In this document: one piece after another, positions 1 to 64,000 of the stretch
How the letters are laid out: each line of letters starts with the position of its first letter
How positions within the stretch are numbered: the first letter of the stretch is position 1
NCBI RefSeq assembly: GCF_036365525.1
Contig: NC_090387.1
Coordinates: forward strand, 76,135,300 to 76,199,299
DNA: 64,000 bases
DNA from: Heterodontus francisci
Lineage: Eukaryota
Direction: 5' to 3'
The notes under the pieces: generated by a model
The model's database searches: none
What the model was told of the DNA's origin: nothing
Seen by the model: the letters and a program-made list of their open reading frames with translations, nothing else
Program-made: the position numbers and the translations under genes

Positions 1-2089
1 CGTTATTCTCTATTACAGCTGAAAATGAGAGTCAATTTTTTAAAATAGTCGCTCCCTTGATGTAACCTATTTCATGTTGAGAGTGTGGTATACGGAGAGA
101 GATTTCTCCGGACCTTATCGATTTTATAATGATTAGCGCCAAAATCATAAATGGTTCACTCTACGACGTTCTCACAGAAGGAGCTCCATATCTCTGAAGT
201 TAATTACGTTTAACATTTAGCTGATATCGTGATAATTGCTTAGCATTTCAATTGTCAGAATCAGCCTGCCGAGGAATCGCTAAACACAGACATTGCAGAA
301 CAACTGCAGATATGTTTGGTTGCGAGATTTCAAATACATTTCTTAAATTATACTTCTTTTGAACGTCGAACATCGAACGCTAGCACTGTGCAACTTGCAT
401 GGCCTGAGGCGGGCGCAGCCACTAACCACAAAGTGTTTCCATTATGCCACTAGCAGAATCGCCTTGCAGTTCTATTCTCCCAGTGACTACAATTTCCCAT
501 TAGCTCAAACTACGAGTGCACTTTGTGGTAAATGATCAGCTAAATGAAGAAATCAGCTTCAAGATGAGATCTATTTTTTTATAGAAAAGTTGCACAAGTT
601 TACACATGAGCAACTGCAATCGCGTATTAGAAACTGAAATCTAAAATAGATGTCTCTGTGGCGAGAACCCTTCATCAGAATGGAAGATGTTTACAGATAG
701 GAAGCATTTAAAAAGGGGCAGAACAAATGGAAAGGGGAGGCAAACCCACACATAAAGACACCTACGCCGACACACAAACACTTACCATACAAGTCGCATT
801 TGTATAGCGCCTTCAAAGTAGTAAATTATCAAAAAGCGCTTCGTACAGAACATTAACAAACACATTTTAACACTGAACAATATAAGGTTCTGGTGACCAA
901 CAGCTTTTAAAGGAGGAAGGAGCAGCAGAGATATTTCGGGTTGGAATTCCAGAGATTCGGGCCTCGGCAGCTGAAGACACGGCCACCAATGTCGGAGTCA
1001 AGAAAATTGGGGTTGGACAAGAAGCCAGAATGCGAGTAGTATGGAGGGATTTGAAAACAAAGATGAGAATTTTAAACTAAAGGCGTTGCAGGACCCGGAG
1101 GCAGTGTAGGTCAACGAGCATGAGGAACGAATGCGACTTGGCGTGAGTTATATACACACATATGCATACACACAGACACACACATACACATACAAACTCA
1201 TACATGCACCCATTAAAAAAAAACTTCTATTAACTCTATGACTCATTATAGCACCTTTAATGATTCAGGAAATCCCAAAGCACTTTACAGCCAATTAAAT
1301 GTAATCACTGTTGTAATGCAAGAATACACATACGCACTCGCACACACCCATACACCAAAACACATGCAAATACATATGTACACCATGCACATATATGCAT
1401 ACACACACACACACAGATGGGAGAATGGTGGTATTTAAGTGGAAAACGGGATCATTTTCCTTCCTCGCTCACACAATATGTTTATTTCCATTCACTCTTC
1501 CCTTAGTTTCATTCCCATTTTATCTGCAACTTCCTGTTCGAATTGTCCAATCAGATTTCCACCCAAACATAGCTCCGAAATAACCCTAATCAAATTCGCA
1601 AATTGCATTTTGCAATGGCGACCTCATATCCGCTTCATTACAAAGACTGCCTACTACCACCTCTGTAACATTACCTGTCTTCACCCCACCTCAACCCTCT
1701 GCAGCAGAAACATTTATCGATGCCTTGTTGACTCCATTGTTGATCAATGGAAGCTCGTGGAAATAAAAATCCGAAGTAACGTAAAACAGGCTGCTGATCC
1801 ATTTACACCATTGCACATAGTCATGATCTACCCAATTACATAAATGTACTCCTAGCTGATCCCCTAACTCCCACCAACCTCCAATTTGCATAAACTTTAG
1901 CTCATCCAAAACACTGCTATCCATATCCTATCCCATATCAAGTTATGCTCACCCATCATCCCTCACCTGGCTGACCGACATTGGTTTCTCACATACCACC
2001 CCCCACCGCCTCCACCTTCCTCAGTGTCTCAAATTTAAGATTCTCACCCTCATTTAAATTCTTTCATGGCTTTGTGCTTCTCTATGTAG

Positions 2090-2672
2090 AACCATAGAAA
2101 AATTAATGCACAGAAAGAGGCCATTCAGCTCATCATGTCTGCATCAGCCAAATAAATTAGCCACCCCATCTAATCCCACCATTCAGCACCTGGTCCCTAG
2201 CCTTGCAGGTTACAGCACTTCAGGTGTATGTCCAGGTACCTTTTATATGAGTTGAGGGTTTCTGCCTCCACCACTGTTCCTGGTAGTGAATTCCGGATAC
2301 CCACCAGCCTCTGGGAGAAAAAGTTTTGCCTCATGTCCCGTCTAATCCTCCTACCAATCACCTTAAATCTATGCCCCCTGATAATTGACCTCTCCGCTAG
2401 GGGAAACAGGTCCTCCCTGTTTATCTAGGCCCCTCATAATTTTGTACAGCTCAATTAAGTCACCCCTCAGCTGCCTCTTTTCTAAGGAAAACAACCCTGA
2501 CCTCTCCAATCTTTCCTCATAGCTGCAACTTTCCAGTCCTGGCGACATTCTTGTAAATCTCCTCTGTACTCTCTCCAGAGCAATTATGTCCTTCATGTAA
2601 TGTGGTGACCAGAACTGTATGCAATACTCCAGCTGTGGCCTAACTGGCGTTTTATACAGTTCCAGCATTACA
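2090..2672 (-). mobile_element. CR1 3' fragment (paralog at ~57290-57830)
   Basis: ORF LEYCIQFWSPH..LERVQRRFTRM. Confidence 0.85.
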
Positions 2673-3383
2673 TCTCAGCAACTGCTCCAGCCAACAAACT
2701 CCCCCATCTCTCCACCATTCCCCTAACTGTGGAATGTTGTACATTTCCTGTTCCTTTGCCCATCATGCACTAAAATTCTCTCTCTAAACGTCTCTGCTTC
2801 TGCATTCTCTCTATATTAAGAATGTTGTTTAAAGCTACCTCTTCGATGAAGCTTCCTAATGCATCTTTCTTTGACTGGATGTGTTTTTATTTTTGGTTAG
2901 GCCTTTGGAAAACACTTTAGGATGTCTTCTTACTTTAAAGGATTTATATAAATATAAGTTATCATTTGTGTCTTCCTCTTTATTTTTCCAGTTCTGATGA
3001 AGGGTTATGACCAAACTATTAATGCATCCGTTCTCTTGGGAGATGTTTATCGACTCACTGAATATTTCCAACATGTTCTGTTTTACATTACAACGGATTA
3101 CATGGAGACCATTTGCACCAAATGGTCTATGCTGCTGTTTATGGCCTCATGGGCGTCACCCCACCCCTTTTCATCGATCCCTATCAGTATATCTAACTAT
3201 TTCTTTTTCCTTCATATGCTGATCAAGCTCCCCATTTGAATTAATCTATGCAATTCACCTCAACCACTCAATTTTCTACCCATTCGGTCAAAGTTTCTCC
3301 TGAATTTCCTCTTGGATTTATTTATGACCATCTTATATTTCTGCCCTCTAGTTCTGAACTCCCTCACAAGTTGAAACATTTTC

Positions 3384-5779
3384 ATGGAGTCATCGAGTTA
3401 TACAGCACAGAAAGAGGCCCTTTGGCCCACCGTGTCCACGCTGGCCATCAAGCCTCTCTATTCTAATCCCATTTTCCAGCAGTTGGCCCGTAGCCTTGTA
3501 TGCTATGGCGTTTCAAGCGCTCATCGAAATATGTCTTAAATGTTGAGTGGGTTCCTACCTCTACCACCTCTTCAGGCAATGTGTTCCAGATTCCAACCAC
3601 CCTCTGGGTGAAATATTTTTTCCTCAAATCCTCTCTAAACCTCCTGCCCTTACCTTAAATCTATGCCCCTTGGTTCTTGACCCTACCGCTAAGGGAAAAA
3701 GTTTCTCCCTATCGATCCTATCAATGCCCCTCATAATTTTATATATCTTAATCATGTTCCCCTCAGCCTTCTCTGCTCGAAGGAAAGCAGCCCTAGCCTA
3801 TGCAACCTCTCTTCATAGCTGAAATGCTCCAGCCCAGGCCACATCCTGGTGAATCTCCTCTGCACCCTTTTCAGTGCAATCACGTCCTTCCTGTAGTGTG
3901 GTGACCAGAACTGTACACAATACTCCAGCTGTGGCCTAACTAGCGTTTTATACAGCTCCATCATAACCTCCCTGCTCTTACATTCTATGCCTCGGCTAAT
4001 AAAGGCAAGTATCCCATATGCCTTCCTAACCACCTTATCTACATGTGCTGCTGCCTTCAGTGATCTATGGACAAGTACACCAAGGTCCTCTGACCCTTTG
4101 CATTTCCTAGGGTCCTATCATCCATTGCATATTCCCTTGACTTGTTAGTCCTCCCAAAATGCATCACCTCACACTTCTCAGGATTAAATTCCATTTGCCA
4201 CCGCTCCACCCATCTTACCAGCCCATCTATATCTTCCTGTAAGCTAAGGCTTTCCTCTACACCACCAATTTTCCTGCCATCTGTGAACTTACTGATCATA
4301 CCTCCTATATTCACGTCTAAATCATTAATGTATATTACAAGCAGCAAGGGTCCCAGCACCGATCCCTGTGGTACACTACTGGTCACAGGCTTTCACTCGC
4401 AAAAACAACCTTCAACCATTACCCTCTGCCTCCTGCCACTAAGCCAATTTTGGATCCAATTTGCCAAATTGCCCTGCCTCCCGTGGGCTCTAACCTTCTT
4501 AACAAATCTCCCATGCGGGACCTTATCAAAAGCCTTACTTAAGTCCATGTAGACTACATCAACTGCTTTACCCTCACCTACACATCGAGTCACCTCCTCG
4601 AAAAATTCAATCAAGTTGTTAGACAAGATCTCCCCCTGACAAAGCCATGCTGACTATCCTTGATTAATCCTTGCCTCTCCAAATGAACATTAATTCTGTC
4701 CCTCAGAATTTTTTTACAATAGTTTCCCTACCACTTAGACTCACTGGCCTGTAATTACCTGGTTTATCCCTGATACCCTTCTTGAATAATGGTACCATAT
4801 TCACTGTCCTTCAGTCCCCTGGTAACTCTCCTGTGGCCAGAGAGGATTTGAAAATTTGTGTCAGTTCCCCTGCTATCTCCTCCCTTGCCTCACATAATAG
4901 CCTGGGATGCATCTCATCTGGGTTTGGGATTTATCCACTTTTAAGCCCACTACAACTGCTAATACTTCCTCCCTTTCAATGCTAATTTTTTCAAGTATAT
5001 CACAATTCCCCTCCCTGATCTCTACACCTACATCATCCTTCTCCATAGTGAACACAGGTGAAAAGTAATAATTTAAAACCTCACTTATGTCCTCTGGCTC
5101 CACACACAGATTGCCACTTTGGTCCCTAATGGGCAGTACTCTTTCCCTAGTTATCCCCATGCCCTTAATATACTCATAAAATGCCGTGGGATGTTCCTTT
5201 ATCTTGCCTGCCAGTGTTTTTTCATGTCCCCTTTTCGCTCTCTTAATTACTTTTTTAAGTACCCATCTACACTTTCTATACTCCTCTCGGGCCTCTGCTA
5301 TTTTCAGTGCTCTGAATCTGCCATAAGCCTCCTTTAATTTCCCTATCCAATCCTCTATATCCCTTGACATCCAGGTTGTCCCTGGACTTGTTGGTCCTAT
5401 CCTTCACCTTTATGGGAACATTTTGGCCCTAAACTCTCACTATTTCCTTTTTGAATAACTCCCACTGGAATGATGTAGACTTTCTTACAAGTAGCTGCTC
5501 CCAGTCCACTTTGGCCAGACCCTGTTTTATCATATTGAAATCGGCCTTCCCCCAATTCAGTGCTTTTATTTTCGGTCCCTCTTTGTCCTTTTCCATAACA
5601 ACTTTAAATCTTACAGAGTTATGGTCACGATCCAGGAAACGCTCCCCAACTGACACTTCTACAACTTGTCTGGCTTCATTCCCTAGGATTAGGTCCAGTA
5701 CCGCCCCTTCTCTTATAGGACTTCCTCCGTGCTGGCTCAAAAAGCTCTCTTGTGTGCACTTTAAGAATTCCACCCCCTT
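3384..5779 (-). mobile_element. CR1 LINE (~2.4 kb) nested in an older CR1, present only in duplication copy 1
   Basis: Fragmented RT ORFs 3752-5773. The flanks gttgaaacattttc / ctatcaaacccgttc are almost contiguous at 58834-58874. Confidence 0.9.
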
Positions 5780-7554
5780 TATCTATCAAACCCGTTCATA
5801 ATTTCAAAGATCTCGGTCAAGTACCCCCTCAGCTTTTCCTTTTCCAGAGAAAAGAACCTCAGATTGTTCAGCCTTTCCTGATAAGTCTATCTTCTCAGTT
5901 CTGGTATTATCCTTCTGGATATTTTTGCACCCTTGCCAGTGCCTGTATGTCTCTTTCATCATATGGAAACTAGAAATGTGCACAGTGCTCCAATTGTGGT
6001 CTAATCAAGATTCAATACAAGTTTAACATAACTTTGCTGCTTTTTAATTCTATCCCTTTAGAAATTAACCCCAATACTTGGGTTACGCTCTCTGGCCTTA
6101 TTAACCTGCATTACCTGCTTTTAGTGATTCATGGATTTGTACTCCTAAATCGCTTTGCCCCTCTACCCCATTTAGACTCTTATTACCAAGCAGCATGTGG
6201 CCTCCTTACTCTTCCTACCAAACTGCACCACCTCACACTTATCTATATTGAAATTCAATTGTTAATTGCACACCCACTCAGCAAGTTTATTACTGTCTTC
6301 TTGTATTTTGTCGCATTTATCCTCAGTATTAATCATAGCCCCCATTTTGCTGTCACCACAAATTTTGGGTGTGCTACCGATTTCTGAGCTTTGGCTTTAG
6401 ATTTCCAGCGGTTCATTTTTTCTTTTTTTTTTGCGTGGTCATGATGCTGAGGCGGTGTGAGGCCAGGCTGACGAAGGCCTGCAGTGTTTCTGTGAAGCCG
6501 AAAGAGGCACCCTTGCTCTTTTCATCAGTTGAAATCGACAGCAAGGTGACATCGTTTTAAAATTAAAGCCAGTCGATTCAGGCGTGAATGGACACAAAGA
6601 CTCATAGAAATCTGGAACCCTCTCCCCAAAAGGCTGTGAATGCTTGGACAATTGGAGCTTTCAAGATTGAGATGGTAGATTTTTTTTTAGTTGATGGTAT
6701 CAAGGGATACAGAACGAAGGCAGGCAAATGGATTTGAGGTGCAGATCAGCCATGCTCTAATTGAATGACGGATCAGTGTCCAGGGGCTGAATGGTCTATT
6801 CCTGTTCTTATGGCATGGCTACAGAAACTATTTAAAACCCTTCCACCCCATTAACGCTAATTTTCCAAAGTAAAAATGTACCTTTGTTTCTCGGAATTTC
6901 ACGACTTTCTCACAGATATTACATTAGAGATCGGCAGACTTCTGCTCTAATTATCGGCTGTACATCTGTAGAACTGATTAACAGTACTGCAGATTAAACT
7001 GGGGTTTGAATTTTCTTGTGGGATGGTCAGCGCTAACCTCAGCGGTAAATCTGCGAATCCTTGGAGAAGTGCTGTCGACGGCATTTAGCCTGTTTCTCCA
7101 GGGTTTCCGTCAATATTTTGCCAAAGTTATTGCGGGAAATCGGTAGAAACCTCCGCAGAAAAAACACGCAGTCCATTTAACGTCATTACTATCCAATGGC
7201 GCCATTGTTCGTATTGCACAAACCACAATGTAAAGTCCTGGCATCCGTCTTATTCATCAGCCATGTCTACAAATGCACTGGACTTCATATCCAGTTGAGA
7301 AAGCACATTCTAAATGTCAAATAGCTTTAAATTTGTTGAATTATGGAAGTGTTTTGGGCAAAATCATCAGACAATTGATAAGAAAGCATTGCATTCATTT
7401 TGGTGGGAGCGATGCATTGCGCACTGCCCGATTATAGAGCGACTGACTGCTGATAACCTCAGTGTGAAGGTTGCATTCTCGAATAGGCAGGTGTGCGCGT
7501 GAGGGGGCGGGGTTGCTGCTCCAAATCTTCGGGCACTGGTGCAATTGCTCAGAT

Positions 7555-7830
7555 GAGGAGGATCAGTGGGATAAGTTCAGCACTTCTTGGAAAAGGCCGG
7601 TCATTAAAGAAGTCCACAGAGGAGGTTTCAAGGAAATCATTGATCCGAGCACCAAAGAAAGAGTCATTGATCCGGTCCTTAGAAGAGATCCACTGATCAG
7701 GTAACGGAGGAAGTCACTAATCAGATCCCCCCCCCCCCCCATTAAAGGGGCATTAAGTTCCTAAAGGAGATTCATTCATCAACGCCTTTGACAAGAGTCG
7801 TTGACCAGATCTCGAGAGGACAGTGCCCAG
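7555..7830 (+). repeat. Degenerate ~25-bp repeat (gagtcattgatc core) after a GC box; paralog at 60640-60880
   Basis: Recurrent tcattgatcc/cactgatcag/cactaatcag/cgttgaccag; gggggcgggg at 7503-7512. Confidence 0.5.
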
Positions 7831-9623
7831 AAAATATGTTACTTTTATCATTCAAGCAAGTACTCCAGGGCAGAGAATATTAACAACAATTAAAGTAAAG
7901 GAAGCATGGGGCAATGGTGTAAGTGGGGGTTATTGATTTTCCCGTCCCTTATACACCAGCCCGATTTTCATTTACTTCAATCGAAAGGAAAATCAGGCAC
8001 GGCTAATTCAGCATCAATTAATTCACAGCATCGCCCAAGGTTAAAATTACCTCCATGGACTCGAAAGTCCGCTGAATTTTAACGAGAAACAATTTCATTT
8101 CCCATAATCTTACCGCTGATACCAAGGACATAAGTTATCACTTTGTTTCAAATGCATTGCACTGAAAATCTTTTATTGAGTAGACTCCATGATGATACAA
8201 ACAGAAATAACAGATTCCAGAAAAACGTTGGCACACGACATGATGGGTTGGATTTTCCACATGCTGCCCGGACGGTTTATATAAAAAAGGCTGATTCGTA
8301 ATGCCAGTTTAGCCCTGAGTGGCAAATTGAAAAAACTCTCTCAAATGTTCCACGATGCAATTAATACCCGCAGTATATTGTACATCGCAATTATTAATTT
8401 CAACACAACTCGGCTCAAGTTTTTTTGCATATCAAATCTTCGTTAGAAATTTATGTTGTTTTGAACAGGCCAAAGCATAGTAAACGCATTGAAACTTTTT
8501 CCTTTCAGGCTGCCAACTTGCTGTCACCGTTTTAAAAGATCTACCCTGCTAATCCTTGTTTTTATTAATTCAATCACAACTGATATCCAGGTTGAATGCC
8601 ATCATTATTAAAAGTTTATTTCTGTGATTTTAAGCAGAAGCTCGGCTCCCACAGTTTGCAAAAAATGTCCATGTTGCGATAAAATCAAAATTGTAATAAT
8701 TGTAATCCAGCCCGTGGAGGCTGACAGTACAACTATTTTATCTAGTTACACAATGCTACAGGAAACATGGGGCTAGATCTTGACTTTGTACGACAGTGCA
8801 AAATGGATGATAGTGAGTCGGCAGCCAGTTTTACATCTCTCCCCATTTTTATTCCCATTGACCTGTACTCCCATTGAAATAAAACTTGGGAGAGATATAT
8901 AAAGTGATGCCAACACCCATTTTACGCTATATCACAAAGTAAAAATCGATCTCGATCGTACTTGAAAGTCATAATGCGTACAGAAAACCAGTCTTACAAT
9001 TTCCTTGGAGACAAAGAAATCTTCCGCACAGTTTGTCATATTCCAGTCAGTTGTTTACCGCATGACCTGCTAAAGAAGCACAACCCTCCACACTGGCGTA
9101 ATTTAAGCAAGATGCTGCAGATGCTGGAAATCGGAAATAAAAACATAAAGTGCTGGAAATACTCAGCAGGTCAGGCAGCATCTTTGGATAGAGACACTGG
9201 CGGTTGATTGAATTACTGATTACGTTGATCAATTACGACTATCCCCCAGATCCACCAATATTACCCACCCTTTCCCAGATGTACCGATAAGCTTCGCTTC
9301 AATGCCTGCAGTGCACGCTGAGATCTTGCCCAAATGGATAACCTGTAAGGGCAAGTCTAGACAGGAAAGGTTATAAAATCCTCCTGGGCGATTGCGAATT
9401 ATTTTTGAATTCTGCCTGATTCGCTTTTCCACAATGAAAACAACAAATCGGACGCGATGGCCCGAATCATGCTGCTGTCATTATGTTAGTAGGATTTTGA
9501 ACAAAAGGGAGGTGGACATCACAGCCAAACATTATCCTAAACTCCAGACATGAAGTCTTTCCGAAGGAATCACTGATAAAGATCGGATGTTTGACCTAGC
9601 TGATTCCACACCCCGTTGTCAAA

Positions 9624-9946
9624 GGCCGCACAGTCGTGCAGTGGCTAGCACCGCAGCCTAACAGCTCCAGTGACCCGGTTTAGGTTCTGGGCCTGTGCAA
9701 ACTTTATTAGTTCTCCCTGTGGGTTTCCTCTGGGTGCTCTGGTTTCCTCCCACATGCAGGTTGTTAAGTAAATTGGCTGTTGTAAAAATTGTCCCTAGTA
9801 GGTGGTAGGAGAGAATTGGGGGAAGGTGGGGATGTGAGAGGGGAAAATGAGATTAATGTAGGATTAGTATAAGGGTGGCTGATGGTCAGCGCGGACGCGG
9901 TGGGCCGAATAGCCTCTTTTGGTGCTGTATCTCTCTTAATCTCTAA
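9624..9946 (+). mobile_element. HE1-like V-SINE, copy 1-specific
   Basis: Same structure as 57829-58174 but more decayed; absent at ~62720. Confidence 0.82.
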
Positions 9947-10447
9947 AATAACGGAGCAGGCATCTACTTCCCCCTGCAAAATTAGTTCATTAAGCATCGT
10001 CCTGGGATGGAATCGGAGATCTTCCTACTGTACCTACAGCCATTGACAACAAGACTGTTGGCTATGTTTAACCAGAAAATGTATTTGTTTCGACCTTTAA
10101 CAAGTTTATCAGGTTATCCCCTGTCTAATAATAGCAGGATCATCAGCGCAATTCATTTTACCGATAAGCATGGATAAATCAGGTTATCAATAAACAAACA
10201 TCTGGCAGGTTGATTCGATTGATCTTTGCGGACACGTTTTCTGGGCACCCTGGCCGAAACGTGAAATCTGGTTCTGAATATTTTGCTGAATTGCTCAATT
10301 TGTATTGACCAAGCTGAACAGTCCGGAAAATGCACAGTGCGGAGGGAGGTATCTGCTCTCGCTTGGTGTAGCCAAATCAGGGACACTATTACAATATCCC
10401 CAAACAAACATCAGAACAATTATTCCTCATTTGAAGCAGCTTGAGGG

Positions 10448-10860
10448 CCAGCCGTGGCTCAGTTGGTAGTACTCTGCTTCTGTGGTAGATAGTTGTGAGT
10501 TCAGTTCTCGCTCCAGGACTGGAGTACGCAAATCGAGGCTGATGCTCCATACCGAGGTGCCGTCTTTCGGATGAGAAATTAAATCGAGGCCCTTCTGCTC
10601 TTTAGGGTGGATGTAACAGATCCCATAGTACTATTTTGAAGAACAGGGTAGTTATCCCTGGTGCTCTGGCCAATATTTATCCCACAAAACAGATTGCCTA
10701 GTCATTATCACATTGTTGTTTGTGGGATCTTGCTGCGCGCAAATGAGTTGCCGCCTTTCCTACATTTCAAAAGTGACTACACTTTAAATGTACTTCCTTG
10801 GCTGTAAAGCGCTTTAGGAAGTCTCGTGGTCGTGAAAGGCGCTATATAAATGCAAGTTCT
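10448..10860 (+). mobile_element. Deu-SINE (SacSINE1-like); paralog at 63278-63790
   Basis: tRNA head gtggctcagttggtag and Deu core gaggtgccgtctttcggatgaga..ttaaatcgaggccc; 3' end ggcgctatataaatgcaag. Confidence 0.78.
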
Positions 10861-11282
10861 TTACAAAATTGCTTCCAAACAACAATTGGCCCGATAACCA
10901 GACGGTGGGTTTTTACTCTCGTTTAATAACCTGGGGGAAATTACCTCTGGTTGCTATTTCTAGTGAAATCTTAAATAGCGTCTTTTAAACACTTCCACTA
11001 TTTTCCTAGAACATGGAAATCCTCCAAATTTCTTCGCAACGTTGCGAATCGATAATGATCAGAGGAGATCAGAGTCATTTGTGAGGAGATATAAATGACA
11101 GAACTTTGGACCAGCTATTGCCCCGAAATAATATCCGATTACTTTCAACGTGGATAAATGTCCACCTTCAAAGAACATTCATTTTCATCATCTATCAGTG
11201 AACGTGACGTTATTTGCTCATTTACAATAAAGATTTGATCTGCAAAGCGGCGATGCACTCTGGTAATAAACGTATTTCTCAC

Positions 11283-11397
11283 CTTTGACAGTACCTCCGC
11301 TTAAAATAATTCCTAACGATGACAATCAGCACCATTATTATCAATATACCCACTAACTGCCGGGACAACAAAAAGAGGGTAGCAACGTTAGCAGCAC
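11283..11397 (-). pseudogene. Gene B TM exon
   Basis: GAANVATLFLLSRQLVGILIIMVLIVIVRNYFKRRYCQ, donor AAG|gtgaga. The acceptor reads tgtcg instead of tgtcag. Confidence 0.75.
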
Positions 11398-11699
11398 CGA
11401 CAATCACAGAGTAACGGGGATATAATACCGACGGGCATGAATGTCAATTAAACCAGCAAGAAAACCCAGGGATACACGGGATCAGAACTAATCGTTTAAA
11501 GACCATTTAATACAAATACAAATAAAAATATTCAAATAAAATGCTAACAAATGGAACAATTCACAATCTGACCAATAAATCCTCAATATACTAAACGAAT
11601 GCAGTAACATCAAATGCTAACACGTGTTCACAAACGTGTGCTGGCATTAAGAAAAAACGATAAACGAGAGAACGTTTCTGAAAAATGAATTGACCATAC

Positions 11700-11997
11700 C
11701 TTCAAAGTTGCAATTGACATTGGCTGGAGTCTGAAGAGAGACATGACACACTTGGCAGCTGTATGTAGCTCCAATGTGGGATGGCGCCGTATCTTTTATA
11801 ATTCTGCAAATCTCATACAGTCCCACTCTGGTTTGCTGTTTAGTAGTATTGATCCCGGTTCCAATTTTTGTGTTATTCTTATACCAAGTCACATTGAGAT
11901 CTTCAGGGTAAAACTTAGCTGTTTTACAGGAGAATCGGAGAAGTGGATAGACGGAATTCAGACTCAACTAAGTCGATCCTCAGAGGAGTGGGCAGAA
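11700..11997 (-). pseudogene. Gene B C1 exon, frameshifted
   Basis: VLPTPLRIDLVESEFRLST/+1/LRFSCKTAKFYPEDLNVTWYKNNTKIGTGINTTKQQTRVGLYEICRIIKDTAPSHIGATYSCQVCHVSLQTPANVNCNFE. 298 nt versus 297 in gene A; donor gtatgg. Confidence 0.88.
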
Positions 11998-12306
11998 CAT
12001 GTGAAGAAAAGAAAGTTATTTTATGCTTGAAACATTGATTAATATATAATTTCTGTCGTCTATAATTTAGGAGGCGAGTTAGGGACGGATCTCTTTAACA
12101 TCGTGTTTCATTGGAAATATTTCAAAATATTATGAAACAGGAAGCTAGAAATTACATGGAATACGAATCGTAGAGCCATCGATCGTAGAAGGAGGCCATT
12201 GGTTTATCGTGCCTTTGTTGGCACTTTGAAAGAGTTATGCAATTAGTCCCACTTCCTGCTCTTTCTCTATAGCAGTGCAAAATTTTCCTTTTCAAGTACA
12301 TATCCA

Positions 12307-13778
12307 GATTCGGGCAAGATTCCATTAGATTGGTAAATAGCAAATGTAACTCCTTTATCAAAAAGGGAGGGAGACAGAAAGCAGAAAAACTACAGGCCAG
12401 TTAGCTCAACATCTGTTTTAGGGAAAATGTTAGAAGCTATTATTAAAGATGTTATAGCAGGGCATTTAGAAAAATTCAAGGTAATCAGGCAGAGTCAACA
12501 TGGTTTTGTGAAAGGGAAATCATGTTTAACCAATTTATTGGAGTTCTTTGAAGAAGTAACATGTGCTGTGGATAAAGGGGAACTAGTTGATATATTGTAC
12601 TTAGATTTCCAGAAGGCATTTGATAAGGTGCCACATCATAGGTTATTGCAGAAAATAAAAGCTGATGGTGTAGCGGGTAACATATTGGCATGGATAGAAG
12701 ATTGGTTAGCTAACAGGAAACAGAGAGTAGGCATAAATGGGTTATTTTCTGGTTGGCAAGATGTAACGAGTGTTATGCCACAGGATCAGTGCAGAAGCCT
12801 CAACTTTTGTAATTTATATAAATGACTTAGATGAAGGGACCAAAGATATGTTGCTAAATTTGCTGATGTCACAACGATAGATAGGAAGGTAAGATGTGAA
12901 GAGTCATAAGGAGGCTACAAATCAATAGAGATAGGTTTCGTGAGTGGGAAAAGATCTGGCATGTGGAGTATAATGTGGGAAAAGGTGAAATTGTCCATTT
13001 TAACAGGAAGAATAAAAAAGACGCATATTATCTAATTAGTGAGAGATTGCCGAGCTCTGAGATGCAGAGGGAATTGGGTGTCCTAGCGCACGAATCAAAA
13101 AAGGTTAGTATGCAGGTTCAGCAAATAATTATGAAAGCCAATAGAATGTTATTGTTCATTGTGAGGGAATTGAATACAAAAATAGGGAGGTTATGCTTCA
13201 GCTATACAGGCATTGGTGAGACCATATCTGGAGTACTGTATACAGTATTGGTCTCTTCATTTAAAGCAGGAATTAAATGTGTTGGAAGCAGTTCAGAGAA
13301 GGTTTACTAGAGTAATACCTGGAATGGGCGGGTTGTCTTATGAGGAAAGGTTGGACAGACTAGGCTTGTCTCCACTGGAGTTTAGGAGAGTAAGAGGCAA
13401 CTTGATTGAAACATATAAGACCTTCAGGCGTCTTGACAGGATGGGTGTGGAAAGGATGTTTCCCCTTGTGGAAGAATCTCGAACTATGGGTCACTGTTTA
13501 AAAGTAAGGGCTCACTCATTTAAGACAGAGAAGAGGAGATTTTTTTTCTCTGAGGGTCGTGAACTCTCTTCCTCAAAAAGAAGTGGAAGCAGAGTCTTTA
13601 AATATTTTTAAGGCAGAGGCAGGTAGATTCTTGATAAACAAGGGGGTGAAATGTTATCGGGGGTGTGGAGTCGAGGTTACAATCAGATCAGCCATGATCT
13701 TTTTGAATGGTGGAGCAGGCTGGAGGGGCCGAGTGGCCTACTCCTGCTCCTAATTCGTATGTTCGTATGTATGTTCTA
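12307..13778 (+). mobile_element. CR1 LINE in the V-C1 intron of gene B
   Basis: RT fragments (QHGFVKGKSCLTNLLEFFE..FQKAFDKVPH); tail cgtatgttcgtatgtatg. Confidence 0.9.
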
Positions 13779-13834
13779 TAAACAATTCCCTCTTGAAAAT
13801 TACTGTTGAATCTGCTTGCTTCCAGTTAGTGAAT

Positions 13835-13990
13835 TCCAGATCACAGCAGTTCTGATGAAAGGTCACGAAACGTTAACTCTGTTTCTCTCTCCACAGATGC
13901 TGCCAGATCTGCTGAGTATTTCCATCACAGCTTTTATGTCAAATTTCCAGCATCTGCAGCATTTTGCTTTTATTATCCAGATCACAGCAG
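13835..13990 (+). mobile_element. Short hammerhead-bearing Penelope-like element with partly deleted helix II
   Basis: agttctgatgaaaggtcacgaaacgttaact; 15-bp TSD tccagatcacagcag at 13835-13849 and 13976-13990. Confidence 0.7.
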
Positions 13991-15030
13991 CCTGCTGTGT
14001 AAAACAATTTATCCTCCCCTTCCTTCTTGTTCTTTTGCCAATTATCTTAAATCTGGGTCCTCTGGTTTCAAATCATAGTTATCTGGTTATAGAGTCATGT
14101 GACTTTACAACGCAGGAATCCATTTGGCTCAGTGTGCTGGTGTCGGCTCTGAAAGAGCAATCCAGTTAGTCTCACTGACATATTTATACTCCCTTCAGCC
14201 CTTTAGGTATTCCCGTCAGATCAGTTAAGCTGCTTATTTCTGTTCTAATATATTCCATTCGTTTCCAAACATCATCTCCCGATGATCCGCCGTAACCTTA
14301 GAGGAAGAGCTGCAAGAATCGAAGAAAAATGAAATTCCCGAGGGTTTTCAGAGAATCCCCCATATAATGTTGAGAGGAACATGAGGCCACTTTGCGCAGG
14401 GGCATGGTAAATATATTCACAAGGGTTTCTTGTGGCTTTGTTTCCAGTGAAATCATAAGGTTGTTCCAAAAGACTTACTCGAGAATAAAGTTTCGTGTTA
14501 AGTTGTAGTGACCACAGTCGAAATTCCCTGTTTGCTATTTCCAGCAAAATTGTAGGAGTTTTGTGAAGAAATATTTGTCCAGCGACAAGTGAAATCTTCC
14601 ATCCCGAAACCAGCCCATAATTGGCAAATATTGGGGAAGGTTTTGACTTTGTTCCACAATGGAAACTGGTCGAGAGTCAGTCGATAGTCCCTCTTGAATA
14701 TCCCCTATTTTTATTCCCATTGAAGTTGGAACCAACTACTTGCTATCAATTGTTCTACATTATCTACACATTGCCTCTGAAAAGGGAAGGTTTCCTCCCT
14801 TGCACTATATAAGGAAATTGTAAATATTTAAAAAATAACTGATTACATTACTCAAAACATATGCAGAAAAGCTTCCCGTAAATCGACAATCTCAGCTCTC
14901 GAATGGCTTAATGCTGACACTGGATACACTGGGCCGGTGTCCCATTCCCGCACGCTTCTCTACCCCTTTGGTATTTTACTAAATACCTATTGCACAACTG
15001 ACACTTGTCACATCAGCACCAACAACTTAC

Positions 15031-15351
15031 CGGCCACAAGGAGCTGTGAGCCGGTTCCATTCCCAAACATTCCTCCCCGGCAGTACACGGAGCAGTAATA
15101 GCGGCCAGAATCTTTGAAGCTTACATTCCAGAGATGGATGGTGGCTCCTCCTTTTTTCAGAAGTTTATACTGTCTCTTGCTCGCTTCTCCGTCGTTTAAG
15201 AACTCGTCATCACCATGTCGCTACCACTGAACCTTTACAACTAATTCATCTTGAAAGACGGGGAATGTGCAGTGGAAGGTGATGTTGGCTCCTCTGAGCG
15301 CAACTTTGATTGGAGGGTTTTGCCCCACTGTGGATTCGCCAACAGAAAGCC
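15031..15351 (-). pseudogene. Gene B VJ-type exon with nonsense codon
   Basis: LSVGESTVGQNPPIKVALRGANITFHCTFPVFQDELVVKVQW*RHGDDEFLNDGEASKRQYKLLKKGGATIHLWNVSFKDSGRYYCSVYCRGGMFGNGTGSQLLVA, donor gtaagt. Shares RGANxxxxCTFP and the WW position (now W*) with gene A. Confidence 0.9.
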
Positions 15352-15759
15352 AATGGAAACATAAAATTAAACATCTCATTGTACTTATAAATAAAGATAG
15401 AAACAAGGTTTGAAAAGAATAATGAAATATAACAACGATAAACCGCGAATGGCGATAAGTTCACCGATCAAATAATATCGCGCTCCATATATTGTTCTGA
15501 ACTCTATCTTGTAAATACTGGTGTATGTAATCCCCAGGATCAGTATACCTGGAAGCATTTCGGACAATGGAAGTTGATTGAATGCAAGTAAATAAGGGAC
15601 CTCCGATAGTTTGGAGTGAGTGGGTTTACAGCGGACCATCGAGAAATTTGTAAGAGGTTGGTAACGTCACCTGTACAGCAGTGGTTTTAATAAACATGTG
15701 TATTTCCTTTAATAAAGACGCCTTGAATGACAACGGCGGTGTCAATCGTGGTTCCGAAC

Positions 15760-16273
15760 CCTAAATCAGCTATGTGGTCAGCTACAAAAACAAGAAATGC
15801 TGGAATCACTCAGCAGGTCTGGCAGCATCTGTGGAAAGAGAAGCAGAGTTAATGTTTCGGGTCAGTGACCCTTCTTTGGAAGGGTCCGAAGAAGGGTCAC
15901 TGACCCGAAACGTTAACTCTGCTTCTCTTTCCACAGATGCTGCCAGACCTGCTGAGTGATTCCAGCATTTCTTGTTTTTGTTTCAGATTTCCAGCATCCG
16001 CAGCATTTTGCTTTTATTATGTGGTCAGCTATGTGGCCTTGTCCAATCTACACCTTCTCCTTTGTTATCTCTTGCCCCACCTCCACCTCACTTGCTTATA
16101 ACCTGTGACATTTTTAATATTTGTCAGTTCCGAAGAAGGGTCACTGTCCCGAAACGTTAACTCTGCTTCTCTTTCCACAGATGCTGCCAGACCTGCTGAG
16201 TGGTTCCAGCATTTCTTGTTTTTATTTCAGATTTCCAGCATCCGCAGTATTTTGCTTTTATATTACCTAAATC
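15760..16273. mobile_element. Nested, palindromic Penelope-like termini with hammerhead variants, upstream of gene B
   Basis: 96-bp inverted arms 15785-15880 / 15885-15980; inner TSD tatgtggtcagcta (15771-15784, 16018-16031); outer repeat cctaaatc (15760-15767, 16266-16273). Confidence 0.75.
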
Positions 16274-16439
16274 CTAATCTCTAGCCACGAACCCTAACAT
16301 TAGGCTCGATCAATCTACCCCCTCACCGTAAACTATGATGCGAGCTCTGTCCTTAAATATAGACCGTGCGGTGTCAATGGCGCCGTGCATGGCCGGGTTC
16401 TCGTCATGAATACAGGTTGGCTGAGGTCAACGGTAATTG

Positions 16440-16447
16440 TGACGTCA
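16440..16447. promoter_or_regulatory. Full CRE palindrome TGACGTCA in a CpG-rich patch ~800 bp upstream of the gene B leader
   Basis: Exact motif; function not shown. Confidence 0.3.
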
Positions 16448-16606
16448 TTATCAACAAAGTCTGCTGCTTTATGGACAGTTAATTCTTAACCGGATGTTGG
16501 TAGAGGTCTGCGCAGGCATAGCATTTGGAGATATCGTATACGAGTACTTTGAGACATAACATGTGGCGACTGTAGCATGATTGGGAGAAATAGGTGACTT
16601 TGGAAT

Positions 16607-18040
16607 TATAGAATCATAGAGTCGTAGAGTCATACAGCACAGAAACAGGCACTTCGGCCCATCGTGTCTGTGCCGGCCATCAAACACCTACCTATTCTAT
16701 TCCCATTTTCCAGCACTTGGCCCGTAGCCTTGTATGCTATTGCAATTCAAGTGCTCATCTAAATCCTTATTAAATGTTGTGATGGTTTCTCCCTCTAACG
16801 CCTCTTCAGGCAGTGTGTTCCAGATTCCAACCACCCTCTGGGTGAATTTCTTTCCACAAAGCCCCTCCAAACCTCCTGCCCTTAGCTACAATCTATTTAA
16901 GGTTATTGACCGCTCAGTAAAGGGAAAAAGTTTCTTCCTATCTAATTTATTTATGCCCCTCATAATTTTGTATACCTCAATCAAGGACCCCATCAGCCTT
17001 CTCTGCTCTAAGGAAAACAACACTAGCCTTTTCACTCTCACTTCATAGCTCAAACGCCCCAGCCCAGGCAACATCCTGGTGAATCTCCTCTGCACCCTCT
17101 CCAGTGCAATCACATCCTTCCTATAGTGTGGTGACCAGAGCTGTCCACAGTACTTCAGCTGTGGCCTAACTAGCATTTTATACAGCTCTAACATAACCTC
17201 CCTGCTCTTATAGTCTATGCCTCGGCTAATAAAGGCAAGTGTCCCATATGCCTTCCTGACCACCTTATCTACCTGTGCTGCTGCCTTCAGTGATCTATGG
17301 CCAAGTACACCAAGGTCCCTCTGACCTTCTGTACTTCATAGGGTCCTACCATCCATTGTATATTCCCTTGCCTTGTTAGTCCTCCCAAAATGCATCACCT
17401 CACACTTCTCAGGATTAAATTCCATCTGTCACTGTTCCACCCATTTTACCAGCCCATCTATATCGTCCTGTAATCCAATTTTCGTGTCATCTGCGAACTT
17501 ACTGATCATACCTCCCATATTCACGTCTAAATCATTAATGTACCCTACAAACAGCAAGGGTCGCAACACTGGTCCCTGCGGTACACCACTGGTCACAGGT
17601 GCCCACTCGCAAAAACAACCCTCGACCATCACCCTCTGCCTCCTGTCACTAAGCCAATTTTGGACCCAATTTGTCAAATTGCCCTGGATCCCATGGGCTC
17701 TTGCCTTCTTAACCAATCTCCCATGTGGGACCTTATCAAAAGCCTTATTGAAGTCCATGTAGACTACATCAACTGCTTTACCCTCATCTACAAATCTAGT
17801 CACCTCCTCGAAAAATTCAATCAAGTTAGTTAGATACGGTCTCTCCCTGACAAAGCCATGCTGACTATTCCTGATTAACCCCTGCCTCTCCAAGTGGAGA
17901 TTAATCCTGTCCCTCAGAATTTTTTTCAATAGTTTCCCAACCACTGATGTTAGACTCACCAGCCTGTAATTACCTGGTTTATCCTTGCTACCCTGGTACC
18001 ACATTCGATGCCCTCCAGTCCTCTGGTACCTCTCTTATGG
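16607..18040 (-). mobile_element. CR1 LINE, same subfamily as 3384-5779
   Basis: ORFs 16886-17263 and 17429-18004 encode RT; tail (atagagtc)n. Confidence 0.9.
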
Positions 18041-18759
18041 TTCCAAAAATTCTTCTCCACTGGAGTTTTCCTCCCGTCATTTCTGGGTCTGCTGTAGACT
18101 AATTAATGGAGATTGATTGCTCTGATTAGTCAACAACATCATTATGGTGTGACCACCAGGATGGTAGAATGGGAACTAGATGGATGTTTTTTATTTATCT
18201 GAAAGTCCTATGCTCCTATGTGAAGTGCTGTCTAGTGACATAGAGTCCAGATCAAACAGGCCTGTTGGCTCTGTGCCACTGTTAGCAGGTTCTTGTTTCA
18301 TATTGGTACTTGAAACCTAGCTGCTCCACTTGTCTCACCATTGATTAATACTACTTCTAAATGCATACTGACAATGATAGGTCCTCAGTTCAGACCTTCA
18401 AACTCTGGTTAAGATGCTGTTATGATTTACTTTCAGTGGAGCCACAAGAATAGTTTAACTAAAAAAGATAGAGTTTAAATTAAATATTAAACTGTTATCA
18501 GGAGGGCACGGGGGAATTGCAATGCTGTAGTAAATTGTATATTTATTGTTGATACGTGGGTACTTTTAATTGCAGGATGAAATTCTCTTTGCCTGGTGAA
18601 AGTAATTTTTGCCGGTTTCATTCAGAAATGTTGCAGGGCTGGCTCTGGTGGGAAATAGGAATGTTACCTCGAAAGGATGTTCCACTATGTTTAGAACTGT
18701 GACACTTTGATGGGTCAGATTTGACGAAGCTTTACTTTGCATCTAACTGGTGCCTATGT

Positions 18760-19190
18760 AGGTCAGCTGTGGCTCAGTAGGTCGCACTTTTATCTCTGAA
18801 TCTCTGCAGTGTTGGGTTCTGGTCCCGCTTAAGTGCAAAAATCAAGGCTGATATCTCGGTGCAGTACCTTGGAAACACCGCATTGCTGGTGGGTCTTTGG
18901 GTTGAGAGATTAAACTGAAGTCTCGTGCTCAGATGGATACAAAAAAGGTCCCATAACACTGTTTCAAAGAGGAGCAATGTTGCTAGTGTTGTGGTCAACG
19001 TTTACCCTTCAATCAACAGCACAAAAACCGATTATCCCATCATTATTATATTGCTGTTTGTGGGAGTTTGCCACGTGTGTACAGACTACTGTAAATCCGA
19101 TGACTGCACTTAAAAAAATATTTTATTGCTGTAACGTTCTTTGAGATGCCCTGTGGTCATGAAAGATGCTATATAAATGTAAGTTTTTTT
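18760..19190 (+). mobile_element. Deu-SINE (SacSINE1-like)
   Basis: gtggctcagtaggt head; same body and gctatataaatgtaag tail. Confidence 0.7.
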
Positions 19191-20480
19191 TCTCTTTTGC
19201 ATGACCTACTCGTAGTTATGAGGCATTTTACAGGGTGCGTCTTTGCTTGAGTTTTGTATCTGAGTTGAGAATGTTCAGAACCCCATGATGAAAAGTTATC
19301 AACCTGAAACGTTAACTCTACATCTCTCTCCAAAGATGCTGCCTGACCGGCTGAGTATTTCCAGCACTTTCTGCTTTTAATCCTTAATGCTTATCTCTTT
19401 GACCAAATTTTCGGTCACCTGTCCTATTATCTCCTATGTGGCTCGGTGTCACATTTACTTGATAACACTCCTGTGATGTGCCTTGGGCTGTTTTATTATG
19501 TTAAAGTCACTCTATAAATACAAGTTGTTTTTGTCAATATGCATCAAATGCACTTCAATTAGTCATGTTAGTAAACCAACTGCCACTTCTAAGCAGCTGA
19601 TTGTTTTACTATTGGAACTTTGTTGGATAATTCGCATAACCAGGCTAATTCCAAGTTTCCATGATGACATAAAGCAGGCGATATTGGATTTGCAGTGTAT
19701 TATAAACTCCATTGACGCCATTGGAATAGAAAACCGGGTGAGATATATAATGGATGACTATTGTGATATTGCCATTTTACATCATTGCTGAAAGTTAAAT
19801 TTACTGCAAATTAGTGTTGCCTTCTAGTTAGTTCATCGGTCACTGTACGCAACAACCAATTCGCCAATAGCTATAACAATCATGTTGCCATGGATGATGT
19901 CACAAAGCTGCTTTGTGATCAGAGTGATAATTTTTAACAATTTTAAGATTAATTCTTTAATAATTTGAATTAGCTTCCTGTGTCATTGCAAATTGTAGTA
20001 CGGATTCTGGGACACATTCGTAATGTTTATCTGGTAGTCTGATAGCTCCTCAAGTCCACTGCTCAGGTACTCCATTGAAGAGGTTTAAATAGGTTCTGAG
20101 GTCAATCTGAGTTTAACTGCTGTTTGATGAGAAGAGATTGCACATTGTCAATCATTTGTAAGTTTCTAGCTTCAGGTCGAAAGCACAGCATAGAGTAAAA
20201 TTCTGCTTTGGGGCAGGTGCAAAATGGGTGATAGTAGATCAATTGCCTGCTACACACCCTGCTCAAACATCAGGTGGAATGTGAAATATGTGGATGGATG
20301 ATCAGCTGCCGCTTCTTTTGCACATAGCTGAAATTTACTTTCATAATTTTTCCATGTCATTCTTTAACTATTTTGTATAACTTTAACACTTTTATGTCTT
20401 TTGCGTGATGGATCCTCTCAATACTTCAACATTTGTCAGAGTACAAGGAATGTCAGCATCCTTAAAAGATTTTACTGTTG

Positions 20481-22869
20481 GTCAACATAATTTCTTTCTT
20501 TTGGGCCTCCTTATCTCGAGAGACAATGGATACGCGCCTGGAGGTGGTCAGTGGTTTGTGAAGCAGCGCCTGGAGTGGCTATAAAGGCCAATTCTGGAGT
20601 GACAGGCTCTTCCACAGGTGCTGCAGAGAAATTTGTTTGTTGGGGCTGTTGCACAGTTGGCTCTCCCCTTGCGCCTCTGTCTTTTTTCCTGCCAACTACT
20701 AAGTCTCTTCGACTCGCCACAATTTAGCCCTGTCTTTATGGCTGCCCGCCAGCTCTGGCGAATGCTGGCAACTGACTCCCACGACTTGTGATCAATGTCA
20801 CACGATTTCATGTCGCGTTTGCAGACGTCTTTATAACGGAGACATGGACGGCCGGTGGGTCTGATACCAGTGGCGAGCTCGCTGTACAATGTGTCTTTGG
20901 GGATCCTGCCATCTTCCATGCGGCTCACATGGCCAAGCCATCTCAAGCGCCGCTGACTCAGTAGTGTGTATAAGCTGGGGATGTTGGCCGCTTCAAGGAC
21001 TTCTGTGTTGGAGATATAGTCCTGCCACCTGATGCCAAGTATTCTCCGAAGGCAGCGAAGATGGAATGAATTGAGACGTCGCTCTTGGCTGGCATACGTT
21101 GTCCAGGCCTCGCTGCCGTAGAGCAAGGTACTGAGGACACAGGCCTGATACACTCGGACTTTTGTGTTCCGTGTCAGTGCGCCATTTTCCCACACTCTCT
21201 TGGCCAGTCTGAACATAGCAGTGGAAGCCTTACCCATGCGCTTGTTGATTTCTGCATCTAGAGACAGGTTACTGGTGATAGTTGAGCCTAGGTAGGTGAA
21301 CTCTTGAACCACTTCCAGAGCGTGGTCGCCAATATTGATGGATGGAGCATTTCTGACATCCTGCCCCATGATGTTCGTCTTCTTGAGGCTGATGGTTAGG
21401 CCAAATTCATTGCAGGCAGACGCAAACCTGTCGATGAGACTCTGCAGGCATTCTTCAGTGTGAGATGTTAAAGCAGCATCGTCAGCAAAGAGGAGTTCTC
21501 TGATGAGGACTTTCCGTACTTTGGACTTCGCTCTTAGACGGGCAAGGTTGAACAACCTGCCCCCTGATCTTGTGTGGAGGAAAATTCCTTCTTCAGAGGA
21601 TTTGAACGCATGTGAAAGCAGCAGGGAGAAGAAAATCCCAAAAAGTGTGGGTGCGAGAACACAGCCCTGTTTCACACCACTCAGGATAGGAAAGGGCTCT
21701 GATGAGGAGCCACCATGTTGAATTGTGCCTTTCATATTGTCATGGAATGAGGTGATGATACTTAGTAGCTTTGGTGGACATCCGATCTTTTCTAGTAGTC
21801 TGAAGAGACCACGTCTGCTGACGAGGTCAAAGGCTTTGGTGAGATCAATGAAAGCAATGTAGAGGGGCATCTGTTGTTCACGGCATTTCTCCTGTATCTG
21901 ACGAAGGGAGAACAGCATGTCAATAGTCGATCCGCGCATCAACACGAGCAGAATTTCTCACCCACAGCTGTTACAAAAATTTCTAAATTCACTTGTAACA
22001 GCCCTTCAAAACACTCCCACAGGGGATGCTGAGACCAAGTGGGCCCACATCAGAGACGCCATCTATGAGTCAGCTTTGACCACCTACGGCAAAAGTGCGA
22101 AGAGAAATGCAGACTGGTTTCAATCTCATAATGAAGAGCTGGAACCTGTCATAGCCGCTAAGCGCATTGCACTTTTGAACTACAAGAAAGCCCCCAGCGA
22201 TTTAACATCCGCAGCACTTAAAGCAGCCAGAAGTACTGCACAAAGAACAGCTAGGCGTTGCGCAAACGACTACTGGCAACACCTATGCAGTCATATTCAG
22301 CTGGCCTCAGACACCGGAAACATCAGAGGAATGTATGATGGCATGAAGAGAGCTCTTGGGCCAACCATCAAGAAGATCACCCCCCTCAAATCTAAATCGG
22401 GGGACATAATCACTGACCAACGCAAACAGATGGACCGCTGGGTTGAGCACTACCTAGAACTGTACTCCAGGGAGAATGCTGTCACTGAGACTGCCCTCAA
22501 TGCAGCCCAGCCTCTACCAGTCATGGATGAGCTGGACATACAGCCAACCAAATCGGAACTCAGTGATGCCATTGATTCCCTAGCCAGCGGAAAAGCCCCT
22601 GGGAAGGACAGCATTACCCCTGAAATAATCAAGAGTGCCAAGCCTGCTATACTCTCAGCACTACATGAACTGCTATGCCTGTGCTGGGACGAGGGAGCAG
22701 TACCCCAGGACATGCGCGATGCCAACATCATCACCCTCTATAAAAACAAAGGTGACCGCGGTGACTGCAACAACTACCGTGGAATCTCCCTGCTCAGCAT
22801 AGTGGGGAAAGTCTTTGCTCGAGTCGCTCTGAACAGGCTCCAGAAGCTGGCCGAGCGCGTCAACATAAT
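20481..22869 (-). mobile_element. Young RTE-clade LINE, 5'-truncated with 5' inversion
   Basis: 20492-~21931 minus: open RT/C-terminal ORF (GVKQGCVLAP, LLFADD, C-terminal CSTCGRACHSRIGLYSH) with (AAAG)n tail. ~21932-22860 plus: the open upstream part of the same ORF (..NYRGISLLSIVGKVFARVALNRLQKLAERV). TSD gtcaacataat at 20481-20491 and 22859-22869. Confidence 0.92.
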
Positions 22870-23249
22870 AAGAACATTAGATATAGGAACAGAAGTAGGC
22901 CATAGAGCCCCTCGAACCTGCCCTGCGATTCAACAATATAACGGCTGATCTTCTACATCAATTGCACTTTCCTGCCCTATCCCTTTGATTTCCTTTGTGC
23001 CCCAAAATCCATCAACCTCAGTCTTGAATATGCTTAATGACTGAGCATCCACAGGCCTCTGGAGTAGAGGATTCCAAACATTCACAACCCTTTGAGTGAA
23101 GAAATTTCTCCTCCCATTCCTAAATAACTGACCCCTTCTCCTGAGACAATGACCTCACGTTCTAGATTCTACAGTCAGGAGAAACAGCCTCTCAGCATCT
23201 ATCCTGTCACTTCACTCACTATAAAAATGTTACTAGTTTCAATGAGTAC

Positions 23250-24720
23250 ACCTTTAGATTGGAAAATAACGAATGTAACTCCTTTATCAAAATGGGACGG
23301 AGACAGAAAGCAGGAACCTACAGACCGGTTAGCTTCACATCTGTCTTAGGGAAAATGTTAGAAGCTATTATTAAAGACGTTATAGCAGGGCATTTAGAAA
23401 AATTCAAGGTAATCAGGCAGAGTCAACATGGTTTTGTGAAAGGGAAATCATGTTTAACCAATTTTTGGAGTTCTTTGAGGGAGTTACATGTGCTGTGGAT
23501 AAAGGGGAAGCAGTGGATGTATTGTACTTAGATTTAAGAAGGCATTTGATAAGGTGCCACATCATAGGTTATTGCAGAAAATAAAAGCTGATGGTGTAGC
23601 GGGTAACATACTGGCATGGATAGAAGATTGGTTAGCTAACAGGAAACAGAGAGTAGGCATAAATGGGTCATTTTCTGGTTGGCATGATGTAACGAGTGGT
23701 GTGCCACAGGGATCTGTGCTGGGGCCTCAACTTTTTACAATTTATATAAATGACTTAGATGAAAGGACCAAAAGTATGGTTGCTAAATTTGCTGATGACA
23801 CAAAGATAGGTAGGATAGTAACTTGTGAAGAGGATAGAAGGATACTACAAAGTGATATAGATAGGTTAAGTGAGTCGGCAAAGACCTGACAAATGGGGTA
23901 TTATGTGGAAAAATGTGAAATTGTCCACTTTGGCAGGAAGAATAAAAAAGAAGCTTCTTATCTAAATGGTGAGAGATTGCAGAGCTCTGAGATGCAGAGG
24001 GATCTGGGTGTCCTAGTGCATGAATCGCAAAAGGTTAGCATGCAGGTACAGCACAAAATTAGGAAAGCTAATAGAATGTTATCGTTTATCGTGAGGGGTA
24101 TTAAATACAAAAGTAGGGAGGTTATACTTCAGCTATAGAGGGCATTGGTGAGACCACATTTGGAGTACTGTGTACAGTACTGGGCTCCTTATGTAAGGAA
24201 GGATGTCAATGCGTTGGTGGCAGTACAGAGAAGGTTTACTAGACTAATACCGGGAATGGATGGCCTATCTTATAAGGAAAGATATAGACAGGCTAGGCTT
24301 GTATCCACTGGAATTTAGAAGAGTAAGAGGCGACTTGATTGAAACATTTAAGAAGCTGAGGAATCTTGACAAGGTGGATGTGGAAAGGATGTATCCCCTT
24401 GTGGTAGAATCTCGAACTATGGGTCACTGTTTAAAAATAAGGGGTCGCCCATTTAAGACAGAGATGAGGAGAATTTATTTTCTCTCAGAGGATCTTGAGT
24501 CGTTGGAATTCTCTTCCTCAAAAGGCAGTGGTAGAAGACTCTTTGGATATTTTTGAGGCAGAGGTAGATAGATTCTTGATGAGCAAGGGAATGGAAGGAT
24601 ATCGGGGTTAGGTGGAAATGCAGAATAACCAGTTCAGCCATGAACTAATTGAATGGCGGAGCAGGCTCGAGGGGTCGAGTGACCTTCTCCTGCTCCTAAT
24701 TCGTATGTTCGTATATATGT
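23250..24720 (+). mobile_element. CR1 LINE nested in an older minus-strand CR1 (22870-25250)
   Basis: RT fragments including FADDTK; same subfamily as 12307-13778. Confidence 0.9.
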
Positions 24721-25652
24721 TCACATCTTATTCTCCTCATAGGACAGCCCTCTCATCTCAGGAATCAATCTAGTAAACCTTCATTGCACTCCCTCTAAGA
24801 CAAGTATATTCTTCCTTAGGTAAAGAGAGCAAACCTGGACACAGTACTCCAGATGTGATCTCACCAAAGCCCAATATAATTGCAGCAAAGCATCCTACGC
24901 TTGTACTCCAATTCCTTTGCAATAAAGGCTAGCATACAATTTGCTTTCCAAATTACTTGTAATATCTGCATCTTAACTTTCTGTGATTCATGAACAAACG
25001 CATCGAAATCCCCTTGAATATTAACATTTACTAGTTTCTCACCTTTTAAAAAATATTCTTCTTTTCTATTCTTCGTACCAAAGTCGATACTCCATCTGCC
25101 ATGTTCTTGCCCAATCAGTTAATTGGTTTATATCCTTTTGCAGCCTCTTTGTATCGTCCTCACAGCTTACTGTCCCACCTAGCTTTTTATCATAAAGAAG
25201 ATTAGATATATTACACATAGTACCCTCATCTAAGTAACTAATATAGATTGTGGGATGTTATTTCCGCATATGATGATAAGATGCTTGTGTGAAAATTCCC
25301 TGGCTGCTATTTTAATTCTTGGTGTTAACCTTCCATTTTAATACAGTGTAGTGCAATTTCACCCGTTAAGTGTTGAGCAGAATTATTTTCCTGAGAACAA
25401 TTCTGTTATTCCCGCTATCAATAAAATAGTGCTTGACATCTTGAAGAGATGTTTGGTACAAACCAGACTGAGATGACTGATTAGTATAACAGTATGCTGA
25501 CTTAGTTTTGGCTTTGAAAGTGTATTTTTATCCAATAGTGATGGAGGGTATTAGTTGAAGTATGCCCTTGCACAATCAATGGATAATATAGCTGAACACT
25601 CCTGAATTAGTCTCTGTGGGGAACCTTTTACGGAGAGAAATAGCTTGCCTAA

Positions 25653-25781
<129 letters not shown>

Positions 25782-25869
25782 TGAGACGGACCACTATGTG
25801 TGTGTGCCTGGACATGTGATTGCATTCACACAAGCTCTGGAGTAGTTTAGCTAAAGGTACTCTTAAGAT

Positions 25870-26280
25870 GAAGACTGCATTGAAAAGGAAGAGCTTGCAT
25901 TAATGTCATACTATTCACTTTCTTTGGACTTCTGAAAGCGCTTCACAGCAAATTCATACTTTGTAACGTGAGCAAGCGCAACAGTCAATTTGTGCACAGC
26001 AAGGTTCGATGAGCCACAATGAGATAAATGTGTTTGTGTCATTGGTTGAGAGATAAATATTGGCCATGACACTAGAAGTTCCTTGCTATTCATCAATTAA
26101 TACCATGCGATCTTTTGAGCAGACAGACAGTGCCTCGGTCAATGTCTTATCTGAAAGACTGCATTTCTGACAGTGCGGTGCTACCTCAGTATTGCATTAA
26201 AGTCAGCCCAGGTTATATGCGCAAGTTACTTGGAAAAGAGCTTGAACTGCTTGACTGAGGCATGAGTGCTGCCATAGCTG
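25870..26280 (-). mobile_element. Deu-SINE remnant in the NUDT21-derived intron
   Basis: Reverse-complement similarity to 10448-10860. Confidence 0.6.
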
Positions 26281-27699
26281 ATGTCTTAATGAATAAAGTC
26301 TGCCTGAAGACTTCCCCCTTCTCCCTCACCAAAAAACATATTCCAGTTGACCCAGCAACTGGTGCATGTTCTAAGCGATGGTAACGTCTATCTGAAATCA
26401 GATAATTGAATTGATATGATATGGGGGATAGATTGGTGGTGTATTAATGATCAAAATGCTTTCTTTCTGTTATTTTTCTGAGCTGTCATACTAGTGGAAC
26501 TCTACTTTCATTTAAAAAAAAACTGCTTAAAATAGGTTTTCTCTTCCCCTAAAGGCTTTAGCCAGACAAAATCCCTTACCTCAGGTATTGTTTTACAGAC
26601 ACTCTCTGACTCTTCCCTTAAGTGGCCAAATTTTGATATGTGTGACTGTCTGAAGGCTGACTTGCGGAACAACATAGCCAAGCCCAGTTGTGCTCTCTTT
26701 TGTCGTGCACATGCATTTTTCATAAAGGTCACTAGGTAGGAAGTGATGGATCCTGGTTCTTTCGCTTATCACCTTCCTATTCCATGGAGTCTGCCTTAGC
26801 TGGGATCATACAACGCAACACTGATTAAATGTGGGAATCACCAGTTTTTTGTGTTTGAAGAATGAATGCTCTGCTTGGTTTCAGAACTTTGTGTAACTGA
26901 GCCCAAAACTGTCTTCTTTCAAGATCCGCCTATGGCCACCTTCTAACAGGAATTCTGGGCCATTGATGATAATTGAGCTTTCTCTTAAGCTTGGGCGCAC
27001 TGAGGTTAGTTGTACCATTCCCCCACCCCCTTCCCTCCTTCCCACCCACCCCTTGCTTAGGTCACTAACTTTGCACAATCTGTTAAGCTAACTGTCTGCC
27101 TGGGTAGTCAATAAGGCTCAATTACATGCTATCCTCAATCCTGATGGAGACGCATCTTATGACATCCACGATTGTTAGATTTTTTTTCAGCTTAAATTTG
27201 TGCCATTTCAGTTGCTGGAGGTGTGAGCTGATGACACTTGGAACCTTGGTGAATGACTGACAGGACCAGTAGTCTATATCCTTCGCCAATGAGGTTTAAG
27301 GTTGAGGAAAGGAACGAACGACTGACGAGGGTGAATTGAAGTGTGTGAATTTAATTCAATTCAAGTGCAGAAAGGAAAATAAAAATTACATTGAGAGAAG
27401 CGACAGATTTTAAAAATCTAGAATTTGCTACATGCAAGACTGATGCTTAATTTAAATTGTTCCCTTTCTAGGCTGAAGAGATTGATTGCCATTGCATTAA
27501 CAATTATCCCATGTTAAAAGAATACTTGAGCCCTAACCTTCTGCAGCAAGGTTAATGTGCAATTACAACAAGTTGTGAAAAATAACGGGATGTTGAGGGT
27601 GATCTGCCACTTGTGAAAGGCAAACGGCTCAGCGGTCTAAAGTGACCAGCTCGTGTCTCTTTGACTTTAATTTTCTGGCAGATTTGCGCATTAAGATAA

Positions 27700-28375
27700 T
27701 AAGGTTTAATAGGATAGACACAAAGAAGTTGTTTCCACTGAGTGGGGGTGGAAAACTAGGGCCGACTTTAAATTATACTCAATAGAGAATTTGGAGGAAA
27801 CATCTTTACCCAGAAAATTGTTAGAATGTGGAACTCTACCACAAGGAATGGTTAAGGCAAATAACACCCATGCAGAATCACAGAATCACAGAATAATACA
27901 GTGCAGAAGAGGCCCTTCGGCCCATTGAGTCTGCACCGATGCATTAAAACACCTGACCTGTCTACCTAATCCCATTTGCCAGCACTTGGCCCATAGCCTT
28001 GAATGTTATGACGTGCCAAGTGCTCATCCAGGTACTTTTTAAAGGATGTGAGGCAACCTGCATCTACCACCCTCCCAGGCAGGGCATTCCAGACCGTCAC
28101 CACCCTCTGGGTAAAAACGTTCTTCCTCAAATCCCCCTTAAACCTCCCGCCCCTTACCTTAAACTTGTGACCCCTCGTAACTAACCCTTCAACTAAGGGT
28201 TTTAACTTCCACTAAGGCATTTAATGGGAAGCTAGATAAACATGAGGGAGAAAGGAATAGAGGCTTTTATTATAATTTTAGATGGAGTGGCGGGAGGGAG
28301 GCTTGTGTGGAGCATGAATACCAGTATGAACCAGTTGTATAGAATGGCCTGTTTCTGTGCTGTACATTCTATGTA
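27700..28375. mobile_element. CR1 3' fragment (+) with a nested younger CR1 3' fragment (-, 27874-28200)
   Basis: (cagaatca)n tail at 27874; the plus-strand 3' end resumes at ~28215. Confidence 0.7.
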
Positions 28376-28469
28376 ATAATGGCATTTTGTTTTGAACCTG
28401 CTGTTTTCCTGCAAGATTTTGGGCTGCTGCCTTTACTAGCCAAGCCTCTAGGATAGCTATTTAAATTAG

Positions 28470-28652
<183 letters not shown>

Positions 28653-30143
28653 TAATTTGATAACACATGCACACGCTACTGCTTCATTGAGACCTCCGGA
28701 TTGTTTAAAGCTTAATGGTTTGGTCGAGGAATTAGCACTGATTTTTAATTTTATATGGATTGTGAAGGTCTAAAACAGATTCGTATGGAAATGGGCTTAA
28801 CAGGCCTGTGGATAATATATGTTCCAGTTATGAATCTGATCCGTACTGACTTGTGTTGATCCTAATGTTTGCTTATCTTGCCCATTAAAAGTAAGATTTG
28901 CAGGGGTGCAGTGAAGGCTTACCTGGAAAATTGAGCAACATGTTGCAGTTTTGTCTCTTTTACATCTCTTCCTTGTTTATGGCTTTTCTTGGACAAACTG
29001 AAAACATTCTTTATTCTTTGCCCGACTTGGATTAGTAGCAGGAGTAGGCCACTTAGCCCCTTGAGCCAGTTCTGTCATTGTGATATAATGACTGATCTAC
29101 AACCTAACTCCAGATATCTGTCTTTGCTCTATATCCCATCATGCCTTTGGTTAGCCCTGTAATTGGCGGTGTGAGCTGTCAACAGAACAAGGGCAGCAGG
29201 TTTTCTGACACCTTGGCGAACAACATGGCCAAGTGTATCTGAATCAATGAGATTGAAGGATTGACAAAAAGGAAGAACTGAAAAGGGGGATGAATTACAG
29301 TAATTGAATTCAATGTCAAATCAGAAAGGGAAAAATGATTAGATTGAAAGATAAGAAATAGGAAAAAATATAATGACATTTTAAAATCTTCCATTCAATG
29401 CGTGATGGAACAAGACTGCATGCCTTTAATTACTTTCTGGGCTAGAGGTTGATTGGAAGCCATTAAAAATTATCACATCATTAAAAGGGTACTTGCATTA
29501 GTAACAATTACTAAACTTAACTTTTTGTGGTGAGTTTAATGAGCAAATTAATGTGCAATTACAGCAACTTCATGAAACCAGAGAAAAAGTTTTCCTGAAG
29601 CTAGTGACGGAGTGGTGCAAATTGTCCAATAACTTGCAGCAATTCACAATTGAAGGAATATCTTCCTCGCCACAAATTTCTAGCCAAATTTCCCACTAAT
29701 GTTGCGTGCAAATCGCACTGTTGTTTTCAGTAAATTCTAGCCCAACAAAGAGCTGGGGGAGGTGAAGACCTCCAGAAAAGGGTCCATGCCCACACCATTC
29801 TTTTCGTTTCATGACTTGTTTGCTGTGGCTTTTAATTTATTTTGTGCCACAAATTAGTTGCCTTTTAAAACCATTCCTATGAGCAAAGTGTAACTGACTC
29901 TGGGGGGTTCCAATTCAAATCAGGTTGGCTGCTTCAGTACATACAATTGGGCAACCTCAAGCCTGAGACCCAATTCATCTAATGCAGTTTAAAAAAAAAG
30001 GATTTTATCCTTTTTAATACCCTTAGGGTTAATTGCATTGTTCACCTTTAATATTGTTACGATATTGCAGAGAATGCTCATTTTTAGAGTACTAAAATTC
30101 TCTAACATTTTTATATTTTAGGTTGAATTTTATTTATCACTGA

Positions 30144-33100
30144 AGTTTATGGACATGTCAGATACAAGGTCATGGTGGCCATGTGGTCCAGTTGCCCTGA
30201 GCATCTTCAAGCGTGGAATTCCAGCCATAGACTTTAATCAGTTCACCAATTCTTCAAACCAAACTCAGTGGCATTTTGCAGCACCTGCCCTGACTTTCTT
30301 GGTGCTCAGTTGGGATTCTGTTCTACTCTACACCAACGATGAAGCCAAGGAACTGAACTGGCGCTTTAAAAAAAAGTTTATTTCTGCTTGTGTGTAATTG
30401 TTTGCATTTTCTACTTTATTAAATAGCAAAGAAGCCTTTATTTTCTGAGGGTTTTAATTTGCGCAGTTTGTTGCTTCGCCCTGTTCATTTTGACTTCTAA
30501 TTTGTAATTGGATGTAGCACTCTAAACCGAGTTGGATTGATACACAGTGAGGCGTCTAATTCTGCTGCTTTAGATTGTAGAAGCATAACTTTTTTAATCT
30601 CGTCTTTTGGGGCAGTAGTTTTCTCGTCCAACTCCAGCCTCATACAGTTTTGGTCTGCTTTATGATCAGATCTGGAACTCTGACCTTTGGCTTATAATAT
30701 TGGTTGAGATGTTAACTCTTTCCTGTTTTTCTGAAAATACTTGTACTTTCTTTTAGCTGTTTCATTCATACCATGGCAGAGGTGTGCAAATGATCAACTG
30801 CAGTTAGTTTTTAGGCTTGTCCAATTTGCTGCATTATCTGCTGGGTGTAATTTAGATTTTGTGTGTAATTTAATCTTCAGATAATTGAAATGTTCAGAAT
30901 TAGTGGATCTGACAGTAAATGTCAGATTGCAGGCAGTCATAAAGCTTCATACAAATCTTCATGATCTTGTCAAAATATATTCAAGTATCCGATGGGGAGG
31001 CCGGGAGGAGAGGCGTGGGCCTGCTGTGGGGAGGGTGGAAATTCTTGAAGCCACAATGGAAAAATTCAATTTGAACTGCACTAGTGCTATAGAATTAGCC
31101 TGGGGTGTGAAAATCGTTCAGTCGATGAGTACAGCTTGGTCTTGAAAGGTTGTGAACAGCCAATGGGTCTAGGTATGTGTCCTCAGTTGGTAATGGGTCC
31201 ATCGTTCATTCTAACTTCAGCCTTTAGTTCTAATTCTGAACTTCTGATTTTGGAAATGTCTTTTTATATATTCACACTGAATATTGCAACATGGAAGGAT
31301 TAAATATTTATTTCACACTATCTCAATGCCTTGTAAATGACTTGAGTTCTTAGCAAGAGCCACGTGATGAGTTAGAATATGGGAATGTGAGGATCATTGT
31401 ACCAGTAAGATGTGCTAGAACGTTACCTGTGTCAGATGCTGGGTACAGGTTTTAGAAGTGTTGTGACTTGTATTGCTGTGGACATGTATAATTCATACTG
31501 GGTCTGTGCTGCATGCGATTATACAGTGATGTATTTACCTTCCAAAGCTAGTCAGTGCCTGGAAAGAGCTGTATAAACAGTCAAGTGGCAAGGTGTGAAT
31601 GGGTCTGTCACTACTGAGTGATAGGAAAATGAGCTTGTATTGCCTAAGTAATGCAAAGCACTTGGCTTAAATAGAACAACAAAGAACAAAGAAAATTACA
31701 GCACAGGAACAGGCCCTTCGGCCCTCCAAGCCTGCGCCGATCCAGATCCTCTATCAAAACATGTCGCCTATTTTCTAAGGGTCTGTATCTCTTTGCTTCC
31801 TGCCCATTCATGTATCTGTCTAGATACATCTTAAAAGACGCTATTGTGCCCGCGTCTACCACCTCCGCTGGCAACGCGTTCCAGGCACCCACCACCTTCT
31901 GCGTAAAGAACTTTCCACGCATATCCCCCCTAAACTTTTCCCCTCTCACTTTGAACTCATGACCCCTAGTAATTGAATCCCCCACTCTGGGAAAAAGCTT
32001 CTTGCTATCCACCCTGTCTATACCTCTCATGATTTTGTACACCTCAATCAGGTCCCCCCTCAACATTTGTCTTTCTAATGAAAATAATCCTAATCTACTC
32101 AACCTCTCTTCATAGCTAGCGCCCTCCATACCAGGCAACATCCTGGTGAACCTCCTCTGAACCCTCTCCAAAGCATCCACATCCTTTTGGTAATGTGGCG
32201 ACCAGAACTGCACGCAGTATTCCAAATGTAGCCGAACCAAAGTCCTATACAACTGTAACATGACCTGCCAACTCTTGTACTCAATACCCCGTCCGATGAA
32301 GGAAAGCATGCCGTATGCCTTCTTGACCACTCTATTGACCTGCGTTGCCACCTTCAGGGAACAATGGACCTGAACACCCAAATCTCTCAGTACATCAATT
32401 TTCCCCAGGACTTTTCCATTTACTGTATAGTTCACTCTTGAATTGAATCTTCCAAAATGCATCACCTCGCATTTGCCCCGATTGAACTCCATCTGCCATT
32501 TCTCTGCCCAACTCTCCAGTCTATCTATATTCTGCTGTATTCTCTGACAGTACCCTTCCCTATCTGCTACTCCACCAATCTTAGTGTCGTCTGCAAACTT
32601 GCTAATCAGACCACCTTTACTTTCCTCCAAATCATTTATGTATATCACAAACAACAGTGGTCCCAGCACGGATCCCTGTGGAACACCACTGGTCACACGT
32701 CTCCATTTTGAGAAACTCCCTTCCACTGCTACTCTCTGTCTCCTGTTGCCCAGCCAGTTCTTTATCCATCTAGCTAGTACACCCTGGACCCCATGCGACT
32801 TCACTTTCTCCATCAGCCTACCATGGGGAACTTTATCAAACGCCTTACTGAAGTCCATGTGTATGACATCTACAGCCCTTCGCTCATCAATCAACTTTGT
32901 CACTTCCTCAAATAATTCTATTAAGTTGGTAAGACATGACCTTGGCATTCCATGATGCTATCACTGGTCTCTCGCTGTAACTTTGGCAACCCATGAGATA
33001 TGATAAATGGCTCTCTACACTCTGTGGTACCAAAATTCTTGATAGCCTTGTGCTTGCACTACATCGCACCAATGTATAGACCATTGGTATGTATACTCTG

Positions 33101-33690
33101 CCAGCTGACAAGTTTATATAAATGTTGGTCAGACTTTATATCCTATTCATATAGTAAAGTTGACCATTTTCTTCCAAATGTGTTCTTGAGCCGAAGTACA
33201 AATATTTGTTGAAAAACCTCAGATTAACCCCCTCTCTTCATGGGGGCGTTCAAACCTGGGTATAGATCTTGTGACTTTTCTCCTTCTGAGCATTTGTGTT
33301 CCTGAAACTCCCTTTCTGGACATAATCGTGCTAACCTAGAAATAAACTGATTTACAATGGTGGAACCATGGGTCTACCTTCGAGTTGTGTCTTGTTCTGT
33401 TAGTATCCTTTATCTATCTTCAGCTTATGCTTAAACTAGGCTGGGTTCAGCCAGCAGGCACATTTTGCAACACCACAATGAAAAATGCACAATCTTGGAC
33501 CACAGCCAGAGTCCTTGTAAGCTGTGCTGTCTGTTTGACCCTGTTGGATCTTTAGGGCTCGACTCCAATTGAGCTGTGTTTCTCTCGGAGTGACGAGAAA
33601 TAATTTGCTTCTGTGTTTCAATAGTTGCTGTCTGTACTGTACTCAACTCACTACCTTGTGTAATAAAGATTCGAAAAACGAATCTCTATT
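30144..33690 (+). other. Probable NUDT21-derived 3' UTR (interrupted by a CR1 insertion), AATAAA at 33341 and 33662
   Basis: U-rich non-repetitive sequence after the stop; TGTAATAAA at 33659-33667. Confidence 0.45.
31672..32943 (-). mobile_element. Young 5'-truncated CR1 LINE
   Basis: Uninterrupted 434-aa RT ORF (FADDTK, GVPQGSVLGP); (TTCTTTG)n-like tail. Confidence 0.92.
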
Positions 33691-33883
33691 GATTTTTAAT
33701 ACTATATTGCTTTTAATTTTATTTAAAATTGTATATTTTAGTCATGTTTCCCTCTTACGAATAGAACTTATTTTTGTCCTGTGCGTGTTAAGCTTGTCTG
33801 ACCCTCTATTGAAACTGGGCTACTTTAAAATAGGATCCTAGAATAGTTTAAACAATTCGATGCATTTGGTGTGGGGTTATGGA

Positions 33884-33889
33884 TTTATT
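33884..33889 (-). terminator. Candidate poly(A) signal for gene A (a second AATAAA at 33718-33723)
   Basis: tttatt on the plus strand = AATAAA on minus, ~590 nt downstream of the stop. Confidence 0.4.
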
Positions 33890-34474
33890 GGCCTGCCCCC
33901 TACTTCTCTCTCCTGTAACCGAAAATACCACAATGCAGATAGCATTTACAGCGAATCATATTATAATTTGTTAAACAATAGTAAATATTCATTTTTTAAA
34001 GTTGGTTGATTGGCACTTTGTTAGACTTCAAGGGACTCCTTATGATTTGACCATGCAAGCTTAATTTTAAGAATCATGACAAGCTGCCAGGGCAATTTTT
34101 TGATGACCATTGGTTGATATCGCAGCAAAACATCGCGCATGTTTGAAATTCAGAACATACGGGCCGCAATACATTTTCAACATGCCGCCCGCGTAAATCT
34201 GGCTTTGCAAACCCTGCCCTCGGCTGGTTCTATAATAGGCCGACGACCAATTCCACCAGTTTACCGCCTCATCGTTGAAGGTGAAAATATGCATTTCCCC
34301 CACCTCTCCCAATACACACACACACACGAGATGCGTGTGAGGTTCCAGAACGTTACTCCTTAATCCAGCTGCAATAAATGAAAACAATGATGGACGCACA
34401 TTTAATGGCATATAATCGAATACCCTGGACCGACACCCATAAATAGCCCAGTTCCTCGGACTGTGTTTAGGTTC

Positions 34475-34597
34475 TCAGCTTCTCTCTTTCGTTGTCACGT
34501 TTACTTCAGCATACACTGCGCTCTTGTCTTGTTTAGGTTTTGATGTTTTCTTGGTATCAGCGTAAGTCAGCTGGTTCTCACCGCTTCTTTGTTTAGT
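34475..34597 (-). CDS. Gene A exon 8, terminal coding TKQRSGENQLTYADTKKTSKPKQDKSAVYAEVNVTTKERS*
   Basis: Acceptor ttacttttacag; SIRP-alpha-like tyrosine motifs LTYAD(T) and AVYAEV; stop TGA. Confidence 0.8.
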   Translation of the reverse strand, partial: TKQRSGENQLTYADTKKTSKPKQDKSAVYAEVNVTTKERS

Positions 34598-37500
34598 CTG
34601 TAAAAGTAATATTTCGTATCACCCGTTAATCTATTGCTCACTCATTGCTTGAGGTAATCGAGGTTTGAAAAAGGCTGCAGTGAAACTTCTTCTCATCAAT
34701 TACCAACTTCAGATTGAAACCGGATTTTGTTTTGGTTTATTTCTCCAGTTTCTCCCTTCTCTGCAAACGATTCATGTTTTGTTCCAATTCCAGGCCCTCC
34801 CCTAAATCTTACTGGTATTCCGCTTTAACCTTCATATAAAATTAGTTCTGATGAAAGGTCACAGACCTGAAACGTTAACTCTGTTTCTCTCTCCATAGAT
34901 GCTGTCAGACCTGCTGAGTATTTCCAGCACTTTCTGTTTTTATTTCAGATTTCCAGCATTATGCTTTTATAAAATTAGTTCTCCTGCTGATGCAGCCCAT
35001 TAAGGGAGCACATTAATACTTCAATTAAAATAGACAAATGAATTTCATACTGGTCTGTTCATGGTATTTGGAATGACGATAATGTAAAGCACCGTTTTTA
35101 AGGCCCTGTTGTTTGAGCCTCGACAGCCAATGTGACCCTTACCCCATGGATGAGGCTCCAAGGTCACATTTTCAGCCGCCTTTCCCCTAACCCCGCCGAT
35201 CTCTGAGACACGAAGGTCAAATATGATGAACCTTGGCTGAGATCAGCTGACACAACACAGTGGTAGATGCAACCTGGGATCTTTGCATTTCCTGCAGCCC
35301 AGAGTCGTTCCACTTAACATTGCTGATATATCAATGAATGATCTGAGCTGTACCTTGGCATACACCGTACTCTGCTCCTTCTATCAGTGTTTCGCATTGC
35401 TCCTGGTCCTGGTTTCATCAGTGGCGTACGGATATTTTTGTTTCGTCTGTAAAACAGATATTTGCCAGTCTAACCAAGTGAGTTTCTTATTTTGTAATTT
35501 GTAATCGCTATTACAGCCAGACGCGAAAAAGAAATGGGGCTAATTTTGACTGACTGCTGTCGTGTAAAACGGATGGAGAGACTCCGTAACCCGTTTTACT
35601 TCTCTCATAGTTTCTATTTTCAACCAAGTCAGCGGGAGAGATACCGATTCGCCAGCACTCATTTTATACTGTCTCATAAAGTCAACACTAACTCGGTAAA
35701 TTCTGTATAAGTTGTTAGAGCTGATTCTGTTATTACAGAGTGTTGATTTTGTGCAGAAATGATTTGGATATCATTCGCGCCAATCGCTCGCCCTACCTTG
35801 GGATAGACGGTGTGCTCTATCTCATATCTACGTTTGGGGGGTCCTTTGTCGTCTCTGAAGTTTAGAAGTTCACTTCGTACTTGTCTAACCTGTAGAAACA
35901 AGATATGAAATACTGATAGCTGAGAGTCGAATACAGCAGCCAGCTACCATCAAGTGGAACTGAGTCTGAAAGTGTCAATATGGAGACAGTAACCTATAAA
36001 ACGGGCTTAATTGCATTCTGTCCACTCACAATGATTTTATTCAATATCTCACCCATAAGGTGAGGAATAATGTTCCAAATACGTTCTTAATCCTCAGTCA
36101 GCACTATCTACTGGAAAACTTTACAGGCGGAGCCTGAAATTGTCCTCGTTCCACTTCCAGTCATTCCATTCCGAACAGGAAATCAGCCGCTGGGACCCTG
36201 GCCATTCAGCCCCTCCCTCCGCAACTACCTAACCCAGGAGTTCCGGGTGCAGGCCAATTAGGTACAGGTAGCATTGTCCCAACTGATACACCAGAGGTGG
36301 GGACGGCACCTGGGACCTTCCGAATCTAAAAGCGGGAGATGGAAATCTGAAATAAAAACATAAATTTCTGGAAATACTCCGTAGAGAGGGAAGCAGAGTT
36401 CACCTTTCAGGTTTGTGGCCTCTTATGGAAGGTCTCAGGTCTGAAACGTTGCCTCTGTTTCTCTCACCTCCGTAATCTGTCTGGTTGTGCTGCACAACGT
36501 ATCAAATAAGGAACTGGGTATTTCCGATTTTTAAAATAATTTGAATTATGAAATGGGAAGTTGTCAGAAGAATATTTTACAGTCCATACAAATATTTATC
36601 TTAAAATCAAGGCATAGAGTACAAAATCAAGGAATTTATGCAAAACCTCTCTAAATCACTGATGAGACCTCAGCTGGAACATTGTGTTCTATTCTGGGCA
36701 CTACACTTTAGGAAAGATGTCAAGGCCTTGGAGAGGGTTCAAAGGAGATTTACTGAATGGTATCAGGAATGAGCGACTTCAGTTATGTTGGGCAGATGAG
36801 AAAATCTACGATTGTCCTCCTTAGAGTAGAGAACGTAAAGGGGAGATTTAATAGAGGTGTTCAAAATTATGAGAGGTTTTGATAGAGTAAATAAGGAGAA
36901 ATTGATTTCACTGGTGGTTGGGCTGGTATCCAGGGACAGAGATTTAAAATAATTGGAAAATAATCAGGGAAGATGAGGATATTTTTAATGCAGCCTGCGG
37001 TTGTGATCTGGAATGCACTGCGTGAAAGGGTGGTGGAAGCAGATTTAATAGTAACTTTCAAAAAGGATATATACTTGAAATGAAAATAAAATGTAGGGCT
37101 ATTGGTAAAGAGTCGGCGAGTGGGACGAAATGAATAGTTGTTTCAAAGAGCCGGCACAGGCACCACGGCCTCTTTCTTTGCTGTGGGATTCTATGAAATT
37201 AAATTAATATCTTCTGGACTGAATGTAAAATGTCTTGCTATTCACCCGCCTCTTTTTGGAAGAAGAAAAACATTGTCACCCTACCCGCTCTTCAGCATGA
37301 CCCGCTTCCTCAGAAATGTTCTTACTGCCTGAGGGAAAGAGAAGTTCACATTGAATAGCTTAATCAGTATACAAGCAAAACAACATCATGTTTTCACTGC
37401 TAAACACAGGTACTGTGTAAAGTAAGGAGACTTGAAGGTACAGATCTCTCTGAAGATATTAAGCAGTACCAGCCATTACAGTGCAGAATGCTGTGTATTA

Positions 37501-40500
37501 CCTTCTGATACCCCGCAGTGGCGTTGCACCAACGGAGGAGACCTTGCCTTTTTGTGAGAGTGTAAAACAGGGTTGTCCAACCTATTCTCGTGACGTTGGG
37601 GGGTGGGGGGGGGGGGGGGGGTTGGGACGGGGCAGCACAACACAATTTTTGTCTTACGTAGGGGGCCGGTGAAACAATTTCGGAAAGGTAAAGGCATTAA
37701 AATTATCTTATTCTTAATCAAAACAACAATAAATGTGCATTTTTGTGAGGAAGCTTTAAATAAGATTAATTTATTGACTTACTTTCTCATCACTATGTTG
37801 GACACTGATTTAGTGAGATACCTGACATTTTTTGCTTGCATAGGTAGTCAATGTTTGTCTGCACACCTGTTGTAGTGATGTGGAGTATTCTGGATGGATG
37901 TCCATCTGTCAGGAATGACCTTGATCACTCTTTCTCCCTCTCCCTGTCTCTCTCTCTCTCCCTGTGACCCCCTCTCTGTTTTCTCCTGCTCTGTGTTGTC
38001 TCTCCCCCGGTGTTGTCCTTGCTGTCTGTGTCCCCCCTCGCTGCACCCCTCTTTCCCTGGCGCCCCCTCTCTCACCGCTCTCTCTCAGCCCCCCTTCTCT
38101 CTCTGCCAATTGCAGAGCAGCTTTGTGGTTGGTCAGGAATAGCGGTTTCCGAGCTTAGCACGACCTCAGGTTTTTTCGGTGCCCGCCGGAAAACCCTGAA
38201 TCTGTCCTAAGTTCGGAAACCGCTATTCCGCCTCGCAGCACCTGTCAGCTGTGAAACTGACGCGATTAAAAAAAAAACCGGTCTGGAAGAAGAAGCCAAT
38301 GAAAAAATTCTTATCTCCGAAATTAGCAGTCACGCACCCCTGGCGAGGATGAGGAACGGCCCGGTACTGTTTACATCCGCTGGCCGAACCTTTGAAGGGC
38401 CGGATCTTGGCCAGCCGGCAGCATGTTGGATAACCCTGGTATGAAACATGTAACAGAGAGTGGGCAATCCACTGTACATCTCATAATTAGAATGGAATTA
38501 AAATCCGGAAGAGATGTAAAATAGGTTGCCTCTACCAATTCGATATCACCCATTTTACATTATGGCAGAAAGACAAAATTTACTTCGAAGTGTTTGCACT
38601 TCAAAATCTGGACCCCAAATGATAGTAAAAAAAATGTGCAACACATCAACAATTCCGGGTGTTGCAAAATAAAAGTGAAAATGTCGAACGAACAGTTGGA
38701 ATGGGAAGGTGAAATATTTGCATTTCAAAATCCGGTATATATGGTCATATTCAACTATCAATCATATAAAGCTCTTATTCTATCAATTCTTTATTCTTCT
38801 ACAATGAATGACGATTCACCTGACCTTTCTCTATTGTAAAAATACAACTGGACCTTAGAAAATAAAAGTATTCGACGGAATAAGAAATATTCTTACCATC
38901 TGATGCCTTTAATTTGAGTCTGGTCAAAATTATTATGAATAATAAAATTGCCAGTATGCCACCTGCACATCCAAAAATCAGCGGAAATTTATTATCAGTA
39001 CCTGCAGGGTCAACAGATAATTGAAATAAGAAACTGTAGAGCACAGCGAAACATATACACAGAGAATCGTGGGTCACGCAAGGGAGGACGAGTTGCAAAG
39101 GTGTCTCTTAGAATAATGGCGTCTACAGTCAGTGGGGCTGGACCCCTTTTATTTCTAAGGGCAGTATATTATAATGTGCACCAAACAATGGCAACTGTAA
39201 TCCAGAAATGAAATTTATGGAGAAAACAAATCCTATTCCATAAAGGCACAGGAAGCTTCTCTCTGCACGTGAGGGTTGTTTATTAAGAGTAAAGGGAGTT
39301 ACACTTTTTTACTTTTTGTTTATTCATTCATGGGATGTGGGCGTCGCTGGCCAGGCCAGCATTTATTGCCCATCCCAAATTGCCCTTGAGAAGGTGGTGT
39401 TGAGCTGCTTTCTTGAACCGCTGCAGTCCGTGTGGGGTAGTTACACTTATAGTGCTGTTAGCAAGGGAGTTTCAGAATTTTGTCCCAGTGACAGTGAAGG
39501 AACAGCAATATAGTTCCAAGTCAGGATGGTGTGTGACTTGGAGGGGAACTTGCAGATGGTGGTGTTCCCATGTATTTGCTGCCCTTGTCCTTCAAGTTGG
39601 TAGAGGTCGCGGGTTTGGAAGGTGCTGTCTCAGGAGCCTTGGTGCATTGCTGCAGTGCATCTTGCAGATGGTAAACACCACTGCCACTGTGTGTCGGTGG
39701 TGGAGGGAGTGAATGTTTGTAGGTGGGGTGCCAATCAAGTGGGCTGCTTTGTCCTGGATGGTGTCGAGCTTCTTGAGTGTTGTTGGAGCTGTACCCATCC
39801 AGGCAAGTGGAAATTATTCCATCACACTCCTGACGCGCCTTGTAGATCGTGGACAGGCTTTGGGGAGTCAGGAGGTGAGTTACTCGCTGCATGATTCCTA
39901 GCCTCTGACCTGCTCTTGCAACCACGGTATTTATATGGCTACTCCAGTTCAGCTTCTGGTCAATGGTAGCCCCTAGGATGTTGATAGTGGGGGATTCAAC
40001 GATGGTAATGCCATTGAATGTCAAGGGGTGATGGTTAGATTCTCTCTTGTTGGAGATGGTCATTGCCTGGCACTTGTGTGGCACGAATGTTACTTGCCAC
40101 TTATCAGCCCAAGCCTGGATATTGTCCAAGTCTTGCTGCATTTCTACATGGACTGCTTCAGTAGCTGAGGAGTCACGGATGGTGCTGAACATTGTGCAAT
40201 CATCAACAAACATCCCCACTTCTGACCTTATGATTGAAGGAAAGTCATTGATGAAGCAGCTGAAGATGGTTGGGCCTAGGACACTACCCTGAGGAACTCC
40301 TGCAGTGATGTCCTGGAGCTCAGAAGATTGACCTCCAACAACCACAACCATCTTCCTTTGTGCTAGGTATGACTCCAGCCAGCAGAGGGTTTTCCTCCTG
40401 ATTCCCATTGACTTCAGTTTTGCTAGGGCTCCTTGATGCCATACTCTGTCAAATGCTGCCTTGATGTCAAGGGCACTCACTCTCACCTCACCTCTTGAGT

Positions 40501-43500
40501 TCAGCACTTTCGTCCATGTTTGAACCAAGGCTGTAATGAGGTCAGGAGCTGAGTGGCCCTGGCGGAATCCAAACTGAGCATCACTGAGCAGGTTATTGCT
40601 AAGCAAGTGCCGCTTGATAGCACTGTTGATGACACCTTCCATCACTTTACTGATGATTGAGAGTAGGCTGATGGGCAGCAATTGGCCAGGTTGGACTTGT
40701 CCTGCTTTTTATGTACAGGACATACCTGGGTAAGTTTCCACATTGCAGGGTAGATGCCAGTGTTGTAGCTGTACTGGAACAGCTTGGCTCGGGGTGCGGC
40801 AAGTTCTGGAGCACAGGTCTTCAATACTATTGCTGGAATATTGTCAGGGCCCATAGTCTTTGCAGTATCCAGTGTCTTTAGTCGTTTCTTGATATCACGC
40901 AGAGTGAATCGAATTGGCTGAAGTCTGGCATCTGTGATGGTGGGGACTTCAGGAAGAGGCCGAGATGAATCATCAACTTGGCACTTCTGGCTGAAGATTG
41001 TTGCAAATGCTTCAGCCTTATCTTTTGCACTGATGTGCTGGGCTCCCCCATCATTGAGGATGGGGAGGCACCTCCTCCAGTTAGTTGGTTAATTGTCCAC
41101 CACCATTCACGGCTGGATGTGGCAGGACTGCAGAGCTTAGATATGATCCGTTGGTTATGGGATTGCTTAACTCTGTCTATTGCATGCTGCTTACGCAGTT
41201 TGGCATGCAGATAGCCCTGTGTTGTAGTTTCATCAGTTTGACACCTCATTTTGAGGTATGCCGAGTGCTGCTCCTGGCATGCTCTCATGCACTCTTCATT
41301 GAACCAGGGTTGGTTGCCTGACTTGATGGTAATGTTAGAGTGGGGGATATGCCGGGCCATGAGGTTACAGATTGTGGCTGAGTACAATTCTGCTGCTGCT
41401 GATGGCCCACAGCGCCTCCTGGATGCCCAGTTTTGCGTTGCTAGATCTGTTCGAAATCTATCCCATTTAGCACGGTGGTAGTGCCACAAAACACGATGGA
41501 GAGTATCCTCAATGTGAAGGTGGGACTTAGTCTCCTACCAATACTGTCATGGACAGATGCAATTGCGGCAGGCAGATTGGTGAGGAAGAGGTCAAGTATG
41601 TTTTCCCCTCTTGTTGGTTCCGTCACCACCTGCCGCATACCCAGTCTAGCAGATATGTCCTTTAGCACTCGGCCAGCTCAGTCAGTAGTGGTGCAACCGA
41701 GCCACTCTTGGTGATGGACATTGAAGTCCCCTACCCAGAGTACATTCTGTGCCCTCGCCACCCTCAGTGCTTCCTCCAAGTGTTGTTCAACATGGAGGAG
41801 TGCTGACTCATCAGCTAAGGGAGGGTGGTAGGTGGTAATCAACAGGAGCTTTCCTTGTCCATGTTTGATCTGATGCCATGAGACTTCATGGGGTCTAGAG
41901 TCGATGTTGAGGACTCTCAGGGCAACTCCCTCCCTACTGTATACCACTGTGCCGCCACCTCTGCTGGGTCTGTCCTGCCAGTGGGACAGGACATACCCGG
42001 GGATGGTGATGGCAGTTTCTGGGACATTGTCTGTCAGGTATGATTCCATGAGTATGACTATGTCAGGCTGTTGCTTGACTAGTCTGTGGGACAGCTGTCC
42101 CAACTTTGCCACAATCCCCCAGATGTTAGTAAGGAGGACTGTGCAGGGTCGGCCTAGCAGTGCGACACCAGACTGATGCGCAACGGCTGCAAAGGTGGCA
42201 AAGTCTTCCATTCTTCAGCGCTAGCATTCCTCAGCAGTGTTACTAGAGAATACCTGCTGTAAGCTTTAGTAGGTAACAAGCAACTTGCATTTATACAGCA
42301 TCTTTAACACAGTAAAACGTCAAAAGGCACTTCACAGAGAATCACCAAACACAATGTTAAACCGAGCCACATAAGGGGATATTAGGAAAGATGCGGATAG
42401 AGTTCAAGGAGAGTCTTAAACGAGAGAGAAATAGGCAGCCGGAGAAGTCGGGAATTTCAAAGTTTAACAGGTAGACAACTGAAGGCACGGTGTGCAGAGA
42501 ACATTTGAACAGAATGATATTTCCACATATTCAATTTAAATTCACGGGATGTAAAGTGACTCTGGTAGAAACGATCCATTTTATGTGTAGTTTCATTTTA
42601 TTTGGCAAGAATTTGACTAGGAATAATCTTTCAAGTTTTGAGCAGTTGCACATCAACCTCCCGTTTCAGATCGCTTCAGGGAAATACTTTCCTTCCTTCA
42701 CCTACTTGAATATTTTATTTCGTTCCCATAAATGTGGCATTGAGAGTAAATACAGTCCACATTCACTCCGTATCCTCGTGTTTGAACAGTGTTCCAGCTA
42801 CATGTCTAATCAGTAAATACAGATTGAAGTAGTTACCAAGCTCCCCGCTGGATATGTTTTCAAACGTACCTCGATTGACGGTGTAGCTGACGCTAGCAGG
42901 TACCAGAAGAGAGATATGAGATGCCAGACAGGTGTAAACAACTTTCTTCGGGGCAGGTTGTGCTTCTTCCAAAAAACTGGAAACTTCATAAAGTTCTTCC
43001 GTGCTCTTGTTTTTCACAGTTTCTATTCCGCTCAGAATTTCGACACCATCTCTTAACCAGGAGATTTCTAAACGCTCCGGGTAAAAGGCAGCCGTTTTAC
43101 ACTCGAGTTTCAGAGATGTCGCTGAAATTCCTTCAAGAGAAACGATTTTCAGGGGGGTCGGGGGAACTTTAAGAGAAAGAGAAAAAGATTTTTTTTTAAT
43201 TTAATGGAGCGCATTCTAATTTTCTACCCTTCTTATGCTGTTACACCCCTACGGTTACGATAGTTTTCGGTGCTGTCGTTCTTTAAACCTCATGTTTGCA
43301 CTTATTTTGCAAATTGTTGTACGGCACACAGCAAAATGACGGGCTGTATTACAAACGATGCACAAAGAAGATGAATCTCCAAGGGCTGGTTACAATCAGG
43401 GAAGCAGACGCCACTGCTCTGAATGGAAGTATCAGATCCTGGCGCGGGATTGGGGTTAGTAGTAATGATCTCAAGTGAGATTCATGTCCGAATATATCGG

Positions 43501-45944
43501 AGTGAGCGCAAACCAGTTCACACGAACAGTGGAATCGTCTCTCCTTATTCTGTAATCATTGCTGGACTAAACATTTTGTGTGTTTTTTTCCAAAATTGGT
43601 CGTTGTTCGAATATTTCATATATTTCAAAATATTGAGAAGATGATGTGTGTAATCAAAATATCTCTGATGTCGATATTGAATACAGACAGGATGTTGTTA
43701 TATGTACAGATTAGAATCCGTGCATTACAACATTGCAACGTCTATGGTGGAGATTTCAGATTGTGCAGCTTTCACCTGAGGAACTTTCTCTAGAGGGGAA
43801 AGAGGGCTGAAACATTTTTCACCTTATGAAAGGGTTATATTGGTAATTATATATCAATGTGTAGATCACAACATCCATACAGAAGAGGGAAACAGAATGG
43901 GAAATCCTAACTCAGAGTGCATGTTTTATATAATTCCAGGGTTTTCGCCTTTCTCCAAGTTCATTCGGTTTGTTTAACACGTTTTGCCTCGAGAAGATTC
44001 TGCTTATATCAGTCCTACATTAACCATTTACTAATGCGAACCAGAGTCCGCTCGATCTACAGTCACTGTTTAGCTGGAAGGACAGGCCCTTTATTAGGTT
44101 TGCATTGTTTTGCCAATTTATTACCATCTCCTTAACATTTTTTCTTTCCACATTTACTTTTCCGACGTTGTAGTAATAGAAAATGATTAAATTAGGGACA
44201 TTATTAACTTGCAAAATTATATTAGCCTTTATTCCAAACAAAGGCTCAATATTCCTTCATTCTTTTACCATGGATCTGCTTTCGAGATAATATGTGATGC
44301 GGTAGAATTGCAGTGGCGGAGGGCGGTGTTCTTTTGATCTCTTGCCGTAATTCCGTGTGGGGTTTGGGAGTGTAAATGGAAATCATGAATGACAAATACG
44401 GGAGCCCAGGCGTTTTTGCAAATGCTCGGTGATATCCTTCCAGTATTTGACGGGTTGAGAGTGTATTAAAGAAAGTCCAATTGGCGTACGACAGAAGTTC
44501 AAACACGGGCATTGGGTAGCTTCACTGTTCAGCAAGCTGGGCTGGAATCCAGCATTGAGGGCAGGATCAACACCTCCCTTCTCACTGAGTTGTAGGAATC
44601 ATTTGTGAAAAGAATTTGGTAACTCAAGCAAGTTATCAAAGGACACAAGTGCACAGCATAAATTGCGGACAGAGGAACAGGAGTAGGCTATTCAACCCCT
44701 CGAGCTTGCTGTACCATTCATTTAGATTATGATTGATTCGCACATTAACTCCATTTTACCGACTTAATTCCTTTCCCTTGAGATCCATACCTGCAAATAT
44801 CTATCCACCTCAAATATCGGACAACTTGGTATAGAAAGTATTAGGTCGGCAATTTTGAGCAGTGGAAAGTTATCTGGTGCGAAAAATACGCACGGCGGTA
44901 GTAGGAAAGTGTTCACCTGAGTTTGTGACCTTGTCGGGGCGGATTAGATGGTCTTTAATGTTGTATAAAAGACTTGACCGAGGTGGTGTTAAAATTGTTC
45001 CCATTGTTGCACTTTGGCACCGTTATTTTGGTGATCTTATCCTGGCCATCTTATCCTATTGATTAATTTCAAATTAAGCTAAAACATTTTTTTCACTACC
45101 TTGGCTTAATAACAATTGTAACTGCACCAAAAGCACTCATTGGGTGAAAAACACTTTGGAGTGTTATGAGGACAACGAGTGGGTGAAATTGGTCTTTAGG
45201 CAGTAGCGCAAAACTGGCGATAGTGAATCGGCGGTCGTTGTACACCGGGGTCAATGGAAAAGAAAGTCCCGAGATGTGTAAAACGAATTTGTTATCAGCA
45301 AATTTTCTTCCAGTGAAATTCCATATATTGCACACAGCTGAAAAAGTCCCACTCCCTGGTACAATGACACTTACCGTACACAGTAAGCTGGGAACCACTT
45401 CCATCTCCAATAGATTCTTGCTGTTTTACTTTACAGTAATACACTCCAGAATCGGCAACACTCGCATTCAGAACATCAAATGAACTACTTCCCTTTTTTA
45501 CATTAAATCGCTTTCTGCTGTCTGGTTCCAGAAACGATTCCTCGCCGCGTTTCCACCAAAAAACATCAGGAGTATTTTGAAATAGGGGGAATGTACAGAA
45601 CATGGAAACATTCGCGCCTCTGACAACCTTCAAGAATTTAGGGAACTGATCCACTTTGTTCGAAGTTACTTCAGCGGCTATTAGAAAATAAACAAGAACG
45701 GTGGTAACAGTTGCATACATTAGATAAAGAAAATTAACTAAGAGAAATAAGAAACAAGAACCATTAAAAACACCAACAAGCGAATTGGAGAAACACAGTA
45801 TGTAATTTTGCAATGCATAACAATTGTAGAATCTTCTAAAATATGATTTAAGCTATTCTGAAACGGCTGCATATACTAACTAAAGGTACCTGGCCAAACA
45901 ATTCCCAAAAGAGCCATGTACTGAACTGAAGCTCTCAACGACAT
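34475..45944 (-). CDS. Gene A: type I IgSF receptor, L-VJ-C1-TM-cytoplasmic tail (SIRP/NKp30-like architecture). Exons 45890-45944, 45375-45677, 42870-43166, 38897-39001, 37285-37328, 35797-35889, 35354-35446, 34475-34597
   Basis: All 7 introns are GT..AG with compatible phases (1,1,1,1,0,0,0). The ORF is open for 319 aa up to TGA TAG in exon 7; skipping the 93-nt exon 7 gives 339 aa ending at TGA 34475-34477. Confidence 0.88.
34844..34880 (+). ncRNA. Minimal type I hammerhead ribozyme motif at the 5' end of a short Penelope-like element (34844-34967)
   Basis: AGUU-CUGAUGA-A-AGGUC(ACA)GACCU-GAAACGUU-AACU: conserved core, helix II, helix I AGUU/AACU, palindromic helix III. Flanked by the 15-bp direct repeat tataaaattagttct (34835-34849, 34968-34982). 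Confidence 0.7.
35354..35446 (-). CDS. Gene A exon 7, cytoplasmic with two in-frame stops: TKQKYPYATDETRTRSNAKH**KEQSTVYAK
   Basis: Acceptor ctgttttacag, donor AAG|gtacag, 93 nt, phase 0-0. Ends TVYxK like exon 6 and starts TKQ like exon 8. TGA TAG at 35386-35381. Confidence 0.75.
35797..35889 (-). CDS. Gene A exon 6, cytoplasmic VRQVRSELLNFRDDKGPPKRRYEIEHTVYPK
   Basis: Acceptor cttgtttctacag, donor AAG|gtaggg, 93 nt, phase 0-0. Confidence 0.8.
36600..37190 (+). mobile_element. Degraded CR1 3' fragment
   Basis: agacctcagctggaacattgtgttctattctgggca..ttggagagggttcaaaggagattt. Confidence 0.8.
37285..37328 (-). CDS. Gene A exon 5, membrane-proximal cytoplasmic GSKNISEEAGHAEER
   Basis: Strong acceptor cttctctttccctcag, donor gtaggg. 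The 44-nt exon converts phase 1 to 0, as the next exons require. Confidence 0.75.
37568..38438. mobile_element. Non-autonomous hAT-type DNA transposon (MITE) in gene A intron 4
   Basis: 14-bp TIRs cagggttgtccaac / gttggataaccctg (13/14 match); 8-bp flanks gtgtaaaa / gtatgaaa (6/8), consistent with a decayed hAT TSD. Confidence 0.7.
38897..39001 (-). CDS. Gene A exon 4, transmembrane
   Basis: GTDNKFPLIFGCAGGILAILLFIIILTRLKLKASD: uncharged hydrophobic span followed by basic stop-transfer residues. Acceptor ccctgcag, donor gtaaga. Confidence 0.9.
39306..42150 (-). mobile_element. CR1/L2-group LINE with near-complete degraded ORF2 (APE endonuclease + RT), in gene A intron 3
   Basis: Frameshifted ORFs with GDFNVHH (APE), LDIKAAFD, GVPQGSVLGP and MFVDD; A-rich 3' end at ~39306-39325. 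Confidence 0.9.
42870..43166 (-). CDS. Gene A exon 3, Ig C1-set domain
   Basis: VPPTPLKIVSLEGISATSLKLECKTAAFYPERLEISWLRDGVEILSGIETVKNKSTEELYEVSSFLEEAQPAPKKVVYTCLASHISLLVPASVSYTVNR: C1 hallmarks LxCxxxxFYP, W, YxCxxxHxxL. Acceptor ctttctcttaaag, donor gtacgt, 297 nt. Confidence 0.93.
45375..45677 (-). CDS. Gene A exon 2, VJ-type Ig domain
   Basis: AEVTSNKVDQFPKFLKVVRGANVSMFCTFPLFQNTPDVFWWKRGEESFLEPDSRKRFNVKKGSSSFDVLNASVADSGVYYCKVKQQESIGDGSGSQLTVY: Cys-Trp-Cys triad, DSGVYYC, J-like GxGSQLTV. Acceptor ttttctaatag, donor gtaagt, 303 nt, phase 1-1. Confidence 0.95.
45890..45944 (-). CDS. Gene A exon 1, signal peptide MSLRASVQYMALLGIVWP
   Basis: ATG at 45944, hydrophobic stretch, phase-1 donor CCAG|gtacct (gene B has the homologous CCAG|gtatac). 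An alternative phase-1 donor gttagt would end the exon at 45881. Confidence 0.7.
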
Positions 45945-46584
45945 GTTGCAAATCAAACGTCAGTTAGCCACTTGGTGTGAATGAGAATGGTAACCTGAAT
46001 GGTTTGGGCAAGAAATGGATTTGATAGATAAATATATGAAACATGTGACCATGCCATGAGGTGTCACATGGCTACGACAACGTATTGAGTCCGTTTCCGT
46101 ATACTTCTGCGTGGGAGTCTGTGAAGTAGGAGGTCACCTGCTGGCTGAAAAGTTTCCATCGAGAAAACAATGCTTTTACAGCCGCTCCCGGCACTTCGAT
46201 CCGACAATCTTCTATTCCAACACCTGTCTTTGATCCTCTTCTCAATCCTGAAAATGACAATTCAGGCCGCAGTCGCGTCCGCCCACACCTCATCTCAAGG
46301 ATTCTTCTTCATGCAGCAGCATGGTCAGTGAGAGGGGCAAATAGTTAGACCTGGGCGCTCAGAGTCTAGTGCGATCGTGATCTCTCCCAGCCTCCATGCA
46401 ACCGGACTTCTAGCAAGAGTCACTGGAATAGAAATTCTAATCAAAAGCCCCGTTCATCGCTCTTTCTCCACTCCAAAGCTGCTGAGGCCTATTTTAGCCT
46501 CATCCAAGACAGAGATGAAATTTTGGATCTGTACCCACATAGCTCAATGTTACAGTTATTCCCCCCACCCCCCAAAAAATGCTT

Positions 46585-47130
46585 TATTCATAACAATTTG
46601 CAAAAATACATTACATAACAGTTCAAAACTGCTCCAATTTCACATTTCGGGAAGTACAATCGAGATCAAATTTATTCAATGCAGAAAACATGAAGTGCCT
46701 CGCAATTCTTGTGATTCCATTTTAAATGCAATGTTCATTGGCATTATATAGCAAAGAACATTTTGTTGCCTACAGCCGGAGGGGTTTTACTCAGGTTCCA
46801 GGCCCTCAGTATACTATGACTGGAGGACCTTACACAGTGCCTTTCCCCATTGAGCCTTTGTAGCGGCTGCCCCAAGCTTTAGTGCATCCCTCAGCACATC
46901 GACCTGGACCTTGGAACGTGCCAGACTGCAACACTCGGTGGTGGACAACTCTTCGCTCTGGAAGACCAGAGTGCGTCCTTCACCCAGCTGATGGTCCTCC
47001 GGCAATAGGTGATGTTTATCTCGGTGTGCGTCCCTGGAAAAGCTCGTAGAGAATAGAGTCTTCTGTCACAATGTTGCTCAGGATGAACCTCGACAAAAAA
47101 CACTGCATCTCTTTTCAGACCTGCTTTATA
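46585..47130 (-). mobile_element. 3' remnant of an L1/Tx1-type non-LTR element
   Basis: Fragments VKDALWS and ECCSLARSKVQ..VLRDALKLGAAA.KAQWGK resemble Tx1-type ORF2 C-termini as I recall them; AT-rich 3' UTR. Confidence 0.55.
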
Positions 47131-47449
47131 AAGTTCAGCAAGCTTGAAATGCAGCAAGGAATATTCACGTTAACTGCAGATGGAACTGAGAGGAGAAACT
47201 GACTAGAATGACCACATTTAACTGATTGTAAGAAGAAAGGTGATTTCAATGGAAGTGAGGCCCATCATTCACAGCTTGTTGTAAGTTCCAGTTTCCAAAT
47301 CTGCTCTGCGTTGAGTTAGTTGATCTGAAGCAGGAGGTGAAAATCATTCAGGAGTCTTGTTTCTAACTGTCGATCAGTTGAGCTGTATGAACCTTTGGTA
47401 GTAGCAGGACGGGGCTAGGCTGTAACTCATTTTCCCCCAAACGTCAGAT

Positions 47450-49065
47450 CCTCTGATTTTTTTGCCAATCACCTTAAATTTCTGCCATCTGATTACTGAC
47501 CCTTCTGCCACTGTGAACCGTTTCTCCTTATTTGCGCTATCAAAACTGTTCATAGTTTTGAACTCCACTATCAAATCTCTTAACCTTCATGACTGTAAGG
47601 AGAACAACCCTAGCTTCTCTAGTCTTTCCATATACCTAATGTCCCCCAACCCTGGTACCATTCTAATAAATCTCTTCTTCACCTCCTAAGTCATTGACAT
47701 CCTTCCCAAAGTGTGGTGCCCAGATTTGAACATGCCTCCAGCTGAGGCCTAGCTAGTACTTTATCAAGGTTTAGTATAACTTCCTTGCCTTGTACGTCCC
47801 TTTTGATGAAGCCAAGGATCCCTGTATTTTTTAACAGCCTTCTCATTTGTCCTGCTACCTTCAAAAAAATATTCATACAACCCCAGATCTTTACTTTCAT
47901 TGAAATCTCCTTTCCCTTTGCAATCAGTAAAATGGGAGTCATTCTCCTCATAGTTCCATCTTTAGGTAGGGTTGGAATGATAGCAGGCCTCTAGAGTGAA
48001 CATAAAAGTCGGTGTCCTTACATCTGAACCAATTAGGGACAGAGTACTGAAAGTTATTCTATTAAACTGCATTGAGTGTTGTGGTTTGGTCACGGATGAA
48101 TATGAATTCACTATAGCTGTTAGTTATATAATAATGTAATAAAACAGATAGTACTCCTATTTGCTCCAGTTTGTTCTGAAGGAGCGAACTGGTGGTAGCA
48201 GGTTGATTGATGAAGCTTGATTGTTCACCTTAATTGTCTTCTCTCATTGAAACCCAACAACTGGCTAGCTCTTCGCTCTTAAATATGAATACAAACATAC
48301 ATACAAGCATATGAATTAGGAGCAGGTGTAGGCCATTCAGTCCCTCAAGCCTGCTCTTCCATTTGATAATTTCATGGCTGCTCTGATTCTGACCTCAACT
48401 CTACTTTCTTGTCTACCCACTATACCCTCTGACTCCTTTGTCAGTCAAGAATCTATCTAATTTAGCCTTAAAAATATTCAATGACCCTGCATCCATTACT
48501 GTCTGAGGAAGAGAATTCCACAGACTAAGGACACTCTGAGAGAGAAAAAAAATCACATCTCCGTCTTAAATTGGAGACCCCCTGTTTTTAAACTGTGTCC
48601 CCTTGTTCTAGTCTCTCCCACAAGGGGAAACATCCTCTCAGCATCCATCCTGTCAAGTCCTTTCAGGATCGTGTATGTTTCAATAAGATCACCTCTCATT
48701 CTTCTAAACTCTAATGGATACAGGCCCAACCTGTCCAACCTTTCCTCATAAGATAACGCCTTCATCCGTGGAATTAGTCGAATGAACCTTCTCTGAACTG
48801 CTTCTAATGCAATTATATTCTTTCTTAAATAAGGAGACCAAAACTGTACACAGTACTCCAGATGTGGTCTCACCAACACCCTGTACAACTGTAGCAAAAC
48901 TTCCTTTCTTTTATACTCAATTCCCATTGCAATAAATGAGAACATTCCACTTGCCTTCCTAATCACTTGCTGTACCTGCATACTAACATTTTGCGATTCA
49001 TGTGTTCGGACACCCTCTGTACCATAGAATTCTGCAATCTCTCGACATTTAAGAATATACTGCTA
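47450..49065 (-). mobile_element. Two CR1 3' fragments (47450-47870, 48290-49065)
   Basis: ORF 48553-48981 RPHLEYCVQFWSPYLRK. Confidence 0.82.
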
Positions 49066-50039
49066 TTATTCCCATAGCAGTATACAATGAAGAACTCCGA
49101 GGGCCATCGCTGGAGCAGGGTCGAAGCTCCACAACACCATTCTGAGTGAGTATTGCAGTTGTTTGTGATGTTTCTCGTGATTGCTACTGAAATTCTGAAG
49201 GCAAGGACAAAGCTGCATGGTATTGTGCATTAGGAAACCTTGTAGTGGGTTACTAAACAGAGAAGAGCACAAGTATAGGCCAGAGATCAAGAATATCTCA
49301 TACAACAGAGAACTTGGATTAATGAAAATAAAATCCTGAATATTGGAAACATGAATTTAAAGCTAAAGTATTGGAAGTACATTAATGACCTCCCAGCATC
49401 TGTAGAAAAAGTCATGAGTCACAGCAGGATTGGCAACTGTAGTTTGATGCATTCCTGGAGATTCGATCATGTGACATTGCTCATGTGATTTTTGATCACA
49501 TAGGAACAAGAGTCAGCTATTTAGCTGTTCCAGCATGTTCTGCCATTCAATGAGATCCTAACTGATCTGTAACCTAACACCTTACACCTGATGATATTTG
49601 ATCACGTGACACTGGCTCACTGTTTGTAGATGTTATTGCATTTACATTAATTGAGTTTCTATCACCAAGCCCTGAATAAAATATTTTATTTTTTGTTTTA
49701 TGGTGATGTGAGTATTGTAATTCATAAATCAAAGAAAGCACTCACAAGAACAGAAACATTTAAGAGTAAAGAATTTTTAAATAAAAGCTGTTCCTGTGAT
49801 GTTTCTACTGTGTCAACCACAATAAAAAAAAATTAGTAAATACTGCTAATTCAACAATAACATAATTAATATAAGTAACTTCTAACTAAAGTTATCATGC
49901 ATTTTATGACGTTTTACAATACATAGCAAGTTATAACAGCAATAAATAAAACAAAATCAAAAGCTAATTTAATTCACTAAGTCCCACACCCCACTGCTGA
50001 GGCCCAGCTTCAGGGAGCAGAGGCTCAGTTCTCAGTTCA

Positions 50040-50487
50040 ACAACACTCAGGTAGCTTGACACTATCCAGGACCAAGCAGCTCGCTTGATCAGCACCCCAA
50101 CCAACACCTTAAAAATTTACTCCCGCCACCAATGACGCACAATGGCAGCAGTGTGTGCCAGAAACAAGAAGCACTGCAGCAATTCACCACACCTCCTTCA
50201 ACAGCACCTTCCAAATCCACGATCTCTACCAACTAGAAGGACAATGACAGCAGACTCATGGGGACACCAGCAGCTGCAAGCTCCCCTCCAAGCCACACAC
50301 CATCCTGACTTGGAAATATATCGCTGTTCCTTCACTGTTGATGGAACTCCCTCCCAAACAGCACTATGGGTGTACCTGCACCAGATGGACCGCAGCGATT
50401 CAAAAAGGCAGCTCACCACCACCTTCTCAAGAGCAAGTAGGGATGGGCAACAAGTGACACCGGCATCCCATGAAATGAATAAAAAAT
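50040..50487 (+). mobile_element. 3' fragment of the same LINE family as 39306-42150
   Basis: Similar to the reverse complement of 39316-39790; ends atcccatgaaatgaataaaaaa. Confidence 0.8.
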
Positions 50488-51179
50488 CAGCGCTAAAGCT
50501 CCCTGACCCCCGAAAACAAAACATCAGCACATATCACAGGCGGCCATGAACTCTCCCTCCCTCCAATGTGTGCTGATTTTTTTCTTGCTCCCTCCCCTAG
50601 TTTCTGTTTCTGTCTCTCCTCTATCTCCAGTTTGTTTCTCTCTTCTGCCAGTTTGTGTTTCTGTCTGTCCCTCTCCATCTCCCTAGTTGTTCTCTTAGGA
50701 CACAGGGTGATTTTCATTGGTGCTCTATCCACCATTTTCAGAAGTGGCAATTAAACGGTGTTTCCAAATAGCGGGGGGTCCAATGAACAGTGCATCAAGC
50801 ACGGTTTCTCCCAAGTCACTTGCAGCAGCGGTCGGGAGACCAATCATCCATTCCGGTGGTTCCCATTGAAAGCGGAGGATTGCCCAGACTTGTCTCGCAC
50901 AGACTTGTCAAACATACAGCCCGCAGGCCATAATCCGGCCGGCTGAAAGTTTCCATCCAGCCCGCCAGGCCTCTGAAACTGACAACGGGCTGCCAGTGGC
51001 TCGCCTGTACGTTAGGCACAGGGATAGGTGGAACCGGTGTAGGAAGGATGGTGAATGCCTGTCTGTTATTGGTCACTGTCTGTGTTGGGTGAGCACTGAT
51101 TGACGGTTCGCGATGCAGACACGCTGGGATCGGCCCTCCCTGCTGGTTTTGCGCATTCAGGGCGGGAATGGGAGCCAGG

Positions 51180-51640
51180 AGCATTGAACCGTGAGTGGCG
51201 AACCATGAGCTGGGAGCAGTGAACCATGAGCGATGTGTGTTGAGTGACGACCTGTGAACCATGAGTGGCGAGTGGCAAACCAGAAGCGGGGAGCACGAAT
51301 CATGACGGGAGGCGGTGAACTATGAATGGGGAGTGGCAAACCATGAGCTGGGAGTGGGGAGTGGTGAACTATGAGCGGCGAGCCCTGAGCTGGGAGTGGC
51401 AAATTATGAGTGGCAAACAAATACTGGGGAACCATGAGACACAGAGAGGGAACAGGGGTAGAGACAGAGAGAGATGGGCGAGAGACAGAGAGGGGATGGA
51501 AGACACACAGAAAGAGGGAGAGACGGGAGAGGGGGAGAGAGAGAGAGCAGTGGGGAGAGACAAACACAGCGAGGAAGGGGGACAGTGACACAGAGACAAG
51601 GAGAGAAAGGGGGAGAGAGATAGACACAGAGAGGGGACAT
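51180..51640 (+). repeat. Degenerate ~21-bp minisatellite (gaaccatgagctgggagtggc-like) followed by a GA-rich tract
   Basis: Repeated aaccatgag/aactatgag units at 51188-51438; (GA)n-rich at 51436-51640. Confidence 0.75.
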
Positions 51641-51694
51641 CCATCTGGAATACTCCGCAACGCTACACCAAGAGTGCGGGCAGAGATTGACGAT

Positions 51695-52087
51695 GAACAG
51701 AGAACAAAGAACAGTACAGCACAGGAACAGGCCATTCGGCCCTCCAAGCCTGCGCCGATCTTGATGCCTGTCTAAACTAAAACCTTCTGCACTTCCGGGG
51801 TCCGTATCCCTCTATTCCCATCCTATTCATGCATTTGTCAAGTTGCCTCTTAAACGTCGCTATCGCACTTGCTTCCACCACTTCCCCCGGCAGCAAGTTC
51901 CAGGCTTTCACTACCCTCTGTGTAAAAATCTTTCCTCGCACATCCCCTCTAAACTTTGCCCCTCTCACCTGAAACCTACGTTCCCTAGTAACTGACTTTT
52001 CCACCCTGGGAAAGAGCTTCTGATTATCCACTCTGTCCATGCCACTCTTCTCTTAACTTTGTCAACCTCTATCATGTCGCCCCTCCA
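51695..52087 (-). mobile_element. CR1 3' fragment
   Basis: ORF 51777-52040 and (agaacaa)n tail. Confidence 0.82.
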
Positions 52088-53029
52088 CAACAAACAATGC
52101 CAGGTATGTCAATAAGTCAGTGTTCAACACAATGACGAGAAAGTAAATCAATAAATTGGTCTTATCATTTAAAGCTTTTTCACAAAAATGCTCATTAGTT
52201 GTTGTTTTGATTCACAGTAAGACAAATTTGTAATGCCTTCATCTTTCTGAAATGTTCTCAGCGGCCTTCTATGTAGGACAAAAATAGTAACGTGGCCGAC
52301 CACGCGAAAAAGTTGGACAGGGGTAGCATTGGCGGGAGTCGAAAGCCATTATCGGATTGGCCAAAACAAAGAAGGGAGACTGACTCGGAGAGAATCAGCC
52401 AGATATATTTCCCTGTGTGTCCGTTTTATCGAATTAAAGCCACGATATTTTTGGAAGGTAAACTGGCAGGCCGGTGTGAACGTTTTATGCATTCTGTAGG
52501 TTGTAGTTTTGCTTCTTGCTGCAAGTGGCAATGTGGAGAAAATCTATGCTTTGGGGTCAAGGTGCACTTGTAAGACTACAATTAATTCGTATAAGGTAGC
52601 GTCGCATTAGTGAAACATCTTTTGTTTTTACACAACGGAGTAAGGCAATTAGTCCAAACAAAATTTTTCTGCATGTAAGCTATTTTTCCAGATTTCACAA
52701 TTGTCCTTCATTTGGAGATTGTAAGCATTTCCGACAGTGAAGGGGCAATCCTGTTAGAATGATAAGCATTTTATTTATGGATATTTTTGGATGCCAATTT
52801 CTGAAGTGGTGGGAAATATTTAAGCACATGACTGTGTCAGATGAAAGGTTACAGCTCAGTTCCTGACTCGTCGGCATCGCCTGTACAAACTCTGAACGGG
52901 GAGCGCAGAATCAACAGCAGCAGCAGTCTTTGATCGCGAGTGCATTCATTCAGCTGGGTAAAAGGATGCTGACTATAATAGAGAGCTTGCAGCTCAAGCT
53001 GCATACAATTTAAACTGAAATAATGATTG

Positions 53030-53385
53030 TAATACAGTGGTAACACTCTCGCCTGTGAGTCTCAGTCCAGAGACTTCAACACATAATCTAGGCTGACACT
53101 TTAATGCCGGACTGAAGTAGTGCTGCACACTCTGTGGTGTCCCATTTCAGATGAATCATTAAAACAAGACTCCTTCTTCCCTCGCAGGTGGATGTAAATG
53201 ATCCTTCCAGACAATTGGAAGAGGAACAGGGAGTTCTTAGTTTCCTAGCCATTATTTATTTCTCATCTAAAATCACTGAACAAAAAATGATTATCTGGTA
53301 GTTATCACATTGCTTTTTATGGGACCCTGCTGTGCAAAAGTGTTCATTTCCCACACAGTGACTGTACTTCATTAGCTGTAAAACG
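53030..53385 (+). mobile_element. Deu-SINE remnant (further fragments 53820-54090, 54640-54840)
   Basis: cagtggtaacactctcgcctgtgagtc..aggtggatgtaaatgatcc. Confidence 0.6.
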
Positions 53386-56260
53386 GTTTGGTGGTGGGGG
53401 TGGAGGGGGGGGGGGGTGGTGGGTGGGGTGATTGGGGCTGGGGGTCCCTTTTAGGTGAGAGAAATGATTGGCGGGTTATAAGGGACAGAGAGGGATATTA
53501 TGTAAACTTTGGGACAGACTCAATATTCTCTTCCTTTCCTCTATATTGGTATGTTTTTAAATCCACCGAAGACTACTACAGTGGGTTATTCATTTTAACA
53601 CAATTTGAAACAGACAATTTAAAATGAAGAAATACACAATTAACTAACAGGATATGCAAATAGATCACATCAATCATAAATAAATAGTTTTGCCTTTAAT
53701 TTTAATGTAAGTAGTTATTTTGATAGTTTAGGGATGATATTGCAGCAATAAAGCCACTCCTGAGCAGTTTTATTCCAAAGTACTGATGAAGGCCTCCATT
53801 CCTGGAGGTTTCTTTTCACAAAGAGATAATAAACAATGGGTTTCTCTGTCTCTTCAGGTGGACACAAAAGATCTCATGACACATAAAGTTCTCCTGCTTT
53901 TCTGACCAACATTGTTCCCTCAACCAGCATTACTATCTACAGATTATCTGGTCTTTTATTTCATTGCTCTTTGTGTGACCTCTCAGTTTGCTAACTTCCA
54001 GCTTTTTTTCTCTATATTACAACAGTGACAACACTTCAAAAGTAAAACATTTGGAACGTCTCAATGTGAAAAGCGCATTACATATACTGTTTATCTTTTT
54101 TATATTGCTGTTATCTTGCTGTGTGTAAATTTGCTTCTAGTTTTTCTTATTTCAAAGGCAATCAGTATGAGGTGCGTTGGGACATTTCATAAGCGAGGTA
54201 ATGAGGTGTTATAAATGAATGTAAGTCGTTCTTTCTCTCATCATAGTGGCATATCGGAAACCCTGCAAACTTGATGGGAATTTGGAATTTACCAAGCATA
54301 ACTGGAAGGAATAAATATTATACATATTATTAGGATGGGTGAGTCACGGGGTCATCGTTAGTGTTACAGGATTAAGCTGCAAAGTTATTTTCCACGGAAA
54401 ACCACTTCACAATGTAAATCTAGAGCCAGGACTCAACAGGAATCCAGAACAATGGATGGGACTTCCACTTCTGGGTCTTGAGTTCCAGGCGATTTGACAT
54501 CACTGTCCTTTACACAGCACCTTCAGGACTGTGGCAGGCAGCTATGCTACATGAGGACATTGGTAGTGGCCCGTTGTTTGCCTTCTTTTTACAGAAAGTA
54601 ACTGTCTAACTGAAAAGGAGAGATACGGACCTTATAGCACGATCCCGCATCATATTGCTGGTGCTCTGGCCAATATTCATCTCTCAACCAACTTCACTAA
54701 AACAAGTTGTTTGGCCATTATAATGTTGCTGTTTGCGGAACGTTTCCTACATGACAACAGTGACAACACGTCAAAAGTACTTAATTAGCTGTAAAGCACT
54801 TTGGGACTGCAAACCGTCGTGAAATGTACTTACAGGTTCTTTTTTCTTTTTTTCTTTCGCTAATTTTACTAGTGCTATTTTGTTTTATAGCAAGGCCATC
54901 TATCTATTCAAATATATAATCTAATATACTGGATGACATTACTTATAATGAGATGTTTTTGAACAATAACGTTATTCTCTATTACAGCTGAAAAGGAGCG
55001 TCAATTTTCAAATGATCGCTGCCTCGATGTAACCTGTTTCATGTTGAGAGTGTGGTATACGGAGAGAGATTTTTCCGGACCTTATCGATTTTGTCCTGAT
55101 TACCGCCAGAAATCATAAATCATAACTCTACGGCGTTCTTACAGAAAGAGCTCCATATCTCTAAAGTTAATTATCTTCAACATTGACATTTAGCTGATAT
55201 CGCGATAATTGCAAAGCATTTCAGTTGTCAGAATCAGCCTGTCGGGGAATCGCAAAACACGGACATTGCAGAACAAAGACAGAAATGTTTGGTTGCGAGA
55301 TTTCGAATACATTTCTGAAATTATACTTCTTTTGAACGTCGAACCAGGTAACGCAGGCACTGTGCAACTTGCATGGCCTGAGACGGGCGCAGCCACAAGC
55401 CACAAATTGTTTCCATTATGCCACTAGCAGAATCGCTGTGCAGTTCTATTCTCCCAGTGATAGCAATTTCCCATTAGCTCAAACTACGAGTGCACTTTGT
55501 GGTAAATGTTGAGCTAGCTGAAGACATCAGCTTCAAGATGAGATCTATTTATATAGAAATGTTGCAAAAGTTCACACTTGAGCAACTGCAATTGCGTATT
55601 ACAAACAGAAATCTAAAATAGATGTCTCTGTGGCGAGAACCCGTCATCTGATAGGAAGCATTTAAAAAGGAGCAGAACAAATGCGAAGGGGCGGCAAACC
55701 CACACATAAAGACACTCACACAGAAACACAAACACACACCATACAACAAGTCGCATTTGTATAGCGCCTTCAAAGTAGTAAACGATTAAAAAGAGCTTCA
55801 TACGGAACATTAGCAAACAAATATTAACACGGAACAACGTAAGGTCCTGGTGCCCAACAGCTTTTAAAGGAGGAAGGAGTAGCAGAGATATTTCGGGTTG
55901 GAATTCCAGAGCTTAGGGCCTCGGCAGCTGAAGACACGGCCACCAATGGCGGAGCGAAGAAAATTGGAGATGGACAAGAAGCCAGAATGCGAGGAGGGCC
56001 AAGGCCATGGAGGGATTTGAAATCAAAGATGACAATTTTAAACTAAAGGTGTTGCAGGAACCGGAGGCAGTGTAGGTCAACGAGCATGAGGAATGAATGC
56101 TACTTGGCGTGAGTTATATACACACACATACATACACGCATTCAGACATATACACATAAGCACACACAGACGCACACATAGACATTCATACACGTTCACA
56201 TATACACACATACACATACAAACTCATACATGCACCCATTAAAAAGACTTGTATTTATAT

Positions 56261-56702
56261 AAAGAGGTTGAGTAGATTAGGATTATTTTCATTAGAAAGA
56301 CGGAGGTTGAGGGGGGACCTGATTGAGGTGTACAAAATCATGAGAGGTATAGACAGGGTGGATAGCAAGAGGCTTTTTCCCAGAGTGGGGGTTTCAATTA
56401 CTAGAGGACACGAGTTCAAAGTGAAAGGGGAAATGTTTAGGGGGGATATGCGTGGAAAGTTCTTTACGCAGAGGGTGGTGGGCACCTGGAACGCATTGCC
56501 AGCGGAGGTGGTAGATGCGGGCATGATGGAGTCTTTTAAGATGTATCTAGACAGATACATGAATGGGCAGGAAGAAAAGAGATACAGAACCTTAGAAAAT
56601 AGGCGACATGTTTAGAGAGAGGATCTGGATCGGCGCAGGCTTGGAGGGCCGAAGGGCCTGTTCCTGTGCTGTAATTATATTTGTTCTTTGTTCTCTTTGT
56701 TC
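56261..56702 (+). mobile_element. CR1 3' fragment, same subfamily as 31672-32943, present only in duplication copy 2
   Basis: Highly similar to the reverse complement of 31672-32108; absent at the homologous site ~1230-1258. Confidence 0.88.
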
Positions 56703-57828
56703 TTTAATGATCCAGCAAGTCCCAAAGCACTTAACAGCCAATGAAGTGTAGTCACTGTTGTAATGCAAGAATACACACACGCACTCGCGCACACATCTAT
56801 ACAGACCCACAAACACCAAAACACATGCACACTCATACATACACCATGCACATATATGCATACACACACACAGATGGGAGAATGGTGGTGTTTAAATGGA
56901 AAATGAGATCATTTTCCTTCCTCGCTCACACAATATGTTTATTTTCCCTTCACTCTTCCCTTCATTCCATTCCCATCTTATCTGCAACATGTTGCAAATC
57001 CATTTTACACCATTGCACATAGTCATGATCTACCCAATTACACAAATGTACTCCTAGCTGAACCCCCAACTCCCACCAACCTCCAATTTGCATAAACTTT
57101 AGCTCATCCAAAACTCTGCTGCCCATATCCTATCCCGTATCAAATTCTGCTCACCCATCATCCCTATGCTGGCTGACCGACTTTGGTTTCTCACATCCCA
57201 CCCCTCTTCCCCTCCACCTCCCTCAGTGTCTCAAATTTAAGATTCTCATACTCATTTAAATTCTTTCGTGGCTTTGTACTTCTCTATCTAGAACCATAAA
57301 ACCATAGAAAAATTACGACACAGAAAGAGGCCATTCAGCCCATCGTGTCTGCGCCGGCTGAAAAAACTAGCCACCCAATCTAATCCCACCATTCAGTACC
57401 TGGTCCATAGCCTTGCAGGTTACAGCACTTTAAGAGCATGTCCACCTAACGTTTGTATCAGTTGAGGGTTTCTGCCTCCTCATCTCCCGTCAAATCCTTC
57501 TACTAATCACCTTAAATCTGTGCCCCATGTTAATTGACCTCTCCGCTAGGGGAAACAGATCCTTCTTGTCCACTCTATCTAGGCCCCTCATAATTTTGTA
57601 CACCTTCATTAAGTCACCCCGCAGCCTCCTCTGTTCTAAGGCAAACAACCCTTGCCTATCCAATCTTTCCTCATAGTTGCAATGTTCAAGCTCTGGAAAC
57701 ATTCTTGTAAATCTCCTCTGCACTCTCTCCACAGCAATTATGTCTTTCGTGTACTGTGGTGAGCAGAACTATATACAATACTGCAGCTGTGGTGTAACCA
57801 GCGTTTTATACAGTTTCAGCATTACATC

Positions 57829-58174
57829 TCAGCACAGTGGCGCAGTGGTTAGCACCGCAGCCTCACAGCTCCAGGGACCCGGGTTCGATTCCGGGTACTG
57901 CCTGTGTGGAGTTTGCAAGTTCTCCCTGTGTCTGCGTGGGTCTTCTCCGGGTGCTCCGGTTTCCTCCCACAAGCCAAAAGACTTGCAGGTTGATAGATAA
58001 ATTGGCCATTATATAAATTGTCACTAGTATAGGTAGGGAAATATAGGGACAGGTGGGGATGTTTGGTAGGAATATGGGATTAGTGTAGGATTAGTATAAA
58101 TGGGTGGTTGATGTTCGGCACAGACTCGGTGGGCCGAAGGGCCTGTTTCAGTGCTGTATCTCTAATCTAATCTA
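57829..58174 (+). mobile_element. tRNA-derived V-SINE (HE1-like), copy 2-specific
   Basis: Box A tggcgcagtgg, box B ggttcgattcc, V-domain ctccgggtgctccggtttcctcccaca, (tctaa)n tail; absent at ~2675. Confidence 0.88.
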
Positions 58175-61100
58175 ACTGCTCCAGCCAACAACTCCCCCAT
58201 CTCTCCACAATTCCCCTAACTGTGGAATATAGTACATTTCCTGTTTCTTTGTTCACCAGGCACTAATATTCTCTCTCTAAACATCTCTGCTTCTGCATTC
58301 TCTCTCTATTTAGATTGTCGTTTAAATCCACCTCTTCGATTAAACCTTTGGTTTCTCCTTCCTAATACAACTTTCTTTGACTGGATGTATTTTTCTTTTT
58401 GGTTAGGCCTTTGGAAAACACTTTAAGATATCTTTCTACTTGAAAGGTTTTATATAAATATAAGTTACCCTTTGTGTCTTCCTCTTTATTTTCCAGTTCT
58501 GATGAAGGGTTATGACCAAACTATTAACTTATCTGTTCTCTTGGGAGATGTTTATCGACCCACTGAGTATTTCCAACATGTTCTGTTTTACATTACATAG
58601 AATTACATGGAGACCATTCGTCTCCCACCCATTTTCATCTATCCTTATCAGCATATCCTTCTATTTCTTTTACCTTCATATCCACATCAAACTCCCACTT
58701 TAAATATATCTATGTCATTTACCTCAACTACTCACTTTACTACACATTCGATAAAGGTTTCTCCTGAATTCTCTCTTGGCTATATTTATGACTATCTTAT
58801 ATTTCTGCCCTCTAGTTCTGGACTCCCTCACAAATTGAAACATTTTCTCCAGGTCTACTCTATCAAACCCGTTCATAATTTCAAAGACCTCAATCAGGTT
58901 CCCCTTCAGCTTTCCCTGTTCTCGAGAAAAGAACCTTAGACTGTTCAGCCTTTCCTGATAAGTCTATCTTCTCAGTTCTGGTATTATCCTTGTGGATATT
59001 TTTGTACCTTTTCCAGTGTCTGTAAATAACTTCCATAATATGGAAAGTAGAAATGTGCACAGTGCTTCAAATGTGGTCTAATCAAGATTCAATACAAGTT
59101 TAACATAACTTTGCTGCTTTTTAATTCTATCGCTGTAGAAATTAACCCCAATACTTGGCTTACTTTTTCTGGCCTTATTAATCTGCATTACCTGCTTTTT
59201 GTGATTCAGGGATTTGTATTCCTAAATCGCTTTTTCCCTCTACCCCGAATAGACTCTTATTATCCAAGTAGTATGTGGCCTCCTTACACTTCCTATCAGA
59301 CTGCACCACCTCACACTTTCAATTGCTAATTACACACCCACTCAGCAAGTCTATTATTGTCTTCTTGTATTTTGTCGCATTCTTCCTCAGTATTAATCAT
59401 AGTCCCCATTTTGGTGTCACCACAAATTTTGGTTGTGCTATCGATTTCTGAGCTTTGGCTTCAGATTTCCAGCAGTTTATGTTTTATTTTTATTTTTTGC
59501 GTGGTCATGATGCGGAGGCGGTGTGAGGCCAGGCTGGCAAAGGCCTGCAGTGCTTCTGTGAAGTCTAAAGAGGCACCCTTGCTCTTTCCAGCAGTTGAAC
59601 TCTACAACAAGGTGACATCAATTTAAAATTAAAGTCAGGCTATTCAGGAGTGAAACCAGGAAACACCTTTTCACAGGAAGGCTCATAGAAAGCTGGAACA
59701 CTCTTCCCAAAAGGCCGTGAATGTTTGGACAATTGGCGCTTTCAAGACTGTGATGGTAAATTTAAGTTAGTTAACGGTATCGAGGGAAACAGAACGAAGG
59801 CAGGTAAATGGAGTTGAGGTGCAGATCAGCCATGATCTAATTAAATGACGGATCAGGGTACAGAGGATGAATGTTTTATTCCTTTCGTTATGGCATGGCT
59901 ACAGAAACTATTTAAAACCCTTCCATTAATGCGAATTTTCCAAAGTAAAAATGTACCTTTGTTTCTCGGAATTTCATGGCTCTCTCACAGATGTTACATG
60001 GGTGATCGGCAGACCCCTGCTCGAATTATTGGCTGTACATCTGTAGAACCGATTCACAATGCTGCAGTTTAAACTAGGGTTTGAATTTTCTTGTGGGATG
60101 GTCAGCGCTAACCGCAGCGGTAAATCTGTGAATCCCTGGAGAAATGCTGTCGATGGCACTTAGCCTGCTTCTTCAGGGTTTCCGTCAATGTTTTGCCAAA
60201 GTTATTGCGGGAAATCGGTAGAAACCTCCGCAGAAAATCCACCCAGTCAATTTAACATCATTACTATCCATTGGTGGCATTCGTCGCATTGCATAAGCTA
60301 CAATGTCAACTCCTGGCATCTGTCAGCCATGTTTAAAAATGCATTGGACTTCATATCCAGTTGAGAAAGCACATTTTTAATTTCAAAATGCTTTTGACTT
60401 ATTGCATGATGAAAATGTTTTGAGAAAAATCATCAGACAATTGATGAGAAACCATTGCATTCATTTTGATGAGAGCGGTGCATTGAGCACAGTCCGGAGC
60501 ATCGAGCGACTGTCTGCCGATGTCCTCAGTGTGCAGCTTATTTTCTCGAAGAGGAAGGTGTGTGCGTGAGGGGGCGGGGTTGCTGCTCCGCATCCCAGCA
60601 TTTAATACGTATCTTCGGGCACTGGTGCAATTGCTCAGATGAGGAGGACCAGTAGGATACGTTCAGCACCCCTTGGAAAAGGAGGGTCATTAAAGAAGTC
60701 CTCAGAGGAGTTTCCTAGGAGTCATTGATCCGGTCCTTAGAAGAGATTCACTGATCAGGTAACGGAGGAAGTCACAAATTATATCGCCCCCCGCCCCCTC
60801 CCCATAAAAGGGGGATTAAGCCCCTGAAGGAGATTCATTCATCAACGCCTTTGAGAAGAGTCGTTGACCAGGTCTCGGGAGGCCAGTGCCCAGAAAATAT
60901 GTTACTTTTATCACTCAATCTAGTACCCCAAGGCAGAGAATACTAACAAAAATTAAAGTAAAGGAAGCACGGGGCAATGGTGTAAGGTGGGGGTTATTGA
61001 ATTGGCTGTCCGTTATATACCAGCCCGATTTTCATTTACTTCAATGGAAAGGAAAATCAGGAGTGGCTAATTCAGGATCAACCAGTTCACAGCATCGCCC

Positions 61101-64000
61101 AAGGTTAGAATAACCTCCATGGTCTCTGAAGAACCGTTGAGTTTTAACCAGAAAAAATTGTATTTCCCACAATCCTACTGCTGATACCAAGCACTTAATT
61201 CAAATAATCACTTTGCTTACCATGCATTGCACTGAAAATCTTTTATTGAGTATATTCCATGATGATACAAACAGAGATAACCGACTCCAATAAAAAGCTG
61301 GCACGCGACATGATGGGCTGGATTTTTCAAATGCTGCCTGGACGGTTTATATAAAAACGGCTGATTCGTAATACCAGTTTAGCCCTGAGTGGCAATTTGA
61401 AAAACTCTGTCACATGCTCCATAATGAAGTTAATACCCTCAATATATTGTACACTGTAGGTACTAATTTAAACACAGCGGGGCTCAAGTTTTCTTGCATC
61501 TCCAATCTTCATTAGAAATTTATGCTGTTTTGAACAGGTCAAAGCTTATTCATAGTAAACGCATTGAAACTTTTTCCTTTGAGAAGAAAATGAGTAGAGG
61601 CGCTATCGTGGAAAACCGCTGATAACAAGGTGGCAGCCCATGTTACAGCTCACCGAAATATTTATTGCCATCGACTTCAATGGGGAGAGATATAGACCAG
61701 ACTGTCAACTCGCCATCACCCGTTTTACAAGATCTACCCGCCATTCTTTGTTTTTATTAATTTAATCATAACTGATATCCAGGTTGAATGCCATAATTAT
61801 TAAATGTTTATTTCGGTGATTTTAAGAAGAAGCTCGGCTGCCAAAGTTTGCAAAAAATGTCCATGCTGCGATAAAATCAACATTGTAATAATTGTAATAC
61901 AGCCCGTGGAGGGTGACAGTACAACTATTTTATCTAAATACCCGATGCTACAGGAAACATGGTGCTAGATATTGACTTTGTACGACAGGGTAAAATGGAT
62001 GATAGTAAGTCGGCAGCCCATTTTACATCTCCCCCCATTTTTATTCCCATTGACCTGTACACCCATTGAAATAAAACTCGGGAGAGATGTAAAAAGTGAT
62101 GCCAACACACTGTCACCTATTTTACATTATCTCACAAAGTAGAAATCTACCCCATCTTACATTGAAACTCATAACCTGCAGAGAAAACAATTTCCTTGGA
62201 GACAAAGGAATCTTCCGCACAGTATGTCATATTCTGTCAGCTGTTTCCTGCATGACCTGCTAAAGAAGGGCAACATTCAATACTGACTGTTGTTTGAATT
62301 ATTGATTACGTTGATAAATTGCTACTGGCCCCCACTCCCACCAGTCTTACCCGTCCTCTTCCTTCAATACGCGCAGTACACTCTCCGAGTAGATAACTTT
62401 CAAGTGCAAGTCTAGACAGCAATGCGTATAAATTCCTCCTGGGCGGTAGTGCAAAACTGACGATAGCGAATTAATTTTGAATTCTGCCTGATTCGCTTTC
62501 CCACACTGAAAATAGCACATCGGACAGAGCGTAAAACGCGCCGCCGATTCACGATGGCTCGTATCATGCTGCTGTCCCTATGTCCGGAGGATTTTGGACT
62601 CAAGGGAGGGAGACATCACAGCCAAAGACTAAACTAAACTCCACACATGAAGTCTTTCCGAAGGAATCACTGATAACGATCGGGAGTTTGACCTGGCTGA
62701 TTCCACCCTTCCGAGTCAAGAACTACGGAACAGGAATCTACTGCCCCACCTGCAAAATCAGCTCATTCAGCAAATCCTAGGATGGAATCTGAGAATTTCT
62801 TACTCTGTACATACAGCCTTTGACAACAAGACCATTGGTTATTGGCTATGTTTAACCAGAAACAGATTGGGAAATGTATTTGTTTCAACCCTTAACGAGT
62901 TTATCAGGTTATTCCCTGTCTAATAACAGCAGGATCATCAGCGCAATTCATTTTGTTGGTAAGCATGGATAAATCAGACTCCAATCCAACTTATAGGTGA
63001 TCAATAAACAAACATCTGGTAAATTGATTCTATTGATCTTTGCGGACACATTTTCTGGGCACCATGGCCTAAACGTAAAATCTGGTTCTGAATATTTTAC
63101 TGAATTGCTCAATGTGCATTGAAAGCTGAAGAGTCCGGATAACACACAGTGCGGAGGGAGGTATCTGCTCTGGCTTGGTGCAGCCAAATCGCGAACATTA
63201 TTTAACAAAAATGCATTTAGAATACCCCCAAACAAGCATCAGAAAAATTCTTCCTCATTTGAAGCAGCTTGAGTGCCAGCCGTGGCTCAGTTGGCCGTAC
63301 TTTGTTTCTATGATACAAGATTGTGGGTTCGCATCACACTCTGGGACTGGAGTGCACAAATCTAGACTGACATTCCATGCAATACTGAGGGCTGCTGCAC
63401 TATCTGAGGTGCCGTCTTTCGGATGAGACATTAAATCGAGGCCCTTCTTCTCCCTAAGGTGGCTGTAACAGATCCCATGGCACTATCTTGAAGAAGAGCA
63501 GGGGGTTTATCCCTTGGTGTCCTGCCCCATATCCATCCCACAAAACAGATTGCCTGACCATTATCACATTGCTGTTTGTGGGATCTTACTCCGCTCAAAT
63601 TGGATCCAGCCTTTCCCGCATTAGGAAAGTGACTAGACTTTAGATGCACCTCTGGAATTAAAACAAGAAATGCCTTTCTTGTTTTTATTTCAGATTTCCA
63701 GCATCCGCAGTATTTTGCTTTTACTTTAGATGTACCTCATTGGCTGTAAACGCTTTAGGAAGTCCCGTGGTCGTGAGAGGCGCTATATAAATATGCAATA
63801 ATTGGCCCGATAACCAGGCGGTTGGATATTTACTCTCGTTTAATAACTGGGGGAAATTACCTCTGGTTGCTATTTCTAGTGAAATCTTAAATAGCTTCTT
63901 TTAAAACACTGCAACTATTTTCCTAGAACATGGAAATCCTCCAAATATCGTCGCAACGTTGCTAACTCACAGTGACCAGATGAGATCAGTGTCCTTTGTG

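What the first reader, a model, noticed from the sequence alone, without database searches (positions are those of the whole stretch)
1..64000. ~53-55 kb tandem duplication predicts a repeating receptor cassette
Seen: 1-11083 recurs at 54970-64000 in direct orientation, ending 200 bp short of the gene B TM exon homolog. Inference: a gene B paralog begins at about 64200, and if the unit is fully tandem a gene A paralog lies roughly 9 kb left of the window. The unit would be [activating gene - NUDT21 fragment - inhibitory gene], co-amplifying the pair.
Basis: partly seen in the sequence, partly recalled or inferred. Interest (0 to 1): 0.7.

Follow-up and report, generated by a model that had tools for sequence, protein, structure and literature searches.

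The report
Old decaying shark immune-receptor tandem array
The repeat is real and is part of an old, roughly 470-kb shark array in which a block holding the tail end of a housekeeping gene and two antibody-like immune receptor genes was copied about eight times; several likely inhibitory receptor copies remain readable, while six of the seven likely activating copies are broken and the seventh is spliced into a form without its membrane anchor, which makes this likely ordinary gene birth and death rather than amplification of a working on/off pair.

Summary
Observation confirmed: window 1-11083 recurs at 54970-64000, direct, about 8 kb aligned at 83% identity. Both predictions hold: a gene B paralog's TM exon lies at 64,197-64,351 and a gene A paralog at -26.3 to -11.5 kb. 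The true unit is [NUDT21 exons 5-7, gene A, gene B]. It starts inside intron 4 of the single intact NUDT21, which lies 33-50 kb left of the window. All 4 junctions examined share one breakpoint with a 4-nt microhomology, so one founding duplication was likely multiplied by unequal crossing-over. The array has 8 A, 7 B and 5 NUDT21-fragment copies, about 13% diverged and often partly deleted. A is a VJ-C1 receptor with an uncharged TM and ITIM-like tail; B has an Arg-bearing TM and a short tail. The 'co-amplified pair' reading is only partly right. A and B share just ~41% V identity. Six of 7 B copies, both window-linked ones included, are pseudogenes, and B7 is spliced without its TM exon. A's look-alike Arg-TM partners lie ~800 kb away. 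Verdict: birth-and-death of a shark SIRP-like receptor family with a hitchhiking gene fragment.

The parts
1..11083 (+). First copy of the in-window repeat: spacer between A1 and B1 plus the 3' end of B1 (part of unit 1, which starts at -40,357)
54970..64000 (+). Second copy: spacer between A2 and B2 plus the 3' end of B2 (part of unit 2, 25,253 to ~82,675)
9036..9066 (-). Gene B1 last coding exon (about 10-residue tail, no tyrosine motif); its copy in unit 2 lies near 62,250
   Evidence: homology to the spliced last exon of B7
11283..11397 (-). Gene B1 TM exon with an Arg near the outer end of the hydrophobic stretch; splice acceptor reads CG, not AG
11700..11997 (-). Gene B1 C1-set exon; acceptor reads TG and a 2-nt deletion shifts the frame
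   Evidence: Pfam C1-set E=3e-9; alignment
15031..15374 (-). Gene B1 joined V-J exon; 7-nt deletion at the main acceptor and in-frame TAG at 15,221-15,223
15519..15558 (-). Gene B1 leader exon
20488..22859 (-). Young RTE-type LINE inserted near the end of unit 1
22859..25253 (.). Unit 1/2 junction: an old CR1/L2-type LINE fragment (split by a later LINE at 23,254-24,722) cut off at ~25,250 and joined to NUDT21 intron 4 sequence through a 4-nt microhomology (TTGT)
25698..25773 (+). NUDT21 exon 5 copy (fragment N1); open frame, AG/GT intact
28537..28651 (+). NUDT21 exon 6 copy (N1); open frame, AG/GT intact
   Evidence: PF13869 match
30122..30143 (+). NUDT21 exon 7 copy (N1), coding part up to the stop
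34475..34597 (-). Gene A2 last coding exon; a 15-nt deletion destroys the LTYAAL-type ITIM, the distal AVYAEV motif remains
35354..35446 (-). Gene A2 tail exon c2b with two in-frame stops; skipping it keeps the frame
35797..35889 (-). Gene A2 tail exon c2; an 18-nt deletion removes the TAYATL-type motif
37285..37328 (-). Gene A2 tail exon c1
38897..39001 (-). Gene A2 TM exon, uncharged, with a Cys at its outer end
42870..43166 (-). Gene A2 C1-set exon, intact
   Evidence: Pfam C1-set E=8e-8
45375..45677 (-). Gene A2 joined V-J exon with a J-like GxG motif, intact
   Evidence: Pfam V-set E=8e-10
45890..45944 (-). Gene A2 leader exon

Best explanation
The repeat belongs to an old tandem array of a ~60-kb block [NUDT21 exons 5-7, receptor gene A, receptor gene B] that likely arose once by a microhomology-mediated join and was then likely multiplied and trimmed by unequal crossing-over, leaving mostly likely-inhibitory A genes and dead or anchor-less B genes. 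Shown: the unit's borders, one shared junction in 4 of 4 junctions examined, 8 A / 7 B / 5 N' copies with their lesions, splicing of A8 (V to C1), and splicing of B7 without its TM exon. Inferred: A proteins are germline VJ-C1 surface receptors that damp immune cells by recruiting SHP-type phosphatases to their tyrosine motifs. B was a short-tailed receptor signalling through an ITAM adaptor by way of its TM arginine, and B7 now works mainly as a secreted V-C1 protein, possibly a decoy. Selection kept A ectodomains (A1, A2, A8) and B7's, and let the other B copies and the NUDT21 fragments decay, so the NUDT21 piece is a passenger.
For: Unit borders -40,357 and ~424,165, and one junction shared at 25,253, 82,680, 231,658 and 301,937. 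At the natural right end the LINE runs on past the break while the NUDT21 side does not match it, and the two sides overlap in TTGT. Only one NUDT21 N-terminal match exists among 10 PF13869 matches, all on this stretch. Star-like unit trees with end branches of about 0.06 and one later duplication; K2P 0.10-0.19 over 25 pairs. Lesions per copy. Nonsynonymous changes observed vs neutral expectation: A1 16 vs 30, A2 12 vs 30, A8 11 vs 29, B7 11 vs 30 (P 0.005 to 5e-5); A4 29, A5 27 vs 30; NUDT21 fragments 33 vs 38 (P=0.22). RNA contigs match A8 at 31 of the 31 exonic differences checked. They join B7's C1 to its last exon past the TM exon in 2 of 3 runs, giving a 236-aa TM-less protein; NCBI models of 236 and 224 aa exist for this gene, and the 224-aa one, which I read, also lacks the TM. 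Relatives in other sharks and rays show the same two TM/tail types.
Against: No signalling, adaptor or ligand was tested; 'inhibitory' and 'activating' rest on motifs. The RNA evidence is 3 runs of one sample, contigs only, with RNA status a guess and low depth on B7, so a minor membrane form (an in-frame downstream AG exists) is not excluded; the NCBI models may rest on the same data. The AG/CG state of B's TM acceptor does not follow the unit tree (each sister pair has one of each), so its history is unclear. Pooled B pseudogenes show fewer amino-acid changes than neutral (102 vs 135, P=0.002), so some B copies probably did work for a time after duplication. NUDT21 fragments show an unexplained synonymous excess (28 vs 14.5; omega 0.30), and N1 in the window is fully intact. 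The selection test assumes a star tree and rates from one intron. Later insertions at both natural ends could hide an older LINE-LINE crossover.
Confidence: 0.8

Rival explanations
1. One reading: selection amplified a linked activating plus inhibitory pair to keep their dosage balanced.
For: A and B were copied together in one unit. B pseudogenes carry a trace of past purifying selection. B has an Arg TM and a short tail, A has tyrosine motifs.
Against: 0 of 7 B copies is a canonical membrane receptor today, while 4 of 8 A copies keep an open leader-V-C1-TM. Units 3, 6 and 7 lost parts independently. A and B are only ~41% identical in V, and A's look-alike Arg-TM genes (V 90-94% and 79% identical to the intact A copies) lie outside the array.
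Confidence: 0.1
2. The NUDT21 exon 5-7 copies are functional alternative 3' ends of NUDT21 (variant CFIm25 C-termini), and they are part of why the array persists.
For: The copies face the same way as the intact gene and lie downstream of it. N1 keeps an open frame and all splice sites. Omega among fragments is 0.30 [0.17-0.57] vs 0.82-0.92 in non-coding controls.
Against: The low omega comes from excess synonymous change, not from missing amino-acid change (33 vs 38 expected). N3 and N4 lost the exon 5 acceptor, N5 lost exon 5 and is frameshifted, and exon 7 was found in only 3 of 5 fragments. N1 lies 72 kb from exon 4, beyond the gene's own last exon.
Confidence: 0.05
3. The repeat is a recent, copy-number-variable segmental duplication or an assembly duplication.
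For: A tandem direct repeat in an immune gene cluster.
Against: 83% identity, copy-specific transposons and deletions, no Ns. The closest long unit pair is still only 90-92% identical.
Confidence: 0.02

Closest known systems
SIRP family (SIRP-alpha inhibitory, SIRP-beta activating via DAP12; PMC3533184, passages read)
   Same: Joined V-J type domain followed by C1-set, inhibitory members with tyrosine motifs, short-tailed charged-TM members. NCBI names most paralogs SIRP-alpha-like. SIRP-alpha is the best immune hit among solved structures (E=1e-9).
   Different: One C1 instead of two (SIRP V-C1-C1 recalled). Arg rather than Lys in the TM (Lys in SIRP-beta recalled). The locus lies beside AMFR-NUDT21. 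Ig light chains score almost as well as SIRP-alpha (E=2e-9).
Paired receptor clusters evolving by birth and death (KIR, LILR including soluble LILRA3, PILR; PMC3533184 passages; Xenopus FcR-like family PMC2413239, search listing only)
   Same: Tandem duplication, many pseudogenes, opposite signalling types in one cluster, a soluble member.
   Different: The co-duplicated A and B are not look-alikes. True look-alike pairs lie 570-820 kb further right. The copies are old (~13% diverged).
Non-rearranging VJ genes: PRARP, NKp30/NCR3, UrIg (named in PMC10751288, PMC12227049, PMC11599192, passages read; primary PRARP and shark NCR3 papers not held)
   Same: A single germline V-J exon with a GxG motif; VJ-C1 layout as stated for UrIg and recalled for PRARP; an Arg TM as recalled for NKp30.
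   Different: NKp30 has no C1 (recalled). UrIg has several C domains. Those genes are tied to the MHC or its paralogons, and this array sits by AMFR-NUDT21. Orthology to PRARP was not tested.
Passenger gene fragments in duplicated gene-family units (general pattern, recalled)
   Same: A breakpoint inside a housekeeping neighbour copies promoter-less 3' exons into each unit, where they decay.
   Different: Here one fragment (N1) still has an open frame and intact splice sites after ~12% intron divergence.

Membership tests
Paired receptors (A with B) | Very similar ectodomains (definition in PMC3533184) | tested here: not met
   A vs B7: V 39-45%; A vs B C1 31-45%
Paired receptors (A with B) | One ITIM-bearing and one charged-TM, short-tailed member | tested here: met
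   A8 tail has TAYATL, LTYAAL and AVYAEV; B's TM exon has Arg and a ~15-aa tail; motifs only
Paired receptors (A with B) | Both members expressed as membrane proteins | tested here: not met
   6 of 7 B copies broken; B7 contigs skip the TM exon in 2 of 3 runs, none shows it spliced in; low depth
Paired receptors (wider cluster) | Near-identical ectodomains with opposite TM/tail types | tested here: met
   V identities: 637k/814k 96%, 673k/715k 99%, intact A copies/864k 90-94%; Arg TM in the 637k, 673k, 835k and 864k genes, uncharged TM plus Tyr motifs in 715k and 814k
SIRP | V-C1-C1 ectodomain (recalled) | tested here: not met
   One C1 exon per gene between V and TM
SIRP | Inhibitory member with uncharged TM and ITIM tail | tested here: met
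   A8, A1; eroded in A2
SIRP | Activating member with TM lysine for DAP12 (DAP12 from PMC3533184; Lys recalled) | tested here: not met
   The charged residue is Arg
SIRP | Specific sequence affinity or orthology to SIRP | tested here: inconclusive
   SIRP-alpha E=1e-9 vs Ig light chains 2e-9; no tree with SIRP was built
SIRP | CD47 binding | not testable with these tools
   no assay
NKp30/NCR3 | Single VJ domain without C1 (recalled) | tested here: not met
   C1-set exon present in A and B
PRARP | VJ-C1 layout with inhibitory tail (recalled); orthology | not tested
   The layout fits, but the paper is not held and no PRARP sequence was compared
Recent segmental duplication (>=90% identity, recalled convention) | >=90% identity over >=1 kb | tested here: not met
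   83% for this pair
LINE-LINE non-allelic homologous recombination as founding event | Homologous LINE copies at both natural breakpoints | tested here: not met
   A LINE runs through the right break only; the sequence left of -40,362 does not match it; 4-nt microhomology

The most novel reading that the evidence does not exclude
The array acts as a V-swapping and decoy-making platform for germline antibody-like receptors. Deleting one gene's V exon lets an upstream, unrelated leader+V exon splice onto its C1 and inhibitory tail (X-V at 122 kb onto A3, as in NCBI model P0013), long-range splicing may link V exons to tails of several units, and loss of TM acceptors turns activating genes into secreted V-C1 decoys. 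That would be combinatorial receptor diversity without RAG in a shark.
Probability: 0.12. Interest if true: 0.7.

Novelty: new member of a known kind. Interest (0 to 1): 0.36.

Why it matters
As a duplication it is ordinary: immune receptor clusters grow and decay this way. Its value is a clean, mappable record of how a little-described shark family of non-rearranging VJ-C1 receptors evolves (48 V matches on one contig; relatives in sharks, rays and chimaera). There was one founding junction, a burst of copies, survival of inhibitory-type genes, loss of activating-type copies, one turned secreted, and one apparent V swap. This fits the idea that inhibitory receptors are the stable members and activating ones are short-lived, and it names concrete genes (A8, B7, the X-A3 chimera, the 864-kb partner) for a first functional test in a cartilaginous fish.

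Tried and rejected
Assembly artefact and recent CNV: rejected (divergence, copy-specific insertions). LINE-LINE crossover as the founding event: not supported. Constraint on NUDT21 fragments: low omega dissolved into a synonymous excess with a neutral number of amino-acid changes. A second C1 exon (SIRP layout): none found. OGFOD1 synteny: the PF10637 search rang nowhere, controls included, so it is uninformative. Expression of the window's own A2: no RNA holder on record was listed, and the exonic contigs I could assign match A8, not A2; this says nothing on whether A2 is silent. A B-type ortholog in other sharks: only B7's own model was found among 41 candidates; best V identity among fetched proteins was ~50%, which is weak evidence. 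Pfam scan of 110 non-repeat ORFs (all 86 from the two gaps, 24 of 87 listed from the right flank) found no further Ig gene in the gaps. Dating: end branches of ~0.06 divided by the epaulette shark rate (7e-10 per generation, CI 1.4-14.1e-10; PMC10587355 passages) give over 40 million generations, too loose to date. Literature: 9 searches found no description of this locus; four relevant papers (PRARP 2019, primordial immune complex 2019, shark NCR3 2021, Dornburg and Yoder 2022) were not held, so prior description is not excluded. No supplements were read. No structure or complex prediction was run.
Full report
Coordinates are window coordinates; negative numbers and numbers above 64,000 lie outside the window on the same contig. 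The window is G000:C17:76,135,300-76,199,299. I fetched 200 kb to its left and 1,000 kb to its right. Proteins that match this region at 100% are labelled Heterodontus francisci (horn shark) by NCBI, on a contig of the same length.

1. Observation. The stretch 1-11083 recurs at 54970-64000 in direct orientation. Eleven near-collinear HSPs cover 8,209 and 7,957 bases at 83% identity, with offsets of 52.8-55.5 kb; the gaps are transposon insertions. The match ends only because the window ends. Gene B2's TM, C1 and V exons follow at 64,197, 64,625 and 71,530, and gene A1 spans -26.3 to -11.5 kb.

2. The unit. The one intact NUDT21 lies on the + strand at about -50 to -30 kb. It is the only place with the N-terminal half among 10 PF13869 matches, all on this stretch. 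The C-terminal motif of AMFR lies at -151.7 kb on the - strand. After masking repeats, homology to unit 1 restarts at the same base, -40,357 in NUDT21 intron 4, at 25,253, 82,680, 231,658 and 301,937, and the last unit ends beyond gene B7. The unit is therefore [NUDT21 exons 5-7 (+), gene A (-), gene B (-)], 65.6 kb for unit 1 and 57.4 kb for unit 2. All 4 junctions aligned are the same join. An old CR1/L2-type LINE fragment from the array's natural right end is cut at ~424,165 and fused to intron 4. At the natural end the LINE runs on, the intron side does not match it, and the two overlap by TTGT. I infer one microhomology-mediated founding duplication, then unequal crossing-over. Unit trees are star-like, with end branches near 0.06 and one later duplication. 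Non-coding divergence is 0.10-0.19 over 25 pairs.

3. Array content. In order: NUDT21, A1, B1 | N1, A2, B2 | N2, A3, then a different leader+V exon X at 122 kb and ~90 kb without Ig exons, B3 | N3, A4, B4 | A5, B5 | N4, A6, A7, B6 | N5, A8, B7. Four units keep all three parts in order. Gene A: A8 is complete. A1 is open but lacks two tail exons (NCBI model P0002). A2, in the window, has intact leader, V, C1 and TM exons with AG/GT ends, but an 18-nt and a 15-nt deletion remove two tyrosine motifs and one tail exon has two stops. A4 has a stop in the tail. A3 lost its V exon by a 547-bp deletion, A5 its leader, A6 its C1, and A7 is a tail only. Gene B: B1 in the window has a 7-nt deletion and a stop in V, a dead acceptor and a frameshift in C1, and a CG TM acceptor. 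B2, B3 and B5 have frameshifts or stops in V; B4 and B6 lack all or most of V. B7 alone has an open leader, V and C1.

4. What the genes are. V exons are V-set (E=8e-10) with a joined J-like GxG end, and C exons are C1-set. A has an uncharged TM and, in A8, the motifs TAYATL, LTYAAL and AVYAEV. B's TM exon has an Arg near its outer end, and its last exon would give a tail of about 15 residues with no signalling motif. The A V domain has 48 matches among 96 candidates in the genome, all on C17. A profile search gave 57 proteins; the 55 named ones are all from sharks, rays or chimaera, with machine names (SIRP-alpha-like, B7-H6-like, TAPBPL-like, light-chain-like). Of 10 weaker hits looked up from the 150 listed, 6 were chondrichthyan, 1 coelacanth and 3 frog. 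SIRP-alpha is the best immune match among solved structures but barely beats Ig light chains.

5. Is it a pair? A and B share 39-45% in V, so they fail the definition of paired receptors as very similar ectodomains with opposite signals (PMC3533184, passages read). Real look-alikes lie right of the array. The 864-kb gene has a V 90-94% identical to A1, A2 and A8 and an open Arg-TM exon, though NCBI's model skips it. The 835-kb gene (V 79%) also has an Arg TM. The 637k/814k and 673k/715k genes pair an Arg TM with an uncharged TM plus tyrosine motifs at 96% and 99% V identity.

6. Expression. Three coded runs (one sample, contigs, RNA status guessed) were laid. On A2, one contig joins V to C1, and all 31 exonic differences checked match A8; 2 of these are shared by all paralogs, and 384 further differences were not shown. 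On B7, contigs in 2 of 3 runs join leader to V, V to C1 (a full form and a frameshifted short form), and C1 to the last exon directly or through a small extra exon; none splices in the TM exon. The full form is a 236-aa protein without anchor. NCBI lists 236- and 224-aa models for this gene; the 224-aa one, which I read, ends the same way. They may rest on the same data.

7. Selection. Against a neutral model from the unit's own intron, amino-acid changes are depleted in A1, A2, A8 and B7, not in A4 or A5, mildly in pooled B pseudogenes (102 vs 135), and not in the NUDT21 fragments (33 vs 38). The fragments have an unexplained synonymous excess (28 vs 14.5), which drives a low omega. N1 in the window is the only fragment with exons 5-7 all open and spliceable. 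The test assumes a star tree and a majority-rule ancestor.

8. Mechanism. Most likely (0.8): birth-and-death evolution of a germline-encoded immune receptor family, with NUDT21's 3' end as a passenger. A copies would act as inhibitory receptors through SHP phosphatases (inferred from motifs); A2 would be a weakened version. B would have signalled through an ITAM adaptor (inferred from the Arg TM, by recalled analogy with NKp30); most copies died, some after a period of function, and B7 is likely secreted. Rivals: balanced co-amplification of a working pair (0.1), functional alternative NUDT21 ends (0.05), recent CNV or artefact (0.02).

9. Novelty. The process is well known. Nine literature searches found no account of this locus, but four key papers were not held. 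Earlier notes of this scan already describe the family from other windows; they agree, and are not independent support. The boldest reading left open is V swapping: NCBI model P0013 joins X's leader and V to A3's C1 and tail, and consecutive isoform numbers X1-X3 suggest that NCBI files it and A1, 100 kb away, as one gene (inference). I did not test this with reads. Score: interest 0.36, new member of a known kind.

Noticed in passing
window coordinates 91,339-122,693 (L023-L026): Apparent chimeric gene: A3 lost its own V by a 547-bp deletion, and NCBI model P0013 splices the leader and V of an unrelated family member (X, 42% to A's V) onto A3's C1, TM and tail. X has no C1 of its own nearby.
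   Followed up: partly
L055:2042-7652 (window coordinates 406,042-411,652): B7 transcripts skip the TM exon (acceptor CG); a cryptic donor inside V gives a frameshifted form; a second V acceptor adds 12 residues.
   Followed up: yes
TM acceptors of B1-B7: AG in B2, B3, B5 and CG in B1, B4, B6, B7; each sister pair of the unit tree has one of each, suggesting gene conversion or recurrent change.
   Followed up: no
window 34,559 and the matching sites in A5 and A6: The same 15-nt deletion removes the proximal ITIM in A2, A5 and A6, although A2 does not group with A5/A6 in the tail tree; recurrent deletion between short GC repeats or conversion.
   Followed up: partly
window 25,698-30,143: NUDT21 fragment N1 keeps exons 5-7 open with intact splice sites; the fragments as a group show twice the expected synonymous change.
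   Followed up: partly
window coordinates 483,000-882,000 (L062-L102): Further VJ-C1 genes, including three look-alike Arg-TM / uncharged-TM sets (637k/814k, 673k/715k, A/864k) and an A-like gene at 835k whose leader I did not find.
   Followed up: partly
G000:C17 70.9-71.0, 88.4-90.8 and 92.5 Mb: Further clusters of the same V family on the same contig.
   Followed up: no
window coordinates -151,700 to -30,000 (L005-L017): AMFR (-) and NUDT21 (+) appear head to head; in human they lie in tandem on one strand (recalled), so NUDT21 may have been inverted in one lineage.
   Followed up: no
window 20,488-21,932: RTE-type LINE 99.7% identical to an inverted copy at 318,209-319,654: recently active element.
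   Followed up: no
L030:9142-9843 (window coordinate ~163,100): ORF with an IBR domain (PF01485, E=1e-6) in the gap of the array, perhaps an RBR E3 ligase fragment; an integrase zinc-binding remnant lies at L030:127-843.
   Followed up: no
protein P0192 (coelacanth): V-C1-TM protein with a tyrosine-motif tail ending in a TVYAEI motif like gene A's; candidate bony-vertebrate relative of the family.
   Followed up: no

Follow-up and report, generated by a model that had tools for sequence, protein, structure and literature searches.

The window analysed here, a 64,000-nt stretch of the Heterodontus francisci genome, is quite likely to contain a decayed two-gene unit of a paired-receptor family of cartilaginous fish, in which gene A has lost its ITIMs and gene B is dead. 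Its two genes would form a single tandem unit, in the order A then B, belonging to a large multigene family. In the annotation, the A-type accessions XP_067906043-46 and the B-type accessions XP_067906047-48 are consecutive, the same gene order as in the window, and the unit probably has its intact counterpart in two adjacent H. francisci genes, which encode P0151 and P0086/P0204.

Both genes lie on the minus strand and have a common layout of leader, germline-joined VJ, C1 and TM exons (Table 1). A sequence-only reading of this DNA had described this layout and a set of motifs common to two related genes, and every motif it quoted was found. The two genes were 39% identical in the V and 37% identical in the C1 domain. 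Annotated H. francisci proteins showed 90–95% identity to gene A and 83–91% to gene B, and none was identical to either. Pfam searches gave V-set at E 8e-10 and C1-set (PF07654) at E 8e-8 and 2e-9 (2.4e-9 being gene B), all exceeding the curated cut-offs; for PF07654, with its cut-off of 21 bits, gene A C1 scored 33.0 bits and gene B C1 37.8 bits.

Table 1. Features of genes A and B in the window (positions are those of the whole stretch)
Feature	Position	Strand	Remarks
Gene A leader exon	45890..45944	-	MSLRASVQYMALLGIVWP + 1 nt; phase-1 donor GT 45889-45888
Gene A germline-joined VJ exon	45375..45677	-	303 nt, open; RGAN..CTFP, WW, DSGVYYC, GDGSGSQLTV
Gene A motif RGANVSMFCTFP	45621	-	
Gene A motif DSGVYYC	45453	-	
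Gene A motif GSGSQLTV	45402	-	
Gene A C1 exon	42870..43166	-	297 nt, open; VPPTPL hinge, CKTAAFYP, YTCLASH
Gene A motif PTPLKI	43161	-	
Gene A motif CKTAAFYP	43101	-	
LINE remnant in gene A C1-TM intron	39521..42211	-	endonuclease and reverse transcriptase ORFs
Gene A stalk/TM exon	38897..39001	-	GTDNKFPLIFGCAGGILAILLFIIILTRLKLKASD; TM PLIFGCAGGILAILLFIIIL, neutral "GCAGG" type
Gene A tail exon T1	37285..37328	-	GSKNISEEAGHAEER; matches P0160 and P0162 GSKKNSEEAGQAEE
Gene A tail exon T2	35797..35889	-	93 nt
Gene A tail exon T3	35354..35446	-	93 nt, phase 0-0
Gene A last coding exon T4	34475..34597	-	stop TGA 34477-34475
Gene B leader exon	15519..15558	-	MLPGILILGITYT + 1 nt; tblastn match to P0073 leader
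Gene B VJ exon	15031..15327	-	in-frame TAG 15223-15221
Gene B motif RGANITFHCTFP	15295	-	
Gene B motifs DSGRYYC, GTGSQLLV		-	
Gene B C1 exon	11700..11997	-	Pfam C1-set E 2.4e-9
Gene B motif PTPLRI	11992	-	
Gene B motif CKTAKFYP	11928	-	
Gene B TM ORF	11279..11416	-	..ATLFLLSRQLVGILIIMVLIVIVRNYFKRRYCQR*; Arg type, R-x16-N-Y
Gene B motif TLFLLSRQLVGILII	11380-11336	-	

The V exon recovered dozens of single-V relatives in a search among 1.84 billion representatives. Source names were looked up for 30 protein clusters, all 30 of which came from cartilaginous fish (sharks, rays, skate and chimaera), as did 44 of 44 matches to the family profile; the proposal of a non-rearranging VJ-C1 family of cartilaginous fish was supported. 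Aligned members had a V and one C1 domain, with the J motif (G111, G113, L116, V118) conserved in 27 of 27. The encoded proteins are of the membrane type I kind: a split leader precedes a compact VJ domain that is joined in the germline, and a single C1-set domain, a TM and a tail follow. RefSeq names were automatic and mutually inconsistent (SIRP-alpha-like, NCR3LG1-like, tapasin-related-like, Ig-lambda-like), the commonest being [quoted passage not shown] or "SIRP beta/gamma-like", in keeping with the earlier suspicion that the family is only automatically annotated. A literature search found no paper describing the VJ-C1 family.

The ectodomain model of P0151, a paralogue whose C1 is 95% identical to that of gene A, had pLDDT values of 90–97. 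Its C1 (residues 117–216) superimposed on HLA-DP beta-2 with Z 15.9 and an rmsd of 1.4 Å over 97 residues, and also on Ig CL (Z 15.1) and IgNAR C3 (Z 14.3). The modelled V was compact, without C′/C″ strands, and the VJ exon of the family matched both I-set and V-set models.

In gene A, the L, VJ, C1 and TM exons were intact, with GT-AG sites and phase 1. The leader was 84% identical to residues 1–19 of P0151 by tblastn, the VJ exon (V-set as above; I-set E 2.5e-8) matched the H. francisci proteins P0151, P0163 and P0161 at 90–92% identity, and the TM aligned with those of P0151, P0161 and P0162. A single C1 exon lay between V and TM. The J motif was inside the V exon with no RSS-type interruption, the 303-nt segment 45677-45375 ending in ..GDGSGSQLTVY and then gt. 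Trees of the V and C1 domains grouped gene A with P0151, P0161 and P0163. The very deep coverage by repeat RNA contigs at 40050-42250 is due to the LINE remnant in the C1-TM intron (Pfam RVT_1 E 2e-34, Exo_endo_phos E 1.7e-11).

The tail of gene A was damaged. An 18-nt in-frame deletion in T2 removed QLTAYA, the membrane-proximal ITIM-like motif of the family (P0151, VRQAPSEQLTAYATLNLRDDKG; gene A, VRQVRSELLNFRDDKG). T3 contained tandem stops, TGA TAG, at 35386-35381, where the paralogue has R-Q. In T4, a 15-nt in-frame deletion changed the conserved ITIM LTYAALQL to LTYADT, while AVYAEV was retained. The two deleted motifs were exactly those conserved from chimaera to sharks, and the tail held no canonical ITIM, none of its remaining tyrosines fitting [SIVL]xYxx[ILV] or TxYxx[VI]. 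Of the sequence-only description of gene A, the neutral TM and the multi-exon tyrosine tail (four exons) stood. With the two conserved ITIMs deleted and tandem stops in one tail exon, gene A does not qualify as an ITIM receptor. It is an inhibitory-lineage copy, at best a non-inhibitory "decoy" receptor and otherwise a gene turning into a pseudogene. There is a small chance that so exact a loss of the two ITIMs reflects selection for such a decoy and not neutral decay.

AVYAEV, TVYPK and YEIE persist in the tail and T3 is skippable, so that some signalling is possible. It is unlikely, however, that gene A continues to function as an inhibitory or otherwise signalling receptor, with T3 skipped, LTYADT, AVYAEV, TVYPK and RRYEIE recruiting SH2 proteins, and gene B alone dead. 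Such a reading would accommodate the open L, VJ, C1, TM, T1, T2 and T4 exons with their GT-AG sites, the preservation of the frame on skipping of T3 (the RefSeq model of P0161 lacks equivalent exons), and the C-terminal xVYAEV, which is conserved in P0151, P0161 and P0162, all close paralogues. Against it are the remaining tyrosines, which fit neither consensus, the identity of the two lost motifs, and the RNA contigs described below, none of which is specific to gene A.

Gene B belongs to a second subfamily and is a pseudogene copy of one of its Arg-TM members. Its leader compares with MLPSILILLITHN in P0086/P0204. The VJ exon was 91% identical to H. francisci P0086, and in the invariant WW pair its in-frame TAG took the place of the second W, where P0086 reads VQWWRHGDDEF. 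The acceptor AG of the C1 exon was lost (tg at 11999-11998), and the exon was 298 nt long, giving a 1-nt frameshift just before the cysteine of CKTAKFYP; tblastn aligned it in two pieces in different frames. The TM ORF was homologous to P0187 and P0072, with P0187 (LMYRSIVGILVIILLTMIILNH) the best match, but no usable acceptor was visible for the TM exon, the sole AG within this ORF being the R-Q codons themselves. Gene B grouped with P0086 at 100* in both the V and C1 trees, and its end branch in the C1 tree was 0.19 versus 0.021 for P0086. The Arg noted earlier at the N-terminal end of the TM was real, the ORF matching the Arg type, whereas a working activating gene was contradicted by the TAG, the lost acceptor and the frameshift.

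Across the family, two exclusive TM/tail types were found: a neutral GCAGG TM with an ITIM/ITSM tail, and R-x16-[D/E/N]-H with a tail of 6–49 residues. The R-x16-[DEN]-H motif was counted in 8 distinct proteins with short tails, spread over 5 species, and the GCAGG TM in 20 or more proteins, of which the majority had ITIMs; no distal ITIM occurred in the short-tailed R-x16-[D/E/N]-H members. Tails of the ITIM type had the order ITIM .. TVYAQTK .. ITIM (LTYAAL) .. ITSM-like (xEYAE[IV]), with a consensus of LTYAALxL in the family alignment, and the xAYAxL and LTYAAL ITIMs and the TEYAEI-type ITSM were conserved in chimaera, shark and ray members. Near-identical ectodomains occurred on both TM types, for example in Scyliorhinus P0164 and P0165, which shared a 100* branch with branch lengths of ≤0.054 in the V and C1 trees. 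Intact Arg-TM paralogues, on which the proposed pairing depended, were present and included H. francisci P0048. P0051 had an Arg at the N-terminal TM boundary and yet an ITIM tail, without the x16-[DEN]-H partner; therefore, Arg alone is not diagnostic. The interpretation as paired inhibitory and activating receptors is supported for the family, with its two TM types on near-identical ectodomains, but not for the window: since gene A lacks ITIMs and gene B is dead, the window is a decayed duplicate of an A-B unit and not a working pair.

Functionally, neutral-TM ITIM members would inhibit by recruiting SH2 phosphatases, and short-tailed R-x16-[D/E/N]-H members would depend for signalling on an adaptor that combines an acidic TM with an ITAM. 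In NKp46, Fc-alpha-RI, OSCAR and GPVI, which couple to FcR-gamma, the TM has an Arg close to its outer end and an acidic residue at its inner end; they would resemble the short-tailed members in these features, in tail length and in spacing, but differ in having C2/I-type ectodomains and not VJ-C1. Arg-TM members might by inference couple to FcR-gamma or CD3-zeta. According to a 2014 survey, the FcR gamma chain arose in bony fish (PMC4016189).

Transcription was observed as follows. The V-C1 splice joint 43166|45375 (GT..AG, minus strand) was seen in three RNA runs, the depth over the intron being zero, and RNA contigs joined or ended exactly at 45375 and 45677. The contigs with the joint were 94–97% paralogues of gene A; no RNA contig matched the V exon of gene A letter for letter, every contig differing at 45421, although Logan contigs drop rare variants and absence of a gene A-specific contig is not proof of silence. 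The expected splicing of these exons was thereby seen at the predicted bases, in contigs from the paralogues.

By sequence profile, the nearest relatives of the family were Ig light chain, UrIg2 and SIRP-alpha, and by model shape B7-H6; orthology is not claimed. Against PDB, the family profile scored Ig lambda at 135 bits (top), UrIg2 at 128 (second) and SIRP-alpha d1-d2 (2wng) at 104 (rank 6), with SIRP-gamma at 91 and V-C1-only light chains up to 88. The family was about equally far from Ig light chains/UrIg2 and from SIRP-alpha by profile, and the trees had no rooting.

SIRPs have a V with a J-like motif, C1 domains, an ITIM tail and charged-TM partners, and SIRP-beta has a mid-TM Lys. All but the last are in common with the family, including a non-rearranging V followed by C1-set and similar ectodomains on ITIM and short charged-TM members; SIRP names were the most frequent in RefSeq, and 2wng and SIRP-gamma made SIRP the best-scoring family other than the antigen receptors. 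That the family is the cartilaginous-fish orthologue of SIRP alpha/beta/gamma minus one C1 domain, and so already characterised, nevertheless seems quite unlikely. Ig lambda, UrIg2 and many Fab chains scored as high or higher, PDB searches with the V exon, the C1 exon and the V-only profile each gave a best 60 without any SIRP, and the family has one C1 domain where the SIRP ectodomain is V-C1-C1. The family V model also lacks C′/C″ strands, and the charge is an outer-TM Arg with an acidic or Asn-His partner ([D/E/N]-H) 17 residues on, not a mid-TM Lys. A place in a shark B7-H6/B7-like group, making the proteins ligands for NKp30-type receptors and not receptors, appears improbable. The best two-domain structural match among 48,161 representatives was B7-H6 (4zso_E; Z 17.1, 188 residues, 23% identity), but unrelated V-C pairs lay within 1–3 Z units and Z depends on the modelled interdomain angle. 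Many members are automatically named "NCR3 ligand 1-like", and ESM Atlas neighbours included butyrophilin, CD276, HHLA2 and CD200 clusters; B7-H6, however, did not figure in the top 60 PDB sequences of any of the four sequence searches, and the full GxGxxLxV J motif with paired Arg-TM and ITIM forms is a hallmark of receptors. The C exon scored 33 bits with C1-set versus 14.8–16.5 with B7/BTN C-domain models, the CD80-like and BTN models (PF08205, PF22705) falling below cut-off. With the J motif complete and C1-set passing, the domains do not follow the B7/butyrophilin pattern, in which the V lacks a full J motif and the C domain is of CD80/BTN type.

The TM of NKp30 has an Arg at its outer end, as in the putative activating form here, and NKp30 has a germline VJ, but it differs in lacking a C1 domain. 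The NKp30/NCR3 layout, one VJ domain leading straight into stalk and TM, is not that of the family, which has a C1 exon that is spliced to V in RNA. Kinlein et al. 2021 reportedly described a nurse-shark NCR3 family of eight divergent subtypes, and it is highly improbable that the present genes belong to it and are hence already described. A non-rearranging VJ domain and an NGT-containing J motif would be in common; on the other hand, when that laboratory returned to the subject, NCR3 was described as a "VJ single exon" gene, and it was UrIg that was put forward as the novel VJ-C1 gene without rearrangement (PMC12227049, PMC10751288). Human NKp30 was absent from the best 60 PDB matches for the V exon and the V-only profile, in which VNAR, TCR, pIgR and CD79b were present, it was equally missing from the best 60 for the C1 exon and the family profile, and no match in any protein search bore the NCR3 receptor name.

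The family shares the L-VJ-C1(-TM) chain shape with Ig light and TCR chains; the top Foldseek matches were Fab light chains (about 215 columns) and the top profile match was Ig lambda. It differs from them in having no RSS-split V or separate J, the J motif being within the V exon, and in bearing its own signalling tail, and sequence identity was about 20%. UrIg and UrIg2 (Flajnik et al. 2023, 2025) are likewise restricted to cartilaginous fish and have a split leader and a single-exon VJ followed by C1-set; UrIg2 was the second-best PDB match of both the family profile and the C1 exon, its V match to the profile spanning FR3-J only. UrIg is secreted, UrIg2 has nine C domains, and both are single genes linked to MHC or the Ig/TCR complex (PMC12227049), whereas members of the present family have a single C1 and either an ITIM tail or an Arg-TM, and their many genes lie in a large tandem cluster. 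VNAR shares the compact V without C″ and, like the family V, resembles I-set adhesion domains. Among single-V PDB entries it gave the V-only profile its best match (4hgk_C, 60 bits, E 1.5e-15), although TCR alpha outscored it when the gene A V exon was searched singly, and a skate IgNAR V was the best V-only structural match (Z 14.9, rmsd 2.2 Å). VNAR differs in being RAG-assembled from V, D and J on a secreted or membrane heavy chain with five C domains.

The resemblance to a pre-RAG antigen receptor put forward earlier is suggested by architecture. A further proposal, for which the probability is very low, is that the compact germline VJ exon is a surviving non-rearranging relative of the IgNAR/NAR-TcR V ancestor, a cell-surface receptor domain. 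If so, a paired-receptor cluster, beyond the single-copy UrIg genes, would preserve a V-C1 chain of the pre-RAG antigen-receptor type.

All motifs quoted in the sequence-only reading were found in the window, every one on the minus strand, and the window contained no N runs. Gene A, the receptor gene with an L/VJ/C1/TM/tail layout, had clean GT-AG exons in phase 1 (see the table below). In Pfam searches, the V exon matched V-set (E = 8e-10) and I-set (E = 2.5e-8), and the C1 exon matched C1-set at 33 bits, where the cut-off is 21. The nearest relatives of gene A were the annotated family proteins P0151, P0161, P0162, and P0163, with 90–92% identity in V and 95% in C1; none was identical.

Features located in the window
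Feature	Position	Strand	Remarks
Gene A leader	45944-45890	-	MSLRASVQYMALLGIVWP
Gene A VJ exon	45677-45375	-	single, open; ends ..GDGSGSQLTVY, then gt
Gene A C1 exon	43166-42870	-	starts VPPTPL
LINE remnant	39521-42211	-	endonuclease and reverse-transcriptase ORFs; occupies most of the 3.9-kb C1-TM intron of gene A
Gene A stalk/TM exon	39001-38897	-	GTDNKFPLIFGCAGGILAILLFIIILTRLKLKASD
Gene A tail exon T1	37328-37285	-	tblastn with paralogues
Gene A tail exon T2	35889-35797	-	lacks 18 nt encoding QLTAYA (first ITIM)
Gene A tail exon T3	35446-35354	-	TGA TAG at the paralogue's R-Q
Gene A tail exon T4	34597-34475	-	lacks 15 nt; LTYAALQL becomes LTYADT
Exon matching the C-terminal end of Pfam NUDIX_2 (CFIm25/NUDT21 family)	28536-28650	+	E = 8e-12
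Reverse-transcriptase ORFs between and around the receptor genes	20548-22948, 31644-32948, 17429-18004		RVT_1, E = 1e-22 to 1e-23
Gene B leader	15558-15519	-	
Gene B VJ exon	15327-15031	-	
Gene B C1 exon	11997-11700	-	
R-x16 pattern in gene B	11362-11300	-	
Gene B TM ORF	ends 11279	-	SRQLVGILIIMVLIVIVRNY

Searching 1.84 billion representative proteins with the V exon of gene A returned dozens of proteins with a single matching V, 130–490 residues in length and 35–91% identical, almost all of which carried the J motif, the PPTPL hinge, and CxTAxFYP; giant multi-Ig proteins were matched as well. The source names of 30 clusters were all those of cartilaginous fish (30 of 30), with Heterodontus, Scyliorhinus, Mustelus, Carcharodon, and Chiloscyllium as the sharks; named search matches added the sharks Heptranchias, Rhincodon, Hemiscyllium, and Cetorhinus. 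The family also included rays and one skate (Mobula, Hypanus, Hemitrygon, Narcine, Pristis, and Amblyraja) and a chimaera (Callorhinchus). A profile search of 5.8 billion proteins gave cartilaginous-fish matches only, and as only word-sharing candidates were scored, it is uninformative on distant bony-vertebrate relatives. Many H. francisci paralogues lie on one 99.65-Mb chromosome, and the accessions of those in Callorhinchus run consecutively along a single 18-Mb scaffold. The names of these proteins are automatic and inconsistent, including 'tyrosine-protein phosphatase non-receptor type substrate 1-like', 'NCR3 ligand 1-like', 'tapasin-related protein-like', 'Ig lambda-1 light chain-like', 'TCR beta chain-like', and 'SIRP beta/gamma-like'; discordant RefSeq names thus conceal a single family.

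In the alignment of 27 family sequences (A1), the V and C1 landmarks were invariant and the conserved tail contained xAYAxL (ITIM), RTVYAQTK, LTYAALxL (ITIM), and xEYAE[IV] (ITSM-like). A scripted scan of the collected family proteins revealed two mutually exclusive TM types. More than 20 proteins had a neutral TM with G-C-A-G-G, and the majority of these were ITIM-tailed. Eight distinct proteins (P0017, P0048, P0055, P0072, P0165, P0166, P0174, and P0187) had an R-x16-[D/E/N]-H TM, followed by only 6–49 residues without a distal ITIM. This Arg type occurred in Scyliorhinus, Heptranchias, Heterodontus (P0048), Carcharodon, and Chiloscyllium and with at least three V subfamilies. Two Scyliorhinus proteins, P0164 of the long-tail type and P0165 of the Arg type, were nearly identical in V and C1; judged from the predicted proteins, such a shared ectodomain on two TM types is a paired-receptor signature. 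SHP recruitment and ITAM-adaptor signalling by the family would be expected.

Several other observations concern the TM region and the ends of these proteins. G-C-A-G-G, the TM motif of the ITIM members, is a small-xxx-small motif plus Cys and could mediate dimerisation; in P0164, an Arg stands in place of the Cys. The C-terminal segment GK(E/G)RL.IS.SAA.NS.R.. is common to the TM-less isoform P0163 and the Arg-TM proteins P0165, P0166, and P0174, suggesting an alternative terminal exon shared by the four. P0159 is an isoform of P0151 with the TM exon skipped and is probably a secreted form.

The four tail exons of gene A were located by tblastn with its closest paralogues; an ab initio search based on splice signals and tyrosine motifs yielded no useful tail exons for this gene. 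The segments deleted from T2 and T4 are precisely the two motifs kept from chimaera to shark, and none of the tyrosines remaining in the tail matched the ITIM or ITSM consensus. T3, with 93 nt and phase 0-0, could be skipped. As predicted from these exons, gene A does not encode an ITIM receptor.

Expression was examined in small Logan contig sets from three runs, representing one sample of one organism. In these runs the exons were covered and depth was 0 in unique intron sequence, and contigs were joined exactly at 43166|45375 (GT..AG, minus strand). Both the V-C1 splice and the borders of these exons are thereby confirmed on paralogue contigs. The contigs differed from the window at 3–6% of positions and carried a 3-nt deletion at 43129, as does P0151, and are therefore derived from paralogues; the letter of gene A at 45421 was in none of them. 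Positions 42869-43020 matched contigs exactly, and since P0151 encodes the same amino acids there, this match is not assignable to gene A. The spliced transcripts looked for thus exist with the V-C1 joint at the predicted bases, but they belong to paralogues.

Gene B lies downstream of gene A on the same strand and is 39% identical to it in V and 37% in C1. Its closest relative was H. francisci P0086/P0204 (V 91%, C1 83%). In the VJ exon, a TAG (15223-15221) takes the place of the second Trp in the invariant WW; the C1 acceptor is TG instead of AG; the C1 exon, 298 nt long, has a frameshift immediately upstream of the conserved Cys; and no acceptor was visible for the TM ORF. With these lesions, gene B is, by prediction, a pseudogene. 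Its C1 terminal branch was 0.19 compared with 0.021 for P0086, as expected for decay. When aligned to P0187 and P0072, whose TM is of the Arg type, the TM ORF showed identical R-x16-N spacing, so the Arg pointed out in the sequence-only reading proved to be a family feature. A poly-pyrimidine tract plus CAG within this ORF was considered as the true acceptor, which would render the Arg intronic; this was rejected because the whole ORF, with its Arg, can be aligned to the R-x16-[DN]H TM conserved in these two proteins. Weak similarity of an other-frame translation of the ORF to a C1 G-strand (E = 4–22) was dismissed as chance.

When 19 family proteins were used as tblastn queries, no further family exons were found in the window. 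Proteins of the gene A type (XP_067906043-46) and the gene B type (XP_067906047-48) have consecutive accession numbers, suggesting that the same A-then-B unit is present in intact form at another place in the cluster and that a decayed duplicate of it lies in the window. The proposal of paired inhibitory and activating receptors holds for the family, with its two TM types and shared ectodomains, but not for this locus, where the A-B unit has decayed. Domain trees were built exon by exon. The V domain of P0162, an H. francisci XP entry named 'NCR3 ligand 1-like isoform X2', grouped with that of P0185 (support 98), whereas its C1, TM, and tail belonged to the gene A clade (99); the C1 of P0185 was in a deeply separate clade. 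P0162 is a hybrid gene, which implies that V exons have been exchanged between subfamilies inside the cluster. The window would show cluster turnover by duplication of an A-B unit, loss of ITIMs in gene A, and death of its Arg-TM partner, gene B, with V-exon exchange as a further mode.

The space between the two genes is largely retroelement debris. All four RNA runs, one of them from a second organism, covered the LINE remnant within gene A very deeply. The NUDIX_2 exon is tail-to-tail with gene A and agrees with the NUDT21 3′ fragment previously noted here. GC content within the window is highest at 50100-51800 (0.53), where overlapping ORFs of 110–196 aa lie on both strands, with no Pfam matches.

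When A1 was compared with PDB, Ig lambda (135 bits), UrIg2 (128 bits), and Fab chains were matched, together with SIRP-alpha (104 bits, V and first C1), SIRP-gamma (91 bits), and plain light chains (about 88 bits). With the V-only profile (A2), the best full-length single V was shark VNAR (60 bits, E = 1.5e-15), followed by pIgR, TCR, and CD79b; human NKp30, SIRP V, and B7-H6 were absent from the best 60 PDB matches and also in single-exon searches. Shark and skate IgNAR V domains (4hgk_C and 8ht3_A) were the top profile and structural matches among solved single V domains, and the compact VJ domain of the family also matched adhesion domains of the I-set (titin, Robo, NCAM, and DCC). The AlphaFold model of P0151 had an ectodomain pLDDT of 90–97 and no C′/C″ strands, and Foldseek gave Fab light chains as the best matches. 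Structural Z values lie too close together for kinship to be assigned from them: B7-H6 was the best two-domain match in a representative-wide search (Z 17.1), HLA-DP the best for C1 only (Z 15.9, rmsd 1.4 Å), and skate IgNAR V the best for V only (Z 14.9). Neighbours in the ESM Atlas were unnamed C1-set clusters and B7/butyrophilin-like clusters. By these sequence and model comparisons, no membership of SIRP, NCR3, B7, or UrIg was established; the family is shaped like an antigen-receptor chain and may work like SIRP-type paired receptors.

Published work describes UrIg and UrIg2 as the elasmobranch VJ-C1 genes that do not rearrange, and NCR3 as a VJ single-exon gene (PMC12227049; PMC10751288). 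In the open-access literature, to which the search was confined, no published description of the present family was found, and we rate it as a putative family of VJ-single-C1 paired receptors in cartilaginous fish that has yet to be named. The shark genes UrIg and UrIg2 are the leading candidate relics of the gene invaded by the RAG transposon. A large VJ-C1 multigene family shared by chimaeras, sharks, and rays, some members being inhibitory and others of the Arg-TM form, would enlarge this set of candidates. It would also mean that the earliest living jawed vertebrates already had SIRP-style paired receptors whose ectodomains are shaped like antigen receptors.

What the first reader, a model, noticed from the sequence alone, without database searches (positions are those of the whole stretch)
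45375..45677. Compact germline-joined VJ domain apparently lacking the C'/C'' (CDR2) region
Seen: only 53 residues lie between the canonical cysteines in gene A (58 in gene B). The J-like diglycine G strand (GDGSGSQLTV; FGNGTGSQLLV) is in the same exon with no RSS. Established: typical V-set spacing is roughly 65-75 residues, and shark VNAR is known for a C'/C'' deletion. Inference: a VNAR-like or I-set-like shortened V domain in a non-rearranging receptor, by convergence or shared ancestry.
Basis: partly seen in the sequence, partly recalled or inferred. Interest (0 to 1): 0.7.

Follow-up and report, generated by a model that had tools for sequence, protein, structure and literature searches.

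The report
Shark receptors with nanobody-short binding tip
This exon encodes an unusually short, antibody-like tip of a shark membrane protein that is encoded whole rather than cut and rejoined; the short shape is shared by a family of about 40 genes found in sharks, rays and chimaeras that likely act as paired on/off immune receptors, and its likeness to shark nanobodies (VNAR) is likely convergent, although common descent could not be excluded.

Summary
Window 45375-45677 is exactly one spliced V exon with 53 residues between the cysteines and a J-like G strand, and no RSS. The shortfall lies between strands C and D: 14 residues from Trp to the D-strand Arg, against 18 in this shark's VNAR genes and 25-32 in its Ig/TCR V genes. 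The AlphaFold model has no C' or C'' strand.

The trait is family-wide. All 40 intact paralogs measured 53-59, as did 63 proteins of other sharks, rays and a chimaera. These are V-C1-TM receptors with ITIM-type tails or an Arg in the membrane segment.

Origin is unresolved. Fold scores tie VNAR, TCR V-alpha and I-set NCAM2. VNAR was never the family's sister in bootstrap trees, but that grouping, like the I-set and SIRP ones, was not rejected.

The scan has noted this family before in this genome, and the short domain in another genome. I found no paper describing it in 10 searches.

The parts
45890..45944 (-). Gene A leader exon
   Evidence: tblastn with paralog proteins; GT donor; joint 45677/45890 in a paralog's contig
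45375..45677 (-). Gene A VJ exon: Cys-Cys 53, no C'/C'' in the model, diglycine G strand, Asp where J segments have Phe/Trp
42870..43166 (-). Gene A C1-set exon
   Evidence: Pfam C1-set E 7.4e-08; GT-AG joint 43166/45375
38897..39001 (-). Gene A transmembrane exon, no charged residue inside the hydrophobic stretch
37285..37328 (-). Gene A cytoplasmic exon 1
35797..35889 (-). Gene A cytoplasmic exon 2; 6-codon deletion removes the tyrosine motif present in paralog P0003/L148
35354..35446 (-). Gene A cytoplasmic exon 3; in-frame TGA TAG at 35386-35381
34475..34597 (-). Gene A last exon; 5-codon deletion breaks the ITIM-type motif of the paralog (LTYAAL reads LTYADT)
15504..15558 (-). Gene B probable leader (approximate end)
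   Evidence: tblastn with P0098
15031..15345 (-). Gene B VJ exon (58-type; 5' end approximate) with in-frame TAG at 15223-15221
11700..11997 (-). Gene B C1 exon: no AG at the expected acceptor, and a frameshift
11283..11420 (-). Gene B probable transmembrane exon with an Arg in the hydrophobic stretch (activating type; 5' end approximate)
   Evidence: hydrophobicity scan and match to the intact paralog's region L159

Best explanation
The exon encodes the N-terminal domain of a non-rearranging V-C1-transmembrane protein in a large cartilaginous-fish gene family; the domain is predicted to lack the C' and C'' strands, a loss that likely arose from a V-type ancestor independently of VNAR, and it likely binds a fixed ligand through its CDR1- and CDR3-like loops as the sensor of paired inhibitory and activating immune receptors. 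SHOWN: single-exon VJ, no RSS, C1 and TM exons, family-wide 53-59 spacing with the deficit between C and D, ITIM-type tails or TM Arg in paralogs, spliced RNA-type contig of a 53-type paralog. PREDICTED: strand topology. INFERRED: V ancestry and independence from VNAR; no antibody-like V-V pairing; loop binding; SHP-type inhibitory and adaptor-type activating signalling. Gene A itself is likely a signalling-dead or decaying copy, and gene B is a pseudogene.
For: Length: Trp to D-strand Arg is 14 in gene A and 16 in 58-type paralogs, against 18 in IgNAR/NAR-TCR V, 20-23 in the C29 VJ genes, 22 in a lungfish SIRP-like V and 25-32 in Ig/TCR V; Arg to second Cys is 27-28 against 27-29, so the rest is normal. 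Model: pLDDT 91.9, strand C 37-42, one bridge at 48, strand D 55-60; a 58-type model also shows no C'/C'' (pLDDT only 65.7). Family: 48 matches, all on C17; 40 of 46 fetched loci had an intact match, all 53-59; 63 of 64 proteins of other species 53-59, including Callorhinchus. 65 of 66 hits of the full-length profile were family proteins, all from cartilaginous fish. V character: Pfam V-set outscores I-set in 10 of 10 members; J-like GxG bulge; a C1 domain follows. Independence from VNAR: family is one clade (99-100 support) and VNAR its sister in 0 of 1000 bootstrap trees in three analyses that left out the C-D segment; VNAR genes lie on C34. Shortening recurs: two Callorhinchus members reach 53 by a different deletion, in the D-E hairpin. 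Pairing face: the J Phe/Trp position is Asn in 25 of 36 paralogs with a mappable donor, an N-glycan sequon in 24, Phe/Trp in none. Loops: among 7 intact 53-type V exons, 23 of 54 extra residue states fall in 20 BC/FG sites (0 of 20000 permutations as high), pN/pS 1.12 there against 0.37 elsewhere. Tails: 38 of 94 family protein models have an ITIM/ITSM-like motif, 18 have none plus a basic residue at or near the TM (crude scan, isoforms included).
Against: AU tests reject no alternative sister: VNAR p 0.37 and 0.30, I-set 0.38, SIRP-like 0.21, reptile tandem VJ 0.46, C29 VJ 0.32. The mixture-model tree has a starred 96/93 split placing the family with I-set and reptile domains apart from all other V domains (that alignment was two residues out of register in strand D, and the corrected run has no such support). 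Seven VNAR structures fill Foldseek ranks 2-8. Sequence searches with the V exon rank multi-domain I-set proteins first. A two-copy prediction passed (0.50 against best control 0.04), which counts against a strict monomer, though its interface is a G-strand exchange, not the antibody face. pN/pS 1.12 fits relaxed constraint as well as positive selection, and the pairs are not independent. No ligand, cell type or signalling was tested. No contig could be assigned to gene A itself.
Confidence: 0.6

Rival explanations
1. The domain is of I-set descent, or an I-set/V-set intermediate, that gained a J-like G strand and a C1 partner; nothing was deleted. The reptile tandem short-VJ receptors may be its relatives.
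For: Topology equals the I-set's (definitions in PMC8470474 and PMC12051499 passages). NCAM2 Ig1 tops the wide structural search, Z 14.9, rmsd 1.8, 93 aligned. 53 lies within the 5-95% range (44-55) of 684 domains from long multi-Ig proteins. Starred split with I-set and reptile rows; AU p 0.38.
Against: Pfam V-set beats I-set in 10 of 10. No F-strand Asn typical of the I-set, and a long FG hairpin with GxG bulge. The common length is 58, above the I-set range. Family + I-set formed a clade in 0, 7 and 0 of 1000 bootstrap trees. Short domains attract each other in alignments.
Confidence: 0.2
2. The family and VNAR descend from one C'/C''-deleted VJ gene; the family is the non-rearranging cell-surface sister of IgNAR and NAR-TCR V.
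For: Same segment missing, similar length (16 against 18). VNAR structures rank 2-8 in Foldseek and 1-2 in the VIA re-ranking (Z 15.1 and 14.9). Both are confined to cartilaginous fish as far as searched. AU p 0.37 and 0.30. A cell-surface-receptor origin of VNAR has been proposed (PMC4622739 passage citing Streltsov 2004).
Against: 0 of 1000 bootstrap trees in three analyses; VNAR falls among rearranging V domains in the best trees, weakly supported. Only 21-27% identity in structural alignments, no better than TCR V-alpha (24-30%). A NAR-TCR V query found no C17 exon among 87 matches. Different contigs. Equal length alone raises fold scores.
Confidence: 0.1
3. The family is the shark orthologue of SIRP, whose first domain already lacks C'', and has trimmed the C'-D and D-E loops further.
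For: V-C1-TM with paired ITIM and basic-TM forms; many source annotations say SIRP-alpha-like. SIRP-alpha d1 has a C'D loop (PMC2785349, PMC8517548 passages). AU p 0.21.
Against: Mouse SIRP-alpha d1 has 65 residues between cysteines, Trp-Arg 21 and Arg-Cys 32 (read). A SIRP-like V query found no C17 exon among 27 matches at E 0.1. SEP-domain and opioid-precursor genes, recalled as human SIRP neighbours, map to C16, C5 and C3, not C17. One C1 domain, not two.
Confidence: 0.1

Closest known systems
VNAR (IgNAR and NAR-TCR V domains)
   Same: C'/C'' (CDR2) region missing; top fold matches; similar size (60-63 between cysteines in this genome)
   Different: VNAR rearranges by RSS and lies on C34; this family is germline-joined, on C17, 2-4 residues shorter in the C-D linker, and sits on a V-C1-TM receptor with its own tail
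SIRP family (SIRP-alpha, beta, gamma)
   Same: Germline VJ plus C1-set plus TM; paired ITIM and basic-TM forms; d1 without C''
   Different: SIRP d1 keeps a longer C-D segment and a long DE loop (65 between cysteines) and has two C1 domains; no V-level or synteny link found here
CD79b (Ig-beta) and other joined-VJ receptors (CD79, NITR, CD8, NKp30, PRARP; listed in PMC11599192)
   Same: CD79b is the first Foldseek match (TM 0.81; Z 14.3, rmsd 1.7); single-exon VJ with GxG. That CD79b is an I-type fold without C'' is recalled, not read here
   Different: CD79b is a single conserved signalling subunit without a C1 domain (recalled), not a diversified paired family
UrIg and UrIg2 (shark non-rearranging VJ-C1 genes, PMC12227049)
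   Same: Single-exon VJ followed by C1-set in elasmobranchs
   Different: Three to eleven C1 domains, single genes in the MHC or antigen-receptor complex, V most like VH; no ITIM or paired forms described in the parts read
I-set domains (NCAM1/2 Ig1, titin, basigin)
   Same: A/A'-B-C-short C'-D-E-F-G topology; tied fold scores
   Different: J-like G strand, V-set profile preferred, C1 partner

Membership tests
VNAR (IgNAR / NAR-TCR V) | Deletion of the C'-C'' (FR2-CDR2) region | tested here: met
   Trp-Arg 14-16 against 18; models without C'/C'', predicted only
VNAR (IgNAR / NAR-TCR V) | V, D, J segments with RSS, joined by RAG | tested here: not met
   J-like strand in the V exon; no RSS, controls positive in 3 of 3
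VNAR (IgNAR / NAR-TCR V) | Location in the IgH/TCR-alpha-delta complex | tested here: not met
   VNAR-type exons on C34, family on C17
VNAR (IgNAR / NAR-TCR V) | Common descent with VNAR | tested here: inconclusive
   0 of 1000 bootstrap trees, but AU p 0.37 and 0.30
I-set | Split A/A', very short C', no C'', D present | tested here: met
   DSSP on the AlphaFold model; predicted
I-set | I-set sequence pattern (F-strand Asn, short FG turn, I-set profile preferred) | tested here: not met
   V-set above I-set in 10 of 10; no F-strand Asn; J-like G strand
I-set | Descent from I-set proteins | tested here: inconclusive
   AU p 0.38; starred split not reproduced
SIRP | Joined VJ followed by C1-set and a TM segment | tested here: met
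   one C1 here, two in SIRP-alpha (PMC2785349)
SIRP | Paired forms: ITIM/ITSM tail, or basic TM residue with short tail | tested here: met
   Motif scan of 94 family models; Arg in gene B-type TM. Not met by gene A's own tail
SIRP | d1 shape: 65 between cysteines, long DE loop | tested here: not met
   12/21/32 in mouse SIRP-alpha against 12/14/27
SIRP | Orthology by tree or synteny | tested here: inconclusive
   AU p 0.21 with two lungfish SIRP-like domains only; two recalled neighbour markers not on C17; no SIRP C1 sequences were available
SIRP | CD47 binding | not testable with these tools
   needs a binding assay
Non-rearranging VJ(-C1) genes (UrIg, PRARP, NKp30) | Single-exon VJ with GxG bulge, no RSS | tested here: met
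Non-rearranging VJ(-C1) genes (UrIg, PRARP, NKp30) | Linkage to the MHC or a paralogous region | not tested
   An earlier scan note says the cluster lies away from the MHC; not checked here

The most novel reading that the evidence does not exclude
This family is the surviving non-rearranging sister of VNAR: a C'/C''-less VJ-C1 cell-surface receptor existed before the shark-chimaera split, one copy was split by the RAG transposon or recombined into the TCR-delta/IgW locus to give NAR-TCR and IgNAR, and the rest expanded into paired innate receptors.
Probability: 0.1. Interest if true: 0.8.

Novelty: new variant of a known kind. Interest (0 to 1): 0.45.

Why it matters
It is a second, large and old source of CDR2-less V domains in cartilaginous fish, in innate-type receptors. 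If convergent, it shows that V domains freed from a light-chain partner lose C'/C'' repeatedly, and it gives about 40 natural variants per genome of a scaffold shorter than VNAR. If related to VNAR, it would supply the cell-surface precursor proposed for VNAR and make that question testable. The family is hidden in databases under automatic names (SIRP-alpha-like, tapasin-related, B7-H6-like, lambda-chain-like). C''-less V domains as such are known (VNAR, PD-L2, SIRP d1), so the shape alone is not a new fold.

Tried and rejected
Missed intron or mis-read exon: rejected; canonical splice sites and a spliced paralog contig across the whole exon.
One-off deletion in a dead gene: rejected; family-wide and cross-species.
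Rearranged or processed Ig/TCR gene: rejected; introns present, no RSS, own tail.
Classifying by fold: Z scores tie within 1 for VNAR, TCR V-alpha, NCAM2, light-chain V, basigin and CD79b. SIRP d1 was not among the rows shown, which does not exclude it; NKp30 appeared at Z 13.1.
The representative search was crowded by long multi-Ig proteins. The Atlas (run on paralog P0002) gave only generic Ig clusters at 0.91-0.94.
A shark CD79a/b sequence for the trees was not obtained: the ITAM search gave one hit that I could not assign. Trees therefore lack CD79, mammalian SIRP, BTLA, UrIg and PRARP; labels such as C29 VJ, nectin, NITR-like and CD300/pIgR are my reading of motifs, not tested, except the lungfish SIRP-like domain and NAR-TCR V.
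Trees: 69 of 80 collected rows were used (11 near-duplicates dropped for time), 56 in the mixture run; 72-93 columns, too few to resolve the backbone. The first alignment put strand D two residues out of register; re-anchored it on the invariant Arg.
Expression of gene A: no RNA holder was listed on record; the three runs are guessed RNA from one sample. The best contig matches paralog L003 at 17 of 17 differences.
Papers not held, so not read: Streltsov 2004, Radaev 2010, Ohta 2019, Flajnik 2023. Fu 2019 (PRARP) was seen only as a title. Any of these, or their supplements, could mention the family. The elephant-shark genome supplement had no SIRP, NKp30 or 'VJ domain' hit.
Full report
Observation. 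The finding's coordinates are the exact ends of one minus-strand exon, AG at 45679-45678 and GT after 45375. It encodes a domain with 53 residues between the cysteines, 12 before the core Trp and 40 after, ending in GDGSGSQLTV. Pfam scores it V-set 39.4 bits and I-set 34.4 bits. No RSS was found around gene A or gene B, while the scan found RSS at 3 of 3 rearranging V controls. The 30 best V-set loci of the same genome span 64-72, and 684 domains from long multi-Ig proteins have a median of 49. Gene B has 58, but with an in-frame stop in V, no AG at the C1 acceptor and a C1 frameshift: it is a pseudogene.

Where the residues are missing. Anchoring on the family's invariant Arg before strand D, the Trp-to-Arg distance is 14 in gene A and 16 in most paralogs. 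It is 18 in this genome's IgNAR and NAR-TCR V exons, 20-23 in the C29 VJ genes, 22 in a lungfish SIRP-like domain, 25-32 in Ig and TCR V, and 12-18 in six I-set-like domains, several of which had no clear Arg and were placed by distance. Arg to second Cys is 27-28, within the normal 27-29. Relative to the 58-type, gene A's subgroup lost two more residues in BC, two in C-D and one in DE. The AlphaFold model (29-sequence alignment; best pLDDT 91.9, five models 76-92) has strands A, A', B, C, D, E, F and a bulged G, with one bridge residue between C and D. A single-sequence model of a 58-type paralog, of low confidence (65.7), also shows no C'/C''. Foldseek ranks CD79b first and seven VNARs next. 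VIA ties VNAR (Z 15.1, rmsd 1.9, 95 aligned), NCAM2 (14.9, 1.8, 93), TCR V-alpha (14.9, 1.7, 94) and CD79b (14.3, 1.7, 91). Fold alone cannot class it; the literature makes the same point for VNAR and the I-set (PMC8470474, passages; PMC12051499, passages, which also name PD-L2 as a C''-less V).

The family. The V exon has 48 matches in the genome, all on C17 between 71 and 93 Mb (a lower bound). Of 46 loci fetched, 40 gave an intact match: 53 (7), 54 (1), 55 (4), 57 (2), 58 (25), 59 (1); six did not match, being broken or lacking the first Cys. Of 64 proteins from other species, 63 were measurable and all were 53-59 (isoforms included). Sources include sharks of several orders, three rays and the chimaera Callorhinchus, so the short domain predates the shark-chimaera split. 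53-type orthologues occur in Chiloscyllium and Scyliorhinus. Two chimaera members reach 53 by deleting the D-E hairpin instead, so trimming recurs. The full-length profile returned 65 cartilaginous-fish proteins of 66 hits, the other being a teleost IgM; that search is word-limited.

The genes. Gene A reads leader, V, C1, TM in one open frame of 253 codons. Its four tail exons carry three lesions that all hit tyrosine-motif regions: a 6-codon deletion, a double stop 30 bases before the last junction, and a 5-codon deletion in the ITIM-type motif; paralog L003 has these motifs intact. Gene B's type has an Arg in its TM segment. B-type and A-type genes alternate in a duplicated unit; the B-type copy just beyond the window end is frameshifted too. 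Across 94 family models, 38 had an ITIM/ITSM-like motif, 18 had none with a basic residue at or near the TM, 15 had neither and 23 had no TM call. A 628-base contig spliced leader-V-C1 matches L003 at 17 of 17 differences; the runs are guessed RNA from one sample, and none was assigned to gene A.

How it likely works. The position that is Phe or Trp in J segments and packs into the antibody V-V interface (established knowledge) is Asn in 25 of 36 paralogs, usually as a glycosylation sequon, and never Phe or Trp. C', which also contributes to that interface, is gone. Antibody-like pairing is therefore unlikely (inference). Variation among seven 53-type V exons gathers in the BC and FG loops: 23 of 54 extra states in 20 sites, pN/pS 1.12 against 0.37. 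That fits binding through the tip loops, as SIRP-alpha binds CD47 with BC, C'D, DE and FG (PMC8517548, passages), but does not prove positive selection. A second Trp on strand C is kept in 35 of 40 paralogs and is unexplained; it could mark a face-binding site. The two-copy prediction scored 0.50 against a best control of 0.04; runs agree in at least 97% of contacts, partner pLDDT at least 83. The mark was reached by 21 of 30 microbial pairs and 0 of 23 single chains, and on eukaryotes by 17 of 29 pairs (animals 7 of 16; 1 of 7 without a solved relative) and 0 of 30 single chains. Its contacts put strand G of one copy beside strands A' and F of the other, a strand exchange; residues 38-67 are not in the interface. 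Such swaps are common in solved single Ig domains (recalled), so the pass may be from memory.

Origin. With the C-D segment left out, the family is one clade in all three trees (support 99-100). VNAR was its sister in 0 of 1000 bootstrap trees each time and sat among rearranging V domains, with weak support. AU tests rejected no pairing: VNAR 0.37 and 0.30, I-set 0.38, SIRP-like 0.21, reptile 0.46, C29 VJ 0.32. One mixture-model tree joined family, I-set and reptile rows at 96/93, on an alignment later found to be out of register in strand D. V-set beats I-set in 10 of 10 members, and a C1 partner is typical of antigen-receptor kin (PMC2785349, parts 2-3 of 4). I put convergent loss from a V-type ancestor at 0.6, I-set descent at 0.2, VNAR kinship at 0.1 and SIRP orthology at 0.1.

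Against known families. It works like SIRP-type paired receptors (inferred) but fails SIRP's d1 shape (65), and a SIRP-like V query did not find it. It has VNAR's deletion but not its rearrangement or locus. It belongs with joined-VJ receptors (PMC11599192, passages; PMC10751288, passages; PMC12227049, parts 1-4 of 8), none of which, in what I read, describes this family or a CDR2-less germline VJ-C1 receptor. Ten searches found no description; the library lacks most subscription papers, and five papers I wanted were not held. Also seen as passages: PMC4622739 and PMC3149040 (VNAR deletion and origin), PMC10251933 (nothing useful); PMC3964593 supplement search (no hit). The scan's own notes report this family four times in this genome and the short domain once in another genome; these are not independent support.

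Verdict. A real, family-wide, old trait: a new variant of non-rearranging VJ-C1 paired receptors, with a V domain shorter than VNAR. Interest 0.45; 0.8 if kinship with VNAR were shown.

Noticed in passing
window 34475-35889 (-): All three lesions in gene A fall on tail tyrosine motifs while ectodomain and TM stay open; the stop lies 30 bases before the last junction, so the message may escape nonsense-mediated decay (recalled rule). Possible decoy receptor or early decay.
   Followed up: partly
window 1-16500 against 46000-64000 and L161: Tandem duplication at about 85% identity of a unit holding a B-type (TM Arg) and an A-type gene; the B-type V exon at about L161:7480-7850 is frameshifted, so both B-type copies flanking gene A are broken.
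   Followed up: partly
P0108, P0059, P0044, P0029 (turtles), P0140 (viper): Reptile receptors of 3-6 tandem short VJ domains (51-62 between cysteines) with GxG G strands, several with ITIM-type tails, annotated as titin-, NCAM- or pIgR-like. Another CDR2-less VJ family, possibly related (AU p 0.46).
   Followed up: partly
P0100 (lungfish, 704 aa): Annotated protein turtle-like but built of tandem domains whose best solved match is SIRP-alpha d1 (E 4e-16).
   Followed up: partly
P0183, P0192, P0231, P0239 (Callorhinchus): Family members with a 5-residue deletion in the D-E hairpin, a separate route to 53.
   Followed up: partly
P0132, P0192, P0197, P0259: Family models with V joined directly to TM and an ITIM-type tail, with no C1 domain; true V-only forms or skipped exons.
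   Followed up: no
P0096 (Mobula) and L070, L077, L132, L133 (G000:C29): A separate VJ family with intermediate C-D length (Trp-Arg 17-23), tandem in the ray; possibly NKp30-like, not tested.
   Followed up: partly
window 45558-45556 (-), family-wide: A Trp follows the core Trp in 35 of 40 paralogs and 50 of 63 proteins of other species, at a position that faces outward in V domains; role unexplained.
   Followed up: no
window, e.g. 20551-22945, 31647-32957, 39524-42214: Many LINE reverse-transcriptase fragments (read from ORF translations), some inside gene A introns.
   Followed up: no
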